From: a virus | Reading direction: 5' to 3' (one strand) | Length of the DNA stretch: 64,000 nucleotides | IMG/VR virus record: IMGVR_UViG_3300024257_000005 | Location: 41,678 to 105,677 of that record | Part shown: one piece after another, positions 1 to 64,000 of the stretch | Position numbering within the stretch: position 1 is the stretch's first letter | How the letters are laid out: each line of letters begins with the position of its first letter | Notes under the pieces: model-generated | What the model was told of the DNA's origin: nothing | Database searches by the model: none | Seen by the model: the letters and a program-made list of their open reading frames with translations, nothing else | Translations under genes and position numbers: made by a program

Positions 1-84
1 AAACAGTTTGTATTTCTACACTTGCATGAGTTCGTATCATCGAGTGCAGATTCAAATATTAGTGGAAGCATCTAAGGAGACACA

Positions 85-1431
85 ATGACTGACGTAGCAA
101 AAAAGACTGAAACAAAAAAGAAAAAATTACTAGTTCTATCAGACGACATTCGTGTCCCATCAGGTGTGGGCACAATGACAAGACGAATCGTCTTAGACTT
201 AAAGAAAGACTTTGATATAATCCAGCTTGGTGGAGCAATAGATCATCCGAATCCTCAACCTGTATTAGTAGATGGAATAAAAGTAATCCCAGTAAAAGGG
301 TATGGCGATTCTCATATCGTTAGAAATTTAATCACAGTGGAACAACCAGACTATATGTTGATCTTTACAGATCCAAGGTACTGAATTTGGTTATGGCAGA
401 TCGAAGATGAAATCAGATCTATGGTTCCCTTAATGTATTATCATCTATGGGATGACTATCCTGCACCACAATATAATAGAGATTTTTATCTATCGAATGA
501 CTGGATGGGTTGTATCAGTAAAATTTCAAAAGCAATGGTAGAGGAAGTGGCACCAGAATTTAAAGAGAATCCATGGCGCATAGACTATATTCCTCATGGC
601 ACTCCTCACGATGAATTTAAACAGGTTGACAAATCGTCTGTTGAATATCAGAAGTTCATACGTGAATACTACAAGGGTGAATATGAAAAGTATGATTTTA
701 TAATTTTTTATAACAATCGTAATGTAAGAAGAAAAATGATGGGTGATGTTATGAATGCCTATGATGAATTCCTCAGTACACTACCACAGGAAAAGCAAGA
801 CAAATGTTTGCTATTAATGCACACTCATGTTTCCGACGACAATGGAACAAATCTTGCAGCACTGAAAAACGACTTATATCCAAACCACAATATTCTATTT
901 AGTGAAGCTAAAGTTCATACAAACATTTTGAATTTCATCTATAACTCAGTAGATGTCACGATCAATCTTGCCTCAAATGAAGGTTATGGAATGGCAACGG
1001 CTGAATCACTTATGGCCGGCACTCCAATCATTGCCACAATTACAGGTGGAATGCAAGATCAATTAGGCATTCCCTTTGAGAATGATTTTATGTCAGTTGA
1101 TGAATGGAAAGTATTGCAAGAGAATGGTGAGTCATTTTTGACCTCACATCATGCTGTTGGTATTATTCCAAAAACTAGAAGCCTCCAGGGATCACCTCCA
1201 ACTCCATATATCTATGATGATAGAATTAGTTGGATTGATGCTGCGCATGCTATTGAATATTGGTACAACAAGACACCAGAAGAGCGTGTTAAAGCAGGCG
1301 AATCAGGACGTCAATATTTAATCGAAAATGGTCACACAGTAACAGAAATGAACAAGCGTTTTAGGGCAGCAATTAAAGACATTGATGAAAATTGGGAACC
1401 CATTAAACGTGTAAATGTAATCGAGTGCTAA
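85..1431 (+). CDS. GT4-family glycosyltransferase (ORFs 85..384 and 421..1431 joined by TGA=Trp at 382)
   Basis: Same frame; readthrough gives FTDPRYWIWLW; C-terminal SNEGYGMATAESLMAGTPII motif. Confidence 0.85.
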
Positions 1432-1432
1432 T

Positions 1433-1948
1433 ATGGTTAAGGCAAAAACAATAAGAAGCAGAACGGATAAGGGTAGAAAAGCAAGAGCCAAGAAGATCAA
1501 GACGCTATTGGTCACGGTTCAGAAGTTTAAAGCGTTCAATGGATATCGCATGGTGTTTATGTACAATGCTAACTCGCAAGAGGGAACTGGAAAATATAGG
1601 GTTGAATTTAGATCTTCTCCTGCCGAACCTATCAATGTTGACAATTGGCTAAAATTTGCATCAGGCGATATACCTGTATTTGCAAATTGTTCATGTCCAG
1701 ATTTCAAATATAGATGAGAAACGGTTCTTCATAAGAAGGGCATGGCAAGAATAAAAACCAGTAATGGCGATATGCCGGATGTAACTAATCCGACATATAG
1801 AGCATCATATTGTAAACATATAATTGCATGTTTTGATCAAATGCAAGCATACATCAGAAGAAGAAACTTTGATGACATTGGTGAGAGATCCAGACTCAAC
1901 AAGCATCCAGATCTTGAAAAGAAAGTATTCGATAATGACGGAAAATAA
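1433..1948 (+). CDS. SWIM zinc-finger protein (TGA=Trp at 1715)
   Basis: Readthrough reunites CSCPDFKYRW with YCKH. Confidence 0.75.
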
Positions 1949-2417
1949 AGAAAAAGAACGCGAAGGTTTTCTTCCTCAAGAAGGCGAGATGGATCCAGAT
2001 GTTGTACGGTTCTTAAATGAATTTGCTATGACCTTGGACAATTCATTTAAAGAAAAAGATGAGCAGAATTTCGCCTACGCTGACTCAACTGATAAGAAGA
2101 ACTATCCTTTTGTGTATACGAAAAACTATGTGCTAACATACACAAATAAGCTCAAAGCATTCTCTGTATTTATTGTAATCACAGCTGATTCAAGAAGTGT
2201 GGCTGCCGATATTAAGAGATTGGAAAAATTCGCCCAAGCAAATGGAAGTTTTGAATTCAATATTGCTAAAGAATATGCTCTTGTTGATGTAAAAAATCAG
2301 CGTGTTCTATGGGGAGAAGCAGCTGAAAATAAGTACGGAGAGATAAGACTTCAAAGCATCATCAATGAATATAAATTAATAGATAGCATGAAAACCGGAC
2401 AATATGGCGATGCTTAA
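1935..2417 (+). CDS. hypothetical protein
   Basis: ORF overlapping previous stop. Confidence 0.6.
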   Translation: MTENKEKEREGFLPQEGEMDPDVVRFLNEFAMTLDNSFKEKDEQNFAYADSTDKKNYPFVYTKNYVLTYTNKLKAFSVFIVITADSRSVAADIKRLEKFAQANGSFEFNIAKEYALVDVKNQRVLWGEAAENKYGEIRLQSIINEYKLIDSMKTGQYGDA

Positions 2418-2428
2418 TTATTTTATTA

Positions 2429-2438
2429 TATATTTATA
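2429..2438 (+). promoter_or_regulatory. putative late promoter TATATTTATA
   Basis: Motif recurs in intergenic DNA upstream of about 10 genes. Confidence 0.55.
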
Positions 2439-2473
2439 TAAATAAGTAGATAAATAAATATCAGGAGAATAAA

Positions 2474-2695
2474 ATGGTAACAACAATAACACCAGCAAGA
2501 CAATTAGTAGATAATTTTAGAGCAGGACATGCAGATCACAAGCTGAGTATGAACGAGTTTGTCTCACGTGCATTGGTATTATATATGCTAGACAAGGATT
2601 TCAAAGTAATGATAGATGATAAGATCTTTGATTATGGTAGAACCCTGAATATGTATAAACAACAGGCTTCTAACGAAAACAATCTGAACCAGTAG
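2474..2695 (+). CDS. small putative DNA-binding (RHH-like) protein
   Basis: SD AGGAG; LSMNEFVSRALVLY helix pattern. Confidence 0.45.
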   Translation: MVTTITPARQLVDNFRAGHADHKLSMNEFVSRALVLYMLDKDFKVMIDDKIFDYGRTLNMYKQQASNENNLNQ

Positions 2696-2703
2696 GAGTA
2701 AAC

Positions 2704-4050
2704 ATGCAAAAACAAACAATGGTCGTCATGGCACCTTACACCACAGTGAGTGGGTACGGAGCACATAGTCGAGACATCATACAGGCATTAATTGAAGCTG
2801 ACAAGTACAATCTATATTTGGTTCCAATGAACTGGGGAAATACACCTCAGAATGCTTTGAAAGAAAGTAATCCTGTACATAAGAAAATGCTTGATCTGAC
2901 ATTGGATAAGCAATTCGAAGGCAAGCCAGACTTCTTTGTACACATCTCAATCCCACTAGAGTTTAGACCCTTTGGCAAAAGAAATATTGGCATCACAGCC
3001 GGTATGGAAACCGATCGTGTTGCTCAAGAGTGGATTGAAAAAGCAAATGCAATGGACGTAATGATAGTTCCATCAGAGCACTCAAAGATTGCTCATTCGG
3101 AAACCGTTATTCCAATCCAACCACGACCAGACATGCCACCAATCGGAGAATTCAGAAGTCAGAAGCCTATTGAAGTATTGTTTGAAGGTGTAGATCTAAG
3201 CATCTATAAAGATCTTGGATATAAATCTGATTTGCCCCATAGACAGGGATCGCCAGAGCTACAACCAATATTTGACATGCCTGAAGAATTTGCATTTCTA
3301 TATACAGGTCATTGGATGCAAGGCGGATTTAGAGAAGGTAGAAAAGATGCTGATGGATTGATCTACAATTTCATCAATACATTTAACTACAAAAAGGGAG
3401 AGGTTGCTCTCGTACTGAAAACAACCATGGGTAATTTTTCAAGGCTAGATAGAAGTGCACTTGAAAAAGAAATTTCTCGAATCAGAGACATGTTCCCCGA
3501 TAGAGATTCTCAGCCAAATATTTATCTTGTTCACGGTAGTCTAACAGATGCTGAAATGAATGAGCTATATAATATTCCAAAGATCAAAGCTATGGTTTCA
3601 TTAACACATGGTGAAGGCTATGGAAGACCTCTGGCAGAGTTTGCCGCTGCAACTGGAAAACCAGTTTTAGCTCCATTCTGGTCAGGTCAAGTTGACTTCT
3701 TGTTTGAAGGAACCAATGAACTATTGTTTGATTACGATTTAGCAAAAGTTCCACCTTCAGCCGTATGGGATAAAGTGATCGTTGAGGGCTCACAATGGGC
3801 AAATGTAAAAGATACCGATGTAGTTCAGAAGCTGACAAAATGTTTTTATAAATATGATGACATGCTTGTATATTCTAAGAAAGTACAGGATCATATTGTC
3901 AAATATAAAAATCTTGATCTCATGAAGACGCAGCTAATTTCTATCATCGATAGATATGCACCACCACTTGAGTCAAATGTTGTTCTACCAGAATTAACAA
4001 AGGGTGGCTCATTGGACTTAAGCAAACTAAAAGGATTTAAAAAGCAGTAG
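2704..4050 (+). CDS. GT4-family glycosyltransferase
   Basis: SGYGAHSR N-terminus; HGEGYGRPLAEF motif. Confidence 0.85.
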   Translation: MQKQTMVVMAPYTTVSGYGAHSRDIIQALIEADKYNLYLVPMNWGNTPQNALKESNPVHKKMLDLTLDKQFEGKPDFFVHISIPLEFRPFGKRNIGITAGMETDRVAQEWIEKANAMDVMIVPSEHSKIAHSETVIPIQPRPDMPPIGEFRSQKPIEVLFEGVDLSIYKDLGYKSDLPHRQGSPELQPIFDMPEEFAFLYTGHWMQGGFREGRKDADGLIYNFINTFNYKKGEVALVLKTTMGNFSRLDRSALEKEISRIRDMFPDRDSQPNIYLVHGSLTDAEMNELYNIPKIKAMVSLTHGEGYGRPLAEFAAATGKPVLAPFWSGQVDFLFEGTNELLFDYDLAKVPPSAVWDKVIVEGSQWANVKDTDVVQKLTKCFYKYDDMLVYSKKVQDHIVKYKNLDLMKTQLISIIDRYAPPLESNVVLPELTKGGSLDLSKLKGFKKQ

Positions 4051-4058
4051 GAGGCACT

Positions 4059-4562
4059 ATGCTACATACAATATCAATCAAAAAAGATAAATTAATCGAG
4101 ACCCTGACGGTAAATCGTGAAGTTCATATAGAAGAATACAAACAAGCTGTTCTGGATTATCACGTCATTGCAAAATATGCTATGGATCAGATGGCAAAAG
4201 CTGCTCAAAAAACGGCACTCGCATATAAGAAACGAGCAAAAACAATCGAGTCATCTGACGATATGGATGATTGGAATGTTGGTCAAATATACATCAATAC
4301 TCAAGCACTGACAAATCTTCAACTACCACAATCTCATGAGAGTGATTATGACGAAGCAATTGAGATGCTAGAGTTTCACACAATTACCGATGAAGACGAC
4401 AAAGATACAATCGCTCTTTCACAAGAGGATTTCAGAACATTCGTTAGAGATGACTGGGCATGGAAAGCACAGTTTTCTAACATGAGTACAATGTACTTTT
4501 CTGGTTCTTCAAACATAGGACTCGGAAATTCTAATCCATTAGAAAAGCTCCACGTAGGTTAA
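4059..4562 (+). CDS. hypothetical protein
   Basis: SD GGAGG, long ORF. Confidence 0.7.
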   Translation: MLHTISIKKDKLIETLTVNREVHIEEYKQAVLDYHVIAKYAMDQMAKAAQKTALAYKKRAKTIESSDDMDDWNVGQIYINTQALTNLQLPQSHESDYDEAIEMLEFHTITDEDDKDTIALSQEDFRTFVRDDWAWKAQFSNMSTMYFSGSSNIGLGNSNPLEKLHVG

Positions 4563-4566
4563 TATC

Positions 4567-4839
4567 ATGGAGATGACAATTGCACCAGAGTTTGAAAATA
4601 AGATAACTTGCTATGATGAGACTGAAATAATGTTCTCACTCAATGCAGATGGAGAATTGTTTATTGCTGAGAAATATAGAGCAGATCCATCTCCAGCTTC
4701 AAAACGATTTTGAGAATGTATGAAGGTAAACGGCAAAGAGTGGGCAGACTGTTTTGATGAAAATGAGGCTCTTACAGAAGAAGTGAGTAGCCTTAAGGGC
4801 ATCATTGAAGGAATGGAAGAAAAATATCTAGGAAAATAA
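4567..4839 (+). CDS. hypothetical protein (TGA=Trp at 4711)
   Basis: Fills the gap between neighbours exactly only with readthrough. Confidence 0.6.
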
Positions 4840-4840
4840 T

Positions 4841-5359
4841 ATGCAAGGACAAAACTATGAGACCGGCTGCCTTATGCTGGATTTCAAAATAACAAATTGG
4901 ACATCTATTATCAATAGAGTAATTAAGCCTGAGGATGTATATCATCACGAAGATTATGGAATTGAAATGCATCCTCATGCAACAATCATCTACGGATTAC
5001 CAGATATCCCATGGACAAAGTTGGCACTATATTGCTATCCCATGAAAATTGTGACGGTGATTATTAATCGTGTTGACATATTTGAGCCTGAAGGTGAGAA
5101 TTATGATGTAGTTATATTTCCAGTTGCAAGCAAGGCACTCAAAATGATCAACTACAAGATAGCTGAAAATTTTGGTATCGATCAAACCCATGAAAAATAT
5201 AGCCCTCACATTACACTTGCATATGTGAAAAAAGGTCGAGGTAAGAGCTATGTGAAAAAGCTTGCCAATGAAATTAAATTAAGTCCAAAGGAATACAGAT
5301 TAACAGGACCAGACGGTCTATTGAAGACTTGGACAATGCAAGATAAGAAGGAAAAGTAA
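4841..5359 (+). CDS. 2H phosphoesterase (Acb1/T4 57B-like or 2'-5' RNA ligase family)
   Basis: Two HxT motifs: PHATIIYG, PHITLAY. Confidence 0.75.
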   Translation: MQGQNYETGCLMLDFKITNWTSIINRVIKPEDVYHHEDYGIEMHPHATIIYGLPDIPWTKLALYCYPMKIVTVIINRVDIFEPEGENYDVVIFPVASKALKMINYKIAENFGIDQTHEKYSPHITLAYVKKGRGKSYVKKLANEIKLSPKEYRLTGPDGLLKTWTMQDKKEK

Positions 5360-6012
5360 TGGAAAACATAATGCAAGATATATTTCTATCATTCAATATG
5401 ATGGTACAGGACAACGAAGATATCATAACGCCAACACTTGAAAGCATCAAGCGATTTATGGATCATCACCCAGGCAAATGCGAATTAGTAATTGTTGACG
5501 GTGGTTCAACCGACAAGACGGTAGAAATATGCAACCGTTTTACAGATCGAGTGCATGAAAAGAAATTTGAAAAGGATTTTTCAGAGCAGAAGAATTTTCT
5601 CAATTCAAAATCAATGGGTAGATGGATATTCAATATAGACTCAGATGAGATATTGACTGAAGAATTAATCCATACACTATATGCAATGCTCATGCTCCCA
5701 CAAAATCAAGAAACTGATTTGATTTATATTCCTAGAGTAAATAGAGTAGTGGGTCTTACTGAAGGTCATATTGCTAAATGGGGATGGAGAGTTGACAAAG
5801 ACGGTGACATCAATTACCCAGATTATCAAGCAAGAATTTATAAGAACAAACCAGGGCTACATTGGGAAGGCAAGGTTCATGAGACCATAGTAGGTTTTGA
5901 ATCATATGGCAGCATTCCAATGGAAAAACACCATCGTCTATATTTGGTACACAATAAAAGTATTGAAAGACAAGTGAAACAAAATGAGTTATATGACACG
6001 ATTGTGAGGTAA
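5359..6012 (+). CDS. GT2-family glycosyltransferase
   Basis: IVDGGSTDKT, NIDSDE, KVHE motifs. Confidence 0.85.
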   Translation: MENIMQDIFLSFNMMVQDNEDIITPTLESIKRFMDHHPGKCELVIVDGGSTDKTVEICNRFTDRVHEKKFEKDFSEQKNFLNSKSMGRWIFNIDSDEILTEELIHTLYAMLMLPQNQETDLIYIPRVNRVVGLTEGHIAKWGWRVDKDGDINYPDYQARIYKNKPGLHWEGKVHETIVGFESYGSIPMEKHHRLYLVHNKSIERQVKQNELYDTIVR

Positions 6013-6014
6013 CA

Positions 6015-6989
6015 GTGAAAATTGCATTCCTTTCGGAAACGAAGTTAAATGGAAAATATCCGGAAAACTTTTCAAATTCAAGAACAGACGTTGCTTGGCA
6101 AACCGCTTTAGGAGCAACACATTATTGCATAACCGATCAAAAATTTCTTGGAAAAGAGATTGATATCGCAATAGTAATTCTACCAAAAAACTCAAATACT
6201 CTACAAAAAATCGACTCAACAATGTTCGACTATTTCCAACAGAGTGGAACCAAAGTCGGAGTAATGCAAGAGGGTCCAAACTGGTATTTTCAAGACTATT
6301 CAGCAGAAGATAATCTGCTATACTATAAATATTTATTACAGGCGGATTTTATTTTATGTCATAATGAGGTTGATCATGTATATTTTAAAGGGCTGGTCGG
6401 GCATAACAATGTTCATATTATGCCATCAACAATGAGAGATCCCGGTATCAAATCAATTATGCAGATCGAAAGAAAAGAAGAAGTTATGATTGGCGGAGGA
6501 TTTACAAGTTGGTACGGAGGATTTGATTCTTTCGTTGTAGCACAGAGAGCCGAGATAACTCCTGTAATGCCTTCAATGGGTAGGCGTCAGGAAAATGAAG
6601 AGCTTTGGGGGATAAATCATCTCCCTTATATGGACTGGACACAATGGATCATGGAGCTCAATCATTACAAATATGCAATACACCTGATGAGAACTTTTGC
6701 AGCTGGTACATTTGCTATGAATTGTGCAGCACTTGGAGTTCCATGTATTGGATATAAAGATCTTGATACTCAAAGAAATCTACATCCAGCACTGTCTATT
6801 GACATTGGAGATCTTGGTAAGGCTGCAAAGCTATTAAAACAGTTAAAAACTGACAAAGGTTTCTATGATGAATGTAGTAGATTAGCAAAGGTAAATTTTA
6901 TCAATTCAAACTATAATGAACCAAATTATAGAAATTATATGACTAGATTATTTTATGAGATATTGGAGGAAGAAGATGGAACAATATAG
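6015..6989 (+). CDS. putative GT-B glycosyltransferase
   Basis: AGTFAMNCAALGVPCIG motif; GT cluster context. Confidence 0.65.
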   Translation: MKIAFLSETKLNGKYPENFSNSRTDVAWQTALGATHYCITDQKFLGKEIDIAIVILPKNSNTLQKIDSTMFDYFQQSGTKVGVMQEGPNWYFQDYSAEDNLLYYKYLLQADFILCHNEVDHVYFKGLVGHNNVHIMPSTMRDPGIKSIMQIERKEEVMIGGGFTSWYGGFDSFVVAQRAEITPVMPSMGRRQENEELWGINHLPYMDWTQWIMELNHYKYAIHLMRTFAAGTFAMNCAALGVPCIGYKDLDTQRNLHPALSIDIGDLGKAAKLLKQLKTDKGFYDECSRLAKVNFINSNYNEPNYRNYMTRLFYEILEEEDGTI

Positions 6990-7209
6990 AGAAACAACAT
7001 TTAATTCATGAATCGAATATAAATTATTTATGGAATCAATATCTGTAGGAACTATTGAAAGCGAACAATTATACCATGGACCATTCCCAGATAAAAAAGG
7101 TGTCTATATTGTTCCAGCAACATGTAGTGCATATTTTGCTGAATTTGATGGTGAAAAATGGATTGACTCTAGTACAAATAGACCTATAGGATTTTATTAT
7201 AAAGGATAA
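6976..7209 (+). CDS. hypothetical protein (TGA=Trp at 7009)
   Basis: SD GGAGG; fills the gap only with readthrough. Confidence 0.55.
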
Positions 7210-7213
7210 CACA

Positions 7214-7669
7214 ATGGTAACAGGATCATTCTCAATTCCAAAAGAAGAAGACATTTGTTGGATCTGTAAACAAGTCGAATGTAAGCATTTGAAAACTACG
7301 CCTTCTTATATTAATGAATATTTCACGGCTTATGATCTCATTGATAAGTGGGAAAGCAAATATGCAGAAGATGTCCCATATGAACTTAAGGTTAGTATAG
7401 CAATGCATTTTGAGAATGAAGATCAAAAGAGACGTCTATATATTAAGCGTCTACTTGGCGCTATGGAATTCAAATTTTATCAGCAACCTTCGTTTGTTTA
7501 TGCACCCTATATTCCAATAACGCCGATGAAAAAATATAAGCCAGAGGATAGATTTGTTATTTGGGATCCATCATGGCAAGACTTCCCTAGATTCTTTGAT
7601 GTAGGAAGTGAAAAATTGAATAAAATGATTGTTAGAAGCATAACTAGAAAAAAAAGATGGAGTAAATAA
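7214..7669 (+). CDS. small protein with motifs resembling T4 gp23 major capsid protein termini
   Basis: LIDKW..IAMHFENE and FVYAPYIP motifs. Confidence 0.5.
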   Translation: MVTGSFSIPKEEDICWICKQVECKHLKTTPSYINEYFTAYDLIDKWESKYAEDVPYELKVSIAMHFENEDQKRRLYIKRLLGAMEFKFYQQPSFVYAPYIPITPMKKYKPEDRFVIWDPSWQDFPRFFDVGSEKLNKMIVRSITRKKRWSK

Positions 7670-7908
7670 TGGAATTAAAAGTAGTTCACTTCGATCCCAA
7701 ATCAGATACTGTGCTAGGAATCTATATTGACGATCAGTTGATCGAAGGTGGAGATGAATATCATAATAATATTACAGTCTGGCTCAAGGCATTTTTGAGA
7801 GGAATCTCTGTAACAGGGAAGAGCTATACAGTAAATAATTTATATACAAAGAAATTTCAAATGCCTGTAGACTATTTCTCAAGCATTGATTTCGAAAGCG
7901 AAGGATAG
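7669..7908 (+). CDS. hypothetical protein
   Basis: TAATG coupling. Confidence 0.6.
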   Translation: MELKVVHFDPKSDTVLGIYIDDQLIEGGDEYHNNITVWLKAFLRGISVTGKSYTVNNLYTKKFQMPVDYFSSIDFESEG

Positions 7909-7912
7909 TAAT

Positions 7913-8239
7913 ATGGAAAACTATACACGAGTAATGAAAGCGATTATTAAAGCGCAGATTGAAGACATGGAATTTGAAGAACGAGTGGACTGGTATGAGA
8001 TCATCATAAAGACATTTGAAATAGAAGGATGGTCTGAAGCGACCCATGTTCTTGGATGTGATGGAGCATATGACGAAGCAATGGTTCAAGTACACCCAGA
8101 AATATTTGAAGATACTATTGATTTGTCAGTATGTCCCTGTGGTTGCAATGGTGATCTACTTGAAATTGACATCACTTTAGCAGTTTATCGTCCAGCCGAA
8201 TGTATTACACTAAACTATACTATTGAATCACTTGTCTAA
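7913..8239 (+). CDS. hypothetical protein
   Basis: ORF in operon. Confidence 0.55.
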   Translation: MENYTRVMKAIIKAQIEDMEFEERVDWYEIIIKTFEIEGWSEATHVLGCDGAYDEAMVQVHPEIFEDTIDLSVCPCGCNGDLLEIDITLAVYRPAECITLNYTIESLV

Positions 8240-9080
8240 ACAAATTTTAGTCACCGGTGGTGCTGGCTTTATTGGCTCGCATCTTATCCATGCTCTTGTC
8301 AGGCCTTGGAATAGTGTTTGGTCGATCGACAACTATACAACAGGCAATATGAGAAATGAAGTCGAAGGCTGTGAATATTTAGAGAAAGATTTGATCTATG
8401 AGTCTACACTCCATGATCATAAATTTGATATTATCTATCATCTAGCTGCCAGACCGAGAATACAACCTTCACTATTAGACCCTGAATATACAATGACAAA
8501 CAATATCATGTCGACACTCAACGTATTAAAATATGCCAGAAAAACAGGATGTAAAGTTATATTTGCATCATCATCTTCGGTCGGTGGTAATAGATTTGCA
8601 AATCCATATACTCTATCAAAGTCAATGTGTGAAGATTTATGCAGAGAATACCATACGATATACGAGCTTGACATATCTATAGCAAGATTTTATAATGTAT
8701 ATGGGCCAAGAATGATTGGAGATTCTGAGTTTGGTACGGTTCTTGGAGTTTGGTTAGAGAGATACAAGAAGAGCAAGCCACTAAAGATAACAGGAGACGG
8801 AACTCAACGAAGAGATTTTACTCATGTTGACGACATTGTTGCAGGACTAATTGAGATGTCTGGAGACGTTCCATATTATAGACCTGTTGAGCTTGGCCGG
8901 GGTGAGAACTATTCATTAAATGAATTAGTAGATCTATTCCCTAATGCTAAAAAGGAATATGTAGATCGTCCTTCTGGAGAGATGGCACACACGCTATGTA
9001 AAGATAGAAATCCATTCTTAGATTGGAAACCTCAACGAAATGTAAAAGATTTCATATTAGAATCAATAAAGGAAAGCTAA
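8223..9080 (+). CDS. NAD-dependent epimerase/dehydratase (extended SDR)
   Basis: TGGAGFIGSH, YTLSK, RFYNVYGP. Confidence 0.92.
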   Translation: MNHLSKQILVTGGAGFIGSHLIHALVRPWNSVWSIDNYTTGNMRNEVEGCEYLEKDLIYESTLHDHKFDIIYHLAARPRIQPSLLDPEYTMTNNIMSTLNVLKYARKTGCKVIFASSSSVGGNRFANPYTLSKSMCEDLCREYHTIYELDISIARFYNVYGPRMIGDSEFGTVLGVWLERYKKSKPLKITGDGTQRRDFTHVDDIVAGLIEMSGDVPYYRPVELGRGENYSLNELVDLFPNAKKEYVDRPSGEMAHTLCKDRNPFLDWKPQRNVKDFILESIKES

Positions 9081-10321
9081 TGAAAAATGTAACGTTTATA
9101 ATTCCATCAAGGAATACACTAGAACATCTCAAATGGGCATACAGTTCTATTAGAGAAAATGCTAATGCTAATCATGAAATAATTCTTCTTGATGATGCAT
9201 CTGATGATGGCACAGATAAATGGATCAAAGAGGTAGCTGCGACTGATGAGAATGTAACTACACATTTCAACCCAGGTCCTGAGCGAATTGGAATCACAAA
9301 ACTATATGATCTTGCAGCAAAAATGGCAAAAAATGAAATCATATTTGTGGGTCATAGCGATATGATTTATGGACCTGCATTTCTAGAAAAAATGATGGAT
9401 CACTTGGAAGTAGGAAAAGTGGTTTGCGCAACAAGAATTGAACCACCATTACATCCACCAGGGCCAGAAAAAATGATTGTCAATTTTGGATTTGATGCTG
9501 ATCAGTTTGAATATCAGAAATTTAATAAATTTGTAGAAACTCAGCAAGCAAAACCTGAAAATCAAACTGTGTCAGGTGGAATGTTTGCCCCTTGGATGCT
9601 CTACAAGGCAGATTATTGGAAAATCGGTGGACATGATCATCTATTCTGTCCACAGTCAAGAGAAGATAGTGATCTATTTAATAGATTTGTACTACAGGGC
9701 TATGAGCTTATCCAAGCTAGAGATGCATTTGTATATCACATGACATGCAGAGGATCCAGATATAAAGATGGGATTGGTAAAGACTCTGAAGAGTGGAAAT
9801 TTACCAACTACAAAGCCGAGAGGAACTTCAATAGAAAATGGGGAACATCAATCCTTCATGATCAATATCTTGCTCCTGTAATTGGCAACAAATATGACAA
9901 GCATGTTGTTTTAGATTTTACGAATGACGAACTGGAATCTCAAGAGCTATATGAAGCATTATCAATAATCGAACCATGGGCAAGTAAAATCACAATCATT
10001 ACAGAAAACAAAGAATTGATTAATGAAACAAATGCATATATCGCCAACGAACAAAAGCTAACTACATACAACATGGAAGAACGCGTTTCTATCCAGCCTG
10101 AAATTACAAAAGACTGGGTTGCACAAGATGAACATGACATCATATTCATTACTACAATGAAAAATTTCAGAACAGATAACGGAGTTGTAATTGTAGCATT
10201 AAACAATGTATTAGAACAAGTAACAGAGCCCTCTTCATATTCAATTAGCAATTCATTACTGGTCGTTAAAAAATTAAAGAGAGACCACTTCAAAGAAAAT
10301 ATTGTAGCTGTAAACGATTAA
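9080..10321 (+). CDS. GT2-family glycosyltransferase
   Basis: FIIPSRN, DDASDDGT, HSDM, REDSD; TAATG start. Confidence 0.85.
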   Translation: MKNVTFIIPSRNTLEHLKWAYSSIRENANANHEIILLDDASDDGTDKWIKEVAATDENVTTHFNPGPERIGITKLYDLAAKMAKNEIIFVGHSDMIYGPAFLEKMMDHLEVGKVVCATRIEPPLHPPGPEKMIVNFGFDADQFEYQKFNKFVETQQAKPENQTVSGGMFAPWMLYKADYWKIGGHDHLFCPQSREDSDLFNRFVLQGYELIQARDAFVYHMTCRGSRYKDGIGKDSEEWKFTNYKAERNFNRKWGTSILHDQYLAPVIGNKYDKHVVLDFTNDELESQELYEALSIIEPWASKITIITENKELINETNAYIANEQKLTTYNMEERVSIQPEITKDWVAQDEHDIIFITTMKNFRTDNGVVIVALNNVLEQVTEPSSYSISNSLLVVKKLKRDHFKENIVAVND

Positions 10322-10426
10322 CTTTCTCTGCCAGCTTATATTTATTAATAAGCGGCAGAGGACACACACATACGTGCGGCTTGATTTGAAATAACAAAAA
10401 GATTTTCCCAAAAATATTATGTATAT

Positions 10427-10459
10427 AGTCCTCGATTACTTTGGGGACTTTTTTATTTT
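10427..10459 (+). terminator. hairpin plus U-tract
   Basis: AGTCCTCGA..TTGGGGACT followed by T-run. Confidence 0.5.
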
Positions 10460-10471
10460 AGGAGAAGTATC

Positions 10472-10966
10472 GTGGCATCAAGACATACAATCGACCAACA
10501 ATTCATATCACAAGAGGTAGGCGGCCGCACAATAACACCAAGAATTATGGGCGGAGCAATTACTCCAGCAAATTCTGAATCGGTGATGATCCCAATTAAA
10601 GTTAATAGTCAGGGCGAACAGGTCATGGGCTTTGCCGATGATCCTTTATTAGTTACAGCTCCAGCATATAGTACTGCATTGACAAGTGGAAGTGTAGTAA
10701 AATCGAGCCCAGGATTTCTAAGTTCACTTACTGGATATAATTCAGGTGCCGCTCAATTTGTTCAAATTCACAATCTCTCAACCGCTCCACTGAATGGTGC
10801 AATTCCAATTAGTGTGATAGCAGTGGCAGCAACATCAAACTTCTCAATAACATTTGGCTCAACTGGACTACCACTTACCGATGGTATTGGTGTATTCAAT
10901 TCAAGTACTGCAGCAACATTAACAAGTGGTTCAAACGATATACTATTTACAGCAATATATAACTAG
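10472..10966 (+). CDS. putative virion accessory protein
   Basis: S/T/G-rich; N-terminus shared with next gene; late motif at 10337. Confidence 0.6.
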   Translation: MASRHTIDQQFISQEVGGRTITPRIMGGAITPANSESVMIPIKVNSQGEQVMGFADDPLLVTAPAYSTALTSGSVVKSSPGFLSSLTGYNSGAAQFVQIHNLSTAPLNGAIPISVIAVAATSNFSITFGSTGLPLTDGIGVFNSSTAATLTSGSNDILFTAIYN

Positions 10967-10974
10967 GATAAATC

Positions 10975-11586
10975 ATGGGCAGCCATACAATAGATAAAGT
11001 ATTCATATCACAAGAGGGAGGTGGAACAACCCAACAACCCAGAATGATGGGTGGGCTGATAACTCCTCTTGCATCGGAATCTATAATGCTTCCTACAAAA
11101 TTGACACCACATGGCGCACAAGTTGTTGCTTCAACATCTGAAGCTAATATTGAAGATGGAACAAGGTTTATTACAACAACAGTATTAAAAGCACTACCAT
11201 CAGAATCAATCAATATGTTATACGCAGTTCCATCGCCAGATAATTCAACACATATCACAGCAGAAATCTATGTGTCGGTAGGAACAGAGCTTTGGATCTA
11301 TGAAAGCCCAACTGTTTCAGCAACTGGCTCGCTATTAGAAAATGTAAATCTAAATAGAACGTCGGCAATAACAAGCTCAATGAAAATGTCTGCTGGACCA
11401 ACAGTTTCAAATAGTGGAAGTATATTATCAAATATGTACATTGGTGCAGGTACAAAAAATTCACCAATCCCAGGTAATGAAGTGTTTTCATTTATTTTTG
11501 ATTCTACAAAAACGTATTTAATGAAAGTGGTACCTGGAGCAGATAATGCAATTCTATCTCTTGGTAGTGCTTGGTGCGAGGAATAA
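10975..11586 (+). CDS. putative virion accessory protein (paralogous N-terminus)
   Basis: HTIDxxFISQExGG..PRxMGGxITP shared with previous gene. Confidence 0.6.
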   Translation: MGSHTIDKVFISQEGGGTTQQPRMMGGLITPLASESIMLPTKLTPHGAQVVASTSEANIEDGTRFITTTVLKALPSESINMLYAVPSPDNSTHITAEIYVSVGTELWIYESPTVSATGSLLENVNLNRTSAITSSMKMSAGPTVSNSGSILSNMYIGAGTKNSPIPGNEVFSFIFDSTKTYLMKVVPGADNAILSLGSAWCEE

Positions 11587-11589
11587 TCT

Positions 11590-12138
11590 ATGTGCGATAT
11601 AATGATAGTTGATGACGATAAGAGCATCCACACACTACTAGAATTACAATTGAAAAAGACTAATCTATGTGGTGGAAATTGTGAACTAGCACATGCATAT
11701 TCTGCAGAAGAAGCAATTGAATTAGTAGGGAAACTAGATCACAGACCTTTCATATTCTTTGTTGATATAAATTTACCACAGAAATCTGGACCAGAATTTG
11801 TGAAATGGTTACATGAAAAAGAAGTATTTGCATTAATATTTATAGTCACAGGATCAGATGTGACTCCAATTGAATTTGAAAAACTGATCACAGCTGGAGT
11901 TGATGGATATTTTAGAAAGCCGATTAATCAGAACTTATTAAAAACGATTGTTGGTATGACTTTAACGAAAGCCACTAAATTGGGTAGAAAACATGCTCGA
12001 ATGTTTCACGAAACCGTAGGGATGAAATTTGACAATTCTGTCCTTGACAACATTATTGAAAAATCAAAACATTTGAACATCTTATATGAAGAATTTCATT
12101 CAAGTAGACAAGGAGTTAGAGAAGATGCCACTATCTAA
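11590..12138 (+). CDS. response regulator receiver domain protein
   Basis: IMIVDDD, VDINLP, VTG, RKP. Confidence 0.85.
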   Translation: MCDIMIVDDDKSIHTLLELQLKKTNLCGGNCELAHAYSAEEAIELVGKLDHRPFIFFVDINLPQKSGPEFVKWLHEKEVFALIFIVTGSDVTPIEFEKLITAGVDGYFRKPINQNLLKTIVGMTLTKATKLGRKHARMFHETVGMKFDNSVLDNIIEKSKHLNILYEEFHSSRQGVREDATI

Positions 12139-12637
12139 AGAAGCTAGAAAAGAAGTGCAGGACATGATGGCATATGCCCTGTCTGATGCCGGTGAACAAA
12201 ATAGCAAATTTATAGAAGTTATTACAAACTATGCCACAACAAATCAGAATATACTGCATGCCATTGAAGAGAGCAATCGACAAATGGGTGAAATTAGTGG
12301 CAATGTAGCAGAAACAGCTAAAGCATTGAACAATGGATTATCAACTAAGATCGGTAATATTGACGCAAATGTTGCCATACTACATGACGATCACCATGCA
12401 GAAACTGGAGCAATTCCCGTATTAAAAGAAGAAATAAGAGATATGAAAAAGACAATGAAATCAATGTGAATTCCTTTGATTAGTGTTCTAATGACAACTC
12501 TTCTATTAGCTGGGTCAATAATTAGAACAGAAACGCCAGATACAATAGATCACCCAATAACAATTGAGCAGGTTGAAGATGCATATGAAAAAGGTGTGAT
12601 AGATGGTCACAATTTGGAGATATTAAATGATGAGTAA
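12125..12637 (+). CDS. coiled-coil membrane protein (TGA=Trp at 12467), possibly lysis-related
   Basis: Readthrough adds TM helix WIPLISVLMTTLLLAGSII and overlaps the next start. Confidence 0.6.
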
Positions 12638-12920
12638 AATATTTATAATGTTCGGTGGAAGAAAATTCCTATCTGTTATCCTTGCATCATTCTTGACATT
12701 CATGTCGGTCATATGGACATTTGGTCTAACCGAGACTGTTCCTACATATGCTCCATCTGCTAAAGATGCTAGCATTGAATATGTCATTACAGGCTACGAA
12801 TTACAAGAGCCAATTCAGGCATACTCATTCATTGGTATAATCGTACCTTCATACTTCTTGCTGATCACAGCTTATGCTGGTATCAATGCATATTCAAAAA
12901 AGAAAGACATACCTGACTAA
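12627..12920 (+). CDS. two-TM membrane protein, holin-like
   Basis: GGRKFL motif, two hydrophobic helices, charged C-terminus. Confidence 0.45.
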   Translation: MMSKIFIMFGGRKFLSVILASFLTFMSVIWTFGLTETVPTYAPSAKDASIEYVITGYELQEPIQAYSFIGIIVPSYFLLITAYAGINAYSKKKDIPD

Positions 12921-12986
12921 ATAAAAATTAATTCACCAGTCATCCCTTTATATTTAACAATGAACTTAAACATAAAGGGATAACCG

Positions 12987-13325
12987 ATGGACATGCTAGA
13001 CAAAACAATTGTTTTAGAAACATCCAATTCAAAAAACTCAACAAAAACACATGAGCAACTATTCAAACTAGAACGAAGGTTCATACGTATGATATGTGAA
13101 GAGCTTGGGATCAATAAGAAACAATTCCGAAAAATGTATAAATCTAAGAAACCACAAGACCAGGGTTTTGCTAATGAGATTAATAAGCAATTCAAGAATC
13201 TCAAAGAATCATACATGGCAGAAGCTCCAAAAGAAATTTCAGCACCAACTCCAGAACCTGAACGTATGACAATTGGCGAAGTAACTACTCAAGGTGGCGA
13301 CGCTGATGGTATTGGCATAAATTAG
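12987..13325 (+). CDS. hypothetical protein
   Basis: ORF after late-type motif. Confidence 0.6.
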   Translation: MDMLDKTIVLETSNSKNSTKTHEQLFKLERRFIRMICEELGINKKQFRKMYKSKKPQDQGFANEINKQFKNLKESYMAEAPKEISAPTPEPERMTIGEVTTQGGDADGIGIN

Positions 13326-13328
13326 GCC

Positions 13329-13357
13329 TTTACTTTATACGCTCCAAGGGTTATATT
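13329..13357 (+). promoter_or_regulatory. sigma70-type early promoter
   Basis: TTTACT-17-TATATT; repeat family member. Confidence 0.55.
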
Positions 13358-13383
13358 GAAAGGTCAACAAATAAGGAGTAGAC

Positions 13384-13887
13384 ATGCCCAAACGAAAAAT
13401 CAAAAAACCAGCAAAAATTCACCAACGCAAGGTCTATAAGGCCAGCGGTCCAACACACTTTGGAGCCTTTAGTGATCAAGGCGTCTCTCAGGAGGTGCTA
13501 TGCTCTAAGTGTAATCGAGAATATCTGAAAATAGATGTTGGAGCAACTGGAGGAATTTGCTGGAAGTGTACACAGGTTTTATGTGGACCACCGGCTGGAA
13601 TGAAAACTGGAGATTCAAAACCTACGGTACAGAGGGTTCAGGGATGGCGTTGGATGAAAGAGTGGGTTGATCCGGATGGTACGGTTTGGCACAAAGGTGT
13701 TGAACAACCCAAGCTCAAGGGAAAAAGAGAACCAACAGATCCAGAACCAATTCGACAGGCAAGGATTGAAAAGAAAAAGATTGCAGCACAAAAGAAAGAA
13801 ATAAAACTTCTCAAACATGCACAAAAGCAAAAAGAGGCACGAATTGCTGAGGCAAAGAAAAGAGAAGAATTAAAAAATAAAGGATAA
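13384..13887 (+). CDS. basic zinc-finger hypothetical protein
   Basis: CxxC..CxxC; GWRWMKEWVD. Confidence 0.65.
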   Translation: MPKRKIKKPAKIHQRKVYKASGPTHFGAFSDQGVSQEVLCSKCNREYLKIDVGATGGICWKCTQVLCGPPAGMKTGDSKPTVQRVQGWRWMKEWVDPDGTVWHKGVEQPKLKGKREPTDPEPIRQARIEKKKIAAQKKEIKLLKHAQKQKEARIAEAKKREELKNKG

Positions 13888-13892
13888 AGATT

Positions 13893-14264
13893 ATGGGAAC
13901 CGAAAAATCAGATAAAAAGCAGTGAAGCGATCTTGAAATTGTAGAAATGCTCGAAGAAAAATTCCCAGGAATGACTGGCGAATTTAAAGATATTCTTAAA
14001 GAGCAGTATCTTACATTTTGTCTAAAGCAATGGGATTACGGTCCCTCAAATATTGCTGTCGGAACCAACCTTGAAACACCTGAAGAGGTGAAGATGTCAT
14101 GGATGGGATTGTGGTTCAGGATTAATGATAAGGTTCAGCGGCTCAAGAATATTCTATTCAACGATAAGACGGCAGCAAATGAACCAATGATTGATGCATT
14201 TATGGATATGTCAGTCTATGGAATAATAGCACAAATTGTCGATAGGGGCAAGTGGGGTAAATAG
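13893..14264 (+). CDS. DUF1599/Nmad1-like nucleotide-modification-associated protein (TGA=Trp at 13923)
   Basis: KQWDYGPSNI, RINDKVQRL, DMSVYG; upstream in-frame ATG. Confidence 0.7.
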
Positions 14265-15359
14265 ATGAGATATGTTCTTAAGAAAACCTACACATTTGAT
14301 GACGTATCAATTCAGCCAGAATTTTCTACTATTTCATCTAGATCAAATTGCAATGTAGAGACAAAGCTATCTCGTAATTTTAAAATGAGAATTCCAATCA
14401 TTGCAACCCCGATGGACACTATCACTGAAACTGAAATGGGTGTTCAGATGGACTATCTTGGAGGGTTGGGAATAATTCATCGGTTTATGTCTATTGAAGA
14501 GCAATGCAAGATGGTGACATGGATTAATCACGATGGGCACGTTGGAATAGGAAATACTTTTCAGAAACCATATCTTCCTGAGAATGTATTGCCAAAAGTT
14601 ATTGGAGCTGCAATTGGTGTAAACAATATCGAAAGAGCCAGAGCATTACTCAAAGCAGGAGCTAATCTTTTAATGATTGATGTAGCCCATGCAGATCATC
14701 AGCTTGTTCTTGATATGATTGAACTATTGGTTAAGCTAAAAGATGAATATGATTTTGACATCTTGGCAGGAACAATTGCTACATCCGGAGCAGCTAAAAG
14801 ACTTATTAAAGCAGGTGTAGATGGATTGGTTGTTGGAGTAGGTGGTGGCTCATTATGTGAAACACGAATTAGAGCAGGTGTAGGAATACCAATGATCACA
14901 TCAATTTCAGATGTGGCAGACGCTATCGAATTTATGGATCCAGAAGTTTCACTAATTGCAACAGGAGGCATGAGAACTCCAGGTGACGTTGCAAAAGCTA
15001 TAGCAGCTGGAGCAGACTGTGTTATGTTAGGATCAATGCTAGCAGGCACAAGAGAGACTCCGGGAGCTATTCATAAAAGTGGTACCTATGGGAAGGACGT
15101 TCTTTTCAAATCCTATAGAGGATCGGCTTCACCTGATTCAAAAAGAGATCGTGGTGAGACAAAGAATGTAGAAGGAAATTCTACTACTATTCCATATAGA
15201 GGAAGCGTGGTTAGAATAGTAAACGAAATTATAGAAGGACTACAATCGTCTATGAGCTATGTTGGTACTGACAGCATGGGAGACTTTAAAGCACAGGCAA
15301 TATTAGTTGAAATATCACAATCAGGAGTGATGGAGGCAAAACCACACTTACTGCATTAA
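14265..15359 (+). CDS. guaB: IMP dehydrogenase / GMP reductase family, no CBS domains
   Basis: TFDDV, PMDTITE, IDVAH, GVGGGSLCETR, MLGSMLAGT. Confidence 0.85.
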   Translation: MRYVLKKTYTFDDVSIQPEFSTISSRSNCNVETKLSRNFKMRIPIIATPMDTITETEMGVQMDYLGGLGIIHRFMSIEEQCKMVTWINHDGHVGIGNTFQKPYLPENVLPKVIGAAIGVNNIERARALLKAGANLLMIDVAHADHQLVLDMIELLVKLKDEYDFDILAGTIATSGAAKRLIKAGVDGLVVGVGGGSLCETRIRAGVGIPMITSISDVADAIEFMDPEVSLIATGGMRTPGDVAKAIAAGADCVMLGSMLAGTRETPGAIHKSGTYGKDVLFKSYRGSASPDSKRDRGETKNVEGNSTTIPYRGSVVRIVNEIIEGLQSSMSYVGTDSMGDFKAQAILVEISQSGVMEAKPHLLH

Positions 15360-15368
15360 GAGGTTATC

Positions 15369-15902
15369 ATGTTAGATAAAAAATTCTGGTTAGATCTAGA
15401 ATGGAGATTTGACTACAAGACACCAATACCAGATCTAATGGCACAAATTCAAAAAGACGTCGATGAATCAATCGAAAATGGCTACGACGATATCCAATTT
15501 TGGCTAGGTTCTGATTCTCAAGTGTACCCAAAGAAGGGTAAAATCAAGTACGTAGTTGCTATTGTAATGTATAGAGTTTCTCAAGGTGCTAGAATTTACT
15601 TTGCAAATAAAGAAACTGACATTCCAAGGGGTTTGAAAAAACAACCACTTGCTCGTGTTAGACTTTGGAATGAAGTTTACTGGAGCGTGATGGTTTCAGA
15701 TGTATTCGAACCTAAGTTAATGGAATTGGGATATCTTGTTGATGAAGTACATGCTGATGTCAATGAAGATAAAAGATTCTTATCGAATGAAGTAATGGCA
15801 GCTGTTTTAGGGTACATTACATCTAAGGGCTATGTAGGAAAAGCAAAGCCAGATGCATATAGTGCTTCAAAAGCTGCTGATAGAAGACTGAAGAAGAGAT
15901 AA
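15369..15902 (+). CDS. YkuK/DUF458 RNase H-like protein
   Basis: GSDSQ, RLWNEV, HADVN, KPDAYSASKAAD. Confidence 0.8.
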   Translation: MLDKKFWLDLEWRFDYKTPIPDLMAQIQKDVDESIENGYDDIQFWLGSDSQVYPKKGKIKYVVAIVMYRVSQGARIYFANKETDIPRGLKKQPLARVRLWNEVYWSVMVSDVFEPKLMELGYLVDEVHADVNEDKRFLSNEVMAAVLGYITSKGYVGKAKPDAYSASKAADRRLKKR

Positions 15903-15957
15903 TAAAAATAAATTTCTAAGATTTTAATGAATATTTAAATTAAACAAGGAGAATAAG

Positions 15958-16182
15958 ATGCAAGAAGTTATGGTAGTGTTTTTAGTAGAAAACGAAGACA
16001 ATCAGGGCAATATCAAGATCAAGAAAACACGTGAAAATGTTCTGGTTCCAAAAGCTCTTTCACCTGAGTATGCAATCAAACGAGTTGCAGAATGGCTAAA
16101 AGATTCACCAACAAAATGGGAAATCAAGCAGGTCAAAGAGTCAAATCTAAAAGTTGTATTAACTGAGGATGGCGAGCTGTAA
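15958..16182 (+). CDS. hypothetical protein
   Basis: SD AAGGAG. Confidence 0.65.
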   Translation: MQEVMVVFLVENEDNQGNIKIKKTRENVLVPKALSPEYAIKRVAEWLKDSPTKWEIKQVKESNLKVVLTEDGEL

Positions 16183-16183
16183 A

Positions 16184-16405
16184 ATGTCATTAATAGTAAA
16201 ATATGACGACGATACATATTGCGAACATTGTGGCGAGAACCATGAATATTTTGGCATCTCAGTTTTACACGAGGGAACGTTCTGGTGTGTTACTTGTGCA
16301 GAAGGTGTTGTTCCCCTTTCCAAAGTTCAGGTAAAAGAATTTGAATTAAAAGAATTGAAAGAGAGAAAGAAATGGTTGGAGAAGGAACTGAAAAAGTTAG
16401 GATAG
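16184..16405 (+). CDS. small zinc-binding hypothetical protein
   Basis: CEHC..CVTC. Confidence 0.55.
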   Translation: MSLIVKYDDDTYCEHCGENHEYFGISVLHEGTFWCVTCAEGVVPLSKVQVKEFELKELKERKKWLEKELKKLG

Positions 16406-16623
16406 ATCTCGTCTCTACTCAAGCAGGCGATTGGGTCGTAGTTTATCTTGACGGGAAAAAGGAAGGATATGAAGGGCATTCAGTACCAACAGATGAATTT
16501 ATTCGATTGCACGAAGAATATCCTCATTCAATAATTAATACACATGAATGCAGCGATGCTGCAGAAAAGGAAGCTTATAGCTCTGGCACATTACCAGAGA
16601 CTCTATCGGAGGCATTGAAATAG
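16372..16623 (+). CDS. hypothetical protein
   Basis: ORF in operon. Confidence 0.5.
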   Translation: MVGEGTEKVRIDLVSTQAGDWVVVYLDGKKEGYEGHSVPTDEFIRLHEEYPHSIINTHECSDAAEKEAYSSGTLPETLSEALK

Positions 16624-16626
16624 AAA

Positions 16627-17292
16627 ATGGATAAAAATTTAAAATACGCTTTTCTCATACCAATTGGGAATAGCATTTCGGGCAAGCTGATACCCCAACT
16701 TCTACAACTACACAATCTTGCTAAAAGAGTGGGTGCTAGGATATATACCATTCCAAACAGGATCCATGTAGATGCCCGAAATGCTCTAGCAACTAAAGGC
16801 GGAGGATTTGTTAATCCCACCAAGCTGATCAAAGATACTGAATGGCTAGTTTGGTTTGATGCCGATCAAGCATATACGATGAGTAATGTGAAACGACTTC
16901 TTGAGTATGATGAAGAAGAAAAATTTATTAGTGGCTGGTACATCAAAGACGTTGCAGGTCAGAGAAATCCACAAGCGATGGTAGCAAGGTGGGACGAAGA
17001 GCATTTTAAGAAACATGGATCGATGGAATTTCTAAATGAGAAGGAAATCATGGAATCAAAAGAGCCAATCAGGGTAGACTATGTTGGCTTTGGTTTCTGC
17101 AGGATCCATTCATCGGTATTTGAGAAAATGGAATATCCATATTTTAGACATCATGTTACAAAAATCGGAGACTATCGGGATAATTCAAGTGAAGATGTGT
17201 CATTCTGTTTAGATGCATCTGAGTTAGCCGGTGTAAAACCATTGGTCATTCCTGAATTACGAATTGGACATCTTAAGGAGATTATTATATAA
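16627..17292 (+). CDS. GT-A fold glycosyltransferase
   Basis: WFDAD, GFGFC, SEDVSFC, GHLK. Confidence 0.75.
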   Translation: MDKNLKYAFLIPIGNSISGKLIPQLLQLHNLAKRVGARIYTIPNRIHVDARNALATKGGGFVNPTKLIKDTEWLVWFDADQAYTMSNVKRLLEYDEEEKFISGWYIKDVAGQRNPQAMVARWDEEHFKKHGSMEFLNEKEIMESKEPIRVDYVGFGFCRIHSSVFEKMEYPYFRHHVTKIGDYRDNSSEDVSFCLDASELAGVKPLVIPELRIGHLKEIII

Positions 17293-17633
17293 TGACAAAC
17301 GAAATATCAGTTAGAGATAGTGAAAAATTATTAAAGCGCTTTGAAGTTCCTCATGAAATATACCTTTACATTAAACAGCTTGAAGGGTATATTAAGCGAC
17401 CAACACAATCGAAGCTGCTTGAAAATTATCCAGAAAGATTTAAGATTGTCAACAGAGAGGGAGATGAAATGAAAATTAAAAATTGGGCACCAGACGGAAG
17501 TGGATATTCTATCTCAACAGAGAACGTTTTGACATGTTCACGAAAACTGCTTGACGAATTATATCATTCAGATCAAATCACCGAACAGCGATATCAAGAA
17601 ATTTTAATAGAAAGAAAAGCTAAGGAGGCCTAA
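17292..17633 (+). CDS. hypothetical protein
   Basis: TAATG coupling. Confidence 0.6.
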   Translation: MTNEISVRDSEKLLKRFEVPHEIYLYIKQLEGYIKRPTQSKLLENYPERFKIVNREGDEMKIKNWAPDGSGYSISTENVLTCSRKLLDELYHSDQITEQRYQEILIERKAKEA

Positions 17634-17634
17634 C

Positions 17635-18450
17635 ATGGCTGGAGAATCAACACAATTTGCATGGGGAACGAATTCTCATGATACATCATTTACTTCCTTT
17701 GGAACTGGAGGTGTTTTTATTGATAGTACAACAGCAGCAGGATGGGCTGATGGAGTTACAATAAATGGATCTATCTCAGCTGGCAATACAACAATGGATG
17801 TTGTGAAGAAAAAAGGAACACCTATTCGATTTGCTTTTGGACTGGTCAAAAAGAATCTAACATTTCTTGAACATCGAAGAATTAAAGCAAGGCTCAAGAG
17901 AGCTGAAGCAATGGTAAATAAGGCTGCAGAGACAGGTCAGGTAGCATTATCAGAACAAGCATTCACAGCATGGGAAGTACTATTAAAGGAAACTCAAATC
18001 TATGGTGCTAACTTCAAATATTTCATTGACGAACCATTACTGGACAAATTCATTGCATCTACTGATCCTAATAAGAATCGAAGGAATGCTGAAATTCATG
18101 TGACACCGGTCGCAGAGTTCACACGTCTTATTCCTGCAGGACCACAGAAGAAATTGGATAAAGCTCGTAAACTAGAATTATTCGACGAAATAGTTGTAGT
18201 TCATCATGACCCAGAATTAAACAGTGTATCTGAAAAGGAAAAGAAAAAGATCAAACGTGAAAAAGATCCAATTCTTTTTGGCAAGATTAATAACTGCAAT
18301 AGACTATATTTCATAGATGATTGGGAAGATGAATATTGTGATCTAACATTTGATGACATTGTTGATCGTCTTGATTTAGAAGAAGAAGGTATCGTATTAA
18401 CTAAAGACCCAAAATTCAATCTACCTGGGATTCTTAAGGAGGATGATTAA
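17635..18450 (+). CDS. hypothetical protein
   Basis: SD AAGGAGG; KDPILFG..YFIDDWEDEYCDLT. Confidence 0.7.
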   Translation: MAGESTQFAWGTNSHDTSFTSFGTGGVFIDSTTAAGWADGVTINGSISAGNTTMDVVKKKGTPIRFAFGLVKKNLTFLEHRRIKARLKRAEAMVNKAAETGQVALSEQAFTAWEVLLKETQIYGANFKYFIDEPLLDKFIASTDPNKNRRNAEIHVTPVAEFTRLIPAGPQKKLDKARKLELFDEIVVVHHDPELNSVSEKEKKKIKREKDPILFGKINNCNRLYFIDDWEDEYCDLTFDDIVDRLDLEEEGIVLTKDPKFNLPGILKEDD

Positions 18451-18869
18451 TGTTTACGCTATTGAATTTGTCTGTCGTATTTGGAGTTCTATTTCTTGGA
18501 GCAGTATTTCTTTTGCTCCATGGATTATTCGAGCGAACTGCAGGTTTGGAACGTCGTGTTGAAGTATATGAATACAATGTGAGTGCAGAAAAGACGCTTC
18601 TCGGGTGGGTTCCATTTGGGTATCAAACATATAATTATGGTAGTGCCGTGCCAAATAATATACGCTATAATTGGCAAGAGTTTAGAAGAGCTGATATTCA
18701 AGATGAAACACCTGAGCGGATAAAAATCAAACACCATTGGTACTCAAAATCAGAAGTGGTCTATGTTGATAGAAGCGATCCATATGAGCATAAGAAAGTA
18801 GAAATTGAAAACTATCTTCATTTCAAAAATAATCAAGGCACTATTGTATTGGAGCTTGAAAGGAAATAA
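18450..18869 (+). CDS. membrane-anchored hypothetical protein
   Basis: N-terminal TM helix. Confidence 0.6.
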   Translation: MFTLLNLSVVFGVLFLGAVFLLLHGLFERTAGLERRVEVYEYNVSAEKTLLGWVPFGYQTYNYGSAVPNNIRYNWQEFRRADIQDETPERIKIKHHWYSKSEVVYVDRSDPYEHKKVEIENYLHFKNNQGTIVLELERK

Positions 18870-18870
18870 T

Positions 18871-19188
18871 ATGAGCGAACAACATGCAATATCAGGTAGC
18901 ATAACATTTAGCGATGATCAAGTCAAGCGAATGAAAGAAGCTAAAGAGCAGGTTCGCCAAAACCAACAGGGTTCAGCAAGATTTTCATTCGATGGTTCTA
19001 AACGCTTTGTAAATGATATGCTGTACCATGTGCACCTCTGGGATCATATTGAAATTAAGATAGAAAGTAGATCAGATTCTTGGAGACGTTCAAGTATAAT
19101 TGGAACTGTCACAGGAAGACAGAGTGTTGTTGATGAGTTCGTTGAGCGATTTGATAATGCAGTAGGGAATTTAAATAATGGACTATAG
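18871..19188 (+). CDS. hypothetical protein
   Basis: ORF in operon. Confidence 0.6.
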   Translation: MSEQHAISGSITFSDDQVKRMKEAKEQVRQNQQGSARFSFDGSKRFVNDMLYHVHLWDHIEIKIESRSDSWRRSSIIGTVTGRQSVVDEFVERFDNAVGNLNNGL

Positions 19189-19654
19189 AATATATCTAGC
19201 AGGGCAAATGGCTCCAGACAGAAGGACTGTCGAGTGGAGAAAACTATTTACAAAAGGTGTTTCAGATTGTTCAAACGTTGTTATATTGGATCCTAGTTTG
19301 AATGAAGCATTTAAGCAGACTCTTACAGGAGAAGAGGCGTTGATGTCTGTGTACAAATCAGATGTTGGTAAGCTTATTGTTAGTAAGGATCGAGCCATGG
19401 TTAAAGAGGCAAATGTTCTCATTGCAGATCTCAACAAGTATGATGATGAGAAGATTGTCCTTGGAACACTATTTGAATTAGCATGGGCCTATGATGATCC
19501 AGCAACAACGGTTATTGTCATAGGAGATGAATTGGCAGGCACAATGTTATTTCACCCATTTGTAATATCAACAGCTGATATTATTGTAAAAACAACAGAA
19601 GAAGCAATCGCACTTGTCAGATGGATGGCAGGTTCAGAAGTAAAGGAATATTAG
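19178..19654 (+). CDS. nucleoside 2-deoxyribosyltransferase-like protein
   Basis: IYLAG, GTLFELAWA, HPF. Confidence 0.75.
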   Translation: MDYRIYLAGQMAPDRRTVEWRKLFTKGVSDCSNVVILDPSLNEAFKQTLTGEEALMSVYKSDVGKLIVSKDRAMVKEANVLIADLNKYDDEKIVLGTLFELAWAYDDPATTVIVIGDELAGTMLFHPFVISTADIIVKTTEEAIALVRWMAGSEVKEY

Positions 19655-19655
19655 A

Positions 19656-19877
19656 ATGACAATAGAAGTAACAGAACCAACAATGTTAAAATTCTGGAAC
19701 CCGGAAGATGTAACGAATACTTTCGTATTCAGATCTGGATGGAACCAGTCGTATAATGTAGTAATTGAATACGGTGACAGAGATGAATTCAAACATCACT
19801 TGGTAACTCTTGAAGAGCTTAAAGATCTCATCGGCTATCAAAATCAACAAAAGGTTCGAGATACACTAGGAGGATAA
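19656..19877 (+). CDS. hypothetical protein
   Basis: ORF in operon. Confidence 0.55.
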   Translation: MTIEVTEPTMLKFWNPEDVTNTFVFRSGWNQSYNVVIEYGDRDEFKHHLVTLEELKDLIGYQNQQKVRDTLGG

Positions 19878-19878
19878 T

Positions 19879-20073
19879 ATGGAAACAACAAGAAATTTTG
19901 GTAGAAAACTATTGACTGGAATATTTGGATTAGGGTGCGTATCTATGTCTCCTTTATTTATAACTGCATATCCTTTCATAGCTTCGCTAGCATGGATAAC
20001 TGGTGTCAGCATAATAACATATATAGTAGTATTCTGGGCTTCAAGCATAAGAGGGGAGCATTATGAGTTTTAA
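19879..20073 (+). CDS. small membrane protein
   Basis: SD GGAGG; two hydrophobic stretches. Confidence 0.55.
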   Translation: METTRNFGRKLLTGIFGLGCVSMSPLFITAYPFIASLAWITGVSIITYIVVFWASSIRGEHYEF

Positions 20074-21091
20074 AAAATATTCAAGCATCGATAATGCATA
20101 CAGAGAAAAGACTGTAAACTACTACATTATGCAAGGTCATACTCAAGGAATATGGAGAGGCCGTGAGAAAATTCATGGTGCTAATTTCCAGTTTGCATAT
20201 AATGGCGGTGAAGTGAAAATTGGAAAGCGATCAGCATACTTAAAGCCAATTGAACACATTGGATTCTTTAGATCAGATGTCATTTACGACCGCTATATTA
20301 ATTCAATTCACATCCTTGCAGCATCTCTAGAAATGTCAGTTCCGGATGGAACACCTCTAGAGTTTACTATTTATGGAGAGCTCTATGGTGGTGTTTATCC
20401 TCATCCCGATGTTGAAAAAGATCCAGAAGGTAAACAGGTTCAGAAGGGAATCTACTATGCACCTGGGAATCATTTTGCTGCATTTGATATGAAGCTAAAT
20501 GGTGAATTTGTTCCTGACGGCAGCTTTGAGGCTTTAATGGCTCTCATTGGAATGCCCGTTGCACCTATTCTTGTTGAAGGAACATTTGAAGAAGTGATGG
20601 CTTATACTAATGAAGGTCAATCAATTGTTGGTGTGAGATTACATGGTCTTCCTCCTATTGAGAATAATGTAATGGAAGGACTAGTAATAAAGCCCATAAT
20701 CCCACAGTATCTGAATGATGGCTCAAGGGTGATTCTTAAAAACAAGAATGAAAAATGGTCTGAAAAATCTAATAAGACTCGTGTTCCCAAGGCTGAAATA
20801 AAAATGACTTCAGAACAAAAAGATGTTTATTTATTACTATCAAACAGAGTTACCGAGAATAGACTTCGTAATGTCATTTCACATTTTGGCAATGTGACAA
20901 ACAAGGACTTCGGAAAACTTCTTGCATTAATGACTCAGGATATTATTACTGAGCACACTAAAGAAGATGAAGTTCTGCTTGCCTCAATGGAAGACAAGAA
21001 GGAACGTAAGCTATTAACTAAAATGCTTAATGGAGATATTGCAACTATGGTTCGCAAGAATTTCTTAAACATAATTGACGGAGAATTTTAA
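20063..21091 (+). CDS. rnl2: RNA ligase 2 (T4 Rnl2 family)
   Basis: FKKYSSI, EKIHGANF, GELYGG, EGLVIKP, KNKNEKWSE. Confidence 0.9.
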   Translation: MSFKKYSSIDNAYREKTVNYYIMQGHTQGIWRGREKIHGANFQFAYNGGEVKIGKRSAYLKPIEHIGFFRSDVIYDRYINSIHILAASLEMSVPDGTPLEFTIYGELYGGVYPHPDVEKDPEGKQVQKGIYYAPGNHFAAFDMKLNGEFVPDGSFEALMALIGMPVAPILVEGTFEEVMAYTNEGQSIVGVRLHGLPPIENNVMEGLVIKPIIPQYLNDGSRVILKNKNEKWSEKSNKTRVPKAEIKMTSEQKDVYLLLSNRVTENRLRNVISHFGNVTNKDFGKLLALMTQDIITEHTKEDEVLLASMEDKKERKLLTKMLNGDIATMVRKNFLNIIDGEF

Positions 21092-21255
21092 TGGCTCCAG
21101 AATTTATTGCATGGCTACTATTAAATGTAGGAATATTATTAGCATGGTTTGTATTTCTATTACTGCTTAAATGGTTGGCTGAGTACTGGATCACAAAACA
21201 GTATCCACATCTCAAAAAGAAGAAAAGTGTTGTGGATGAATATAAAAATAAATAG
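21091..21255 (+). CDS. small membrane protein
   Basis: TAATG coupled; TM helix plus basic tail. Confidence 0.55.
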   Translation: MAPEFIAWLLLNVGILLAWFVFLLLLKWLAEYWITKQYPHLKKKKSVVDEYKNK

Positions 21256-22905
<1,650 letters not shown>

Positions 22906-22995
22906 ATGGAATGATATTTAATAATAATTCCTCTAGTTTGACTACTTAGTGGTCCAGCTAGAGGAAGAATAAATAATTGACAAAGGAAAAAATAA
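22906..22995 (+). CDS. 29-aa membrane peptide with three TGA=Trp codons
   Basis: Starts immediately after groEL TAA; MEWYLIIIPLVWLLSGPARGRINNWQRKK. Confidence 0.5.
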
Positions 22996-23018
22996 ACTAG
23001 GCTTTTTGAAAACTACGT

Positions 23019-23028
23019 TATATTTATA
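23019..23028 (+). promoter_or_regulatory. putative late promoter for the tRNA-array leader
   Basis: TATATTTATA 3 nt before the leader ATG. Confidence 0.55.
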
Positions 23029-23031
23029 TAT

Positions 23032-23181
23032 ATGAAAAGAATTACAAACATATTATCCCGTTATTTTAGTAGACAACTCTGGTTGGGTTGTGGGGCGTGT
23101 TCGTTATGTGATAGTGTCTCAACACCAAAACATAATGCCATTGCTCGCAATGACGAACAACCTAGGGAGCCTTTTGTGTAA
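23032..23181 (+). CDS. putative attenuator leader peptide (49 aa)
   Basis: All 20 amino acids, 37 distinct codons; 3' end overlaps antiterminator arm. Confidence 0.65.
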   Translation: MKRITNILSRYFSRQLWLGCGACSLCDSVSTPKHNAIARNDEQPREPFV

Positions 23182-23216
23182 CGATTAATACAATCATATA
23201 GATTTACATAAAAGGC
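23169..23216 (+). promoter_or_regulatory. antiterminator hairpin
   Basis: GCCTTTTGTGTAA pairs with TTACATAAAAGGC (13 bp, one GU). Confidence 0.7.
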
Positions 23217-23244
23217 AAGAACTAAACCTCTTGCCTTTTTTATT
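23210..23244 (+). terminator. intrinsic terminator
   Basis: AAAAGGCAAGA-8 nt loop-TCTTGCC plus TTTTTTATT. Confidence 0.8.
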
Positions 23245-23255
23245 GCTCTTTAAAA
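23244..23255 (+). promoter_or_regulatory. boxA antitermination element
   Basis: TGCTCTTTAAAA versus rrn boxA TGCTCTTTAACA. Confidence 0.6.
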
Positions 23256-23261
23256 CAGTTG

Positions 23262-23289
23262 TTTCATTTTGAAAGATTGTGTGTATATT
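23262..23289 (+). promoter_or_regulatory. sigma70-type early promoter of the tRNA array
   Basis: TTTCAT-16-TATATT; repeat family member. Confidence 0.55.
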
Positions 23290-23422
23290 GACAAGTAAAT
23301 AGATTTTTGAAATAAAACTAAGAACGAGTGCTCCCAAAAAGATCCTGCATAGTACAGGTTGTGGTGCAGTGAGGTCAGGCGTTAATGACTCCACAAAAGA
23401 GAACGCAGTTTTTAGTTTGTTT

Positions 23423-23496
23423 GCTGGATTAGCTCAAGTGGGTAGAGCCGGGGTTTTGTAAACCTCAGGTTGCAGGTTCGAGGCCTGTGTCCAGCG
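23423..23496 (+). tRNA. tRNA-Thr(TGT)
   Basis: Cloverleaf; loop TTTGTAA. Confidence 0.9.
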
Positions 23497-23549
23497 CAGA
23501 TGTTTTTTGACAAATTTTTTATTAATGGGTTCTACTCCCATCCAAGAAT

Positions 23550-23633
23550 GCCTCGGTGGCGGAATTGGTAGACGCGCTGGTCTTAGGCACCAGTCCCCGA
23601 AAGGGGGTGCAAGTTCGAGTCTTGTTCGGGGTA
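23550..23633 (+). tRNA. tRNA-Leu(TAG)
   Basis: Class II cloverleaf; loop CTTAGGC. Confidence 0.92.
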
Positions 23634-23881
23634 CATAATTTAATTTCATTTAGTTGTTTCATTTGACTACACTGGGGTTAGATTAATAAGGTAAAAAGTT
23701 ATTTGACAATAAGGGCAATGAAGAAAAAGATAAAGTAAATGGGATGACACGGATTAACACATACACCCTCAAACAGGACACCCAAGTGGTACACCCTAAA
23801 GTAGGACATGCTTCCCCGTGCTCAAATACTTTTGATATAAAGAAGTGCTCCCTAGATCATTGGAATTTAGGGAGTTTATAT

Positions 23882-23956
23882 TCCGCCATAGCTCAGTCAG
23901 GTTAGAGCGCCGGATTGTTAATCCGGATGTCCTTGGTTCGAATCCAAGTGGCGGAG
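23882..23956 (+). tRNA. tRNA-Asn(GTT)
   Basis: Loop TTGTTAA. Confidence 0.93.
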
Positions 23957-24091
23957 CATTGCAACAAAAACGTGGGCAACGGGTCGTAGTGTGTAGGTTG
24001 AGGATACTCATCATATGGAACTAGCTTATTGTGTCCGTGGGGTGCCATCTTGTTCTGCAGGACAATGTTGGAATCAACCTCAAAACTTTAA

Positions 24092-24166
24092 GCCTCGCTA
24101 GCTCAATTGGCTCAGAGCAGTGGCCCTTTAAGCCATTGGTTCCAGGTTCGAGTCCTGGGCGGGGTA
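24092..24166 (+). tRNA. tRNA-Lys(TTT) with C33
   Basis: Loop CCTTTAA. Confidence 0.88.
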
Positions 24167-24187
24167 CAAAACGAAACTTAAAAATGA

Positions 24188-24268
24188 GTTGAGTAGACAC
24201 CCTATGGGCCATATTGGATAAGAGGTCATTAGACAGCGCTACCAAAGGTTCGAATCCTTCGCTCAATG
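24188..24268 (+). ncRNA. tRNA-like RNA (acceptor stem and T-arm, non-canonical body)
   Basis: GTTGAGT/GCTCAAT stem; AAGGTTCGAATCCTT. Confidence 0.55.
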
Positions 24269-24344
24269 TTGAAGATTTAAGTGGAAACTATTTGAACCAA
24301 TATATCAATTGGCCAAACGATATATTCAAATAGGGTAGAATTAT

Positions 24345-24419
24345 CGAGGTGTGGCGCAGTCCGGTTAGCGCACTTGCTTTGGGAGCAAGGGGTCGTAGGT
24401 TCGAATCCTACTACCTCGA
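24345..24419 (+). tRNA. tRNA-Pro(TGG)
   Basis: Loop TTTGGGA. Confidence 0.93.
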
Positions 24420-24505
24420 CGAGTTGAGCTGCCAGTCCAGATTACGGAGGCTATTCCAATGACGGTTCGTCCGATGAAAGAAATAGCAACATGGCATTTT
24501 TAAAA

Positions 24506-24577
24506 CCTGAGGAAGTCTAATGGTAGAGGCTGGGCCCAGGAAGTCTGGTATAGCAAGTTCGATTCTTGTCTTTGGGA
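24506..24577 (+). tRNA. degenerate tRNA, apparent AGG anticodon (Pro?)
   Basis: GU-rich acceptor and anticodon stems; T-arm GCAAGTTCGATTCTTGT. Confidence 0.45.
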
Positions 24578-24582
24578 CAAAC

Positions 24583-24656
24583 GTGGCATTAGTGTAATGG
24601 TAACATTCCAGATTTCCAATCTGGGGTTGCGGGTTCGAGTCCTGTATGCCACACCA
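24583..24656 (+). tRNA. tRNA-Gly(TCC)
   Basis: Loop TTTCCAA; encoded CCA. Confidence 0.92.
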
Positions 24657-24676
24657 ATAAAAAGAAAGGTTATATT

Positions 24677-25054
24677 ATGATCAAGGAACTTTATGAAGTA
24701 AGAGTAAATTTCACAATGGAGCGTGATGAATTTGAAAACGCTATTGATAAGATTCGAAATTGTATGAGAATCGAATTCAAAAGAGGAATTGCTTATGTTC
24801 CTGTTCCTCAGAATGCTCAACTCATAATTACTAACATTGAAGATTATTCAACAGCAGTACATATAGAGCAAAAAATATTAAATAATGGGCCAGTGGTGAA
24901 ACTGGTAAACGCAACAGGCTTAAGCCCTGTCGACCGTAATGGTCTTGTGGGTTCGAATCCCTCCTGGTCTACTTGGTCCATTAAACTAAATGAAAGGTTA
25001 TATTATGCAAGCATGGGGACACAAAACTCTCGAACAGTTAGACAAAATGACTGA
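24677..25054 (+). CDS. hypothetical protein whose frame runs through tRNA-Leu
   Basis: SD AAAGGT; 3' end uncertain. Confidence 0.4.
   Translation: MIKELYEVRVNFTMERDEFENAIDKIRNCMRIEFKRGIAYVPVPQNAQLIITNIEDYSTAVHIEQKILNNGPVVKLVNATGLSPVDRNGLVGSNPSWSTWSIKLNERLYYASMGTQNSRTVRQND
24887..24971 (+). tRNA. tRNA-Leu(TAA)
   Basis: Loop CTTAAGC; long variable arm. Confidence 0.92.
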
Positions 25055-25265
25055 TCAAAGATTGTTAGCTTATTATAAGGCTATTAGAGTTCCACAATGG
25101 AATTATAATAGCTGGTATGAAAACGACACTGAAGAATTCATTGAAGCTCAAGAAGCTTACATAGCAAAAGTTAAGATGGTTCTTGAAGATAGAGGACATG
25201 TAAAAACTCGTGGAAGAAAAGATCCCCATGTAAATGACAATACAAAGGATCCAAAATTAAAATAG
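25005..25265 (+). CDS. hypothetical protein
   Basis: SD AAAGGT; lies between tRNAs. Confidence 0.55.
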   Translation: MQAWGHKTLEQLDKMTDQRLLAYYKAIRVPQWNYNSWYENDTEEFIEAQEAYIAKVKMVLEDRGHVKTRGRKDPHVNDNTKDPKLK

Positions 25266-25337
25266 GGCCGTAGCTCAATTGGTTAGAGCACCGGACTGTC
25301 AATCCGGAGGTTGGGGGTTCAAGTCCCCTCGGTCCTG
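25264..25337 (+). tRNA. tRNA-Asp(GTC)
   Basis: Loop CTGTCAA. Confidence 0.93.
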
Positions 25338-25339
25338 CT

Positions 25340-25426
25340 GTGCATGTGGCAGATAGGTAATGCGCCTGGCCGTGGCCCAGGTTGGATAATATCCTCATGC
25401 GGGTTCAAATCCCGTCGTGCACCCCA
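25340..25426 (+). tRNA. tRNA-His(GTG) with long variable arm
   Basis: Loop CCGTGGC; C73; encoded CCA. Confidence 0.75.
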
Positions 25427-25509
25427 CCCAGTAATGTCATCCAGGCATTGACACCGGATTGTAATCCCGGTTCCTAATGGAGTTGTAGGTTCGAGTCCTT
25501 CTACTGGGA
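25427..25509 (+). tRNA. tRNA-Tyr(GTA), long variable arm, C1:G72
   Basis: Loop TTGTAAT. Confidence 0.75.
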
Positions 25510-25530
25510 CAAATTTAAAATGGAGAATAT

Positions 25531-26160
25531 ATGACTGAAAATTTAGCATTTAAAGATGGCAAGTGGACTGAAAAATGGTTTGATCAGAATATTGAAGCAT
25601 GGACTGAAGCAATCGATGGCTATAAAAAATATGAAGGTGATATTAAATCGGTTCTTGAAATTGGATGCTTTGAAGGTCGAGCAACTGTCTGGCTATGCAA
25701 TACTGTACCAACAATTGAAAAATATACAGTTATTGATACATTCAAAGGAAGCTTAGAAGAAAAAGGTATGGAACGAGCAAAAGATAATTTGACAAAAAAT
25801 GAAAGTCATATCAGATCAAATTTTGAACATAATATTTCTAAATTCAGAGACAAAATTGATTTCACAATAGTTGAAGGTGAATCACAGAGTATGCTGCATG
25901 ATATTAAAGGAAAATATGATTTCATATATATTGATGGAAGTCATAGATCTGATGATGTTTTTATAGATGCATACTGGGCAGATAAATTATTAAATGTGAA
26001 TGGCATAATGATTTTTGATGATTTTGGATGGACAAATCCCGATAGTGAATTATTAATTGATAGCCCAGGATTTGGAATTGGAGAATTTCTTACAATTCAC
26101 ACACATGATTACAATATATTTTTAAGAGGTTATCAACTCGGAATACAAAAAACAAAATAA
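25531..26160 (+). CDS. class I SAM-dependent methyltransferase (Methyltransf_24-like)
   Basis: LEIGCFEG, YIDGSH, IFDD. Confidence 0.85.
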   Translation: MTENLAFKDGKWTEKWFDQNIEAWTEAIDGYKKYEGDIKSVLEIGCFEGRATVWLCNTVPTIEKYTVIDTFKGSLEEKGMERAKDNLTKNESHIRSNFEHNISKFRDKIDFTIVEGESQSMLHDIKGKYDFIYIDGSHRSDDVFIDAYWADKLLNVNGIMIFDDFGWTNPDSELLIDSPGFGIGEFLTIHTHDYNIFLRGYQLGIQKTK

Positions 26161-26228
26161 GGAGAATGCTATGAGCAATGGAGGAATCGGTCGATTTAGT
26201 TAGTTAAACTAAATCAAGGAGACCGAAA

Positions 26229-26561
26229 ATGAGTAAGACCCAAAGAAGAAAAAAAGGACCAATCCCACAACATGTCACTCACGACTATGTAAAAGTAGGT
26301 GTTCGAATCAAAGAACATTATTACATTTATTACTGGGAATGGTTGCCTATAAGTGAGGAAGATCAAAAAATAGCCATTGCAAAATACTATTCTGATACTG
26401 GAATTGGTAGAAAATGGCCCGTACCAAGTTGGTATGCAAAAATGCTAAACAATGATTACAGAACAAAAGCCAGACACGAAATGCAAAAAATCAACTCATG
26501 GAAAGATTGGGAAGAATATGAATTCGATCCAAAGCTTAATTGCAAAGGCTGGTACTGGTAA
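26229..26561 (+). CDS. basic, Trp-rich hypothetical protein
   Basis: SD AAGGAG lies within a hairpin. Confidence 0.65.
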   Translation: MSKTQRRKKGPIPQHVTHDYVKVGVRIKEHYYIYYWEWLPISEEDQKIAIAKYYSDTGIGRKWPVPSWYAKMLNNDYRTKARHEMQKINSWKDWEEYEFDPKLNCKGWYW

Positions 26562-26610
26562 GATTTAAATAGTTTAGAGCTGTGGTTCTATTCAAAAACC
26601 ATAGCCACAT

Positions 26611-26684
26611 CCCCTGGTAGCTCCAATTGGTAGAGCGGTACAGTGAAATCGTATGCGATGCTGGTTCAAGTCCGGCCCGGGGGA
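26611..26684 (+). tRNA. tRNA-Phe(GAA)
   Basis: Loop GTGAAAT; weak anticodon stem. Confidence 0.8.
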
Positions 26685-26823
26685 CTAAGAGAATGACCTA
26701 CTAGGGCGACAAGCCTGCTCTATCTTTGCCTCACTGAACCACATTCAGAAGAGGGTGATATCAGCGGTCCTAATTTCTTTGGAAAGCCTAAACTTGTGGA
26801 AGGCGGTACCTCTTCTCTTTTAA

Positions 26824-26900
26824 CGCGCATTGGTCTAGTCTGGTTCTAGGACGTCGGGTTTTCATCCCGAAGGTCACCGGTTCGAATCCGGTATGCGTGA
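26824..26900 (+). tRNA. tRNA-Glu(TTC)
   Basis: Loop TTTTCAT. Confidence 0.92.
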
Positions 26901-26904
26901 CTAA

Positions 26905-26977
26905 TGGTCGGTTAGTGTAATGGTAACACCGCAGGTTTTGATCCTGCTATTATAGGTTCAAGTCCTGTATCGACTGC
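26905..26977 (+). tRNA. tRNA-Gln(TTG)
   Basis: Loop TTTTGAT. Confidence 0.9.
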
Positions 26978-26981
26978 ATAT

Positions 26982-27054
26982 CGCACTGTAGCTAAATGGT
27001 AAAGCCCCCGGCTCATATCCGGAAGATTTGGTGGTTCAAGCCCACTCAGTGCGA
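26982..27054 (+). tRNA. tRNA-Met(CAT)
   Basis: Loop CTCATAT. Confidence 0.85.
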
Positions 27055-27065
27055 CAACAATAGAA

Positions 27066-27138
27066 GGGGCATTAGCTCAGCTGGGAGAGCGCCGCACTTG
27101 CACTGCGGAGGTCGCAGGTTCGATCCCTGTATGCTCCA
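27066..27138 (+). tRNA. tRNA-Ala(TGC)
   Basis: G3:U70; loop CTTGCAC. Confidence 0.95.
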
Positions 27139-27206
27139 CTTTGAGATAAGCAGAGAAAGAGCCTGCAATTTTATCTCAATAGTCCGGATAGCTCTGCCGG
27201 ACACTC

Positions 27207-27277
27207 GGGTTATTAGTTCAATGGTAGAATACTCGCCTGTAAAGCGACAGATAGCAGTTCAAGTCTGTTATAACCCA
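27207..27277 (+). tRNA. tRNA with GTA (Tyr) anticodon and short variable loop
   Basis: Loop CTGTAAA; G1:C72; 4-bp anticodon stem. Confidence 0.7.
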
Positions 27278-27284
27278 CAATAAT

Positions 27285-27356
27285 GCACCATGAGCTCGAC
27301 GGTAGAGCAGCTGCCTGATATGCAGAAGGTACTAGGTTCAATTCCTAGGTGGTGTA
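27285..27356 (+). tRNA. tRNA-Ile(GAT)
   Basis: Loop CTGATAT. Confidence 0.88.
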
Positions 27357-27411
27357 CGAAACGAATCTCATTATAGGATAGCGTCCGACAATTAATTGGG
27401 ATTCGTATTTT

Positions 27412-27485
27412 GGCTTCTTAGCTCAGTAGGTTAGAGCAGCGGATTCTTAATCCGAAGGTCACAGGTTCAATTCCTGTAGAGGCTA
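27412..27485 (+). tRNA. tRNA-Lys(CTT)
   Basis: Loop TTCTTAA. Confidence 0.9.
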
Positions 27486-27539
27486 CAATCAAAACCATTT
27501 TTATAGTTCGAGTATATTTATATTAAACAGGAGAATAAT

Positions 27540-28217
27540 ATGAATATATGTGAAAATTGCAAACAAGAGCATGATGGACAATATGGATCTGGTAGATTCT
27601 GTTCAGATAAATGTGCAAGAGGATTTAGCACTAAGGCAAAAAGAAAAAACATTAATGAAAAAGTATCTAGAAAATTAAAAATTAATAAACCAATCAGATT
27701 CTGTAAGATCTGCAATGTAGAAATTGGATCTAGAACGCAGCTTGGATATTGTCAAAAACACCTATATGAAAGTGAAGAATATAGATCTCTATTAAGAAAG
27801 CCCCATAAATCAGGGTCTGGTGGTTTGAGAACAGGTGGAGGAAGATCAAAGGTGTTTGAATATGATAGTAAATATGCTGGGTTAGTTAAGCTAAATAAAC
27901 ATGAAATTGAAGTTGCAAAAATATTTGACTCATTAGAGATATTATGAAATCGTAACTGAAAAGGTTTTAGATATGTCGATCTAGAAGGTAGAGATAGAAA
28001 ATATTATCCCGATTTCTATATTCCAGAATTTGATTATTATGTCGAATATAAAGGATGAGTTAATGTAGTTTTAAATCATAAGATGAACAATGCTGTTGAG
28101 CTTAATGATTTTAAATTATTAATTATATATAGCGACGACAAGCGATACAGCCAGCTTGGACTATCGTTGTCAGAGCTTAAAAAATGTCCTCAAAAACTAA
28201 TTAGAGGTATCGGTTAA
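27540..28217 (+). mobile_element. free-standing putative homing endonuclease (Zn finger plus PD-(D/E)xK); TGA=Trp at 27945, 27957, 28056
   Basis: Readthrough gives WNRNWKGF..YYPDFY..VEYKGW; late motif at 27513. Confidence 0.75.
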
Positions 28218-28274
28218 TTGGCAAACCAACGCTCTCCAAAAGCGTGACTGGGAGTTCGAGTCTCTCTACCTCTG
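28203..28274 (+). tRNA. tRNA-Trp(CCA)
   Basis: Loop CTCCAAA; G73; C9. Confidence 0.92.
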
Positions 28275-28337
28275 CAATATGTAAGTCCTATTATGGATGG
28301 CACCAATCAATAGTCCGTTCATTCTAGGCAATAATTT

Positions 28338-28425
28338 GCTCCGTTAGCTCAGTCCGGTATAGAGCGCCTGCCTTACAAGCAGGAGGCCTCCTAGGTTTAC
28401 CTTGGTTCAAATCCAAGACGGAGTA
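28338..28425 (+). tRNA. tRNA-Val(TAC) with long variable arm
   Basis: Loop CTTACAA; extra arm AGGCCTCCTAGGTTT. Confidence 0.85.
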
Positions 28426-28430
28426 CAAAT

Positions 28431-28482
28431 AACTGTTTTATTCTCGCTGTTCTGGTGTATATTCTACCAACAACAAAAGGAG
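28431..28482 (+). promoter_or_regulatory. early promoter/RBS cassette
   Basis: AACTGTTTTA..TATATT..CAACAACAAAAGGAG. Confidence 0.75.
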
Positions 28483-28487
28483 TTGAC

Positions 28488-28946
28488 ATGAGAACAATTA
28501 ACATTTACACATTTGAGGAGCTTCCAACAGAAGTTCAGCAGCACATAATTAGCAGAAACAGACTAATATCTGTTCCTGAAGATTATGATGCACCAGCTCA
28601 AGAAGCTGCAAGGAGATTTGAAGTTGAGCTTGATGGCTGGAATGTCCACACATTAGAAGCTGGAGTTATCATCGGTGGACCTACCAAACTAAAGAAGCTT
28701 GCCGATAAATTTCTAATAGCTTCTGCATCTGATTCTGATATCTATAAAGAAGCTGAAACTTACTGGTTTGAAGGAACAAACGATATAAGATTTATTGCAA
28801 CCGTTGAAAAGTTTTTTGCAGAGATGCTCAGCAAATTATATTTCTCATACCAATCAGATTCAGCAGTTTATGATGGCCTTGTTGAACAAGGATGGGAATA
28901 TCTTATTGAGGGAAAAGTATTTAGCAAAAAAACAAAAGGAAGCTAA
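28488..28946 (+). CDS. hypothetical early protein
   Basis: Behind promoter cassette. Confidence 0.7.
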   Translation: MRTINIYTFEELPTEVQQHIISRNRLISVPEDYDAPAQEAARRFEVELDGWNVHTLEAGVIIGGPTKLKKLADKFLIASASDSDIYKEAETYWFEGTNDIRFIATVEKFFAEMLSKLYFSYQSDSAVYDGLVEQGWEYLIEGKVFSKKTKGS

Positions 28947-28947
28947 C

Positions 28948-29112
28948 ATGACTTTTACAGCGTACAACCACAATGATACAGGTCTTTGTGAACCTACCAC
29001 AAGGCAAGCCGCAATTAAAGAATCAAAAGAATACACCTTTGCAACTGGTAATGAAAGCTATGTCGCCAATAGCAAAGGTGAAATTGTACATGAGAATGTA
29101 AGAGGATATTAA
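28948..29112 (+). CDS. hypothetical protein
   Basis: SD AAGGA. Confidence 0.55.
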   Translation: MTFTAYNHNDTGLCEPTTRQAAIKESKEYTFATGNESYVANSKGEIVHENVRGY

Positions 29113-29313
29113 ATGAGAGATAAGATATATGAAAACTGGGCTAAGTGTGATCCAGTTCTTAGAAAAAGTCTTCTAGAAGCACTAACAATTCCTGAGTTAA
29201 AATTGATGGGTAGCTATTTTGATTATCCACTAAGAGGGAAAAAGAGTGAAATAGTTCATCAACTGATTGGATATTTTAAATCAAATGACAACTGGAAGGC
29301 TATCGCAAAATAA
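29113..29313 (+). CDS. hypothetical protein
   Basis: Abuts previous stop. Confidence 0.55.
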   Translation: MRDKIYENWAKCDPVLRKSLLEALTIPELKLMGSYFDYPLRGKKSEIVHQLIGYFKSNDNWKAIAK

Positions 29314-29315
29314 AT

Positions 29316-29395
29316 GCTCCCGTATGCCAGCCGGTTACGAGCCGGTATAAAGCTAATTGGATAGGAAGATGTCAGTTCGAGCCTGACCGGGAGTT
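29316..29395 (+). tRNA. rearranged, D-armless tRNA-Arg(ACG)-like RNA
   Basis: Acceptor stem identical to tRNA-Arg(TCT); GCCGG-TTACGAG-CCGGT arm; canonical T-arm. Confidence 0.65.
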
Positions 29396-29457
29396 CATGT
29401 ACACTATCCTAACGCGTTCACTCAGAGTGTACATGCGCAAATAGTGTACACATAGAT

Positions 29458-29532
29458 ATCGTAGTGGCTCGAAATGGCTTAGGCACCGGACTGCAAATCC
29501 GGATTATGGGGGTTCAAGTCCCCTCTACGATT
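29458..29532 (+). tRNA. tRNA-Cys(GCA)
   Basis: Loop CTGCAAA; U73. Confidence 0.9.
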
Positions 29533-29541
29533 CAAACCAAG

Positions 29542-29626
29542 GGAGGTTGTCCGGCTGGACGAGGAAGCTGTCTTGAAAACAGTCGGCGGGTAACACCGCT
29601 TGGGGGTTCAAGTCCCTCAGCCTCCG
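29542..29626 (+). tRNA. tRNA-Ser(TGA)
   Basis: Loop CTTGAAA; long variable arm. Confidence 0.92.
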
Positions 29627-29632
29627 CAAAAC

Positions 29633-29665
29633 AACTGTTTCATTGTACGCTGATATTGTTATATT
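29633..29665 (+). promoter_or_regulatory. early promoter
   Basis: AACTGTTTCAT..TATATT. Confidence 0.7.
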
Positions 29666-29691
29666 GATTCAACAAAATAAAGGGTTTCATA

Positions 29692-29907
29692 ATGGACTAT
29701 AAAGGCTTAGAAAAATTAAACAATGAGCTGGCTGTTAATCAGTCTGAATATTCTCATGATTATTTAGTATCAGTTGGAGATGGATTTCAAATGATTGAAG
29801 ATAAGTCGGGTTTTTGGTTACATGATCTAAGAGGAATGGATGCTGTGACTTATGGCCCATTCGATTCATTAGAAGAATTAAATGAAGAAACAAAGGATAT
29901 CGACTAA
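29692..29907 (+). CDS. hypothetical protein
   Basis: Behind promoter. Confidence 0.6.
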   Translation: MDYKGLEKLNNELAVNQSEYSHDYLVSVGDGFQMIEDKSGFWLHDLRGMDAVTYGPFDSLEELNEETKDID

Positions 29908-30110
29908 TGGATAAGAAATTACCAAACAACTGGAAGCTTATCAAAACGGATGGATCACCAGTACAAGAAGAGCCGGTCGTTCCTGCAGACAATTTTGTTC
30001 AAACAATTGCTGCAAATGTAGATAATACAGGAGCAACTGATGCAGAATTCAGAGAATTTATCAGAAACACATTACCGATTGTTATCTATGATCGTAATGA
30101 AAACGAATAA
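29907..30110 (+). CDS. hypothetical protein
   Basis: TAATG coupling. Confidence 0.55.
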   Translation: MDKKLPNNWKLIKTDGSPVQEEPVVPADNFVQTIAANVDNTGATDAEFREFIRNTLPIVIYDRNENE

Positions 30111-30129
30111 ACAAAGAAAGAGGTTACAA

Positions 30130-30327
30130 ATGAACGCATTGATTCAATTAATTTTTGGTGGAATTGGTTTAGTACTGGCCATATTTTTATCGTCATTCGT
30201 ACTTGCAATCCCTATGATGCATTTATGGAACTGGTTGATTGTTACTTATCTCGCTATTGCTCCAGTTACATACTGGCAGGCATGGAGCTTAACAGCAGTC
30301 TTATCATTCTTGATCAAAGGTAAATAA
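30130..30327 (+). CDS. small membrane protein
   Basis: Hydrophobic; LWNW..VTYWQA. Confidence 0.6.
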   Translation: MNALIQLIFGGIGLVLAIFLSSFVLAIPMMHLWNWLIVTYLAIAPVTYWQAWSLTAVLSFLIKGK

Positions 30328-30330
30328 TCT

Positions 30331-30404
30331 GCTCCCGTAGCTCAACTGGATAGAGCAACGGTTTTCTACACCGTAGGTTGGGGGTTCGAATCCCTCCGGG
30401 AGTA
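30331..30404 (+). tRNA. tRNA-Arg(TCT)
   Basis: Loop TTTCTAC; A20. Confidence 0.94.
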
Positions 30405-30724
30405 CTGTAACACTATTTCCGATCATTAACAAAGCAAATGTTACATAACATAAGAAATGTTACAAGGAGTCTATATGAGTTTCTTAATTAAATTCAAACA
30501 TCAGATATATTGTCAGGGGTATGAAAATACCTGGGATACTGTACTCGTCAGAAGTGCAATTGATTTTGATGATGCATGTGCTCAACTTCGTGTCAAATAT
30601 GACAATGCACAATATTTTAAAAATATGACTGTTTAGTGGAATATTTTATACTGATCATATATTGGGCTGGATGGATCATTGCTGGAAGTGTCATACTGTG
30701 TGATTTCGTCAAAAAGTTTACAAA

Positions 30725-30799
30725 GGGCCGGTAGCTCAGTCTGGTTAGAGCAACCGACTCATAATCGGCAGGTCGCAGGTTCGAATCCTGCCCGGCCCA
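30725..30799 (+). tRNA. tRNA-CAT (Ile2 or Met)
   Basis: Loop CTCATAA; Ile2-like GGGCC acceptor. Confidence 0.88.
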
Positions 30800-30819
30800 C
30801 AAAACAAAGAGGAGTCAAT

Positions 30820-31083
30820 TTGAGCTCATATGAAGATGTAAAAAAAGAATTTATGAGGCTATGTATTTACCATGGATTAGAAATTCCCGGCATTGCCCCC
30901 TCATTTAGAACTGATAAATGCGACACAACATGCCCACCAATTTATGTAAGAATAAAAGAGCAAGATTGTGAATCGATATATCATGCAAGACATTTGTTTG
31001 GACACTATTTGGCAGACCTTCATGATAATAATGATGAAGCTGCAGATATTGTTGCAGACATCATAGCTGGACTAATAAAATAA
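30820..31083 (+). CDS. hypothetical protein
   Basis: SD GAGGAG; TTG start. Confidence 0.5.
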   Translation: MSSYEDVKKEFMRLCIYHGLEIPGIAPSFRTDKCDTTCPPIYVRIKEQDCESIYHARHLFGHYLADLHDNNDEAADIVADIIAGLIK

Positions 31084-31085
31084 TT

Positions 31086-31174
31086 GGAGGAATCGACATT
31101 GGTACGTCAAGCACTTTGCTAAAGTGTGGCTCGGTAACTCCGAGTTGCTGGTTCAAATCCTGCTTCCTCCGCCA
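31086..31174 (+). tRNA. tRNA-Ser(GCT)
   Basis: Loop TTGCTAA; long arm; encoded CCA. Confidence 0.9.
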
Positions 31175-31361
31175 ATAAAATAAAGGGTAGTATTATGAAA
31201 ACAGAATATGTAGAAAAAGCTTTAAAGAGAATTGAAAATTTGAATAGCGATCTTTATAATGTAAATCTTGATCCTCTCGTTAGGGCAGCTATCAAGGTTG
31301 AATTGGAAAATATGTTTGACACTATTCCAGAAGGCTTCACGCCCTTACATTATTAATTATT

Positions 31362-31432
31362 GCAGGATTAGTATAGTGGTAATACGTGTGCTTGCCAAGC
31401 ATGAGTCAGGAGTTCGAGTCTCCTATCCCGCA
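31362..31432 (+). tRNA. tRNA-Gly(GCC)
   Basis: Loop TTGCCAA. Confidence 0.9.
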
Positions 31433-31457
31433 CAAACATAAAACGAAAGGTTATAAA

Positions 31458-31820
31458 ATGAGCGACAAATTTGAAAAACTTGATGGTATGGTCAAGAGAG
31501 TTAATAACATTGTTGATGCTAACGTTAGAATACAGAAGGCAATATTCGAAAACAATCTCGACACATTAGATCTTGCAACTGTTTCACAAATCCTTAACGA
31601 TACAAATACTTTATTAATTGAATTATTTGAACATAGTCTTAGTGAAGCACAAGAAATTGATAAGATGAGGAAAGATCACATCAAGACGCTAACTGATTTC
31701 GTAGCAACACTGGATAAACAAAAAGATCTAACAGCTCTTTCAAAATTGATTGCTAGAGAAGAAGGCCGTCAAGAAGGAATTGAAACTGCTCGACTATGGA
31801 CGCGACCTAGTTGGATATAA
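31458..31820 (+). CDS. hypothetical helical protein
   Basis: SD AAAGGT. Confidence 0.6.
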   Translation: MSDKFEKLDGMVKRVNNIVDANVRIQKAIFENNLDTLDLATVSQILNDTNTLLIELFEHSLSEAQEIDKMRKDHIKTLTDFVATLDKQKDLTALSKLIAREEGRQEGIETARLWTRPSWI

Positions 31821-31839
31821 AATAAAGGATTAATATAGA

Positions 31840-32526
31840 ATGAAATTATTTGTATGTGGAGACAATCATTGTCCTATTGACATGAGAAAGCTCAACAGTA
31901 AAAATTGGCCAGAGAAAAAAGAACTCACAAAGGATGATATTTTAGTAGTTCTTGGAGACTGGGGTGTGATCTGGAAAGGTGAGATGGATAATGGTGAAGC
32001 ATATTGGATCAAATGGTTTAATGAGCAGAAATTCACTACAATCATCGTCCCCGGAAATCATGAGAATTGGCACCGATTAAGAGAATATCCTTTAATGACA
32101 AAATTTGGTGGCCGAGTTCGACAGATTAGCGATTCAATTTTTATGGCTGAGAGACCTTCTGTATTAAATATTGAAGGCAAGTCTATATTCTGTTTTGGAG
32201 GTGCTGAATCTCATGACAAAGCATGGAGGACTGAAGGATTGTCTTGGTGGCCAGAAGAAGTTCAGAGCCATGCAGAACAAGAGCTGGCACTAGATATTCT
32301 TGCTGAACATGACTATAAGTTTGACTATGTTTTTACTCACACATGTCCTACTGAGGTTGTTGAGATGATTATTTCGCACAAAGCAAATTGTTCAACTTCA
32401 AGATTTTTATCTCATATTAGAGCAAATATTGAATACGATGAATGGCACTTTGGACACATGCACGAAGATGTCACTTTGGGAAAGTTTCATTGTCACTATA
32501 ACGGCAAGCCTGAGCAAATCATTTAA
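31840..32526 (+). CDS. calcineurin-like metallophosphoesterase
   Basis: GDNH, GDWG, GNHE, THTCP, GHMH. Confidence 0.9.
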   Translation: MKLFVCGDNHCPIDMRKLNSKNWPEKKELTKDDILVVLGDWGVIWKGEMDNGEAYWIKWFNEQKFTTIIVPGNHENWHRLREYPLMTKFGGRVRQISDSIFMAERPSVLNIEGKSIFCFGGAESHDKAWRTEGLSWWPEEVQSHAEQELALDILAEHDYKFDYVFTHTCPTEVVEMIISHKANCSTSRFLSHIRANIEYDEWHFGHMHEDVTLGKFHCHYNGKPEQII

Positions 32527-32529
32527 AAT

Positions 32530-32581
32530 AACTGTTTCATCTGCGCAAGTTAAGTGTATATTACAGCAACAACTAAAGGAG
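32530..32581 (+). promoter_or_regulatory. early promoter/RBS cassette
   Basis: AACTGTTTCAT..TATATT..AAAGGAG. Confidence 0.75.
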
Positions 32582-32587
32582 TAAACA

Positions 32588-32965
32588 ATGAAAGCTGCAG
32601 ATTATATGAACGATAAATTTAAAAGAGCTTTTCAGCCTGATGACGAATCGGGTGCTCTTGCTGCAATGCTGGCAACTGTAAATACCTTGGCCAGTGAAAT
32701 TTCTGAAAATTATTACTCAGATGAAAACACTCCAACTCGTTTTAATATTGAAAAATCTGAACAGATCAAGAAAGCAATTTCAAACTATGAAGATAAGATT
32801 GCTCTCATTAATATTTCAGATCTGACTTTTGCAAAAATGATGGCAAACATCGTGCTTGGTCATTTCATTGAAGCCGTAAAGGTTGTAAGGCAAGACACTG
32901 GAGCAGGACTTAAGAATTCAAAAGAATACTGTGATCAGTTCAAAGAGGCCGCACAGCAAATTTAA
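32588..32965 (+). CDS. protein with ribosomal bL12 C-terminal-like motif
   Basis: IEAVKVVRQDTGAGLKNSKEYCD. Confidence 0.6.
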   Translation: MKAADYMNDKFKRAFQPDDESGALAAMLATVNTLASEISENYYSDENTPTRFNIEKSEQIKKAISNYEDKIALINISDLTFAKMMANIVLGHFIEAVKVVRQDTGAGLKNSKEYCDQFKEAAQQI

Positions 32966-33104
32966 TGGAATTTTTTATACATTAAATTGATTTCCAGTAT
33001 ATAGATATATATTTATATATGTTATTTGAAACAATTAGGTGAGAATGTTCATATATGTGAACTCCTTTCAATGACACAGAATGTTCTCACCGTTATTATT
33101 AAAT

Positions 33105-33178
33105 TGCGGTGAAGAGCAGTCTGGTTGTTCACTTGGTTCATAACCAAGAGGTCGGTGGTTCGAATCCACCCTCCGCTA
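33105..33178 (+). tRNA. initiator-like tRNA-Met(CAT)
   Basis: 1:72 mismatch; loop TTCATAA. Confidence 0.85.
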
Positions 33179-33246
33179 CTAAATGTTTTTTGAAACAAAT
33201 TGAATCTTATTACTCCAATGGTGAGCAATATTGATTCTACAAAATT

Positions 33247-33358
33247 GATGGCTATGGTAGTTCTTCCTTCTAATAACTACGAGAAAATCGGCCGGCCGGG
33301 AAGCCCTTCGGGGACAAAGGCAGCCGATCTGCTAAATCCAGAGTTACCGATTTCCATC
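33247..33358 (+). ncRNA. Y-RNA-like structured RNA, copy 1
   Basis: Terminal stems GATGG/CCATC and GGTAGTTCT/AGAGTTACC; TCCTTCTA linker. Confidence 0.55.
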
Positions 33359-33366
33359 TAAACAAT

Positions 33367-33428
33367 TGAGGCTATATTGATTCTTCCTTCTAAATTATAA
33401 TCGAATATCAGAGTCATTGATTACCTCA
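33367..33428 (+). ncRNA. Y-RNA-like structured RNA, copy 2
   Basis: Same motifs with compensatory changes. Confidence 0.55.
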
Positions 33429-33450
33429 TAACTTTTAAAAAGGAGTTCAC

Positions 33451-35595
33451 ATGAACAACACAATGTTTTTACGTAGACAAAGTAAAGTATGTCTACCTCT
33501 TCACGCAACAATCCGCGACCAAAAACCAAAATATGATTCTATTATTGCAATCCTTACAGTATTGAAAAATATTGAAAGTCTTGGATATACACTATCTAGT
33601 GATTTGCTGAATGTCTTACAGTGGTATTCTGTTGAGGGCATTAGAACATTTTCAACTAGATTGGTAAATGATCTTAAGATGATGCTAGGTGCTGATGTCA
33701 AGTATGAACCAATGTACCCTAACTTTCCAAAACAAGTTATGGAAGCTAGTGATGCAGAATTATTCTTTAATGCTATGATGCACTACTGGGGAAACTGGGC
33801 TGGCCTTAGAATCATGCCAAAATATGATGTAGATAAGAGAGCTGCTCTTCCAAAGAGTGAAATGAAATTAACAGTTATTGAGCTGGGAGACGAACACGAA
33901 TTTCTAACTATTTTCAATAACATGTTGAACACAACTACTTCATTATCAGAACAAGATTTTGAAGATATCACATTCTTTGTGGAAAACTACAAAGACGAAA
34001 TTCTAGAATACATGCCAAATCGTATTACTCATAAAGAAGTATTGTCATTTACTACAAATCTGCTTCTTAAGAATATCACAGATATTCATGCCCTGGGACA
34101 CATTCTATCAAAATCATATTCAACAGCAACTGATATTTTAAGGTTGTCTGTGGCTATGTCTGATGGAGATGTATCATTGTCAGATAATACAAAATTTAGA
34201 AACTTCAATAGACCAGAACGACAGTTCCTATTGGGTCTATTTGATGAATTAAAATTCTATGCAGATGACATCAAACATCGCCGTGAAATCTTTATTAGAC
34301 TTGGTGAGAAACTACACCCAGGAGACTATTCAAATAGATTTGCTCAAGCAGCAGACATATTTAAAAAGACATTCAACGACAACCTTGGTGCTACATTTGC
34401 TGGCAGTATTGAAACAATATTAGCTAAGGGAGAGTTGAGCGATCCTGATATTAGTAATCTTTTATCAATGCTGAAGAACCGCCCAGGTGAGCTTGCAAGA
34501 AAGCTAGATGTTTTGTTAAGAAGAAACACTTATTCAAATTCTCAAAGAGCAGTTTGTCAAGCCTTTGAAGGAGTTGCAAGAAAAGTATCAACTCCAGTAT
34601 TACTACAAGTTCGTAATCACTTTATGAATCGATATAAAGAACTACCAACCGTGATAATGCCAAAGGGTAGAACAGCTAAAACAAAAATTATGCCATTTGA
34701 CAAACCAGAGATCAAAAGATCAGTATGTCAAGAAATTTCAGATATATGTTTGGTTACACTGGTAGATAGATTTTCTAAGCTTGAAACGCTGGGAAATGTA
34801 TTTATTGATGAGAGCCTAAAGGGATATCTTGTACCATTCTCACAACGATCAGCATCAAAATCATTAAAAACTATTGTCCGAGGATCAAGAATCTCATTAT
34901 CAGAATCTCAAGAAGCTGTCCGATTTTTCATCTATTGGAAAGGTGGAAATGTTGATGTAGATTTGAGTGCTGCATTCTTAAAGCCAGACTTCAGCTATCA
35001 CTCTCATGTCTCATATACAAATTTACGCAATGGAGATATGGGCTCTTGTCATAGTGGAGACATCACTTCAGCTCCAAATGGAGCAGCTGAATTTATTGAT
35101 ATTAACATAGAAGCTGCATTGGAGAGTGGAGCAAAATATGTAATGATGAATGTCTATAGTTATAGTGGACAAAAATTTTCAGATATGTCAAAATGCTATG
35201 CTGGATGGATGGATAGAAGCAAAGTCAATAGTGGGGAAATATTTTCACCTCAAACGGTAGCAAATAAAATTGATGTTACTTCAGAGACAAGAGCTGTAAT
35301 GCCACTGGTTATAGATCTTGAAAGCCGTGAGGTTATATGGCTAGATCTTGCAGGAATGTCTTCTAATGGAGGTTGGAGTTCTACTGTTGAGGCAAATATG
35401 GTTGGAATCCAAGCAACAGCATATGCGATGGTAAATATGGTCAAGCCTAATCTCTATGATCTATTTCTTATGCATGGTGTTGGTAGAGGATCTACATTTG
35501 TAGACACAAAAGAAGAAGCTGACACAGTATTTTCAATAGAAGACGGCATAACACCGTTTGCCTTTGATGAAATCATTGGAAATTATTTAGTATAA
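33451..35595 (+). CDS. large helical protein with C-terminal TerD domain (possibly Ro/TROVE-related)
   Basis: DVDLSA, HSGDITSAP, AEFIDI TerD motifs; RPGELARKLD helical region. Confidence 0.75.
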   Translation: MNNTMFLRRQSKVCLPLHATIRDQKPKYDSIIAILTVLKNIESLGYTLSSDLLNVLQWYSVEGIRTFSTRLVNDLKMMLGADVKYEPMYPNFPKQVMEASDAELFFNAMMHYWGNWAGLRIMPKYDVDKRAALPKSEMKLTVIELGDEHEFLTIFNNMLNTTTSLSEQDFEDITFFVENYKDEILEYMPNRITHKEVLSFTTNLLLKNITDIHALGHILSKSYSTATDILRLSVAMSDGDVSLSDNTKFRNFNRPERQFLLGLFDELKFYADDIKHRREIFIRLGEKLHPGDYSNRFAQAADIFKKTFNDNLGATFAGSIETILAKGELSDPDISNLLSMLKNRPGELARKLDVLLRRNTYSNSQRAVCQAFEGVARKVSTPVLLQVRNHFMNRYKELPTVIMPKGRTAKTKIMPFDKPEIKRSVCQEISDICLVTLVDRFSKLETLGNVFIDESLKGYLVPFSQRSASKSLKTIVRGSRISLSESQEAVRFFIYWKGGNVDVDLSAAFLKPDFSYHSHVSYTNLRNGDMGSCHSGDITSAPNGAAEFIDINIEAALESGAKYVMMNVYSYSGQKFSDMSKCYAGWMDRSKVNSGEIFSPQTVANKIDVTSETRAVMPLVIDLESREVIWLDLAGMSSNGGWSSTVEANMVGIQATAYAMVNMVKPNLYDLFLMHGVGRGSTFVDTKEEADTVFSIEDGITPFAFDEIIGNYLV

Positions 35596-35619
35596 CTGAA
35601 ATATAAGAGGATATTTAAA

Positions 35620-35913
35620 ATGAAACCGACATGGAAAAATACACTTTGCATGGATCACATGAAGACTAATTATGGAAATATTTCATTAATATGGAAGAAT
35701 GCACACGATTTAGAATATGAGTATTTTATTCATAATGACATTGTTCATAAGACACATGATGGAATGCCAACTGCATTTACAAAACAAAGCTTAAATGTTA
35801 CAGTTTCTGAAGATTCAGTTAGAGATAGTCTTAAGAAATTTGACACAATGCAGATGAACCTTGGTTCTGAAACAGCAATTAATACAATAGTAAAGGAAAT
35901 ATTTAATGGTTAA
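35620..35913 (+). CDS. hypothetical protein
   Basis: SD GAGG. Confidence 0.6.
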   Translation: MKPTWKNTLCMDHMKTNYGNISLIWKNAHDLEYEYFIHNDIVHKTHDGMPTAFTKQSLNVTVSEDSVRDSLKKFDTMQMNLGSETAINTIVKEIFNG

Positions 35914-36598
35914 GCAAACGAAATATGTGTTGTTCTCTGTTGACGATGCTCATCCAGAACAAGGGTGGTGCAATGGTCGTGATGAACAATCAGAGTATCT
36001 AAATTATTTGAACGAGGAGTTTGGAGCAAAATTTACATTATTTGTTCCAGCCAATTATCATTATAAGTTTCCAGTGAGTGAACATCCAGATTTTTTCAAG
36101 TATTGGAACGATCGGAAAGACTGGGCTGAACTAGCCTCTCATGGATATTCACATTTAATTGCAGGAACTTCTCGAGAAACAGAGTTTGATTCACTTCGAG
36201 AAACTGAAGAGATTAAAGAGAGGTTCAATAAGATTCTATATGAATGGAATCTAATAGGGCATAGGCCAGTTGGATTTAAAACTCCAGGTTGGTTAATTAC
36301 TCGAGAATCATTGCAATGGGCCGAACACTATTTTCAATATGTTGTCTCACACCCAAATCATAGACATGACAATACAATTAATCCACTAACTGAAATGTTT
36401 CATATCGATCTAAACGACAGAGTCATTCTTCATGCACACGCCAACAATTCTAAAATGGCTAGAAATGCAAACAACATCAATGCTGAAAATTTCCAAGGAT
36501 GGAGAGAGCAGATTGTAGAACTGAAGAGACTGTATGATTGTAAATTTATGACATTCTCAGAATATCATAAGGAAATATACGTTGAAAACCTCAGATAA
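35906..36598 (+). CDS. polysaccharide deacetylase (NodB/DUF2334-like)
   Basis: SVDD, ELASHGYSH, FKTPGW. Confidence 0.8.
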   Translation: MVKQTKYVLFSVDDAHPEQGWCNGRDEQSEYLNYLNEEFGAKFTLFVPANYHYKFPVSEHPDFFKYWNDRKDWAELASHGYSHLIAGTSRETEFDSLRETEEIKERFNKILYEWNLIGHRPVGFKTPGWLITRESLQWAEHYFQYVVSHPNHRHDNTINPLTEMFHIDLNDRVILHAHANNSKMARNANNINAENFQGWREQIVELKRLYDCKFMTFSEYHKEIYVENLR

Positions 36599-37235
36599 TA
36601 CTCACATCGGTGAAATAGATCGAGTAGCTACACCCAACACGTCTACGATGATTGACAGATATGCTATCGCATCTCACTGGTGTAAAGACAAGTCCGTACT
36701 TGATGCAGCATGTGGGTATGGCTATGGATCTGGAATATTGCAAGCATTGGGAGCTTCAAGTGTTCATGGAATCGATTTAGATTCAGATGCATGTGATGAA
36801 GCATTTAGACGAATGACATCTAGCCGAATGAAATTTACTGCCATTGATATATTTCAGCTAAAAGAATATTTCAAGTCTCATAAGTTTGATGTATGTACTT
36901 CAATTGAGACGTTTGAGCATCTACCACCAGAACGAATTGGAGAATATCTTCAATCAATTAAGTCGGTTACTAAAGAGACAATTATAATTAGCACTCCAAA
37001 GAGAAAAACTCCAACATGGACATATAATGGAGGAACACATCTCTATGAATATGATCCGCTAGAATTTGGAACCATTCTATATGAAAATTTTCCAGATGAT
37101 GAAATCAAAACATTTGGAATTATTGAAGTTCCACTAGAGCAAGGAAATATCCTTCAGTGGGGAAGTGCTTTAACAACCAACTGGAATGAAAGTTGGATTA
37201 TGCTAGCAGTTATAAATCTGAAAGGAACGGAATAA
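36582..37235 (+). CDS. class I SAM-dependent methyltransferase
   Basis: VLDAACGYGYG, ETFEHL, STP. Confidence 0.88.
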   Translation: MKTSDNTHIGEIDRVATPNTSTMIDRYAIASHWCKDKSVLDAACGYGYGSGILQALGASSVHGIDLDSDACDEAFRRMTSSRMKFTAIDIFQLKEYFKSHKFDVCTSIETFEHLPPERIGEYLQSIKSVTKETIIISTPKRKTPTWTYNGGTHLYEYDPLEFGTILYENFPDDEIKTFGIIEVPLEQGNILQWGSALTTNWNESWIMLAVINLKGTE

Positions 37236-37489
37236 TGTTTGAGAAACAAAAGCAATGGGCAGCAAACACGATCAATAGTATGTTTGGTCAAAAGCAACAC
37301 AATTTTAAGAATGTTTATTCTAAGAATGTCGACATGAGCAAGAAAAGCGATAAAGAGCTTTGCGTATCTTGTGGCGCCGAAACACCTTATAGAAGAGACA
37401 CAAATGTCGCCCTAAGACTATATTATGTTGAAGGAGCTGGACAGCTTTGTGATTCATGTTGGCAACATACTTATATAGGAAACGTTTAA
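37235..37489 (+). CDS. small zinc-finger protein
   Basis: CVSC..YVEGAGQLCDSC. Confidence 0.6.
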   Translation: MFEKQKQWAANTINSMFGQKQHNFKNVYSKNVDMSKKSDKELCVSCGAETPYRRDTNVALRLYYVEGAGQLCDSCWQHTYIGNV

Positions 37490-38082
37490 TGAAAACATTT
37501 GTAACATCTGATCAGCATTTTGGACACGGCAACATTATCAAGCACTGTGAAAGGCCATTCGAGAACAAATATGAAATGGATAAGGTGCTAATAGAAAACT
37601 GGAATAGCGTTGTGGGTCCTCATGATCGAGTAATTGTTGTGGGTGATTTTGCATGGAAAAGGCCTGAAGAATATTTACAAGCACTGAATGGATCAAAAAT
37701 TCTCATTCGTGGCAATCATGATTATAGAGGCCAAGTAAAGGGATATGAATTTATCAAAGATCTATGGGACACAAAAATAGAAGGCCAAAGGGCAGTATTC
37801 TGTCACTATCAATTATCAGAGTGGAATGCCTCCTATCATGGATCATGGCATCTATATGGGCATTCACATGGAAATGCATTTGAACATCAGCATAAATTGT
37901 CATTTGATGTATGTGTTGATCTATGGGATTATAAGCCGGTCGAATGGTCTCAAGTTGTTAAGAAGATGGAAGCAAAAGAGAAGATGAAAAAAGAATACTA
38001 TGAGATATCTGCATCTATTGTTAGAGATCCTCATGCAAATAGAAAAGTTATAGCAGCAATTAATAAAGAATATTGGAGATAG
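37489..38082 (+). CDS. calcineurin-like metallophosphoesterase
   Basis: SDQHFGH, GDF, GNHD, GHSH. Confidence 0.9.
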   Translation: MKTFVTSDQHFGHGNIIKHCERPFENKYEMDKVLIENWNSVVGPHDRVIVVGDFAWKRPEEYLQALNGSKILIRGNHDYRGQVKGYEFIKDLWDTKIEGQRAVFCHYQLSEWNASYHGSWHLYGHSHGNAFEHQHKLSFDVCVDLWDYKPVEWSQVVKKMEAKEKMKKEYYEISASIVRDPHANRKVIAAINKEYWR

Positions 38083-38085
38083 CTA

Positions 38086-38289
38086 ATGGCTAAAATTGAT
38101 AAGATTATTTGGGATAGAATCAACGCACGAGTCTGTCCAATTACTGGAAGACCTTTTAAAAATGACAGAGATGAATTCGACAAAGACACGCCTATTCATC
38201 TCACATATGAAGCTGTTCTGTTCCATTTTAATAAGGTTCAGATAGCAACATGGGTCAATAGAAAATATATTCACTATGAAAATAACTAA
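38086..38289 (+). CDS. hypothetical protein
   Basis: ORF in operon. Confidence 0.5.
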   Translation: MAKIDKIIWDRINARVCPITGRPFKNDRDEFDKDTPIHLTYEAVLFHFNKVQIATWVNRKYIHYENN

Positions 38290-38446
38290 AGAAATATTGA
38301 TTGAGATAGAATTAGAAGATGTCAGAGATCTAATAATCAAAAAATTAATACAGGATCAGATTATATATTCAACCAGCAAAATTGAAATTGAAGAAATTGA
38401 TCTTGGTTCTTATGTGGTAAAAGTAAATAATCGAAAGGAAACATAG

Positions 38447-38983
38447 ATGTCAGACAATCTTAAGCATTTACACGAACAGATTGAGCAGTTGAGAAATGCG
38501 TTCAATCCAAATTTATTAAGCGACGTACTTAATGGATTTTTACAAGTATTAGATGGATCAGCCGGATCTATAACCCGACCAGAAAGTCAAATTGTCCATG
38601 GTGAGAACAAGCTTACACAAGATCAGATGGAAAAAAAGATGGCACTCGCAGGTCAGTCACAGTGGTTAGAGCCAAATTGTGTCTGTTGCGATGTTACAGA
38701 AAACACCAAAATTGATAGACTTCCAAGTAGCACTATGGAAGAAGCAAGATGTGGCCGCTGTAATCATGAACAATGTATGCCCAAAGAATGGTATATTGAT
38801 CAAGTCATTCATGGAGCTCAAATGCAAGCACTGTTCAATAGTGGATATCGAATTTGGGAACTGGGAAATTATATTCCGTTTGCCGAATGGTATCAGATGG
38901 ATGGGAATCAGCAGCTAATTGAAAATGTAGTTCAGCTACAATCAGAGGTTCCGGAGGAAAACTTTAATCCCAATCAGCAATAA
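38447..38983 (+). CDS. hypothetical protein with CxxC pairs
   Basis: SD AAGGA. Confidence 0.6.
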   Translation: MSDNLKHLHEQIEQLRNAFNPNLLSDVLNGFLQVLDGSAGSITRPESQIVHGENKLTQDQMEKKMALAGQSQWLEPNCVCCDVTENTKIDRLPSSTMEEARCGRCNHEQCMPKEWYIDQVIHGAQMQALFNSGYRIWELGNYIPFAEWYQMDGNQQLIENVVQLQSEVPEENFNPNQQ

Positions 38984-39036
38984 AACTGTTTTAGCACGGC
39001 CGTTCACGGGTTATATTCAATCAACAAACAAAAGGA
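38984..39036 (+). promoter_or_regulatory. early promoter/RBS cassette
   Basis: AACTGTTTTA..TATATT..AAAGGAG. Confidence 0.72.
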
Positions 39037-39043
39037 GTTCCAC

Positions 39044-39307
39044 ATGGACGTACGCACCTTCAACAAGTCTCAGATGAATTATTCCGACAACACTTTTTCA
39101 CAAACAGCTGAAAAGCTTGGCCTTGATTATAATGATTTACCTGATGTAATTGAAGTTATTAATGACGAAACACAATTCATGGCTGAATTTAACTCAGCAA
39201 CAAAAGATGGTACAAACACAATTTATACAGTTAGAAATATTTTTAATGGCCGGAAGGTCAAGCTACCTGTAGCGGCAAACAAATTTCACTTAGTAATAGA
39301 GGGATAA
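39044..39307 (+). CDS. hypothetical early protein
   Basis: Behind cassette. Confidence 0.65.
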   Translation: MDVRTFNKSQMNYSDNTFSQTAEKLGLDYNDLPDVIEVINDETQFMAEFNSATKDGTNTIYTVRNIFNGRKVKLPVAANKFHLVIEG

Positions 39308-39322
39308 GAAAAGAGGTTACAG

Positions 39323-39601
39323 ATGAAACTTAAAGTTGGGCGTTGTTACTTAACGAAAAATGACGATGTTGTAATCATCACAGGGTATCAGCCACACAAA
39401 AAATTCAACAAATATATTGGGTATGCTGTCAGGAAAAGCGACATAGAGAAAACGACTTATATTCGCATGTCGCCAATTATGTCTTGGGGAGAAAACGGAG
39501 ACTACTATTGGAGTGGGTGGGATTCAAAGCACGATCTTCTTGTAATCGCCCAACCTAGCTTACAGCCTCTTCTTCAACTTGACATGATCAAGATAATATA
39601 A
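39323..39601 (+). CDS. hypothetical protein
   Basis: SD GAGGT. Confidence 0.6.
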   Translation: MKLKVGRCYLTKNDDVVIITGYQPHKKFNKYIGYAVRKSDIEKTTYIRMSPIMSWGENGDYYWSGWDSKHDLLVIAQPSLQPLLQLDMIKII

Positions 39602-39740
39602 TGTTTAGAAATATGCTATGCTGGTTAGGCTTACATAACTGGCTATACGGGAAATACAGGTGGACAAGAGTATGCTGGAACTGTAAAAGCGATCAGTATA
39701 TGACGACATTAAACGGTTTTAAAATATGGAATGACAAGTA

Positions 39741-39959
39741 ATGAAATTAGATCAAGCTCTTCGAATTGGAAAAGAATGTGGAATGGAAACTGTTCAGGAA
39801 GCATTGGCAAATATCCAAGGGCACGCAATGAATATGTTTCCATATAGTGAAATTGATGCCGAGCTTGTTGAATTGTATCTTGATTCAAAAGATAACTATT
39901 CTGGATCGGTTGACATGACCATCAATCAGTGCTATTATAAATGGAAGGATCTGAAATAA
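39741..39959 (+). CDS. hypothetical protein
   Basis: TAATG coupling. Confidence 0.55.
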   Translation: MKLDQALRIGKECGMETVQEALANIQGHAMNMFPYSEIDAELVELYLDSKDNYSGSVDMTINQCYYKWKDLK

Positions 39960-40369
39960 TGACTGATAAAAAAGACTTCAAGATATTTGTTCTTGAAGAT
40001 AATCCAAAGAGAATGGAATGGTTTAACAACCATCTTGCCGATCAAATAAGAGCACACGCAAAACCATTTGAAGATTATAAGGATGTGAAAATTGAAATAT
40101 TCAAAGCAAGCACAGTTCAAAATGCTGAATTGCTTTGGAATGAACACCAACCTTTTGATGCATATTTCTTAGATCATGATCTTGATGGAAAAGTAATGGT
40201 TGAAAGTACTGATCCGAATACTGGATATGCATTCAGTATGTTTCTATCTGATCAAGGAGTAAATGGTCTCAAGGAGCAGGTATTTATTCACTCACTAAAT
40301 ACAGTTGGTGCTGAGAATATGAAAGGTATATTCATCAAAGCCAAGCGCGTTCAAATATTTAATTTCTAG
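39959..40369 (+). CDS. cyclic-phosphate-processing receiver domain protein
   Basis: VLEDN, FLDHDL, TGY, IHSLN. Confidence 0.75.
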   Translation: MTDKKDFKIFVLEDNPKRMEWFNNHLADQIRAHAKPFEDYKDVKIEIFKASTVQNAELLWNEHQPFDAYFLDHDLDGKVMVESTDPNTGYAFSMFLSDQGVNGLKEQVFIHSLNTVGAENMKGIFIKAKRVQIFNF

Positions 40370-40377
40370 GAGGAATT

Positions 40378-40716
40378 ATGTCAGTAAATAATTGTGATTG
40401 CTGTTATTGTAGAAGAGATCGCGAAGTTTCTACTCTTATAGTTCCACCAACAGATTTCAATATGAATGATCAAGCAACTGTTCAACTCACAGACTATGGA
40501 AGAAGTGTTCATAGACTTTGGTATGTAATTCTATTTGATTCTGTTGATGTGGATTTTGGTTTTGAAGAGAAATATTCTGCCTATGAAAAAGAGATCAAAG
40601 ATGGATTTCTAACAACAGAGCTATGGAGAATCATGCAGATGTTTGGTACAAAGCACTATATGGGTAATAAGAATTGCTTTGTTGACAATAAAATAAGTAT
40701 CAAAAAGGGTATTTAA
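40378..40716 (+). CDS. hypothetical protein
   Basis: SD GGAGG. Confidence 0.6.
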   Translation: MSVNNCDCCYCRRDREVSTLIVPPTDFNMNDQATVQLTDYGRSVHRLWYVILFDSVDVDFGFEEKYSAYEKEIKDGFLTTELWRIMQMFGTKHYMGNKNCFVDNKISIKKGI

Positions 40717-41223
40717 ATGAAAGTAATATTTTTAGATATCGATGGTGTATTGACTACAGCAACCTGGGCATCAAACTATAGAGAATTTAATCCAGTTTGC
40801 ACTAATGGATTATTGAAGATATTGGATGCTGATCCAGAAATTCAGCTTGTGATCTCGTCAACTTGGCGAGGTGGAAAGAAAGATAGCGTCATTGATCCTG
40901 AATCAAGATTGTATCGCGAACTTGAAAAATATGATCTCATTAAAAAGCTCCACAAGGACTGGCAAACTATACATCTCTATGATTTAAGTCGTGGACACGA
41001 AATTCAAGATTGGTTAGATCGACATCCTGAAGTAGAGAACTATGTAATTCTTGATGATGATGGTGACATGCTTGATGGTCAAAGAGAACATTTTGTTCAT
41101 ACAGCAACTTGGGATGGGATGCTTTTAGCACATCTTGATCATGCTATTAAAATATTTGGTATTGAGATGGATGCTGTAAAATGGAACAAAGATTTCATTG
41201 AATGTAAACTTATCAAGAAATAA
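40717..41223 (+). CDS. HAD phosphatase (Swiss-Army-Knife RNA-repair type)
   Basis: FLDIDGVL, ISSTWR, RGHEI, ILDDD. Confidence 0.85.
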   Translation: MKVIFLDIDGVLTTATWASNYREFNPVCTNGLLKILDADPEIQLVISSTWRGGKKDSVIDPESRLYRELEKYDLIKKLHKDWQTIHLYDLSRGHEIQDWLDRHPEVENYVILDDDGDMLDGQREHFVHTATWDGMLLAHLDHAIKIFGIEMDAVKWNKDFIECKLIKK

Positions 41224-41293
41224 AAACCGATAATCGAAGGACCTATTGCATATTTCACTATATACAATAACCCATAATCAGAGGAGAAGAAGA

Positions 41294-41614
41294 ATGCAAG
41301 ACGCACAGTTCAAAATAACCGAAGTGAAAGCTTCAAAGCATGGAAATACACACCAAGCTTACCGAGTTGTGGCACCAACAAGTAAAAGTTACTACGATCG
41401 GAAAAGCATGTCAATCAGTCGTGAAGAATATCACGAATTACAGAAGCTGGACAAAGATTCTACAAATGTAGTTGTTCAGTTTATTAATCCTGACACGGAG
41501 AAGATTGATGATAAACCGTTTTTCCATGGCAAGCTACGAACATTCCTCCAGAAGGAAGTTAATATCACTGGAGAGTATGTAATCTTTTGGCTATATAAAC
41601 CTGCCGAGAGTTAA
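41294..41614 (+). CDS. hypothetical protein
   Basis: SD GAGGAG. Confidence 0.6.
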   Translation: MQDAQFKITEVKASKHGNTHQAYRVVAPTSKSYYDRKSMSISREEYHELQKLDKDSTNVVVQFINPDTEKIDDKPFFHGKLRTFLQKEVNITGEYVIFWLYKPAES

Positions 41615-41680
41615 AGTTGTTCTATAGAGATCTTATAGATCTGTTAAAGTGGTTCTATTTTTATTTGACTTGGACGAAAT

Positions 41681-41733
41681 AACTGTTTCATCCAAGTCAT
41701 CTCTATAGTATATTGTGGCAACAAACAAAGGAG
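41681..41733 (+). promoter_or_regulatory. early promoter/RBS cassette
   Basis: AACTGTTTCAT..TATATT..AAAGGAG. Confidence 0.75.
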
Positions 41734-41738
41734 TTGTT

Positions 41739-42266
41739 ATGCAAAAAATCACACATAAAGAGTTAGTTGAAAAGCTAAATCAATATCGTGGAGTTACATT
41801 CATTTCATGTTCAATCGAATCACCGGTCAAAATGGCCAAAGGTGGACGAGCTGGACGAGCAATAAATCCCTACCATGAACAGATTACAAAAGCTTCTTAT
41901 CTCAATGGAGCTATTGGATTTGACTATGAAAAGTCAGTAAATAACCAACGTGGAAAAGAAGGCGTTGAAGAAGTTTTTGAATCCAAACCAAGGGCTTGGG
42001 GAACGGTCATGGAAGGTGGAAAATTTGTTGAGCATAAAGGTAATTTCTATCTTCAGCTCAAGGTTGAGAATGTTGGTGTTGATTCGGTTCAATATTTCAA
42101 TGAAGGTCAAGCAATTGATCCAGAGCTTCTTACTGAATGGCTTCCCAAGAAACGTGAAGGTTCAGGACGGCAAGATGTTGAAAACGAGATCATCCTTCGT
42201 GACATCAAATTGGCCAGTATTAAATCAATCAAATTTGGAAAAGAAGAATATGAGGTAACAGAATAA
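41739..42266 (+). CDS. hypothetical early protein
   Basis: Behind cassette. Confidence 0.7.
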   Translation: MQKITHKELVEKLNQYRGVTFISCSIESPVKMAKGGRAGRAINPYHEQITKASYLNGAIGFDYEKSVNNQRGKEGVEEVFESKPRAWGTVMEGGKFVEHKGNFYLQLKVENVGVDSVQYFNEGQAIDPELLTEWLPKKREGSGRQDVENEIILRDIKLASIKSIKFGKEEYEVTE

Positions 42267-42466
42267 TGAAAGATACAGACATAAAATTCACAATTGGCGG
42301 GACAGAGATTAACACAGCTGACCTTACATATAGGCAAAAACAGGTCGCTCGAAACAGTTCAAAGTGGATTGGTTTTGCAATCATATGGATGGGAGCAGGA
42401 TTCTGGGTTGCATTTGGTGTATTGCTTGTGGCAATCTTTGTAAATCTCGAACTTATCCCAGATTAG
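42266..42466 (+). CDS. small membrane protein
   Basis: C-terminal TM helix. Confidence 0.55.
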   Translation: MKDTDIKFTIGGTEINTADLTYRQKQVARNSSKWIGFAIIWMGAGFWVAFGVLLVAIFVNLELIPD

Positions 42467-42469
42467 ACC

Positions 42470-42517
42470 TTTCATCTAATCGTTTTGAAGTGTATATTCA
42501 GGTAACAACAAAAGGAG
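42470..42517 (+). promoter_or_regulatory. early promoter/RBS cassette
   Basis: TTTCAT-17-TATATT..AAAGGAG. Confidence 0.72.
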
Positions 42518-42523
42518 TTCGCA

Positions 42524-42799
42524 ATGAATAAAGCAACAATGATGAGAAAAGACCTCTCGAAAAATCCCAAATCTTTCACCAGTTTTGTCAAAGAAAATTA
42601 TCAGAAGCTTATGACATTATCGTCAAATCCTGAAGATCTTATTTCTTTTATTAATGAAGAAACCAAAGGCTTTAGCGTATCTGAAAAATATCGGAATGCT
42701 TTAACTGAAAAGCTTATGTCCGGCTCAGTAACTCAGAATCAGTACTACCTTACAAATGCATATTTGACCGGAAAAGGTCTGAGCGTAGCAGGTATCTAA
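42524..42799 (+). CDS. hypothetical early protein
   Basis: Behind cassette. Confidence 0.65.
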   Translation: MNKATMMRKDLSKNPKSFTSFVKENYQKLMTLSSNPEDLISFINEETKGFSVSEKYRNALTEKLMSGSVTQNQYYLTNAYLTGKGLSVAGI

Positions 42800-42990
42800 T
42801 GGACTATAATCTAGATAAACTTAAAGATGGAGTAGTAGCACTGGCAATGGATAGGATCAAAGTAATGCTAGACGCAATGGGTGAAAAAGTGGGACCTGGC
42901 AATTTGAACTTGATTAAAACTGAACTTGACAGGGCATATTTAGATGGCAGTATTGATGTCATCAACGCAATAAAGGAGATTAAGAGATAA
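42799..42990 (+). CDS. hypothetical protein
   Basis: TAATG coupling. Confidence 0.55.
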   Translation: MDYNLDKLKDGVVALAMDRIKVMLDAMGEKVGPGNLNLIKTELDRAYLDGSIDVINAIKEIKR

Positions 42991-43133
42991 TGTGTATTTG
43001 TGGTGGAGTTGTAGAGGTCTCAATCGGTGCATTTCTATTTGGACTGATTGCAGGACTATTAAAGAAGTTTAAGAATAAAAAGAAGACATGTCATTGTCCA
43101 GAAATTGATCATCATTTCAATTTAGATGACTAA

Positions 43134-43185
43134 AACTGTTTCATTTGGCGCTGCAGGGTGTATATTATGGTAACAACAAAAGGAG
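43134..43185 (+). promoter_or_regulatory. early promoter/RBS cassette
   Basis: AACTGTTTCAT..TATATT..AAAGGAG. Confidence 0.75.
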
Positions 43186-43190
43186 TTAAC

Positions 43191-43514
43191 ATGATTACAA
43201 AGAATGAAAGAATCGCAACAAAAGCTTATGAAAGACTCGTCAAGCCTATGATGGAGAGGTACAATGAGTCAGTTGAAATGAGTCATGCAATCGATTTTGG
43301 TGAGTTCAGCACGGTTGATTTCCCAGATGAAGAACATGAAGCCTTGCTTCAAAAGGTTGCATCACGTTTTGGTATGACAAGTGATAGATTGTTCACGACC
43401 TCATACATGGCATCAGAAGAATATGAAGAGCATGCTCGTGAACATAGAGTTTGGATAGATCCAGCCGGCGGAACACATGTTGGCTTTGAAGATCCAGCAG
43501 CAATGTATGCTTAA
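43191..43514 (+). CDS. hypothetical early protein
   Basis: Behind cassette. Confidence 0.65.
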   Translation: MITKNERIATKAYERLVKPMMERYNESVEMSHAIDFGEFSTVDFPDEEHEALLQKVASRFGMTSDRLFTTSYMASEEYEEHAREHRVWIDPAGGTHVGFEDPAAMYA

Positions 43515-43526
43515 AGGAGATCAAAA

Positions 43527-43880
43527 ATGGGATTAACACTGTGGCTGGCACGTAAATGTGGCTATGAACAAGAGATCAATTCGAAGCCATTCAGGAAAGA
43601 GCTGTATCAATTCTTTCATTGGAATAGAGAAGTGAATTTTGGTTCCAATAGCTTAGGTGATCACGACTATCTCCATGATATTCATGACGTCACTGCAAAG
43701 ATCAATGCCGACAATGAATATATTGTCACAATTAAGACTACTCGACCTGGGTATATCATTGGTGCCAAGGGATGGCTTATCACTCAGATTCAGCTTTATA
43801 TGCAGGCACAGTTCCCTGATAAAGTATTGAAAATACATATTGAAGAAACACGACTATGGGCAGAGCTCTGGAGAGATTAA
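43527..43880 (+). CDS. type II KH domain protein resembling ribosomal uS3 KH
   Basis: IKTTRPGYIIGAKG. Confidence 0.65.
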   Translation: MGLTLWLARKCGYEQEINSKPFRKELYQFFHWNREVNFGSNSLGDHDYLHDIHDVTAKINADNEYIVTIKTTRPGYIIGAKGWLITQIQLYMQAQFPDKVLKIHIEETRLWAELWRD

Positions 43881-43881
43881 T

Positions 43882-44073
43882 GTGAGCATTGAAACATTAG
43901 TTGCATTAATAGAGTTCACAGGCGGTGACGCCACGGACATCATTGAGTGGCATAAGGCTGAAATCGTTCTTGACAAAATAACTAAAATTATAACAGAGAG
44001 CAAGCACGGATTTGAAAGCCCAGTTGCAAATGTCAATATCATAGAAGCATTATTGGAATATAAAAAGGACTAA
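43882..44073 (+). CDS. hypothetical protein
   Basis: ORF in operon. Confidence 0.45.
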   Translation: MSIETLVALIEFTGGDATDIIEWHKAEIVLDKITKIITESKHGFESPVANVNIIEALLEYKKD

Positions 44074-44077
44074 TAAA

Positions 44078-45064
44078 TTGACAAAACAAAAATCTGTAAA
44101 ATTAGTACTCATGAGAGGAATACCAGGGTCTGGTAAATCTACAAAATCAAAAGCAATGGTTGCTAAAGATCCAAATAGCTGGGTTAGAATAAATCGAGAT
44201 GATTTTCGATTTATGATTAACGACTATTTCTATGGCAATATGAGAGTAGAAAATTTGATTTCAAAAGCAACACACCGAATGGCTGAAGATGCTTTACGTG
44301 CAGGATTCAATGTTATATCTGACGATATGAACTTGAGACAAAAGTATGTTACTGAATGGCACAATATTGCTGAAAAAATTGGTAATATTACTGTTGTTGA
44401 AAAATACATGGACATCACTCTGAAAGAAGCGCTTAAAAGAGATTTGACTCGTGAAAAGAAAGTCGGAGCTGATGTAGTTAAGAACCAGTTTAATAAATAT
44501 GTTAAGAATATGAAAATTCGTGAAGAGACATATTACCCACCAGTTGATAGAGCTGGACAGTACATTGTTCAAGATGAATCATTACCTAGAGCAGTTATCT
44601 GTGATATTGATGGAACAGCAGCTCTTATGAATGGAAAGCGTGGACCTTTTGAATGGCACAATGTATTCAGAGATGATGTGAATAAACCTGTAGAAGAGTT
44701 GATTAAAATAATTCAAAACAGTAATGATTTCGTTGGCTATGGTTATGAGTTAGCTGGTGAGACACAAGAGTATGATGATGTAAAAATGATCTACTTATCA
44801 GGTCGTGATGGAGCAGCAAAGGATGAGACAATCCGCTGGTTCAAAGAAAAGATGAAGATCGAAGTTGTCTATGGTGACAATCTATTCATGAGAGCACCAA
44901 ATGATCAACGCAAAGATTCTATCATCAAGCAAGAGCTATATGATGCTCACATCAGAGGGCAATATAATGTTCTATTTGTATTGGATGATAGAAATCAAGT
45001 AGTAGACAACTGGAGACAAGAAATTGGACTACCAACATTTCAAGTAGAATATGGAGATTTCTAA
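44078..45064 (+). CDS. pseT: polynucleotide 5'-kinase/3'-phosphatase
   Basis: GIPGSGKST, NRDDFR, DIDGT, SGR, DDR. Confidence 0.92.
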   Translation: MTKQKSVKLVLMRGIPGSGKSTKSKAMVAKDPNSWVRINRDDFRFMINDYFYGNMRVENLISKATHRMAEDALRAGFNVISDDMNLRQKYVTEWHNIAEKIGNITVVEKYMDITLKEALKRDLTREKKVGADVVKNQFNKYVKNMKIREETYYPPVDRAGQYIVQDESLPRAVICDIDGTAALMNGKRGPFEWHNVFRDDVNKPVEELIKIIQNSNDFVGYGYELAGETQEYDDVKMIYLSGRDGAAKDETIRWFKEKMKIEVVYGDNLFMRAPNDQRKDSIIKQELYDAHIRGQYNVLFVLDDRNQVVDNWRQEIGLPTFQVEYGDF

Positions 45065-45067
45065 AAT

Positions 45068-45120
45068 AACGGTTTCATTTGTTAATGCAGTATAGTATAT
45101 TGCAGTAACAACCAAAGGAG
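45068..45120 (+). promoter_or_regulatory. early promoter/RBS cassette
   Basis: AACGGTTTCAT..TATATT..AAAGGAG. Confidence 0.72.
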
Positions 45121-45126
45121 TACACA

Positions 45127-45345
45127 ATGAAATGGTTACAAAAATTCAAAAAAGGTCATCTTATTGAGCCATTCATTTATGTAGATTTTGACGATAGAAT
45201 TGTCAGGGCACACAGAGGTAATAGAATCAAATGGCTTGAAAAGCATTACATCTATTCATTTACATTCCAAGGTGCTGTTCATGCGACAAAGAAATTAACC
45301 GAAAAGAAATACCCACAATATGCTGGGTCAATTTATTATTTTTAG
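45127..45345 (+). CDS. hypothetical early protein
   Basis: Behind cassette. Confidence 0.6.
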   Translation: MKWLQKFKKGHLIEPFIYVDFDDRIVRAHRGNRIKWLEKHYIYSFTFQGAVHATKKLTEKKYPQYAGSIYYF

Positions 45346-45356
45346 AAGGAAGCAAT

Positions 45357-46127
45357 ATGTCTGACATTGTAAAATATATCAAAGATTTTGAGAAAGAGAA
45401 ATTGCTCTACCTTGTTCTTGCAGGGTCACGAGGATATTCAACTCACACAGATGAGTCTGACTATGATTATCGTGGGGTGTTTGTGAATACTAAGGAAGAA
45501 GTAATTGGTAGCCTAACGCGAGATAAACAAAAATACTGGCCTGACACTGAAGATGCAATGCTCCATGGTTTGCAAAAATTTGTTAAGCTGGCCTCAAATG
45601 CAAGTCCTAATGTCATTGAACTTTTATTCATGAATGGTACGGCAGAATATATTCATCCCTTGTTTGCAAAATGGTTCCTTGACAATCGTGATGACTTTTT
45701 ATCTCTAAAATGCTATAATAGTTACTCAGGATATGCTTGGGGACAGGTTCAACAAAGCAAGCATAAGTCTTCTCATGGATCCTTACGTGAAAAATATAAA
45801 TGTGGAGATCCTCAAGATCCATATGATTCAAAATATGCAATGCACACAATTCGCATGATGTATAATGGATTAGAAATTATTCAGACTGGGATGTTAACTC
45901 CAAATTTCAAGGATAGCGGCCTTCTTACCGTTTTACAAGAGATTCGGAAAGGTGATTTCTATAAAAATGCTACTGAATTTTATCAGCATGTAGAAAGCCT
46001 TGATGCTGACATTAAAAAATCACATGAGCATGCTTCAATTGGAAAGTGGCTTCGTGAAGAACCAAGTCGGGATCGGATGAATGAATTACTAATTGGATTC
46101 TATGAAGAACTTTGGTATTCAAAATGA
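45357..46127 (+). CDS. Pol-beta nucleotidyltransferase (RlaP-like); extends to 46136 if the terminal TGA is Trp
   Basis: GSRGYST..SDYDYRGVF; NVIELLF; KYAMHTIR. Confidence 0.8.
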   Translation: MSDIVKYIKDFEKEKLLYLVLAGSRGYSTHTDESDYDYRGVFVNTKEEVIGSLTRDKQKYWPDTEDAMLHGLQKFVKLASNASPNVIELLFMNGTAEYIHPLFAKWFLDNRDDFLSLKCYNSYSGYAWGQVQQSKHKSSHGSLREKYKCGDPQDPYDSKYAMHTIRMMYNGLEIIQTGMLTPNFKDSGLLTVLQEIRKGDFYKNATEFYQHVESLDADIKKSHEHASIGKWLREEPSRDRMNELLIGFYEELWYSK

Positions 46128-46462
46128 AATATATAATATTATTGGCATTCATTGGTTTGGTTATTGAAGCTCGATATCAAATTGAGAAAATGAAAAACAA
46201 GCCATTCAGCGATGAAAATTCTGAATATGACCAATCGATGAAGATTAATCAATATGTTGTTTTTCTAAAAGACTATCAATCGGAAGAGCAGAAGAATATG
46301 CGACAGGAGAAATATAACAAGGGTGAAGTTGTGACTGTTCGGCATATATCAACTGGAGTTGTGGGCCCAATCCAGATTGAATACTTAAATGCTATTGATT
46401 ATTCTATGATTGTTGATAATGCAGGATATACAATTATGAGAATCATACCAATTGAAAGGTAG
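46124..46462 (+). CDS. hypothetical secreted/membrane protein
   Basis: N-terminal hydrophobic segment. Confidence 0.55.
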   Translation: MKYIILLAFIGLVIEARYQIEKMKNKPFSDENSEYDQSMKINQYVVFLKDYQSEEQKNMRQEKYNKGEVVTVRHISTGVVGPIQIEYLNAIDYSMIVDNAGYTIMRIIPIER

Positions 46463-46467
46463 ATATA

Positions 46468-47568
46468 ATGAAGATTAAAATACCACAAGAACTAATTGAC
46501 GAGCGATATATCAGGTTTCAGAAGCATCCGACTCTTGATTTATACATCTACAATTATACTCACAAATGTCAGTTCGAACAGAATTGGAATGAGTGGACTA
46601 TGATGTGCCGTGGTTTGATCCTTGATGGTGAAGGAAATATTGTTTCACGCCCATTAAAGAAATTCTTCAATCTTGGCGAAGGTGAACATACTCTTGAGAA
46701 TCTTCCAAAAGGTAATTATACATTGACGAAGAAAATGGATGGATCATTCCTAGAAATTGTTAAATGGGATGGATATGTTGTTGTAGCTACTCGTGGCTCA
46801 TTCGAATCTGATCAGGCTGAACATGCTATGAAAGTTCTTAACGAAAAACACCCTGACATATTTGAATTGGATAAATTTCAAGAAGGATTGACATACATCT
46901 TTGAAGTGATCTACCCAGAAAATAGAATTGTTGTTGACTATAATGGATATGATGATCTTGTCCTATTGACTATTGTTGAGAATGAAACTGGGTATGAATA
47001 TCCAAATTACAAAAACAATGCTCTTGGATTTGATGTTGTTGAAACTCTAGAAGGTAAGTGGGATTTTGATGAGATCAAAGAGCTTAATACTGAAAATGAA
47101 GAAGGATGGGTTGCACACTGGCCAGGGTCAGACAACTATCGTGTGAAGATCAAGTTTGCCGACTATGTTGAATTGCATAGAATCGTAACTGGATTATCAG
47201 AGCTAAGCATCTGGAGACTGTTGGGTCAAGGAAATAATATCAATGACATTATTGACAAGGTTCCTGACGAACTATTTAAATGGGCTCAAACAATTGTGAC
47301 TGCTCTCTGGAAAGAATATCACGCAATTAAAAAACAAGTTGAAGATGATTATAGCAAAGCTGTTGCAAGTGTGTTTGATCTTGCATTGCATAAAGAAGGC
47401 GAACCAGTTCGAAAAGACTATGCAGTTGAATTTACTGGATATAAATATCCCGGAATGATGTTTGCAATTCTTGATGGAAAAGAATTTGAAAGCAGAATCT
47501 GGCCCTTAATCAGACCGAAAGCAAATGAAATCAAAGAAGTCTCAGAACTTCCCAAATGGAGTAACTAA
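46468..47568 (+). CDS. rnlA: RNA ligase 1 (T4 RnlA family)
   Basis: CRGLI, KFFN, KMDGS, TRGSF, EGWV, KIKF. Confidence 0.9.
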   Translation: MKIKIPQELIDERYIRFQKHPTLDLYIYNYTHKCQFEQNWNEWTMMCRGLILDGEGNIVSRPLKKFFNLGEGEHTLENLPKGNYTLTKKMDGSFLEIVKWDGYVVVATRGSFESDQAEHAMKVLNEKHPDIFELDKFQEGLTYIFEVIYPENRIVVDYNGYDDLVLLTIVENETGYEYPNYKNNALGFDVVETLEGKWDFDEIKELNTENEEGWVAHWPGSDNYRVKIKFADYVELHRIVTGLSELSIWRLLGQGNNINDIIDKVPDELFKWAQTIVTALWKEYHAIKKQVEDDYSKAVASVFDLALHKEGEPVRKDYAVEFTGYKYPGMMFAILDGKEFESRIWPLIRPKANEIKEVSELPKWSN

Positions 47569-47864
47569 TGTATCAAGAATTTTATCATGATGAATATGAA
47601 GATCACTTGGCAGAACGAGCTATGTGGGACTGGCTAGATAAATGGTGGTGGACACTGATCCCAATTGTTCCACTAATTCCATTTTTAGTTATAGGGATTG
47701 GTGTTTATGCACTAATTTTTGGGAGTTAATAAAACCGACTTTTTGCTCTTTGATATATATTTATACATAACTCGAATCCGTTTAACGTGAGGCATGAAGA
47801 CCTTTAGAGTTGTTACATGATAGCAACAAAATGTTAAGTGGAGATATTAATAAGGAGACACATC

Positions 47865-48671
47865 ATGAACACTACTCAAAGAGTGGGCACTCAGCCCGAA
47901 GCACACATTTCAATTGACAAAAACAGATTACAAAGATTCCGTGGAAAAGTATATCTTTCTGACAAAGCCAAGTTTGAGATTGAACTATTCAATCCAACTC
48001 AGCGCCGTTATGGAGTCAAATTTCTATTCAATGGGGAATACATGTCTAATCGACATTTGATCATAGACCCAGGCCAACGTATTTTTCTGGACAGGTTTAT
48101 TGAAACAAAGAAACGATTTGAATTTAACACATATGAAGTGGATGATTCACCAGCTGCAAAAGCAGCAATCAGTAAGAATGGATTAATAGAGGTAGAATTT
48201 CATCAAGAAAACGATCCTATTCCTCTATTGAATAACACAACCAACTGGCCAGCACAGTTTACATATACTGGAGATTGGTTTGGATTTCACGGCAATACAT
48301 TTGATCAGTACAATACGACAATAAGCAACAGTGGTGGAATATCAGAAAATACTACTGTAAATTATTGCAGCACCAATCTCAATCAGAGTCCAAAGAAGAA
48401 CGCTAGACATAAGCTGATGAGATCAATGGCAGCACCAGAGCCAATTGAGACAGGAAGGATTAATAAGTCGAATGAAAATTCTAATCAAGAATTTCAAAGT
48501 GTTGAGGCTGATTTTAACTGGATTGTAGATACAAAGGTTGTTTTGCAATTACTTCCAATTAGTCTTCAACCAGCCAATCAAAGAGACTTGGTGCAGTATT
48601 GTCCTGTTGATGGCACTAAATTCAAAAAGGGATATAATTTCTGTCCCAAATGTGGAAAGGCTAAAGATTGA
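47865..48671 (+). CDS. hypothetical protein with C-terminal zinc ribbon; extends to 48677 if the terminal TGA is Trp
   Basis: SD AAGGAG; CPVDG..FCPKCG. Confidence 0.7.
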   Translation: MNTTQRVGTQPEAHISIDKNRLQRFRGKVYLSDKAKFEIELFNPTQRRYGVKFLFNGEYMSNRHLIIDPGQRIFLDRFIETKKRFEFNTYEVDDSPAAKAAISKNGLIEVEFHQENDPIPLLNNTTNWPAQFTYTGDWFGFHGNTFDQYNTTISNSGGISENTTVNYCSTNLNQSPKKNARHKLMRSMAAPEPIETGRINKSNENSNQEFQSVEADFNWIVDTKVVLQLLPISLQPANQRDLVQYCPVDGTKFKKGYNFCPKCGKAKD

Positions 48672-48925
48672 AAATAATCGAATTCAAAGGCACTAAGTAT
48701 AGAGTGCTACATAAGATACCTGCCGATCGTGTCACTGATTCTATCGTTAAAGGGATCCAACATGATCAGCGGATATTTTCGAAACAAACAAATGAAGAAT
48801 GGTTTCTGGAAGAAATTGAAGAGGCAGAGTTTAGTCCCATTAAAGCTAAATCTACAAAGAAGAAACGGACGCCCTCGATTATACTTCCAGCACACCCAGG
48901 TCAGACGATCGACATAAAGGCCTAA
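48668..48925 (+). CDS. hypothetical protein
   Basis: TTG start overlapping previous gene. Confidence 0.5.
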   Translation: MKIIEFKGTKYRVLHKIPADRVTDSIVKGIQHDQRIFSKQTNEEWFLEEIEEAEFSPIKAKSTKKKRTPSIILPAHPGQTIDIKA

Positions 48926-48996
48926 AAAGAAATCAAACTATTGCAAATTTTATATATATTTATATAAATAATGACAACTAACCAAGGAGAAAATAT

Positions 48997-49434
48997 ATGG
49001 AACAACTAACTGTAAATAAATTCTTCTGTGACGTATGTGGCGGTGAAATAGAAAACAAATGTAAGATCGTAAGTGAGACATTTGTGACTAATTCTTCAGC
49101 TGGTAATGAATTACGATTTGCAGATGATGTACGGCTGGCTCACCTTGAGTGTGTTAACGACAATGAAACTGTTGTAATTGCACCCAAGCTTAATGAGTTC
49201 AAAGCATTGGAAAAGGAAGTCAAAAGACTGACTAAAGTTAATGATCTTCTCAATGATGAAAATGCTGAATTAGCTGAAGAAAATGCAGGATTGAAAGATA
49301 CTCCTCCTCCAATAACTCAAGCTGATGTAGATCAGGTTCGAGAAGAAGAGGCAACTCCTCTTAAATTTGATGAGAAAGCACCGGCATTTGAAGTAAAAGA
49401 TTCAAAAGGTAATAAAAAGTTGACTGTAAAATAA
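48997..49434 (+). CDS. zinc-binding coiled-coil hypothetical protein
   Basis: CDVC..HLEC; late motif at 48955. Confidence 0.65.
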   Translation: MEQLTVNKFFCDVCGGEIENKCKIVSETFVTNSSAGNELRFADDVRLAHLECVNDNETVVIAPKLNEFKALEKEVKRLTKVNDLLNDENAELAEENAGLKDTPPPITQADVDQVREEEATPLKFDEKAPAFEVKDSKGNKKLTVK

Positions 49435-49440
49435 GAAACT

Positions 49441-49798
49441 GGGGCCGACCTGGATTCGACGGGATGATTTTTGACAATAAGTGCAAGTAGACAGAGTGAG
49501 TCTTAAAAACTAAACAACCAGAGATAACTGGCACAAACTACGCAATCGCAGCCTAAGGAATTAGGCAGCCGTTAGCTCCACGACTTCGATAATGGAGGTC
49601 TAACGTCGTTTTCGAATAGGTATTTATGCAACAAGTTTCACCGAATTGAAACTGGATCACTGCGGCCATGAGTATACATGCCGATAAGATTTGTTGGAGT
49701 TCTAAATTCGTATTAATTGAAAGAAACCAACTAAACTTGTGAACGACTTGTTGAAGGAAGCTTTGCGGACGGGAGTTCGATTCTCCCCGGCTCCACCA
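49441..49798 (+). ncRNA. ssrA: tmRNA, tag (A)GTNYAIAA
   Basis: 5' GGGGCCGACCTGGATTCGAC; 3' T-arm and CTCCACCA; tag at 49530..49556 after ATAACT. Confidence 0.95.
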
Positions 49799-49820
49799 AT
49801 TTTTAAATAAAGGATGCATC

Positions 49821-50036
49821 ATGACAAAAGAGCGCACAAAAGTAGTAACAGTAACTGACCTGAATAGGCCAGATCTTGATCAGCATGTTCAGTCGGTAAT
49901 TGGTTACTGGGCTTCAGAAGGATATGACTATGTCAATTCGCATAACGTAGATAAGAAATTCGTATTGTTTTTCTCATTGCGTGAGTTTGCAGACATTGAG
50001 GATCTTGGACCTAAAAAAGAATTGCTTCACGGATAG
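49821..50036 (+). CDS. hypothetical protein
   Basis: SD AAGGA. Confidence 0.55.
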   Translation: MTKERTKVVTVTDLNRPDLDQHVQSVIGYWASEGYDYVNSHNVDKKFVLFFSLREFADIEDLGPKKELLHG

Positions 50037-50040
50037 TATT

Positions 50041-50541
50041 ATGAGAACCAATCTATCACACACATGGCCTGGGAAAGCAATACTTGTTAAGAGTGCCAAA
50101 GGTACATATACGATTATTCATCTAAGAGAATTGCCATACAACAAGTTTGAGACTGAAACATATTTGGCCGATAAGAATGGCGTCGCAATTAGTATGGAGC
50201 CTACAGCAGTATTTGTGGGAGATCTATTTGATGCTACAGTTAATAGATGCGATATTTATTACAAGCCTCGGAAACCAAAATCGGTTGCATCGGCCGTTCG
50301 GAAACCAAAATCGGTTTCCAAAAAACATGAGTTTATAGTAGATGAAGTCAAGATTGAAGACGAGCCACTTGTAATTGTTCACCCACCACTGACAGGAAAT
50401 GAGACTGGATCTGAAGGAGCTATTCATATTGATGCTAGTTCTGAAGACGCTCCCTTTAAAGAGCATGTGGGTGAGGTTGGTCCAATAACAATAACGGAAA
50501 AGGTGCTCAGCTCTGATGACATCAAATCAAGCATCAAATAA
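50041..50541 (+). CDS. hypothetical protein
   Basis: ORF with internal RKPKSV duplication. Confidence 0.55.
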   Translation: MRTNLSHTWPGKAILVKSAKGTYTIIHLRELPYNKFETETYLADKNGVAISMEPTAVFVGDLFDATVNRCDIYYKPRKPKSVASAVRKPKSVSKKHEFIVDEVKIEDEPLVIVHPPLTGNETGSEGAIHIDASSEDAPFKEHVGEVGPITITEKVLSSDDIKSSIK

Positions 50542-50854
50542 TCTACCTTCATTAGTAGATGTGCTCAAACGAATAGTAGCAGTATCTGAAACTTGTAATG
50601 AACTCACAGGAAATCTCAATACAGTTCTAACTGACATTCAGTATCTAGCGATATCATTATCGTTCCTTGCTGAGAATTATGGTGATAGTCCTGCCTTGGT
50701 TTCTAAACTGAGAGAAGATGTTAAATTTGCTTCATCATTACAGCAAAATGAATTACAAGAATTAACAACAAAAATACTAGGTTATCTGGACGACTTTATT
50801 GAGTTTGCCTCAGATAATGAAGAGTTAAAAGCAATCCTTAAAAAAAGAGGCTAA
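50516..50854 (+). CDS. hypothetical helical protein
   Basis: ORF in operon. Confidence 0.55.
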   Translation: MTSNQASNNLPSLVDVLKRIVAVSETCNELTGNLNTVLTDIQYLAISLSFLAENYGDSPALVSKLREDVKFASSLQQNELQELTTKILGYLDDFIEFASDNEELKAILKKRG

Positions 50855-50855
50855 T

Positions 50856-51518
50856 ATGAAAATTGTTAGAAACGTTTACAAAATCCCAGAGAAAGATCAA
50901 ATCAAAAATTATGAAGAGCTTGAAAAAATTATACAGAAGCATCTCAAATATGCTGACCGTTGGGAACAGATTGGACCCATGCTCGAGACTATTGAAGCCG
51001 ATTTTGCAAGCTCGCCTGCCTCTCCCGGGGGACATGGAGCATACATTGGAGGACTGGTTGAACACATATTAGATGTAATCCCATATGTGCTGTTAATTAG
51101 AAGCGTGTATGAGCAAGAAGGATTGGACGTCCCCACCGTGGAACAGTGCGTTTTTGTTTCTGTGTTCCATGACATAGGCAAGGTCACTGATGGTAAAGAT
51201 CCCAATTATGTTCCTCAGGATTCCGACTGGCATAGGAAAAATCTTGGATTTAACTTTAAACTGAATGACGAAACTGATGCTGGGTTGGAACACTGTGACA
51301 AAAGCTTATTTCTTTTACAGAAATTTGGCATCACAATGGACATTGAAGAATATCAAGCCATACGAATCCATGATGGATGCAACTATGGTGGAAATCAACT
51401 GAAACGTTATGGATATTCAAACGAAATCTGTCTCTTAACAGAAATACTACGAACTTCTGACATGATGGCAGCACAAAAGCGCGAGCATTTAGATATGCAA
51501 GCTGAAAAAGGAAAGTAA
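50856..51518 (+). CDS. HD-domain phosphohydrolase
   Basis: GGLVEH, HDIGK, AIRIHDG, SD. Confidence 0.85.
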   Translation: MKIVRNVYKIPEKDQIKNYEELEKIIQKHLKYADRWEQIGPMLETIEADFASSPASPGGHGAYIGGLVEHILDVIPYVLLIRSVYEQEGLDVPTVEQCVFVSVFHDIGKVTDGKDPNYVPQDSDWHRKNLGFNFKLNDETDAGLEHCDKSLFLLQKFGITMDIEEYQAIRIHDGCNYGGNQLKRYGYSNEICLLTEILRTSDMMAAQKREHLDMQAEKGK

Positions 51519-51519
51519 G

Positions 51520-51879
51520 ATGGAATTAATAACTGTTTTTTCAATAGGTTTTTTGGTTATATTGGTAGCAACAATAGGGAGGCTTTGGTTCTTAAATTCT
51601 CTCTATCTAAATATGATTAAAGATCACGAAGCGGAAATCGACACACTGATTACTGAGATCAATGGAAAAAATGACGTATTGGAAGACATATGGAATACAC
51701 TGCAGGAGGTAAAAAAGAGTCTAACATCAAATCCTGAAATGAATTTTTATTATGAGAAAAATGCCAAGGTGGCAGAGTTTTTCAATATGATTGACTCAAG
51801 TTTAGCAGAGGTCGAAAAGGTTTACAATAAATTACGAATGGGAGTATCAACAGATGCCAAAGAAGAGCACATCAAATAA
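51520..51879 (+). CDS. membrane-anchored coiled-coil protein
   Basis: N-terminal TM plus heptads. Confidence 0.6.
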   Translation: MELITVFSIGFLVILVATIGRLWFLNSLYLNMIKDHEAEIDTLITEINGKNDVLEDIWNTLQEVKKSLTSNPEMNFYYEKNAKVAEFFNMIDSSLAEVEKVYNKLRMGVSTDAKEEHIK

Positions 51880-52609
51880 TTATTTTGGTTCTAAGGAAGA
51901 ACAGTTTGTTAAAGAATATTTAGCAACAGAGTGGAGATCAGTCGGAGAAAAAAATTACTTTTTTGAACAAAATCTATATCGACCATTGAGTCTATTAAGT
52001 GAAAATATTATTAACACATATGGGAACTATCATGGATTCTTTAAAATGGGATATGAGACTCAAGAGTTGAAAGCCATTTGTCTCACATACATTCTAGAAA
52101 AATTCGACAAATTCGACCCAGAAAGACTTACATCGACAGGACAAAAACCAAGAGCATATTCGTTCTTTGGTACAATTATCAAACGACATTTAATTAGACT
52201 ATCTAAACAGGCCCAACAGAGATACAGACGCAGGTTGGATCTAAATGATGATGATACTTTCATTAATTATATTGATCATCCAGATCTTATGCATCTAGAC
52301 ACATATGAGAATGACGATAAGATTTTCATTGGTAAAATGTCTAAATGGTTTGAAGACAACCATCTAAAGATTGGTATTAAAATACAGAAGGAAATTGATA
52401 TTATGCATTCAATATTACAGCTGCTTGCTAATGCTCAGAATATTGAAAACACCAACAAGAAAGAATTGTATATCTATGTCCGTGAAATGACAGGACATGA
52501 GACAAAGAATATTACACCGACAATCAAGAAAATGCGAACAGCATATGTTCATCTCCGACAGAACTACGTCAACAAAGGTGAAATCATATCAGGATCAGTT
52601 ACAATTTAA
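51854..52609 (+). CDS. late-transcription sigma factor (T4 gp55-like)
   Basis: KFDPE..AYSFFGTIIKR sigma region-2-like motif; sits before structural genes. Confidence 0.65.
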   Translation: MPKKSTSNNYFGSKEEQFVKEYLATEWRSVGEKNYFFEQNLYRPLSLLSENIINTYGNYHGFFKMGYETQELKAICLTYILEKFDKFDPERLTSTGQKPRAYSFFGTIIKRHLIRLSKQAQQRYRRRLDLNDDDTFINYIDHPDLMHLDTYENDDKIFIGKMSKWFEDNHLKIGIKIQKEIDIMHSILQLLANAQNIENTNKKELYIYVREMTGHETKNITPTIKKMRTAYVHLRQNYVNKGEIISGSVTI

Positions 52610-52633
52610 ACCAGCAGACAATGCTCTATCCAT

Positions 52634-52659
52634 GCCCACTTTAATCGGTGGGCTTTTTT
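52634..52659 (+). terminator. intrinsic terminator
   Basis: GCCCACT..GGTGGGC plus TTTTTT. Confidence 0.8.
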
Positions 52660-52678
52660 GCGAAAAATTGTAAAATTT

Positions 52679-52688
52679 TATATTTATT
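52679..52688 (+). promoter_or_regulatory. putative late promoter
   Basis: TATATTTATT after terminator, heading the structural operon. Confidence 0.6.
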
Positions 52689-52718
52689 ACTATAACGTGC
52701 ACAAAACGGAGTAATAAA

Positions 52719-53201
52719 ATGACCGATGACATTCTAAAAGAAGAGCTATTCGAAGGCAAAACAGTATCTGATTTGTTAAGCCATATTTTCGATGAAACAA
52801 AAAAAGAAGATGAGCTCATAAAGACGACTATCACGAATCTTATGGAAGTGTTTGCTAACAATCCAGTGGGTGATGATGGAGAAAGTGAAAATCAGATAGA
52901 CTATGAAACAATTATGGGATTTGCAGCACCATTGATCAAGGATTTCATTGACATGTCTGTCAAGAATAAGAAGCACTATATTGATCTGGCAACAGTAAGT
53001 CAGAAATTCTTAACAACAAAGCAAGCTGCTCAAGCTGAAATTGATTCAACAAAACCGTGGGAAGTGCGGAAGGAAGAGATCATTAAAGAAGCCAAAGAGA
53101 CGGCCAAACAAATTGCTAGAGAAGCTGATGTAATAAAAAATACAATAGATAGTAAAGTGGGAAAATCAAATGGATCTACAGGACAAGAACAACCAAATTA
53201 A
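52719..53201 (+). CDS. hypothetical protein
   Basis: First gene of late operon. Confidence 0.65.
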   Translation: MTDDILKEELFEGKTVSDLLSHIFDETKKEDELIKTTITNLMEVFANNPVGDDGESENQIDYETIMGFAAPLIKDFIDMSVKNKKHYIDLATVSQKFLTTKQAAQAEIDSTKPWEVRKEEIIKEAKETAKQIAREADVIKNTIDSKVGKSNGSTGQEQPN

Positions 53202-53379
53202 TAGGCTCAACGATTGCGTTGAAGAATACAAGCTGAAGTCAAAGGACCTCAACGACCTATTGTTTCAAATCTATAGAACGAGAAATGAAATTAAAGTTCT
53301 ATGTAAGAATTTAGAAATTGATCTTCCTGATCTTGAGGGTGATGAAGACGAAGAAGAAAGCGGTAATGAGATCAAATAA
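53170..53379 (+). CDS. hypothetical protein
   Basis: ORF in operon. Confidence 0.45.
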   Translation: MDLQDKNNQINRLNDCVEEYKLKSKDLNDLLFQIYRTRNEIKVLCKNLEIDLPDLEGDEDEEESGNEIK

Positions 53380-54406
53380 TTCTACGTTTCAAGGTTCGTT
53401 TTCAGATTTATTTGGGAGTATAGATCGGAGTATAAATAGCGAAAAAAATGTCATGTTCGTTGCAAAGGTTGTTTCAATACCTGAATCGAACGTTGTAGGA
53501 CAGATTGAGTTTAATATCCCTGGTTTAGACAATCAATCCACAGAGTCTGAGGTGGCAACACCAAAAGATCCCAATTCATTTAGCAAGCCAGTTGTTGGAT
53601 CATATATACAAATAGAAGCTGTCCAGAGCAAGTTCTTCTATACTGGAATTATTAACTATTCAGACACGGACAATCTTGATATAATTTCTGACTTTCTATC
53701 ACCAGTTGAAACACAAACAGTTGTTGATGATTCGGCTGATAGCTATGAAGATACTATGGCAGCAGGAGGCCCGATTGAAGAACCTTCAGAGACAACATTT
53801 GTAGGACCAGATTCAGAGATCATACCGATTATTGAAAAAGAGGGAGACAATATCATAAAAGGGTTTCACAATAACACTCTAATATTCTCATATGATGAAA
53901 TCGGAAATTCTGTCACTTCGATCTATATAAATAGACAAGGAGCAGAATATGATATAAATACCCATGGAATATCAGTATTTGGTGAAGCAGATGTTGACTC
54001 ATCTCAGACATTTCCAGATGGATTCTCTTCAAATAAACCAAGTGAAGATCTAGGGAGTGCAATAAATTTAAAATCAGATAAGATACGAATTTCATCTGAT
54101 GCAGGATCAATATTCTTATCATCAGCTGCTACTATAGGAATTGCGGCGGCTCAAGATATTAATATCGACACACAAACAAAAACAACGATAAATAGTCCAG
54201 AGATTTATTTAGGTACTGGGGCAAGTGAGGCACTTGTTCTCGGTAATAAGTATGATGCTTTAATGAATGAGCTAGTAGATGCCATCTTAAAGATGACAGT
54301 TGGAACTGCAACAGGACCTTCTACTCCTCCAATTAATGCAGCCATATTTACAAAGATAAAAGCAAAGATTGCAGGCACACTAAGTGCTGTAAATAAAACA
54401 AACTAA
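53366..54406 (+). CDS. baseplate hub/central spike (gp5-like) protein
   Basis: OB-fold-like N-terminus, beta repeats, INSPEIYLG..GPSTPPIN tail. Confidence 0.6.
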   Translation: MRSNNSTFQGSFSDLFGSIDRSINSEKNVMFVAKVVSIPESNVVGQIEFNIPGLDNQSTESEVATPKDPNSFSKPVVGSYIQIEAVQSKFFYTGIINYSDTDNLDIISDFLSPVETQTVVDDSADSYEDTMAAGGPIEEPSETTFVGPDSEIIPIIEKEGDNIIKGFHNNTLIFSYDEIGNSVTSIYINRQGAEYDINTHGISVFGEADVDSSQTFPDGFSSNKPSEDLGSAINLKSDKIRISSDAGSIFLSSAATIGIAAAQDINIDTQTKTTINSPEIYLGTGASEALVLGNKYDALMNELVDAILKMTVGTATGPSTPPINAAIFTKIKAKIAGTLSAVNKTN

Positions 54407-54419
54407 CAGGAGTGACAAA

Positions 54420-54908
54420 ATGGATATTAAACAATTAGCACAGAAAATGTTAGGAATGCTTCGACCAGTATGGAAGAAAGACATGACTAAATTGCTCAAA
54501 TCACAAGCTGTGCAGGAAATGATTCGTCGTCAGGTACGTAAAGAGGTAAAGTATGCTTTATCGCTTATTAATGCACAACCTGTCGCAGAATCAATTCGCC
54601 CGGTAAAAACCATGCCGGCTGCTAGTATCAATGAGATTGCAAATCAGTTCGTTCAAGAAGAACCTGAAACAACTAATGCACCAGTCTCGCTGAATGTTGG
54701 CGGTGTAAATATTCCCATGGATATGACAGACTTCGGGCAGGAAACTGCAGTTGATGATTTAAGTCAGAAGATTGATGTAAATAATCCAGCAGTTGTAGAA
54801 TTGCACAACAAGCTATATGGGTCAGACTATTCTCGAATAATGGCAGGAACAGCAAAAACTGAGAAGGCATCTAGAGCAACAGCTATGATGCAAAAGGGTA
54901 TCATATAG
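54420..54908 (+). CDS. hypothetical protein
   Basis: SD AGGAG. Confidence 0.65.
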   Translation: MDIKQLAQKMLGMLRPVWKKDMTKLLKSQAVQEMIRRQVRKEVKYALSLINAQPVAESIRPVKTMPAASINEIANQFVQEEPETTNAPVSLNVGGVNIPMDMTDFGQETAVDDLSQKIDVNNPAVVELHNKLYGSDYSRIMAGTAKTEKASRATAMMQKGII

Positions 54909-54909
54909 G

Positions 54910-55155
54910 ATGCCACTAATAAAACCTCAGTTAGTTCAGCAACTGACTGCGTATTTTAAGAGTAATAACAAGTCACCAGAAGATGCTGCATCAGAACTCG
55001 CAGATATCATTGATGCATATATAAAATCTGCTCTGGTGACAGTGAATGGAGCTGGAATTGCACCTCCCGGAATACCTACAGCAGGATCTCCGGCAGCACA
55101 AGTAACTGTGGCTCCAGTTGCAACAACCGTAACAGGGACAGGAATGATAAGCTAA
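54910..55155 (+). CDS. small baseplate-associated protein
   Basis: LADIIDAYIKSA..TAGSPAAQ; context. Confidence 0.55.
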   Translation: MPLIKPQLVQQLTAYFKSNNKSPEDAASELADIIDAYIKSALVTVNGAGIAPPGIPTAGSPAAQVTVAPVATTVTGTGMIS

Positions 55156-55590
55156 ATGCCAGTTTTATATAACTATACAGGATCAGATTCTGAAACAGTA
55201 TTAATTACTGAAGAAAACATTGGGCTTGACTATCCATTTGGATTGACTGGTGCACCGTTTGGAGCTACTACAACTTCGCTTGATAGAATTAGAGCAAACA
55301 TTCGAATACTATTAAGAACAAATGTGGGTGAGAGACCAATGAAGCCTACATTTGGCGTACGATTAAAAGAGTTTATATTTGAACAAGTTGATGATGAAGA
55401 CGAACAAAGAATTAAAGACAATATTGCAACAGCTGTTGAGATATGAATACCAGAGGTAACTCTAGATTCTATAGCTCTTGATCAATCTGCAAGCGAAAAA
55501 GAGCTTCAAATACTAGGTGTTCAGATAAAATTTCACCTTAAAGATAATATAGATGTTACCGCAGAAGAGATTGTGGTATTAACATCATAG
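55156..55590 (+). CDS. baseplate wedge gp25-like protein (TGA=Trp at 55444)
   Basis: GERPMKPTFG; readthrough gives EIWIPEV. Confidence 0.85.
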
Positions 55591-55600
55591 GAGAATATTA

Positions 55601-57502
55601 ATGGCAACGCCAGTAAAGAAAAATGTAAATTATATTGGAAGAGATTTCTCTGGTTTACGGGAAAACATTTATACATTCATTAAGTCGTACTTTGGGAACA
55701 CATACAAAGACTTCACAGATTCATCTCCAGGTGAAATGCTTATGGAAATACCTGCATACGTTGGAGATGTTCTATCGTTCTATCAAGATAGCATGTTTAA
55801 TGAGCTATTTGATCCTAAGCAACGGAAGAATGTATTGGCACGAGCTAAGCTATTTGGATATAAAAGTACAGCTGCCATAAGTTCTATTACAGATGAAGAT
55901 GTGTTTATCGTTGTTCCTGCAACTGGATCGACTGGAGCAAAGACTCCTGATCTCAGATACTGTCCAGTAATTAGTGCAGGTCTGCAAATTTCAACAAAGA
56001 GTCCGGCCCACATATTTGAAACTCAAGAGGATATTAATTTTGCAATAATTGATACTGAGCTTGATAGCAACAATGTAGAGGTAGTTATATTTGCCGTTGA
56101 TGGCTCTGACATTCCTACTCATTTTTTAATTAGAAAAACAGTTCGTGTATTGTCTGGCGAAACAAAAACTATGACCCAGACTGTCACATCACCACAAAAA
56201 TATTTAAAAATACAGCTACCTTCAAAAACAGTTTCTGAAGTTATCTCAATTACAGATTCAGAAGGTAATAAATGGTATCAGGTCGACTCATTGGCACAGG
56301 ATACAGTATTCGTTGAGCAACAAAATACATCAGCCAATGATCCAGAATTGAGTGCGTATAGCGGTTCAGTTCCATATTTATTGAAATTGAAAAAAGTTCC
56401 TAAGAGATTTGAAACAGAGGTTGATGAAAATAACCTCACATATGTTCTATTTGGATCTGGAGTTCTTACGTCTAATGATGAAGAGATTATCCCAAATCCA
56501 AATAATGTTGGTACTCCATTTGCAAACGTTGATAATAAATATGACTATGCAATCGATCCTGAAAATTTCTTAAAGACGACTACATTCGGTGAAGCTCCAG
56601 CAAATACAGTTTTAACAATAAGCTATAGAGACGGCGGAGGTCTAGCTACGAATGTCCCGGCAAAAGCTATTACAGAAGTTGGAAATGCTACATGAACATT
56701 TTCAGTAACCGAATCAACACTGGACAGTCTTGCTCTCTCAGATGTAAAAAATTCGATTAGAGCATCAAACCCAGGAAAATCAACAGGTGGCAGAACCGAG
56801 GAAGACATCAATAGTATTGCATTTAATGCCAAGGCAAACCTCAATGCTCAGAAGAGATGTGTAATCAAAGAGGATTATATTGTAAGATCATATTTACTAC
56901 CGGCCAAGTTTGGATCGATTGCAAAAGTATATGTGGAAAAGGATGACCTAACAAGATCTGTGGGATCGGATGATATTAATCCTGCACTAGGAATTGTTCC
57001 AAGCCATGCAAATCCACTGGCAATCAATTTATTTTCATTGAGTTATGATTCGAATAAGAATCTTCAAGCATGTTCATATGCTCTCAAAAAGAACTTGAAG
57101 ACATATCTATCACAATACAGGCTTCTTACAGATACTGTTAATATTGTTGATGGGACTATTGTAAACTTTAAAGTCTTATTTGAGATCATCGTTGATCCTC
57201 ATGAGAATAAGCGAGCCATTTTGATCAATTGTGTAGACGCACTAAAGACATTTTTTAACATTGACAATTGAAGCTTCAATCAGCCAATCGTATACTCTAA
57301 AGTATATCAAGTGTTGAATGATGTAGCCGGTGTTCAATCGGTGCCAAATGTTGATATTATTAATGTTAGCGGAGGAACACATTCATCAAAATCAGTAGAT
57401 TTTCCAGCAATGACACAAAAAGGCATTATATATCCGATTAGAGATGTAAGTATTTTTGAATTAAAATACCCAAATCAAGATATCATCGGTAGTGCAAGCT
57501 AA
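55601..57502 (+). CDS. baseplate wedge gp6/J-like protein (TGA=Trp at 56693, 57269)
   Basis: RDFSGLRE, YVGDVLSFY, AQKRCV, IDNWSFNQPI; three supplied ORFs in one frame. Confidence 0.85.
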
Positions 57503-57516
57503 ACGGGAGAAAATTA

Positions 57517-58527
57517 ATGTATAAAAAATTCACAGCCAATAAAGACTCTTTTATTGACAAAAAGTTGGGCGAAAATAATTTCGGGAAGGATGAGCTACTT
57601 GAGGTAGGCAGGATTATTAGCAGTAGTGCTGTATATCCTAAGCGTTCTTTAATTTCATTTGACATTAGTGTGATTTCAGCATCTTTTGCTGCCGGATCAA
57701 TTAACTCAGGAAGCAATTTCGAACTATTAGTACATTCAAATCAAGGTTCGACAATGTTACAAGATGCATTCTATATTGATGCGTACATACTGTCATCCTC
57801 TTGACAAGAGGGAACTGGTTCTGTATCAGATAATAATGCATCAGGTTCTGTATCATGGATTTCATCATCAACAGCAGCATGAGTGACAACAGGATCAGAT
57901 TATTTGGCATCGCCCACGGCTTCACAATATTTTCCAACCTCATCAGGAGACTTAAGCCTAGATGTTACAACAATTATTAGCCAATCAATCAATTCTGAAT
58001 ATGACAATTATGGATTTTTGATCAGGCTACGAGACGAATCTACGGTTCAGAATCAAGATCCAAAATATTTCTATTCAAAGGATTCGTTCACAATATACGA
58101 CCCAGTAATTTATGCCAAATGGAATGATGTAGCAACGACTGGCTCGGTAGCAGATTCATCGGCATCTGTTGAGTATGTAGTTACATTAAAAAATAAACAA
58201 GAAGTATATTCAATACAAGAGCAAGTATATTGCGAGCTTCATACAAGATTACAAGATCCAACACTGACATTTGATACAAGTGTAGGATCGCTATCATCAA
58301 TTCCTTTGACAAATCTGGCTTATACAATTATAGACACTGCTACAAAAGAGACTGTAATTCCATTTAGTGCATACACAAGTTGCAGCTATGATAGTTCAAA
58401 AAATTATTTTAATATTGACATGGATGTATTACAGCCTAATCGAGCATATAGTTTAAAATTACAACATTCGCTTGCATCAAATGTTAAAAAATTCTACCAT
58501 GTTCACTCATTTAGAACCACGGAGTAA
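57517..58527 (+). CDS. virion structural protein, DNRLRE-like (TGA=Trp at 57802, 57880)
   Basis: NFGKDELLEV, SSWQEGTG, NYGFLIR. Confidence 0.75.
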
Positions 58528-58529
58528 TT

Positions 58530-59849
58530 ATGAATAAAATCCTTATTAATAGATCGACTGTAAATACTCAGACAGTTAGAGCTCAGACTCAGGCCTTAGA
58601 TAGTGAAGCGCTCAAAAAATCAATTATCAAAAAAGCCAAACTTGATATTAGTGAACTAGTATCAAAAGATCCCATATTACCAAACAGTGGTACAGGTGGT
58701 AGAGCTCATGATGAAATTATAGCAGATCTATATGCCGAGTTTGAGGCAGATTTTGGCGAAATGTCAAATGAAGAATTAGTAGACTTTTCTACACGAGTGA
58801 GATTAGAAATTGACACAATTGTAGAAAATGAAAGACTTGTTAAGAATAAGGGATTATTCATCGATACAGATCAGATATGTATGATCACAGGTAAGCAACC
58901 GTTTGCTGGAACTTCTTCTCCCCACAAGATCAGATTCCCAAACATATACAAAACCGTTGGCTCATATAATTTAGATCAGAATATTTTTACACTCCACTGA
59001 ATGCCAACGCTGAGACCAAATAGCACATTGAGCATTGTTAGGCATAAAGTTTTACATACTCCAGGGTATATGGGATGAGATCTTGAATTGTTATCAAATA
59101 TGAGATATAGATTTAATGCATGGATATGGGATAGAGACGATCAGAAAACTGAAATTATGTCTGTTACTTCTGATGCTAATCAACTTGTACAGCTAAATGA
59201 GTGAAATCATGTTACATTTGGATTTGACATAGGTGGCATTGTTATTCGCGTAGAAGACACTGTCAATACTCAAGCTTATTCAAAGAGCATAGATCTATTC
59301 TATGGAATTAGATGAGATTTCTTAAGCGTGTGAGACTTTGATGCTCCACTGGGACCAACAGGATATAGCGAAGAAGGTCCTATCTTAGGAGATCTATATT
59401 GAGTCTATCCTCAGCTTATTTTTGGTGGAATTAACGTGAGCGATAATACTTCCGATATTGGTCGGTTGAGAAACTCATATACGACAGATGAAAGATCTAT
59501 AGAGCCTCAACATCAAGTCATTGAACTAAATTCTGCACAAAGCCGATCAATTAAAAACGGATTAGATTCATATTACATTATAGCATTTAGAAGCTATATT
59601 GGTGTTCCATCAATAGAGGCTGCTGAAGATAGATTTGTTGACGACCTAAGTGAGAATAATTCATTAAGCATTGCAAGCGTACTAGATGTTCGCTTTGATA
59701 AAATACAAAATGGATCAATTAGAGATTATAGTGAAAGATCTAATCTAGTTGTTCTAACTGGTGACATGAAAATTAACATAGCTGCAGATCAACTAATCAT
59801 TGCTGGCACGAAGAAGCCAAGTCTTGTTAGCATAGAAGGACCCTTTTAA
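58530..59849 (+). CDS. virion protein with LamG-like segment (six TGA=Trp)
   Basis: No TAA/TAG in frame; LNEWNHVTF. Confidence 0.7.
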
Positions 59850-59851
59850 TT

Positions 59852-62800
59852 ATGATAAATCCAAACACTGAAAATACATATGGAGTTGTTCCTGACGTAG
59901 AAGATGCTTCAACAGGAGGAACTGCAGAAGTATATATTACAGTATTTAAGCTAGATGGAACGTTTGTATCTTCGAGAATCTTGCAGCCTGATGAATATAT
60001 CTATTCTACTGGGGGTACTGGACTAGATATTAATCTAAATCTGCACATGTCTAGATATCTAAGCGTTGAGCTGCCTACTGATAACTATGATATTAAAATT
60101 TCATTTGAAAAAGAGATCAATAGTAATATTTTCATTAAAGACGTCTCACCATCAAAGACGGAAATGCGTGTCGGTCTATCGGTCGAGGAAGATACTCAGT
60201 GAGACTATTGGCTTAATTTTCCAGATAGTTTTTTAGCATCATTTGACAAGTTTGTCACTGCTAATGGCGAACACTTTAGAATCATCAATGTAACACCTGA
60301 CTATTCTAAAGTTATTGAAATGCAAGGACCTATTGAGGAAAATATTTCTAATACTGAAGAATTAATTAGCTCTAAGCAGGCCCAAGTAAGTGGAGCGGCC
60401 AACATGCCTGCTGATATTGTTTTAGAATTTGTATCATCTATAGAAAATCTACAAACAAGCTTGGCACAGTATCAGGTAGATCTTAATAACATCATGCAAT
60501 ATGCTACGATGATTGTTAAATTAGAAAATCCTTATAAAGGACCGACCGAAGTTCCAATCAATAATTCTCACATCTATACAGAGCAATATGTTTCAGTATC
60601 ATATCAAAATGTATATGTCTATTTTGAAGAACATGGACAGGGAGCAACAATTGAATTAACCGACAGATCTACTAGAAATGATAGTACAGGAAATACAAAT
60701 TGGTTCAACTATGAAGAGCTAGTGCTCAATGACAGTGGTTCGTTTGAACAAAACATATCATCATCAAAAGTATCTGGTGTTAAAAACCTAAACATCGACT
60801 ATGAGGCTTTCCAAAATCATACATACTTTGGTCTGGCACAAGATAAGTTCGTCAATGCCTACACAAAGATTAGAGATATTGAGGCATACAATGAAATCAT
60901 CCAGACATTTCCTACATCTTCTGATGCACTTGTGACAAGTCAAAGCTATTCGGATAAAATCACTGAAATCAAGAATGATTTTACTCAGTATGAAAGATAT
61001 ATGTATGAAAAATCAGGTAGCTATGCTTGACCAAAATTTTCATCCGGTACTTCATCTATAAACTATTCATACTCATCATCACAGGTTCAAACATGGTACG
61101 GAATACAAGAGCTATCTGGATCTGTATTTGATAAAAACAACAAGTATTCGTTGATTAAAAATATTCCAGAAGTTATTGCTCTAGAAGATTCGGAGAGATA
61201 CTTAAGATCTCTATTAGGATCATGAGGGGATTTCTTTGATTATATTAAATCATACATAGAGCAGTTCCAATACTTGTTCACATTTGACTATGACAAGATT
61301 AATTCAGTTCCAGATGAAATTCTACATCTATACTCTTCAGTATTTAATATAGAATTATTCTCTGGATATGACGATGTAAGAGCTTCATCATATCTTCATG
61401 GTTCTAATCAAGCATCTGGATCGGCAGCTTTACGAGATGTCACACGAGAAAAATGGATTCGCTTATTCTCTTCAATGCCATACTTGAATAAAATTCGTGG
61501 AACAAGAAGATCAATTGATGCCATTTTAAACATCTATGGAATTCCTAGATCAATACTCACAATTAGAGAATTTGGAGGAAGCAAAACTTCTGGATCAGAT
61601 TATGTTGATGAAGATGTCAACACTTATGCATTAAATTTCTGGGGTGGTGAAAGCATTGAGGTTCAAAATGCAAACTATAGCCAGCTATCTGGATCTGACT
61701 TTACAATTGAAATGAGATATGCAACAACATCCTCTGGCGACCTACCGCTATTTGGAAATACTGGATTTAATGTAACACTTGAAGACAATGGAGATGCTGA
61801 TGACTATGGATCTATAGTTTGTAACATCTCTGGATCGCCTACAATTTGAAATGCTAGTGGATCAGATGCTGTGCCATACTTCAATGGTGATTGGTTCAAT
61901 ATTATTCTTAGAAGATCTGGCTCTGAATTAACTCTTAAGACAAAATACTTTAAAGAGGATCAAATGTTCTACGATCTTTCTGGCTCGGCAACACTTAGTG
62001 CCGTATCTCAATCTTATTTGGATGCCGGTGTTTATGCTGGTAATGTTTTATTCTTTGGTGCTACCGGATCTGTTGGAGCATACTCTGGTGCAATGCAAGA
62101 GGTAAGATTGTGGAGCTCATCATTAAGCGAACCTGCATTAACTCAGCATGCTTATGATTTTAGATCTGTAGCAATGATAAATCCTTTTGACATTGATGAC
62201 AATCTTGTAGCACACTACAAACTAAATGATAATGTGACCGGATCGACAGCCAATGACTATTCATATCCACCAGTTATTGATGTGACACTAAATGGATTTA
62301 CTGGAAATCAATATAGCAATTTCACAAAATCTACAAAAACTAATTTGAACTATTTTATGACTAGCAAATATTCGTCAAATCAAATCAATATTGGGCACAC
62401 ATCTGAATCTCAGACTGAAAATACAAATGTGATTGATATTATTTTCTCACCAGTCAAGGCAATCAATGAAGATATCATAAGCGATTTTGCCATGTATGAC
62501 TTTAACGATGCCATTGGAGATCCATCTGATATGTATAATGAAAAATATCTAGATCTAGAATCGTGACGTGAGTTTTATTTTAAGAAGCTACCTAATAATT
62601 ATGATTTCTATGCTTATATGAGATTTATTAGAAATTTTGATCAAAGCATTATGAAAATTGTAGAGACGGTAGTTCCAATGAGAGCAAAATTGTGAAGTGG
62701 AATTTTAATAGAGCAGCCTATTCTAGAAAGAACAAAATATAGATGGGAAAAGAGTTCTGTTGCAACAAATCATAATTCAAGTTCATTTGATGTCACGACT

Positions 62801-63115
62801 GTCACAATATTATCTGAATCAATTGCAAACAATACATCACAGAGCATTGATATTACAACAACATTCCCAATTACGGGATCTGACAGATCTATGATGTCTG
62901 CCTCGGTAATTTATGAGGTAACTGGATCGCAACTAGGATCAAATAGTTTCTATTCATCGGCAGATAGCACCGTATCTAGCTCTCAATATTTAACTGTATT
63001 TGAATTATTGTCAAATGCAACATATAAAGGCACTCAGAACACAGATGCCACCAATTATGATGGAGCTGTGGTACAAGTTAGCCAAAGTTCGGGTGCAATC
63101 ATTAGAGTCAAATAA
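59852..63115 (+). CDS. large baseplate/tail protein, 1087 aa (six TGA=Trp)
   Basis: Five supplied ORFs in one frame; SYAWPK, RGTRRSI..YGIP..IREFGG, EVRLW. Confidence 0.8.
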
Positions 63116-63130
63116 TTTTTGTAAAAAATA

Positions 63131-63140
63131 TATATTTATT
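63131..63140 (+). promoter_or_regulatory. putative late promoter
   Basis: TATATTTATT. Confidence 0.55.
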
Positions 63141-63173
63141 ATTATATGTAGAAACACACAAAGGAGATTTATA

Positions 63174-63854
63174 ATGGGTATTTTAGATTCAAGCACAACA
63201 ACAATCGATTGTGTATTAACCAAAAAGGGAAGAGAATTGCTTTCAAAGGGCGAGTCGGAATTTAAGATTACGAAGTTTGCCGTAAGCGATGAGGGTGTTG
63301 ATTATCGAATGTATAATACAAATCATCCTTCTGGCTCAACTTCTTATGGGACTGAAATTACTTCAATGCCCGTCTTAGAGGCTCCCGTTGATGAAACACT
63401 TTCTATGAAATGAAAATTAGTAACGTTTCCAAAAGGTACTTCAAAAATGCCTATTGTTGCCGTTACACCAACTGTATTATCACTAAACTTCAATCAAAAG
63501 TCTGTTGTTACTCCATCAACAACATCTTATATTGCTGGTTTTGATAATAGCACACTAGGCTACACTTGCATCCTGTCAAATTCAGATTTGGCTACATTAG
63601 AGGTTCAAGAAGTAGCAGCAGATCAAACTTCAATTGGAACATCGCCATCTTGGATGGATGATGCATCATTGCAGAAATCTACAATCCGTGTTGGTAAAAC
63701 ATTTAGAGTGATTGCTAAAGATGTGACAGCATTGCAGGTTGCAAATAGAGTTGGCACGATTACAGTAATTGCAAATGAGACAGGTGGACAAGCAGAGCTT
63801 AATGTAACAATTGTTCCTCCAACTGGATCAATTTACACAACACCTGGCGTATAG
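63174..63854 (+). CDS. virion structural protein (TGA at 63411)
   Basis: SD AAGGAG; LTKKGRELL..ITKFAVSDE..MKWKLVT. Confidence 0.8.
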
Positions 63855-63865
63855 GAGAATAGATA

Positions 63866-64000
63866 ATGGCACGAGGAAATAGAAATAGCGAATTTGATAA
63901 AGAAGGTAAGGGCGGAAAAAGCAATTCAGCTCTAGTTGATTTTGAAGTAAAAGAGGCTCTTGCAAAGGGTGAAACTCTTGATGAATCTACGCTGCTTGAA
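63866..64000 (+). CDS. partial protein running off the window
   Basis: SD AGGAG; open to the end. Confidence 0.55.
   Translation, partial: MARGNRNSEFDKEGKGGKSNSALVDFEVKEALAKGETLDESTLLE

Follow-up and report, generated by a model that had tools for sequence, protein, structure and literature searches.

This locus raises the question whether a phage uses TGA as a tryptophan codon in its virion genes while keeping its replication genes in the standard code, and how such a codon would be decoded. The window analyzed forms the right-hand end, 64 kb long, of a 105.7-kb record that is ~50% complete (about half of the genome). Positions refer to the window unless the record is named. The source is a large jumbo myophage of the T4-like type, found repeatedly in seawater, whose genome encodes a DnaE polymerase, a tmRNA and 27 tRNAs. 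Identical sequence was recovered in 14 DNA and 6 RNA seawater runs, and versions of this phage of 126–128 kb exist. Seawater contigs of it span 119–128 kb, one of them extending 9 kb past the end of the window. The closest relatives are P0004 (85%), P0005 (76%) and P0002 (68%). The standard-code comparison set consisted of 34 retrieved IMG/VR loci with 30–52% identity, P0004, P0005 and P0002 not being among them. Viral and metagenome contigs were scanned for an extension of the genome or for near relatives, and none were found. In the protein collection, genes of this phage were present both as code-11 fragments and as code-4 full-length calls.

In-frame TGA codons and their meaning

A sequence-only reading had listed at least 27 in-frame TGAs. 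All 27 were present, each in a long plus-strand frame without TAA or TAG. Six of them lie in the first 14 kb (382, 1715, 4711, 7009, 12467 and 13923), three in a nuclease gene (27945, 27957 and 28056) and 18 in 55156..63854. An earlier hand count of 18 TGA and 14 TGG codons in the six structural genes of this last stretch was exact. The upstream part of the record contains 18 further TGAs, located in neck, sheath and hub genes. Recoding is sparse, with about 45 sites in the 105 kb. Since one frame runs for 1087 codons with six TGAs and not a single TAA or TAG, a random origin is impossible.

The same reading had seen nearly all genes end in TAA or TAG. Code-4 calls gave 114 TAA, 33 TAG and no TGA ends. 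TGA acts as terminator in at most three of 147 genes, and in all three a TAA follows one to three codons further on. The base after TGA (+4) was G in 22 cases, A in 18, C in 4 and T in 3; T is mildly scarce, and the +4 position revealed no clear readthrough context. The TGAs are spread evenly along the genes (mean relative position 0.51) and show no concentration near the starts. When gene calls under code 4 and the standard code were compared, fragments joined into full, tightly packed genes under code 4. Coverage of the plus strand by ORFs of at least 100 aa increased from 81% to 89%. The two structural ends gained most (87% to 96%, and 83% to 92%), the replication block very little (96.5% to 97.0%). 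The overall gain in coding density was 4 to 8 points.

As a control for read errors, contigs from two DNA runs (2018 and 2019) and two RNA runs (2025) were inspected at the 18 TGA sites. These independent assemblies showed no difference there, so the TGAs are not sequencing errors.

The recoded genes were then compared with homologues; all lie on the plus strand. The gp25-like baseplate wedge gene (55156..55590; PHROG 43/261) has one TGA (55444) and no TGG, and relatives show Tyr, Asn, Trp or Phe in this column. The gp6-like wedge gene (55601..57502; PHROG 219) has TGAs at 56693 and 57269 and one TGG. Column 57269 is TGG in 23 of 23 IMG/VR loci and W in 15 of 16 proteins, and at column 56693 the 85% relative has W, most others Y, F or L. 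A further baseplate-cluster gene (57517..58527) has TGAs at 57802 and 57880 and two TGG; TGG occupies the first column in 18 of 18 relatives and the second in 14 of 18. Six TGAs and two TGG were found in a 439-aa virion-cluster gene (58530..59849; TGAs at 58998, 59076, 59202, 59313, 59331 and 59400). The 49%-identical protein P0125 has W at five of these six columns and Y at one. The 1087-aa virion-cluster gene (59852..63115), open for 1087 codons under code 4, has six TGAs (60200, 61028, 61223, 61847, 62564 and 62693) and eight TGG. Column 61028 is TGG in seven of ten relatives and Tyr in three; the remaining TGA columns are aliphatic or variable. In the 226-aa gene (63174..63854), which has its own late-type motif (described below) at 63131–63139, the single TGA (63411) corresponds to Tyr in four relatives and Ser in one.

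At the left end of the window, the glycosyltransferase gene (85..1431), with a late-type motif outside the window, 144 nt ahead of position 1, carries TGA 382 at residue 100. A single PHROG 2170 match (residues 17–328) crosses this residue, and the PDB alignment ends three residues short of the TGA column. In the adjacent 171-aa gene (1433..1948), TGA 1715 (residue 95) lies inside a PHROG 18980 match (residues 82–133). No homologue was found for the 90-aa gene (4567..4839; TGA 4711), which has a late-type motif upstream at 2429 and a coding score unbroken across the TGA. The 77-aa gene (6976..7209; TGA 7009), a code-4 call, likewise had no homologue. Another code-4 call, the 170-aa gene (12125..12637), has TGA 12467, no TGG and a late-type motif upstream at 10337. 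TGA 13923, codon 11 of a 123-aa gene (13893..14264) with a good RBS before 13893, is doubtful: the family match begins downstream, at residue 28, and the nearest promoter is early-type. The zinc-finger/PD-(D/E)xK-like nuclease gene (27540..28217) is preceded by a late-type motif at 27513 and overlaps a tRNA-Trp gene with its last 15 nt. Its three TGAs are all of its Trp codons, and homologues have W in 25 of 25 (27945), 11 of 25 (27957) and 18 of 25 (28056) cases.

Taken over 20 TGA columns, the 34 standard-code relatives have TGG in 79 of 177 aligned cells (45%). At TGG columns the same relatives have TGG in 144 of 247 cells (58%), and the background of W is 0.9%. Neither glycine nor random residues characterize the TGA columns, where Trp was found instead. 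Gly is commonest at only one of the 20, a column based on three near-identical loci. Code 25 (TGA = Gly) was thus rejected. Many TGAs occupy poorly conserved columns, and invariant Trp positions are TGA as well (27945, 57269 and 57802). The homologue columns agree with the proposed reading of TGA as Trp, and judged by these alignments TGA is a tryptophan codon in this phage.

TGA use across gene and promoter classes

The counts confirm the earlier description of TGA as accumulating in virion genes and lacking in enzyme and replication genes. Structural genes contain 36 TGA and 50 TGG, against 5 and 302 in replication and other genes (Fisher p = 6e-22); the glycosyltransferase cluster has 6 and 68. 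The TGA-bearing class includes the sheath, gp15, hub and gp25/gp6-like wedge genes, the contrasting class the DnaE, DnaB, RNR, UvsX, SSB and ligase genes. Far from being uniform, TGA/TGG use differs sharply between the classes, with a TGA share of 56% in the baseplate cluster, 33% from neck to hub, 8% in the glycosyltransferase cluster and ~0% in early genes. Early and replication genes together have 0–2 sense TGAs among ~300 Trp codons, and all other NNA/NNG pairs are 62–93% A-ending. For the Lys, Glu, Gln, Leu and Arg pairs, the A-ending share does not differ between gene classes. The baseplate TGA share of 56% is similar to the 62–74% A-ending share of the comparable Lys, Glu, Gln and Leu pairs. 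Within the structural genes, TGA is avoided in those for the abundant sheath and tube proteins (1 TGA and 11 TGG; the remaining ones have 35 and 39; p = 0.012), an indication that UGA is not decoded quite as UGG is.

The enzymes and early genes at 14–55 kb had been described as free of internal TGA. In this region the only internal TGAs are those of the nuclease gene (27540–28217), which the same reading had listed, and those at 46125 and 48669, located one and two codons before a terminal TAA. The nucleotidyltransferase gene (45357..46136, plus strand) has an early-type promoter upstream and probably terminates at TGA 46125, two codons ahead of a TAA. In the 270-aa gene (47865..48677, plus strand), a single codon separates TGA 48669 from a TAA. 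A small ORF in the replication block (record 15809–16219) has a TGA mid-gene and, like 13923, runs counter to the general pattern. A 'late sigma' gene, named among the TGA-free genes, was not found in PHROG and Pfam searches of the genes tested.

Promoter motifs divide the genes in a similar way. The late-type motif TATATTTAT occurs in the record 18 times on the plus and 3 times on the minus strand, and 16 of the 18 plus-strand copies are intergenic. The window has nine matches, all on the plus strand and intergenic, vs 2.1 expected. One copy (52679..52687, plus strand) heads the operon leading into the baseplate genes, and others precede the sheath, tube and hub genes. In relatives with 35–52% identity, TATATTTAT also precedes structural genes (41 on the plus and 11 on the minus strand). 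TGA-bearing genes stand behind TATATTTAT; with the exception of the doubtful 13923, none stands behind the sigma70-like motif GTTTCA-N17-TATATT, downstream of which genes lack sense TGA. The sequence motifs thus link recoding to promoter class. The T4 late promoter TATAAATA was also considered, and was rejected as it had no strand bias and no gene association.

Decoding of UGA and competing explanations

The phage carries an array of 27 tRNA genes (23423..33179, plus strand) that covers all 20 amino acids and has no UCA anticodon. No tRNA(UCA) was detected in the 105 kb, about half of the genome, by ARAGORN and Rfam at normal and relaxed thresholds or by a scan for UCA anticodon hairpins. Two relaxed or intron-allowing ARAGORN calls were spurious: one required a 1076-nt 'intron', the other was the antisense of tRNA-Ser(UGA), and the loop scan returned the same hairpin. 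A two-armed UCA/CCA suppressor tRNA was absent as well. The same 105 kb, about half of the genome, yielded neither an RF1/RF2 (RF-1-domain) protein nor a TrpRS, and this lack of machinery weighs against a code switch.

The phage tRNA-Trp(CCA) (28203..28275, plus strand) has C9 with U12-A23 and is a candidate near-cognate UGA reader. In E. coli tRNA-Trp(CCA), A9C and G24A (the Hirsh mutation) permit UGA readthrough (PMC13092985). The phage tRNA resembles the laboratory A9C opal suppressor in its anticodon CCA and in C9 beside U12-A23. Unlike Hirsh-type suppressors it is a natural phage gene without G24A (the pair is G11-C24), its anticodon stem is normal with 5 bp, and suppression is predicted from its sequence as a candidate function. 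C9 is present in only two of the 27 phage tRNAs (Trp and Ser-GCT). Among IMG/VR phage tRNA-Trp(CCA) sampled, the U12-A23 subset (n = 17) has A9 in 16, U9 in 1 and C9 in 0 cases, and none of five related IMG/VR records had a comparable tRNA-Trp. C9 was rejected as a general marker of recoding, because the standard code is used by two phages whose tRNA-Trp has C9.

We consider it likely that the genes under late promoters use TGA as Trp, that early and replication genes keep the standard code, and that UGA is decoded late in infection. On this reading TGA specifies Trp in the neck, sheath, hub and baseplate genes behind late-type promoters, more sparsely in the glycosyltransferase cluster, and in the nuclease gene adjacent to tRNA-Trp. 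Genes with the sigma70-like promoter and replication genes are readable under the host's presumed standard code, as they lack sense TGA. Late in infection UGA would be decoded efficiently as Trp, either by a tRNA(UCA) from the missing half of the genome, perhaps together with interference with a release factor, or by the phage's own tRNA-Trp(CCA) with its A9C-type change. The sequences themselves show the recoding, its Trp meaning, its distribution and its tie to promoter class; the agent of decoding would be one of these two. The host was searched for with the 5' part of the tmRNA and with the tag of an abundant related tmRNA from the same runs, in both cases against 185,579 species genomes without a match. 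We therefore infer its standard code from the TGA-free early genes, the TAA-backed TGA ends and the standard-code relatives. Gene function and promoter motifs suggest the timing of a code switch in mid-infection.

Several other explanations were weighed. Since the TGA-rich genes lie at both ends of the record, one might suspect assembly or sequencing mistakes, pseudogenes or a contig that is a chimera of a code-4 and a standard-code phage. On a circularly permuted map, however, the structural genes would adjoin. Contigs assembled independently from four runs carry the same bases at the sites, contigs bridge the boundary between TGA-free and TGA-rich parts (e.g. 49458–61731 from DNA and 52715–62837 from RNA), and nothing changes along the record in promoter motifs, RBS style or codon use, so that we practically discount this explanation. 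A host that itself uses code 4 (Trp) or code 25 (Gly), with the phage matching it, would account for the near absence of TGA as a terminator and would make a suppressor tRNA needless. Such a host is very unlikely given 0–2 sense TGAs in ~300 early Trp codons where other A/G pairs are 62–93% A-ending, three TGAs placed 1–3 codons ahead of a terminal TAA, and 34 of 34 related loci without TGA inside the aligned genes; for code 25, the TGA columns hold Trp and not Gly.

The remaining alternatives accept that recoding is real. It is rather unlikely, in our estimate, that the meaning of UGA is switched without a UCA anticodon, by the phage's own tRNA-Trp(CCA) acting as a natural A9C-type suppressor, probably with a block of host RF2. 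C9 beside U12-A23 is the configuration of the laboratory suppressor and is rare, tRNA(UCA) is absent from an otherwise complete array, and the tRNA-Trp gene directly follows, with a 15-nt overlap, the nuclease gene whose Trp codons are all TGA. Standing behind the late-type promoter at 27513, its dose would rise late. However, a protein with six TGAs requires almost complete decoding of every one, and leaky near-cognate reading that has to compete with RF2 would yield hardly any product if RF2 were not disabled as well. C9 is also not diagnostic, as the two standard-code IMG/VR phages have it with other 12-23 pairs, and the tRNA-Trp reading comes from a single case with half of the genome unseen. 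It is possible, if somewhat doubtful, that recoding is confined to late genes without serving as a lock, AT-biased mutation having drifted TGG to TGA in genes translated only late. This agrees with the TGA gradient (56/33/8/~0%), which nears the 62–74% A-ending share, with the even spread of TGAs where a lock might favour gene starts, and with the many TGAs at poorly conserved columns. On the other hand, invariant Trp positions are TGA too, and drift leaves the origin of the system unexplained. The data fit a TGA lock on virion genes and neutral drift equally well and do not separate the two.

Relation to known recoded phages

Gut phages that reassign TGA to Trp (code 4) have been described, e.g. 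the ~127-kb 'Agate' and 'Jade' clades (Borges et al., bioRxiv 10.1101/2021.08.26.457843). As in these phages, TGAs at Trp positions are found in structural genes (there also in lysis genes), replication genes follow the standard code, terminator TGA is depleted, relatives use the standard code and the host probably does so too. In contrast to them, the phage studied here is a T4-like seawater myophage with DnaE, 27 tRNAs and a tmRNA, and its available half has none of the tRNA(UCA), RF1 and TrpRS that they sometimes carry. Suppressor tRNA(UCA) has been reported for 35% (Borges et al., bioRxiv 10.1101/2021.08.26.457843) or 15% (PMC11210395) of code-4 phages. In crAss-like and Lak phages, TAG is reassigned to Gln (code 15), as validated by metaproteomics (PMC9523058). 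These share the bias of stop reassignment to late genes, and their hosts use the standard code, as the host here presumably does. They differ in codon and amino acid and usually carry a tRNA(CUA), and the present case is known from sequence alone. Mycoplasma and Spiroplasma phages share code 4 with their hosts and use TGA genome-wide (PMC11210395). Like them, this phage reads TGA as Trp; unlike them, it keeps TGA out of early and replication genes.

The late-gene code switch is already known from gut phages, and what is new is the marine lineage, to which an abundant T4-like jumbo phage now extends late-gene TGA to Trp recoding. Surveys call an alternative code at a coding-density gain of at least 10% (PMC13037316). 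As recoding here is sparse, with a gain of 4 to 8 points, such surveys could miss genomes of this kind, and their virion genes could be mis-annotated as fragments. With a complete tRNA set lacking tRNA(UCA) and an A9C-type tRNA-Trp, this phage offers a test case for how UGA is decoded in the majority of code-4 phages, which lack a detectable suppressor tRNA. If its own tRNA-Trp were indeed the reader, a bacterial virus would provide a natural example of a genetic code changed by mutation in the body of a tRNA.

In-frame TGA codons and their distribution

The IMG/VR virus record is linear, 105,677 bp long and about 50% complete, with the window covering bases 41678-105677. Nearly all of its genes lie on the + strand. 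Judged by PHROG and Pfam matches, the phage is a T4-like myophage. The same matches placed gp15-like, tail sheath, baseplate hub and neck genes in the left 12 kb of the record and gp25-like and gp6-like baseplate wedge genes in the final 9 kb of the window. The replication block (record 12.6-41.5 kb) encodes a DnaE-type polymerase, DnaB, RNR, UvsX, SSB, exonuclease and NAD ligase. Also inside this block is a gene for a ClpP-like protease that may serve in head maturation (record 24091-24720; 0 TGA, 1 TGG). The other window genes include glycosyltransferase, epimerase, RNA ligase, PNK, nucleotidyltransferase and GroEL genes, 27 tRNAs and a tmRNA. Cultured phages are all distant; Microcystis phage Mel-JY01 is the nearest, its sheath being 39% identical, and Flavobacterium phage immuto is next. 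The same sequence was found in 14 seawater/marine DNA runs (2018-19) and six metatranscriptomes (2025).

All 27 TGAs listed in the sequence-only reading proved to be in frame, within long frames free of TAA and TAG, and its tally for the six genes at 55156-63854, 18 TGA and 14 TGG, was exact. A further 18 in-frame TGAs were found upstream of the window (record 268-12326). ORFs of at least 100 aa covered 81% of the + strand with the standard code 11 and 89% with code 4, in which TGA is read as Trp. Greedy two-strand coverage rose from 86.2% to 90.5% with code 4, versus 86.5% with code 15 (TAG to Gln). By region, the code 4 gain was 87 to 96% and 83 to 92% at the structural ends and 96.5 to 97.0% in the replication block. 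Sequencing errors or a chimeric contig were excluded as the source of the TGAs, because contigs from four runs, two of DNA and two of RNA, differed from window 44001-64000 at a few dozen positions, none of them TGA sites, and ran across the junction of TGA-free and TGA-rich genes.

The structural genes contain 36 TGA and 50 TGG codons, the glycosyltransferase cluster (85-14264) 6 and 68, and all other genes 5 and 302; three of these last five TGAs belong to the nuclease. The late-gene bias noted from the sequence was thus confirmed (structural versus other genes, Fisher p = 6e-22). For the Lys, Glu, Gln, Leu and Arg codon pairs, the A-ending share was 62-93% and equal in every gene class, whereas for Trp it was 42% in structural genes, 8% in the glycosyltransferase cluster and 2% elsewhere. 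Since Trp alone differs between the classes, TGA is a nearly free synonym of TGG in late genes and forbidden in early genes. In the sheath and tube proteins, which are abundant, Trp is encoded by 1 TGA and 11 TGG; the remaining structural genes have 35 and 39, a difference (p = 0.012) that hints at somewhat poorer decoding of UGA than of UGG.

Before the window, the border between recoded and unrecoded genes is sharp and has no intergenic gap. Here, a 452-aa gene with 3 TGA and 5 TGG is followed by a 93-aa TGA-free gene (record 12328-12609) and a 584-aa gene of no known family (record 12611-14365; 12 TGG, 0 TGA).

Residues encoded by TGA

For comparison, 34 IMG/VR loci were used whose products share 30-52% identity with the phage's gp6-like and sheath proteins. 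None of the 34 carried a TGA within the aligned genes; the standard code therefore applies to these relatives. At the 20 TGA columns that they cover, TGG occupied 79/177 cells, the remainder being mainly Tyr, Leu, Ile, Val and Phe. At the TGG columns of the phage the relatives had TGG in 144/247 cells, and the background Trp share was 0.9%. The proposed reading of TGA as Trp was therefore borne out. By column, TGG was present in 23/23 relatives at 57269, 18/18 at 57802 and 14/18 at 57880.

Closer relatives were taken from a protein collection (85% to 43% identity). Column 57269 had W in 15/16 of them; column 56693 had W in the 85% relative and Y, F or L in most others. The 439-aa protein (58530..59849), aligned to a 49% relative, matched W at five of six TGA columns and Y at the sixth. 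In the nuclease (27540-28217), W was found at the three TGA columns in 25/25, 11/25 and 18/25 homologues. Gly was the commonest residue at only one TGA column, supported by just three near-identical loci, and code 25 (TGA as Gly) was excluded.

Stops and promoter classes

As the sequence-only reading had stated, almost all stops are TAA or TAG (114 and 33 under code 4). Three TGAs sit 1-3 codons ahead of a terminal TAA, at record 16205 (gene 15809-16219), window 46125 (45357-46136) and window 48669 (47865-48677). Because only 2% of early-gene codons fall among a gene's last four, and a second TAA/TAG lies that near in just 16% of genes, the simplest reading is that these are genuine TGA stops, each with a backup. 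A backup TAA after TGA is a requirement for a genome readable under both codes.

Two motif classes were found in the intergenic regions of the record. The early-type motif, GTTTCA-N17-TATATT, is sigma70-like, with the start codon about 25 nt downstream. It heads TGA-free genes only, the exception being the doubtful site 13923. Of the late-type motif TATATTTAT, the record has 18 copies on the + strand (16 of them intergenic) and three on the - strand. The window holds nine matches, all on +, versus 2.1 expected; none of 100 shuffles reached nine. The motif lies upstream of the sheath, tube and hub genes, of the operon leading into the baseplate genes (52679) and of 63174. The glycosyltransferase operons are likewise preceded by it, as are the nuclease (27513) and the tRNA array (23019). 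The relatives' structural loci carry it 41 times on + and 11 times on -, 20-40 nt upstream of structural genes. Because motif, strand bias and placement are shared, it is a conserved late-type promoter of this phage group. Upstream of the tRNA array, window 23019-23290 contains both types, late-type at 23019 and sigma70-like at 23261.

All TGA-bearing genes except 13893-14264 have the late-type motif upstream with no early-type motif between. Virion genes of T4-like phages are expressed late. Promoter class and this analogy suggest that the TGA-bearing genes would be expressed late.

Decoding and comparison with known systems

Searches with ARAGORN and Rfam at normal and relaxed settings found no tRNA with anticodon UCA in the 105 kb, about half of the genome. 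Nor did these 105 kb contain a UCA anticodon hairpin in a tRNA-like context, two-armed form included, an RF-1-domain protein or a class Ib synthetase. Only 35% (Borges et al., bioRxiv 10.1101/2021.08.26.457843) or 15% (PMC11210395) of code 4 phages have a detectable tRNA(UCA).

The phage's own tRNA-Trp(CCA) (28203-28275) might instead read UGA as a suppressor, which we regard as rather unlikely. It has U8-C9, a D-stem of G10-C25/G11-C24/U12-A23/U13-A22 and a normal 5-bp anticodon stem. C9 is present in just 2/27 of the phage tRNAs and in 4/72 sampled IMG/VR tRNA-Trp(CCA) genes; among the 17 sampled genes with U12-A23, 16 had A9 and none C9. C9 beside U12-A23 represents an A9C-type change, and in E. 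coli tRNA-Trp A9C, like Hirsh G24A, is reported to permit UGA reading (PMC13092985). However, two IMG/VR phages with C9 tRNA-Trp and other 12-23 pairs use the standard code, and proteins with six TGAs require near-complete decoding per site, more than a leaky suppressor in competition with RF2 would deliver.

Two IMG/VR phages, L059 (record G006, 168 kb) and L075 (record G007), carry tRNA(CUA) together with a C9 tRNA-Trp(CCA). Their longest ORFs were no longer under code 15 or code 4, and they apparently retain a suppressor tRNA although the genome as a whole is not recoded. In the window, tRNA-His(GUG) (87 nt; 25340-25426) and tRNA-Val(UAC) (89 nt, with a variable-region insertion; 28338-28426) are unusually long, and positions 24506-24577 hold a degenerate Pro(AGG) tRNA-like sequence (23 bits). 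Alongside its full complement of tRNAs and its tmRNA, the phage encodes a large RNA repair/processing set of two RNA ligases, polynucleotide kinase, nucleotidyltransferase and a 714-aa PHROG 33734 protein (window 20063-21091, 44078-45064, 45357-46136, 46468-47568 and 33451-35595). The tmRNA (window 49441-49798; Rfam 120.8 bits) encodes the tag GTNYAIAA. All four compared runs held a far more abundant contig, about 96% identical over 49454-49544 and then divergent, whose tag would continue YPVAA. This is a related tmRNA in the same water, of the host or another phage; it had no match among 185,579 species genomes.

Late-gene TGA-to-Trp recoding is already known from the gut phages of Borges et al., and the seawater T4-like phage matches it. 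Shared are Trp at TGA, standard-code replication genes, loss of TGA stops and standard-code relatives; the TGAs concentrate in structural and lysis genes in the gut phages and in structural genes here. Unlike them, this phage lives in seawater, belongs to a T4-like jumbo phage lineage with DnaE, is sparsely recoded and has a full 27-tRNA array without a visible suppressor tRNA in the 105 kb. Among 10,754 surveyed jumbo phages, a 10% density criterion assigned alternative codes to 0-0.65% of the genomes from outside the rumen, pig gut and human gut (PMC13037316); recoding as sparse as this could escape that criterion. A literature search of limited coverage turned up no report of TGA read as Trp in a marine T4-like phage. 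From the sequence, recoding and late bias had been combined with a code switch in mid-infection of a standard-code host. The first two stand; for the rest, we infer that the phage may switch code during infection of such a host, with TGA acting as a 'lock'.

Follow-up and report, generated by a model that had tools for sequence, protein, structure and literature searches.

A terminator/antiterminator switch stands at the entrance of a large phage tRNA array. The switch is real and very unlikely to be a product of chance, and it is the strongest part of the finding reported here. Taken with the 49-codon ORF that runs into it, it is probably a ribosome-coupled transcription attenuator, of the leader-peptide type, that would sense decoding speed ahead of the tRNA genes. 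This reading draws on the geometry of the region, on marginal ORF statistics and on analogy; the transcription start, translation of the ORF and the physiological signal are inferred. The whole element is about 270 nt long.

The window, by which we mean the entire stretch of 64,000 nucleotides that was analysed, comprises bases 41678-105677 of a 105.7-kb IMG/VR virus record with an estimated completeness of ~50%. Near-identical DNA is present in seawater metagenomes and metatranscriptomes. All long ORFs of the record lie on the plus strand, and its gene content includes a tail sheath, a tail tube, a baseplate hub, a DnaE-type polymerase, RNR, UvsX, an Rnl2 RNA ligase, GroEL, 27 tRNAs and a tmRNA. 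No close match was found among cultured phages (DnaE 29% identical, Rnl2 33% identical). Most genes of the phage carry an AGGAG or GGAG Shine-Dalgarno (SD) sequence, which argues that the host uses SD sequences.

The tRNA array occupies 23423..33179 on the plus strand (ARAGORN), provides for all 20 amino acids and is interspersed with small ORFs. Upstream of the leader on the same strand lies groEL (21271..22905), a 544-aa ORF with tblastn matches to chaperonin GroEL, and transcripts leaving groEL would also run into the leader. An Rnl2-family RNA ligase (20063..21091, plus strand; phrog_548, 2.6e-67; PF09414 and PF18043 in homologues) is found 2 kb upstream; elsewhere, tRNA repair enzymes adjoin such tRNA arrays. 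The genome that carries this full tRNA set, Rnl2 and GroEL also encodes a tmRNA with the tag GTNYAIAA (window 49441-49798). Reading TGA as Trp lengthens a nuclease-like ORF at 27540-28217 of the window from 135 aa to 225 aa; the three TGA codons of this ORF fall at Trp-like positions and it ends 15 nt inside tRNA-Trp(CCA). The extended form of this ORF may reflect TGA recoding in the phage.

Terminator and antiterminator before the tRNA genes

The intrinsic terminator (23210..23244, plus strand) consists of an 11-bp stem with an 8-nt loop (23210-23239, dG -13.6) and a T-run that extends to 23244. Its 5' arm can be claimed by a second helix on the same strand. Region 2 (GCCTTTTGTGTAA, 23169..23181), which is the last 13 nt of the leader ORF including the TAA stop, forms the 5' arm of this antiterminator and pairs with region 3 (TTACATAAAAGGC, 23204..23216) over 13 bp, one of them G-U, in a hairpin of dG -14.6. 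Because both helices use 23210-23216, where region 3 overlaps the terminator 5' arm, antiterminator and terminator are mutually exclusive. The attenuator geometry that the first-pass annotation had described was recovered.

The antiterminator duplex has an energy of -17.8 kcal/mol compared to -8.8 ± 1.8 kcal/mol for dinucleotide shuffles, and none of 2000 shuffles reached it. A scan of the plus strand of the 105.7-kb record gave 12 terminator-like sites, and a significant upstream competitor helix was found at one only, the leader terminator (z -5.8); at the remaining 11 sites the competitor z ranged from -1.8 to +1.1. A second terminator-like hairpin, at 23848-23874 before tRNA-Asn, was considered as an instance of the same design and rejected, as it has no competitor helix (z +1.1) and an overlapping ORF reads through it. 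This ORF of 53 codons (window 23744-23905) contains 19 kinds of amino acid, passes the hairpin and stops inside tRNA-Asn.

Folding of 23032-23250 gave the same energy, -50.9 kcal/mol, whether the terminator or the antiterminator was enforced. RNA that extends only to 23229, before the terminator 3' arm exists, adopts the antiterminator fold, and when pairing is forbidden in 23164-23195, a ribosome-sized footprint at the stop codon, the terminator alone remains. The folds agree with the effect that had been proposed for a ribosome: a masked stop leaves the terminator only, and unmasked nascent RNA takes the antiterminator. In these folds, and as a matter of geometry only, the position of the ribosome would decide which helix forms. 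With both folds equal in energy and the antiterminator adopted by nascent RNA, readthrough would be the default and termination would need region 2 to be occupied; a terminating ribosome is the obvious candidate for its occupant. No significant partner that would give a 1:2 pairing or an anti-antiterminator was found (the best upstream partner of region 2 had -14.4 kcal/mol, p 0.24). The leader RNA as a whole is moderately structured (z -2.05), and none of the Rfam 15 covariance models, T-box included, matched 22900-23422 at E ≤ 1.

A boxA-like sequence (TGCTCTTTAAAAC, 23244..23256, plus strand) has 2 mismatches to the E. coli rrn boxA over 13 nt. The match is confined to a 10-nt core, TGCTCTTTAA at 23244-23253, as judged against TGCTCTTTAACAA. 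Of the boxA claimed after the terminator, then, the core is present and statistical support for it is absent, as 6 matches with up to 2 mismatches were found in the window and 3.5 were expected. The boxA-like sequence would be transcribed only by polymerases that have gone past the terminator.

Promoter motifs and the leader ORF

Just ahead of the leader ORF lies motif A (TATATTTATATAT, 23019..23031, plus strand), a candidate late promoter. The late-type motif that had been reported at 23019 is indeed recurrent: TATATTTA at the leader is a copy of it, and TATATTTAT occurs 13 times in intergenic DNA versus once in coding DNA. Motif A has 18 plus-strand sites, some directly 5' of the tail sheath, tail tube and baseplate hub genes, and this position before structural genes fits a late promoter. 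Like the T4-type late promoters (TATAAATA), motif A consists of one AT-rich element, 8-9 nt in length, lacks a -35 box and precedes structural genes; unlike them, it has the consensus TATATTTAT and a start site that is predicted only. If motif A is spaced as the T4 late element is, +1 would be A23032, and a leaderless start of the ORF at 23032 is predicted solely from this spacing. A second motif-A promoter (TATATTTATATATG) was seen before tRNA-Met (window 33008-33105). Behind it is a 7-codon ORF whose TGA stop lies within the 5' arm of a 13-bp hairpin (33038-33091; fold z -2.4), with a U-rich stretch next and then tRNA-Met.

The leader ORF (23032..23181, plus strand) has 49 codons and no SD sequence ahead of it, whereas most genes of the phage have one. 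On recounting, the ORF does contain all 20 kinds of amino acid and 37 distinct codons. ORFs with all 20 make up 3.4-4.6% of composition-matched random ORFs and 1.8% of 49-codon windows of real genes, and are 2 of 70 among small six-frame ORFs. Of the 24 anticodon species in the tRNA array, 22 read codons of the leader ORF, a coverage reached by 0/69 other small ORFs, by 2.3% of gene windows and by 6.4% of random ORFs. The diversity that had been claimed for the ORF lies above the expectation from random ORFs, but marginally so (p about 0.02-0.06), and the statement that many of its codons end in G or C was too strong, GC3 being 0.33 versus 0.28 in long genes. Runs of regulatory codons are absent, and each amino acid occurs one to a few times.

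The codon-usage score of the ORF (-0.11 per codon) coincides with the median for spurious ORFs, and every 49-codon window of real genes scores higher (mean 0.35, sd 0.13). In 8% of shuffles the frame is open to region 2 by chance. Each property of the leader ORF is only marginally unusual, and high codon diversity is also the look of a non-coding frame, so that the sequence hints weakly at translation. No homologues of the 49-aa peptide were found in an IMG/VR peptide scan or in a word-indexed search of 5.8 billion clustered proteins, and a full HMMER search of 1.84 billion representatives with the peptide returned long repetitive proteins only.

A different promoter motif, motif B (TGTTTCAT-N15-GTATATT, 23260..23289, plus strand), is located downstream of the terminator. 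Its general form is (A)ACTGTTTCAT-N15-18-GTATATT, also AACTGTTTCAT-N15-18-GTATATT, and it occurs at six sites, at 23260, 29636, 32533, 41684 and 43137 in the window and at G000:C1:37558. In 4/6 copies a near-identical 5' UTR (GTATATTGTAGCAACAAAGGAG) and an SD sequence follow. The early promoter that had been placed near 23262 accordingly corresponds to a recurrent bipartite motif 3' of the terminator. The terminator is separated from the first tRNA by 178 nt, and motif B lies in this interval. Given this gap and the separate promoter, the terminator could simply insulate two transcription units, which would count against an attenuator.

Contigs from four metatranscriptomic libraries cover, unbroken and with no difference from the window, the stretch that leads from groEL past the terminator up to at least 23422. 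They hint weakly at the existence of readthrough RNA; contigs give neither levels nor ends, and DNA carry-over is possible. Contig depth is flat and cannot measure termination. In two runs, contigs have an end or a junction exactly at 23422, the last base before tRNA-Thr, where cleavage by RNase P is expected. In one contig 23422 is joined directly to 23965, so that tRNA-Thr, tRNA-Leu and tRNA-Asn are skipped.

Among the alternatives is a stand-alone late unit, encoding a roughly 213-nt small RNA or the 49-aa protein, with the tRNA array driven by motif B only and the 13-bp hairpin acting as a structural or stability element. We consider this unlikely, even though the layout runs from promoter to terminator with a separate recurrent promoter immediately 3', and even though the RNA is moderately structured and has an internal hairpin in the ORF (23098..23159, plus strand; dG -17.7 versus -11.1 ± 2.5 in shuffles, p about 0.01), at which RNA polymerase might pause. 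Termination of such a unit would be undermined by a hairpin that ties up the 5' arm of its own terminator, the protein searches returned no homologue, and the RNA-library contigs cross the terminator.

tRNA arrays of the Chryseobacterium type

The exact terminator sequence was not found elsewhere in IMG/VR. Searches for close relatives of the phage through GroEL gave a best match of 70% identity with no tRNAs nearby, and those through a 714-aa protein, Rnl2 and DnaE gave none. No relative was recovered from IMG/VR, JGI metagenomes or GTDB genomes. Alignment scans with Rnl2 reached at most 44% identity in the JGI metagenomes and at most 40% in GTDB genomes; Rnl2 proteins that are 71% identical (P0002, P0003) are present in Logan and ENA assemblies. 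A search for relatives with the motif-B pattern produced single random matches only.

The Rnl2 scans did uncover many loci at which a large tRNA array adjoins Rnl2, in chromosomes assigned by their titles to Chryseobacterium and other Flavobacteriia (L107-L129, L209-L280). In these arrays a conserved ORF of 38-45 codons (MKQLHNISNQYS...DKRCLYTWVS) stands immediately before the first tRNA, and its internal stretch AAGGTGCTTATATA pairs with TATATA-c-AGCACCT, the 5' arm of a strong terminator. Among 41 distinct peptides, 20 kinds of amino acid are present in 18, 19 kinds in 16 and 17-18 kinds in 7, compared to reference 41-aa windows of real proteins, of which 1% have 20 kinds and 5% have 19. Variable sites are distributed 17/15/17 over the three codon positions. 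This even spread argues that the peptide is not conserved as a protein's is, yet the frame is open. The antiterminator is paired in 97.5% of cells and the terminator in 100%, with one compensatory GC<->AU pair, and the shared column fits both helices. A leader design that uses all amino acids therefore exists and is maintained in arrays of this type.

In both the phage and the Chryseobacterium-type cassette, an ORF of ~40-49 codons with 18-20 kinds of amino acid contains a near-copy of the terminator 3' arm inside it or at its end, a large tRNA array follows 3', and an Rnl2 ligase lies within a few kb. The two differ in spacing, as in 8/10 metagenome loci examined about 3 nt separate the end of the Chryseobacterium-type terminator from the first tRNA (the exceptions, L113 and L121, have a gap of about 50 nt), whereas the phage has a gap of 178 nt and a promoter in it. 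Hosts of the Chryseobacterium-type family, moreover, do not use SD sequences. Homology between the phage ORF and the Chryseobacterium leaders was rejected, since BLASTP gave no alignment and hhalign a probability of 6% over the first 10-11 residues only. With no significant homology, the resemblance is one of analogy.

This parallel bears on whether the phage switch is read by ribosomes at all. The terminator might instead respond to a protein that binds RNA, to a small RNA, to a tRNA or to pausing of the polymerase, with the frame incidental. Such a signal would accommodate the contrast between a statistically solid switch and translation-specific features that are all weak (no SD, codon usage like that of spurious ORFs, a frame open in 8% of shuffles). 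We nevertheless regard it as rather doubtful. It would leave to coincidence that the stop codon falls exactly within region 2 and that the AUG is found at the predicted +1, and the Chryseobacterium-type family holds its frame open over 41 diverged leaders. Neither an Rfam family, T-box included, in 23032-23420 (E ≤ 1) nor a candidate binding repeat was seen.

That an ordinary terminator on the groEL side was joined by chance with an inverted repeat and an ORF, both of them accidental, is very improbable: the ORF properties have p values of about 0.03-0.08 singly and many windows were scanned before the leader was picked out, but the inverted repeat is matched by 0/2000 shuffles and is unique among 12 terminators, all the features meet at the tRNA array entrance, and the layout recurs in the unrelated Chryseobacterium-type family.

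Proposed mechanism and comparison with known attenuators

In the ribosome-coupled attenuator that we favor, transcription from motif A would start at or next to A23032 and place the AUG at or near the 5' end of the RNA. While region 2 is free of a ribosome, 23169-23181 would pair with 23204-23216, the terminator 5' arm would be sequestered and polymerase would continue into the tRNA genes. A ribosome that keeps pace and is on or near the TAA would mask region 2 with a footprint of about 23164-23195; the terminator at 23210-23244 would then form and the transcript would be cut off at a length of about 213 nt. Readthrough would follow if decoding slowed or stalled at any point within roughly the first 40 codons. 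As the ORF samples all 20 amino acids and 22/24 of the array anticodon species, it would be a gauge of general decoding speed and not a sensor of a single amino acid. The motif-B promoter downstream would allow tRNA transcription that is independent of the attenuator.

That the leader would sense the loss of any tRNA, and especially that it would respond to host anticodon nucleases, is speculation. In its fullest form this idea describes a counter-defence module, in which a leaderless test ORF with all amino acids would detect the loss of any host tRNA, for example to anticodon nucleases, and would open late transcription into a replacement tRNA set beside Rnl2, a phosphoesterase and tmRNA, with boxA making the readthrough polymerases resistant to termination over the untranslated array. 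We think a module of this kind improbable.

The proposed attenuator shares with trpL, hisL and the multivalent thrL and ilvL attenuators a promoter-proximal short ORF, an intrinsic terminator and an exclusive antiterminator, and in each, termination would be permitted once region 2 is masked by a ribosome at the stop codon. Several features set the phage element apart from the enterobacterial attenuators. Its ORF has no runs of regulatory codons and no significant 1:2 pairing, lacks an SD sequence and is putatively leaderless. The downstream genes encode tRNAs and not biosynthetic enzymes, and a bypass promoter lies behind the terminator.

The trn operon of Anabaena sp. PCC 7120 is a 26-gene tRNA array (L-array) that is induced 100- to 1000-fold by ribosome-targeting antibiotics and is co-regulated with the RNA ligase rtcB (PMC8421152, PMC10272220). 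Its control involves direct repeats in the promoter and the TrcR repressor, and neither an attenuator nor a leader peptide is mentioned in either report (PMC8421152, PMC10272220). It resembles the phage array in being large and supernumerary and in its association with an RNA ligase and homing-type nucleases, and its expression goes up when translation is impaired, as is proposed for the phage; the difference is that the published control acts at the promoter. Full-text literature searches returned no description of leader-peptide attenuation of tRNA arrays, and the Chryseobacterium-type cassette of mini-ORF, antiterminator and terminator was not found in the literature searched.

It is debated for what reason large phages have near-complete sets of tRNAs and by what means the expression of these sets is timed. 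The roles proposed for phage tRNAs include matching codon usage, making up for the shut-off of the host and evading defence systems that cleave tRNAs. A switch through which decoding speed directly controls tRNA transcription would, if true, be a simple feedback loop that adjusts tRNA supply to demand. Leader-peptide attenuation, a textbook mechanism of amino-acid genes, would then also apply to tRNA genes, and would sense all amino acids where a single one was sensed before.

What the first reader, a model, noticed from the sequence alone, without database searches (positions are those of the whole stretch)
29316..29395. tRNA-Arg(ACG)-like RNA with D-arm and anticodon arm in swapped order
Seen: the acceptor stem GCTCCCG/CGGGAGT is identical to that of tRNA-Arg(TCT) at 30331. 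After only 7 nt comes an anticodon hairpin GCCGG-TTACGAG-CCGGT, then a D-loop-like AGCTAATTGGATAG where the variable loop should be, then a normal T-arm. No other tRNA here reads CGN codons. Inference: a functional tRNA with permuted topology that supplies the D-loop GG and A20 from the variable position, possibly evading tRNases.
Basis: partly seen in the sequence, partly recalled or inferred. Interest (0 to 1): 0.7.

Follow-up and report, generated by a model that had tools for sequence, protein, structure and literature searches.

The report
Rewired non-cloverleaf phage arginine tRNA
This 80-base gene in an uncultured giant phage is a divergent member of a widespread, almost unannotated family of phage tRNAs in which half of the D-arm sits after the anticodon arm instead of before it; it is most likely the phage's missing arginine tRNA for CGN codons.

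Summary
ARAGORN and Rfam's tRNA model do not see the element. No copy turned up in IMG/VR, JGI metagenomes or GTDB contigs, so I first read it as a rearranged relic.

Earlier notes of this scan had reported similar "rewired" Arg and Ile tRNAs on other DNA. I tested that lead independently. Felix O1 carries an uncalled 79-nt Arg(UCU) gene with the same layout. Homologues occur in 263 phage records, and related Ile(GAU/UAU), Arg(UCG) and Arg(ACG) forms in more than 100 others.

All four helices covary in 17 sequences (97% of cells paired, 17 of 20 pairs compensatory, 0 of 500 shuffles). This includes a 3-bp helix that encloses the anticodon arm. Covariance models built without the candidate score it 32.7, 38.5 and 44.4 bits as the family sample widens. 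About 83 ordinary tRNAs score at most 33.4.

In Streptomyces phages, rewired and canonical Arg(ACG) genes occupy the same locus.

The candidate is divergent. It has a weakened helix, a 5-nt insertion, U32/G38 and U73, and I have no conservation data for its own lineage. Function is therefore inferred: a working tRNA about 0.6, a decaying member about 0.25.

I found no paper that describes this topology.

The parts
28427..28463 (+). Promoter-like motif (AAATAACTGTTT...GTGTATATT) that probably starts the transcription unit holding the element
   Evidence: Repeat families D13 and D16 recur at 23249, 28427 and 32522. Promoter function is inferred only.
29113..29313 (+). Small upstream ORF (66 aa) whose TAA stop lies 2 nt before the element
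   Evidence: No relatives in IMG/VR.
29316..29322 (+). Acceptor stem, 5' strand GCUCCCG
   Evidence: Pairs 7 of 7 with 29388-29394. Identical to tRNA-Arg(TCT) at 30331.
29323..29325 (+). U8, A9 and the family-invariant U
   Evidence: T8 A9 T10 are invariant in all 19 family sequences.
29326..29329 (+). Connector G11 C12 C13 A14. This is the strand of the D-helix that stays upstream (canonical 23-25) plus position 26.
   Evidence: Aligned to family columns 11-14 by models R2 and R3. In the family, columns 11-13 pair with 40-42 with compensatory changes.
29330..29346 (+). Anticodon arm GCCGG-UUACGAG-CCGGU; anticodon ACG at 29337-29339
   Evidence: Five pairs, U33 and A37. Aligned to the family anticodon arm. 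Pair probability is only about 0.1 in single-sequence thermodynamics. U32/G38 is rare.
29347..29351 (+). Linker AUAAA between the anticodon arm and the relocated D-stem strand
   Evidence: Matches the 5-nt linker UGAAA/AGAAA of the Ile and Arg(ACG) subfamily.
29352..29353 (+). G37 C38, the relocated D-stem strand (canonical G10...), one base shorter than usual
   Evidence: R3 pairs C13-G37 and G11-C38. R2 pairs G11-C38 and C12-G37 with C13.A36. Phage Zooman's Arg(ACG) has the same one-base shortening.
29354..29360 (+). UAAUUGG, the relocated D-loop (U13 A14 A15 U16 U17 G18 G19)
   Evidence: UAA-nn-GG is conserved in all family members. Aligned at high posterior probability.
29361..29365 (+). 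AUAGG, a 5-nt insertion relative to the family. Its first base is the A20-like residue.
   Evidence: Shown as an insertion by R2 and R3.
29366..29370 (+). AAGAU, the last 5 nt before the T-stem. The closing AU is invariant in the family.
   Evidence: Aligned to aGuAU. A53 and T54 are invariant.
29371..29387 (+). T-arm GUCAG-UUCGAGC-CUGAC
   Evidence: Five pairs and a T-loop of consensus form.
29388..29395 (+). Acceptor stem 3' strand CGGGAGU plus discriminator U; no encoded CCA
   Evidence: Discriminator U is shared with the rewired Arg(ACG) gene of a Microbacterium phage. All 10 canonical Arg tRNAs examined have A.
29396..29457 (+). Structured spacer hairpin between the element and tRNA-Cys
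   Evidence: MFE -18.6 kcal/mol, z = -3.0. Its role is unknown.

Best explanation
The element is a tRNA-Arg(ACG) gene of a 'rewired D-arm' class of phage tRNAs.

Anatomy, in order:
- 7-bp acceptor stem, 5' strand
- U8-A9-U
- one D-stem strand (G11 C12 C13, equivalent to canonical 23-25) and A26
- a normal anticodon arm
- a 5-nt linker
- the other D-stem strand joined to the D-loop (GC-U-AAUUGGA, equivalent to canonical 10-21)
- a short tail ending in AU
- T-arm, acceptor 3' strand, and U73

The short D-helix therefore encloses the anticodon arm, and the GG/A20 loop lies in the variable-loop position.

Inferred 3D logic: the new joins connect residues that are already neighbours in the canonical tRNA core (9 next to 23, 45 next to 10, 21 next to 48). 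The usual L-shape can therefore form.

Inferred function: the RNA is cut from the array transcript by RNase P and 3' trimming. It then receives CCA, is charged by host ArgRS (C35, G36, A20), and is deaminated to I34 by host TadA. It would then read CGU/CGC/CGA, which fills the only empty codon box of the phage's tRNA set.

Shown here: the anatomy, the existence and covariation of the class, and the candidate's alignment to it. Inferred: folding, processing, charging and decoding.
For: (1) The class is real.
- Felix O1 25951-26029 has the same layout and is not called by ARAGORN.
- Full-length homologues occur in 263 phage records across unrelated genera.
- The Ile(GAU/UAU) form occurs in 83 records.
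- Arg(ACG) and Arg(UCG) forms occur in Microbacterium and Streptomyces phages.

(2) The helices covary.
- 15 sequences: 97.7% of cells paired, 16 of 20 pairs compensatory, 0 of 500 shuffles reach this, and slid controls collapse.
- 17 sequences: all three pairs of the enclosing D-helix are compensatory and 100% paired.

(3) The candidate belongs to it.
- Models built without the candidate score it 32.7, 38.5 and 44.4 bits (E = 6e-11), aligned end to end. About 83 canonical tRNAs in the same searches score at most 33.4.
- RF00005 gives those canonical tRNAs 40-74 bits and gives the candidate nothing.

(4) It shares the family's landmarks: U8-A9-U, a 5-nt connector, a 5-nt A-rich linker, UAAUUGG, and a closing AU. 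UAAYYGGAU and discriminator U are shared with the Microbacterium Arg(ACG) gene.

(5) Rewired Arg(ACG) genes of Braelyn and Persimmon sit at the same locus as the canonical Arg(ACG) gene of Genie2, with an identical T-arm. This argues that the two forms are functionally equivalent.

(6) The set is completed.
- The phage's 27 other tRNAs cover every box except CGN.
- CGN codons are 34% of its Arg codons, mostly CGU and CGA.
- In Felix O1 the rewired gene is likewise the only Arg(UCU).

(7) The acceptor, anticodon and T helices are all perfect.
Against: - This copy is divergent. It scores 44 bits, while held-out family members score 63-86.
- Its D-helix has only two pairs, because one base of the relocated strand is missing or there is a C.A mismatch at the near-invariant C-G pair.
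- It has a 5-nt insertion after the GG.
- Its anticodon loop has U32/G38, seen in 1 of 105 real tRNAs. All other Arg(ACG) genes have C32...A38.
- A position-weight test rates the hairpin more like a reverse-complemented anticodon arm, by roughly 10:1.
- Single-sequence thermodynamics prefers another register that buries ACG (P 0.9 against 0.1). Only 2 of 27 real tRNAs do as badly.
- All canonical Arg tRNAs examined have A73.
- There are no expression, charging or modification data for any member of the class.
Confidence: 0.6

Rival explanations
1. It is a decaying or inactive member of the rewired class. The gene descends from a working rewired tRNA-Arg(ACG) but no longer decodes. The intact acceptor/T-arm minihelix would still make it a substrate for RNase P, 3' trimming and CCA addition. 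It would then act at most as a processing signal ('t-element') that frees the upstream mRNA and the downstream tRNAs.
For: - Its model score is far lower than that of other members (44 against 63-100 bits).
- The D-helix is weakened, there is a 5-nt insertion, and U32/G38 is rare.
- Thermodynamics prefers a competing fold.
- The same array holds another sub-threshold tRNA-like gene at 24506-24577 (23 bits), and pseudo-tRNAs are known in jumbo-phage arrays (PMC5852040).
- The element starts 2 nt after a stop codon. Plant-mitochondrial t-elements with an intact T-arm direct RNase P/Z cuts at mRNA ends (PMC1920247).
Against: - All three main helices and the T-loop are free of mismatches.
- The one-base-shorter D-strand also occurs in cultured phage Zooman, and U73 in another cultured phage.
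- The element fills exactly the one empty codon box.
- Phage genomes seldom keep dead DNA.
Confidence: 0.25
2. It is a tRNA-shaped RNA with a job other than decoding. For example, it could be a decoy or sponge for a host nuclease that attacks tRNA-Arg, or a partner of the phage's RNA-repair enzymes.
For: - The phage encodes Rnl1, Rnl2 and PNKP.
- Phage tRNAs are known to counter tRNA-targeting defences (PMC10264068, PMC11555353, PMC11464382).
- The array holds other oddly built tRNAs: Val and His with long variable arms, and a short-armed Tyr.
Against: - The class keeps canonical anticodon loops for particular codon boxes and replaces canonical genes at the same locus. That fits decoding better than mimicry.
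- Nothing here tests nuclease resistance.
Confidence: 0.1
3. It is an accidental chimera, formed by recombination among array tRNAs or by misassembly, in which the ACG loop is a coincidence, for example an inverted anticodon arm of a Met/Thr-type tRNA.
For: - The hairpin's reverse complement matches the anticodon arm of tRNA-Met at 30753-30769 in 14 of 17 positions.
- The reverse-complement orientation scores better in the position-weight test.
- No copy was found in any collection searched.
Against: - 11 of 105 real arms show an equally good reverse-complement match by chance.
- A bona fide tRNA-Gln in the relative has the same UU...AG loop form.
- The end-to-end match to an independent family model (E = 6e-11) is not expected of a random chimera.
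- The element is shorter than a sequencing read, and its arms match no other tRNA in the contig.
Confidence: 0.05

Closest known systems
Rewired phage tRNAs, e.g. Felix O1 25951-26029 (Arg-UCU), Streptomyces phage Braelyn 95792-95868 and Microbacterium phage Zooman 89187-89262 (Arg-ACG). They are unannotated, or labelled 'tRNA-OTHER', in GenBank records.
   Same: The order of parts is the same: acceptor, U8-A9-U, a 3-nt D-stem strand plus 1 nt, the anticodon arm, a 5-8 nt linker, the other D-stem strand, UAA-nn-GG, a closing AU, and the T-arm. The anticodon ACG is the same as in four of them. U73 matches one of them, and the shortened D-strand matches Zooman. Braelyn and Persimmon have a near-identical acceptor 3' strand.
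   Different: The candidate has a 5-nt insertion after the GG, U32/G38 instead of C32/A38, a two-pair D-helix, and a much lower model score. It comes from an unrelated marine-type jumbo phage, probably with an FCB-group or Marinimicrobia host, not from an enterobacterial or actinobacterial phage.
Canonical bacterial and phage tRNA-Arg(ACG) (Rfam RF00005), e.g. L086:1983-2058 in the related phage G003 and L175:1484-1558 in a Neomarinimicrobiota genome
   Same: Acceptor stem family GCUCCC(A/G)...GGGAGU; D-loop AAUUGGAUA; anticodon ACG with U33 and A37; the T-arm.
   Different: The D-stem 5' strand and the D-loop lie 3' of the anticodon arm. There is no hairpin D-arm. The discriminator is U rather than A. 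tRNA finders do not detect it.
D-armless mitochondrial tRNAs, e.g. animal mt tRNA-Ser(AGY) and Ascaris suum tRNA-Ser(UCU) (PMC7609411)
   Same: A short connector lies between the acceptor stem and the anticodon stem, and there is no D hairpin in the usual place.
   Different: Those tRNAs have truly lost the D-arm and have short variable loops. Here the D-loop, with GG and A20, is kept but relocated, and a covarying D-helix is retained. ARAGORN's mitochondrial mode does not call the candidate.
allo-tRNAs (8/4 and 9/3 acceptor/T-stem forms; Mukai et al. 2017, PMC5389517)
   Same: They are natural, non-canonical tRNA architectures found in bacteria and phages that standard annotation misses.
   Different: allo-tRNAs keep the cloverleaf order and change the stem lengths. 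Here the order of the strands differs while the 7/5 acceptor branch is normal.
Plant-mitochondrial t-elements (PMC1920247) and the T4 stable RNAs species 1 and 2 (the latter recalled from memory, not checked here)
   Same: They are tRNA-like RNAs with an intact acceptor/T-arm, lie beside genes, and are processed by tRNA enzymes.
   Different: They have no conserved anticodon arm tied to a codon box. This comparison applies only if the candidate no longer decodes.

Membership tests
Canonical cloverleaf tRNA (Rfam RF00005) | 7-bp acceptor stem and a 5-bp T-arm with a UUCRANY loop | tested here: met
Canonical cloverleaf tRNA (Rfam RF00005) | Hairpin D-arm between position 9 and the anticodon arm | tested here: not met
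   Only 7 nt lie between the acceptor and anticodon stems. ARAGORN finds nothing in default, intron or mitochondrial modes.
Canonical cloverleaf tRNA (Rfam RF00005) | Score at or above the family's gathering threshold (29 bits) | tested here: not met
   There is no RF00005 match even at E<=10.
Rewired D-arm phage tRNA class (defined here from 19 sequences) | Order of parts: acc7, U8-A9-U, a 3-nt strand plus 1 nt, a 5+7+5 anticodon arm, a 5-8 nt linker, a 3-nt partner strand, UAA-nn-GG, a closing AU, T-arm, acc7 | tested here: met
   Models R2 and R3 align the candidate end to end, with one 5-nt insertion and a one-base-short partner strand. See also the side-by-side parse.
Rewired D-arm phage tRNA class (defined here from 19 sequences) | Scores above ordinary tRNAs with a covariance model built without it | tested here: met
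   32.7, 38.5 and 44.4 bits with R1, R2 and R3, against at most 27.2, 32.4 and 33.4 for canonical tRNAs in the same sources. In another genome, canonical tRNAs reached 32.8 bits with R1.
Rewired D-arm phage tRNA class (defined here from 19 sequences) | 3-bp helix between connector positions 11-13 and the three bases before UAA; paired in 100% of family cells | tested here: inconclusive
   Only two pairs form. They are either G11-C38 and C12-G37 with C13.A36, or C13-G37 and G11-C38 with the middle partner missing. Zooman shows the same shortening. Nearest-neighbour energy does not favour any enclosing helix in the single sequence; a different register (10, 12, 13 with 49, 50, 52) was the one tested.
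Rewired D-arm phage tRNA class (defined here from 19 sequences) | Conservation with compensatory changes among close relatives | not testable with these tools
   No relative holding this locus was found.
Bacterial tRNA-Arg identity set (ArgRS: A20, C35, G36/U36, A/G73; TadA: U33-A34-C35-G36) - from established knowledge | C35, G36 and the U33-A34 loop context | tested here: met
   The loop is UUACGAG.
Bacterial tRNA-Arg identity set (ArgRS: A20, C35, G36/U36, A/G73; TadA: U33-A34-C35-G36) - from established knowledge | A20 following G18 G19 in the D-loop | tested here: inconclusive
   GGA is present at 29359-29361 in the relocated D-loop. Whether it occupies the A20 site in three dimensions cannot be tested here.
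Bacterial tRNA-Arg identity set (ArgRS: A20, C35, G36/U36, A/G73; TadA: U33-A34-C35-G36) - from established knowledge | Purine discriminator (A73 or G73) | tested here: not met
   The candidate has U73, while 10 of 10 canonical Arg tRNAs have A. One rewired Arg(ACG) gene in a cultured Microbacterium phage also has U73.
D-armless mitochondrial-type tRNA | D-replacement loop, a short variable loop, and no D-loop motif | tested here: not met
   A 24-nt segment carrying a complete D-loop motif follows the anticodon arm. ARAGORN -mt finds nothing at its default threshold.
Circularly permuted tRNA genes (Cyanidioschyzon type) - from established knowledge | The 3' half is encoded upstream of the 5' half, and the mature tRNA is a normal cloverleaf | tested here: not met
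   The acceptor strands lie at the two ends in normal order. No cyclic permutation of the gene yields a cloverleaf.
t-element / tRNA-like processing signal (PMC1920247) | A conserved T-arm and acceptor stem with a non-canonical remainder, whose ends coincide with mRNA ends | not testable with these tools
   The structure fits, and the element starts 2 nt after a stop codon. No transcript-end data exist.

The most novel reading that the evidence does not exclude
Bacterial-type translation uses a second, non-cloverleaf tRNA topology. In it, the D-stem 5' strand and the D-loop are moved behind the anticodon arm. This topology is widespread in phages, interchangeable with canonical genes, and often travels next to homing endonucleases. 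The copy studied here would be the working CGN-reading tRNA-Arg of a marine jumbo phage. That would extend the class to a new phage and host lineage. The class may also exist because it escapes host enzymes that cut or recognise ordinary tRNA cores.
Probability: 0.5. Interest if true: 0.9.

Novelty: new variant of a known kind. Interest (0 to 1): 0.78.

Why it matters
The cloverleaf order of tRNA arms is treated as universal outside mitochondria. tRNA finders, Rfam and genome annotation all assume it.

A conserved, covarying family that breaks this order, and that replaces canonical genes at the same locus, would show that the L-shape can be built from a differently threaded chain. I verified the family here in several hundred phage records, including the classic phage Felix O1.

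It would also mean that phage tRNA sets are systematically undercounted, which affects analyses of codon compensation and of anti-defence roles. It would give tRNA engineers a natural alternative scaffold as well.

For this phage, the element turns a tRNA set with one gap into a complete one.

The idea is directly testable by tRNA sequencing of Felix O1-infected cells and by in vitro arginylation.

Tried and rejected
**Searches for a copy of the candidate**
- Exact and stem-agnostic pattern searches in IMG/VR, JGI metagenomes and GTDB contigs gave only chance hits inside coding DNA.
- BLAST of the element and of 1 kb around it against deposited phages found nothing relevant.

**Searches for relatives of the phage**
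- The flanking ORFs and the 714-aa protein have no relatives.
- The GroEL and tmRNA anchors find only three short related fragments. One of them (G003) has a large array with a canonical Arg(ACG) but no rewired gene.
- GroEL is identical on 25 contigs.

**Readings considered and dropped or kept with low weight**
- Pseudogene or relic as the main reading. I held this until and downgraded it after the family tests.
- A D-helix using G49 G50 A52. It is energetically worse and expected by chance 8% of the time.
- R1's register using G44 G45. The broader models superseded it.
- The hairpin as an inverted Met/Thr-type anticodon arm. The similarity is not significant, since 11 of 105 controls match as well. 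The orientation test favours the reverse complement only about 10:1. I kept this as a low-weight rival.
- The hairpin as a repeated insertion element. There are no other copies.
- The 5' similarity to the 3' end of tRNA-Gly. I judged this coincidental.
- A phage-encoded TadA. The deaminase on the contig is of dCMP-deaminase/ComEB type. The contig has no CCA-adding enzyme and no ArgRS.

**Methods that did not help**
- Brute-force single inversions, moves and deletions. Many block moves give an ARAGORN-callable Arg(ACG), but mostly through ad hoc D-arms, so the result does not diagnose origin.
- MAFFT alignments A3 and A4 were structurally unsound for the candidate or for the second subfamily. 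I did not use them for models.

Full report
**Observation**

- Both acceptor strands equal those of tRNA-Arg(TCT) at 30331.
- ARAGORN finds 27 tRNAs and a tmRNA in the window but not this element, also in intron and mitochondrial modes.
- Rfam's tRNA model gives it no match even at E<=10.

**Context**

The window belongs to a 105.7-kb IMG/VR contig that is about half complete and 37% G+C, with all genes on one strand. It encodes Rnl1, Rnl2, PNKP, GroEL and a tmRNA.
- The GroEL is closest (75-76%) to Ca. Marinimicrobia proteins, which hints at the host.
- The 27 tRNAs cover every codon box except CGN. No CGN reader lies anywhere on the contig.
- CGN codons make up 34% of the phage's Arg codons, mainly CGU and CGA.
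- The element begins 2 nt after the TAA stop of a small ORF. It lies downstream of a recurring promoter-like motif at 28427.

**First phase: an apparent orphan**

Pattern searches that tolerate any stem sequence found only chance matches in IMG/VR, JGI metagenomes and GTDB contigs.
- The neighbouring ORFs have no relatives.
- The only related phage fragments (GroEL 70% identical, tmRNA sharing a 34-nt block) hold a large array with a canonical tRNA-Arg(ACG), but nothing like the element.

Internal tests were mixed.
- The D-like segment is clearly the 5' strand and loop of an Arg-type D-arm.
- An ACG-type hairpin is rare in shuffles, at 0.16%.
- Thermodynamics prefers a register that buries ACG (P 0.9 against 0.1). 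Real tRNAs of the array have a median of 0.82, and only 2 of 27 fall below 0.2.
- U32/G38 occurs in 1 of 105 real tRNAs, and all canonical Arg tRNAs have A73.
- The hairpin scores better as a reverse-complemented anticodon arm.

At that point I rated a rearranged relic as most likely.

**The turn**

A word search of this scan's earlier notes reported 'rewired' Arg and Ile tRNAs on other DNA. In these, one D-stem strand and the D-loop follow the anticodon arm. One note mentioned an odd Arg gene in Felix O1. These notes are unchecked AI leads, so I tested the claim from scratch.

My own acceptor-plus-T-arm scan of Felix O1 (NC_005282) finds an uncalled 79-nt gene at 25951-26029. It reads acc7 | UA | UCUCA | GCGGU-CUUCUAA-ACCGC | 23 nt | T-arm | acc7 | A. 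This is the candidate's layout, and it is Felix O1's only Arg(UCU).

The gene and its relatives are widespread.
- BLAST finds full-length homologues in 263 phage records. These span Felixounavirus, Klebsiella phages of 110 and 143 kb, jumbo coliphages of 350 kb, Justusliebigvirus, a Serratia phage and Streptomyces phages. Nearly all are unannotated or labelled 'tRNA-OTHER'.
- A model built from ten of them finds a second rewired gene in Streptomyces phage Genie2, an Ile(GAU).
- Its relatives occur in 83 records and include an Ile(UAU) and an Arg(ACG) in a Microbacterium phage.
- Relatives of that Arg(ACG) gene include three more Arg(ACG) genes (Zooman, Braelyn, Persimmon) and an Arg(UCG).
- ARAGORN, run on five of the newly found genes, called none of them.

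**The family's structure**

All members read: acc7 | U8 A9 U | N11 N12 C13 | N | anticodon arm | 5-8 nt | G-N-N | UAA-nn-GG ... AU | T-arm | acc7.
- In 15 sequences aligned by MAFFT, 97.7% of cells pair, 16 of 20 pairs show compensatory double changes, and 0 of 500 shuffles reach this. Slid controls fall below 54% paired.
- The short helix between 11-13 and the three bases before UAA is paired in every sequence. It appears as CUC/GAG, CGC/GCG, ACC/GGU, CCC/GGG and CCG/CGG.
- In the 17-sequence structural alignment, all three of its pairs show compensatory changes. That alignment was fitted to the model, which is a caveat.

Read in canonical numbering, the connector is the D-stem 3' strand (23-25) plus position 26. 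'G-N-N-U-A-A-n-n-G-G-A' is G10 to N13 plus the D-loop. The family therefore keeps every piece of the D-arm but threads the chain differently.

That the new joins link residues already adjacent in the canonical core (9 with 23, 45 with 10, 21 with 48) is my inference from known tRNA structure. It is not a computed model.

**Membership of the candidate**

Three covariance models that never contained the candidate score it 32.7 bits (R1, Arg-UCU only), 38.5 bits (R2, 15 sequences) and 44.4 bits (R3, 17 sequences; E = 6e-11). Each aligns it end to end.
- About 83 canonical tRNAs in the same searches stay at or below 27.2, 32.4 and 33.4 bits.
- Held-out members score 63-86 bits.
- R2 and R3 place G11 C12 C13 opposite (A)G37 C38, giving two pairs. 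They align AUAAA to the 5-nt linker, UAAUUGG to the family motif at high posterior probability, and AAGAU to the closing segment. There is one 5-nt insertion (29361-29365).
- The one-base-shorter strand recurs in the cultured phage Zooman. U73 and UAAYYGGAU recur in the Microbacterium Arg(ACG) gene. Braelyn and Persimmon have nearly the candidate's acceptor.
- The score alone is not decisive, because ordinary tRNAs reached 32.8 bits with R1 in another genome. The rising score, the full-length architecture and the shared motifs together make the case.

**Evidence that the class works as tRNA**
- Canonical anticodon loops are kept for particular boxes.
- All stems show compensatory evolution.
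- In Felix O1, and in this phage, the rewired gene supplies a box that no canonical gene covers.
- The rewired Arg(ACG) genes of Braelyn and Persimmon sit at the very locus where the related Genie2 has a canonical Arg(ACG). The flanks align and the T-arm is identical.

None of this is an experiment.

**Literature**

The review of natural non-canonical tRNAs (PMC7609411) covers Sec, selC*-Cys, allo-tRNA, Pyl and armless mitochondrial tRNAs. It mentions no swapped or permuted arm order and no phage case. Further searches found no description of the class. Subscription journals are largely outside the library, so this is absence in what I could search, not proof of novelty.

**Verdict**

The element is a divergent member of a real, widespread, apparently undescribed class of non-cloverleaf phage tRNAs. 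This scan had already met the class on other DNA. I rate membership in the class at about 0.8.

The element is most likely the phage's CGN-reading tRNA-Arg(ACG) (0.6). The main rival is a decaying copy that still serves as a processing signal (0.25).

The exact anatomy differs from 'swapped arms', and nuclease evasion is untested.

Noticed in passing
window 24506-24577: A second uncalled tRNA-like gene lies directly upstream of tRNA-Gly(TCC). It scores 23.1 bits with Rfam tRNA (below the 29-bit threshold). Its stems are rich in G.U pairs, it has C33 instead of U33, and its anticodon is AGG. It may be a decaying tRNA or an unusual one.
   Followed up: partly
window 28338-28426, 25340-25426, 27207-27278: tRNA-Val(TAC) (89 nt) and tRNA-His(GTG) (87 nt) carry long variable arms, which bacterial Val and His tRNAs normally lack. 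One of the two tRNA-Tyr genes is a short 72-nt form without the long arm that bacterial Tyr tRNAs normally have.
   Followed up: no
window 29396-29457: A structured spacer lies between the element and tRNA-Cys (MFE -18.6 kcal/mol, z = -3.0). Repeated AGTGTACA words allow two alternative pairings.
   Followed up: partly
window 23249, 28427, 32522: A promoter-like motif recurs (AAATAACTGTTT... about 20 nt ...GTGTATATT). Each copy lies ahead of a block of small ORFs or tRNAs.
   Followed up: no
whole contig, e.g. window 59851-63115, 58529-59849, 27539-28217: Reading TGA as sense lengthens many ORFs. Total length of long ORFs rises from 71 to 83 kb, and one 1088-codon frame has six in-frame TGAs. 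No tRNA with a UCA anticodon was found. This may indicate TGA recoding.
   Followed up: partly
L086:2630-3102 (relative G003, IMGVR_UViG_3300024336_000035): A GOLLD RNA (190 bits) with an embedded tRNA-like module sits inside the relative's tRNA array, just after its canonical tRNA-Arg(ACG).
   Followed up: no
L086:4634-4723 and L086:4158-4226: The relative has a 90-nt 'tRNA-Ile(TAT)' with an Arg-type acceptor stem, a D-loop without GG and a 23-nt variable region. It also has an uncalled CAT-anticodon tRNA-like gene with a tiny D-arm.
   Followed up: partly
Felix O1 L182:26533-26611 and 29097-29169; phage W22 51778-51844 (L198): More tRNA-like genes are missed or flagged as pseudogenes. Felix O1 has a Trp(CCA)-type gene with an odd D region and an annotated pseudo tRNA-His that scores 33 bits with the rewired model. 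W22 has a 67-nt D-armless Ser(GCU)-type gene.
   Followed up: no
Flanks of rewired genes in Felix O1, heid, Roth37, Kamaji, Persimmon, TomSawyer and TunaTartare: Rewired tRNA genes often lie next to, or overlap, HNH endonuclease or endonuclease VII genes. This suggests spread or replacement by homing.
   Followed up: no
window 21271-22905: The phage GroEL is identical on 25 public contigs (longest 128 kb). It is 75-76% identical to Ca. Marinimicrobia GroEL, which hints at the host and shows that the phage is common.
   Followed up: partly
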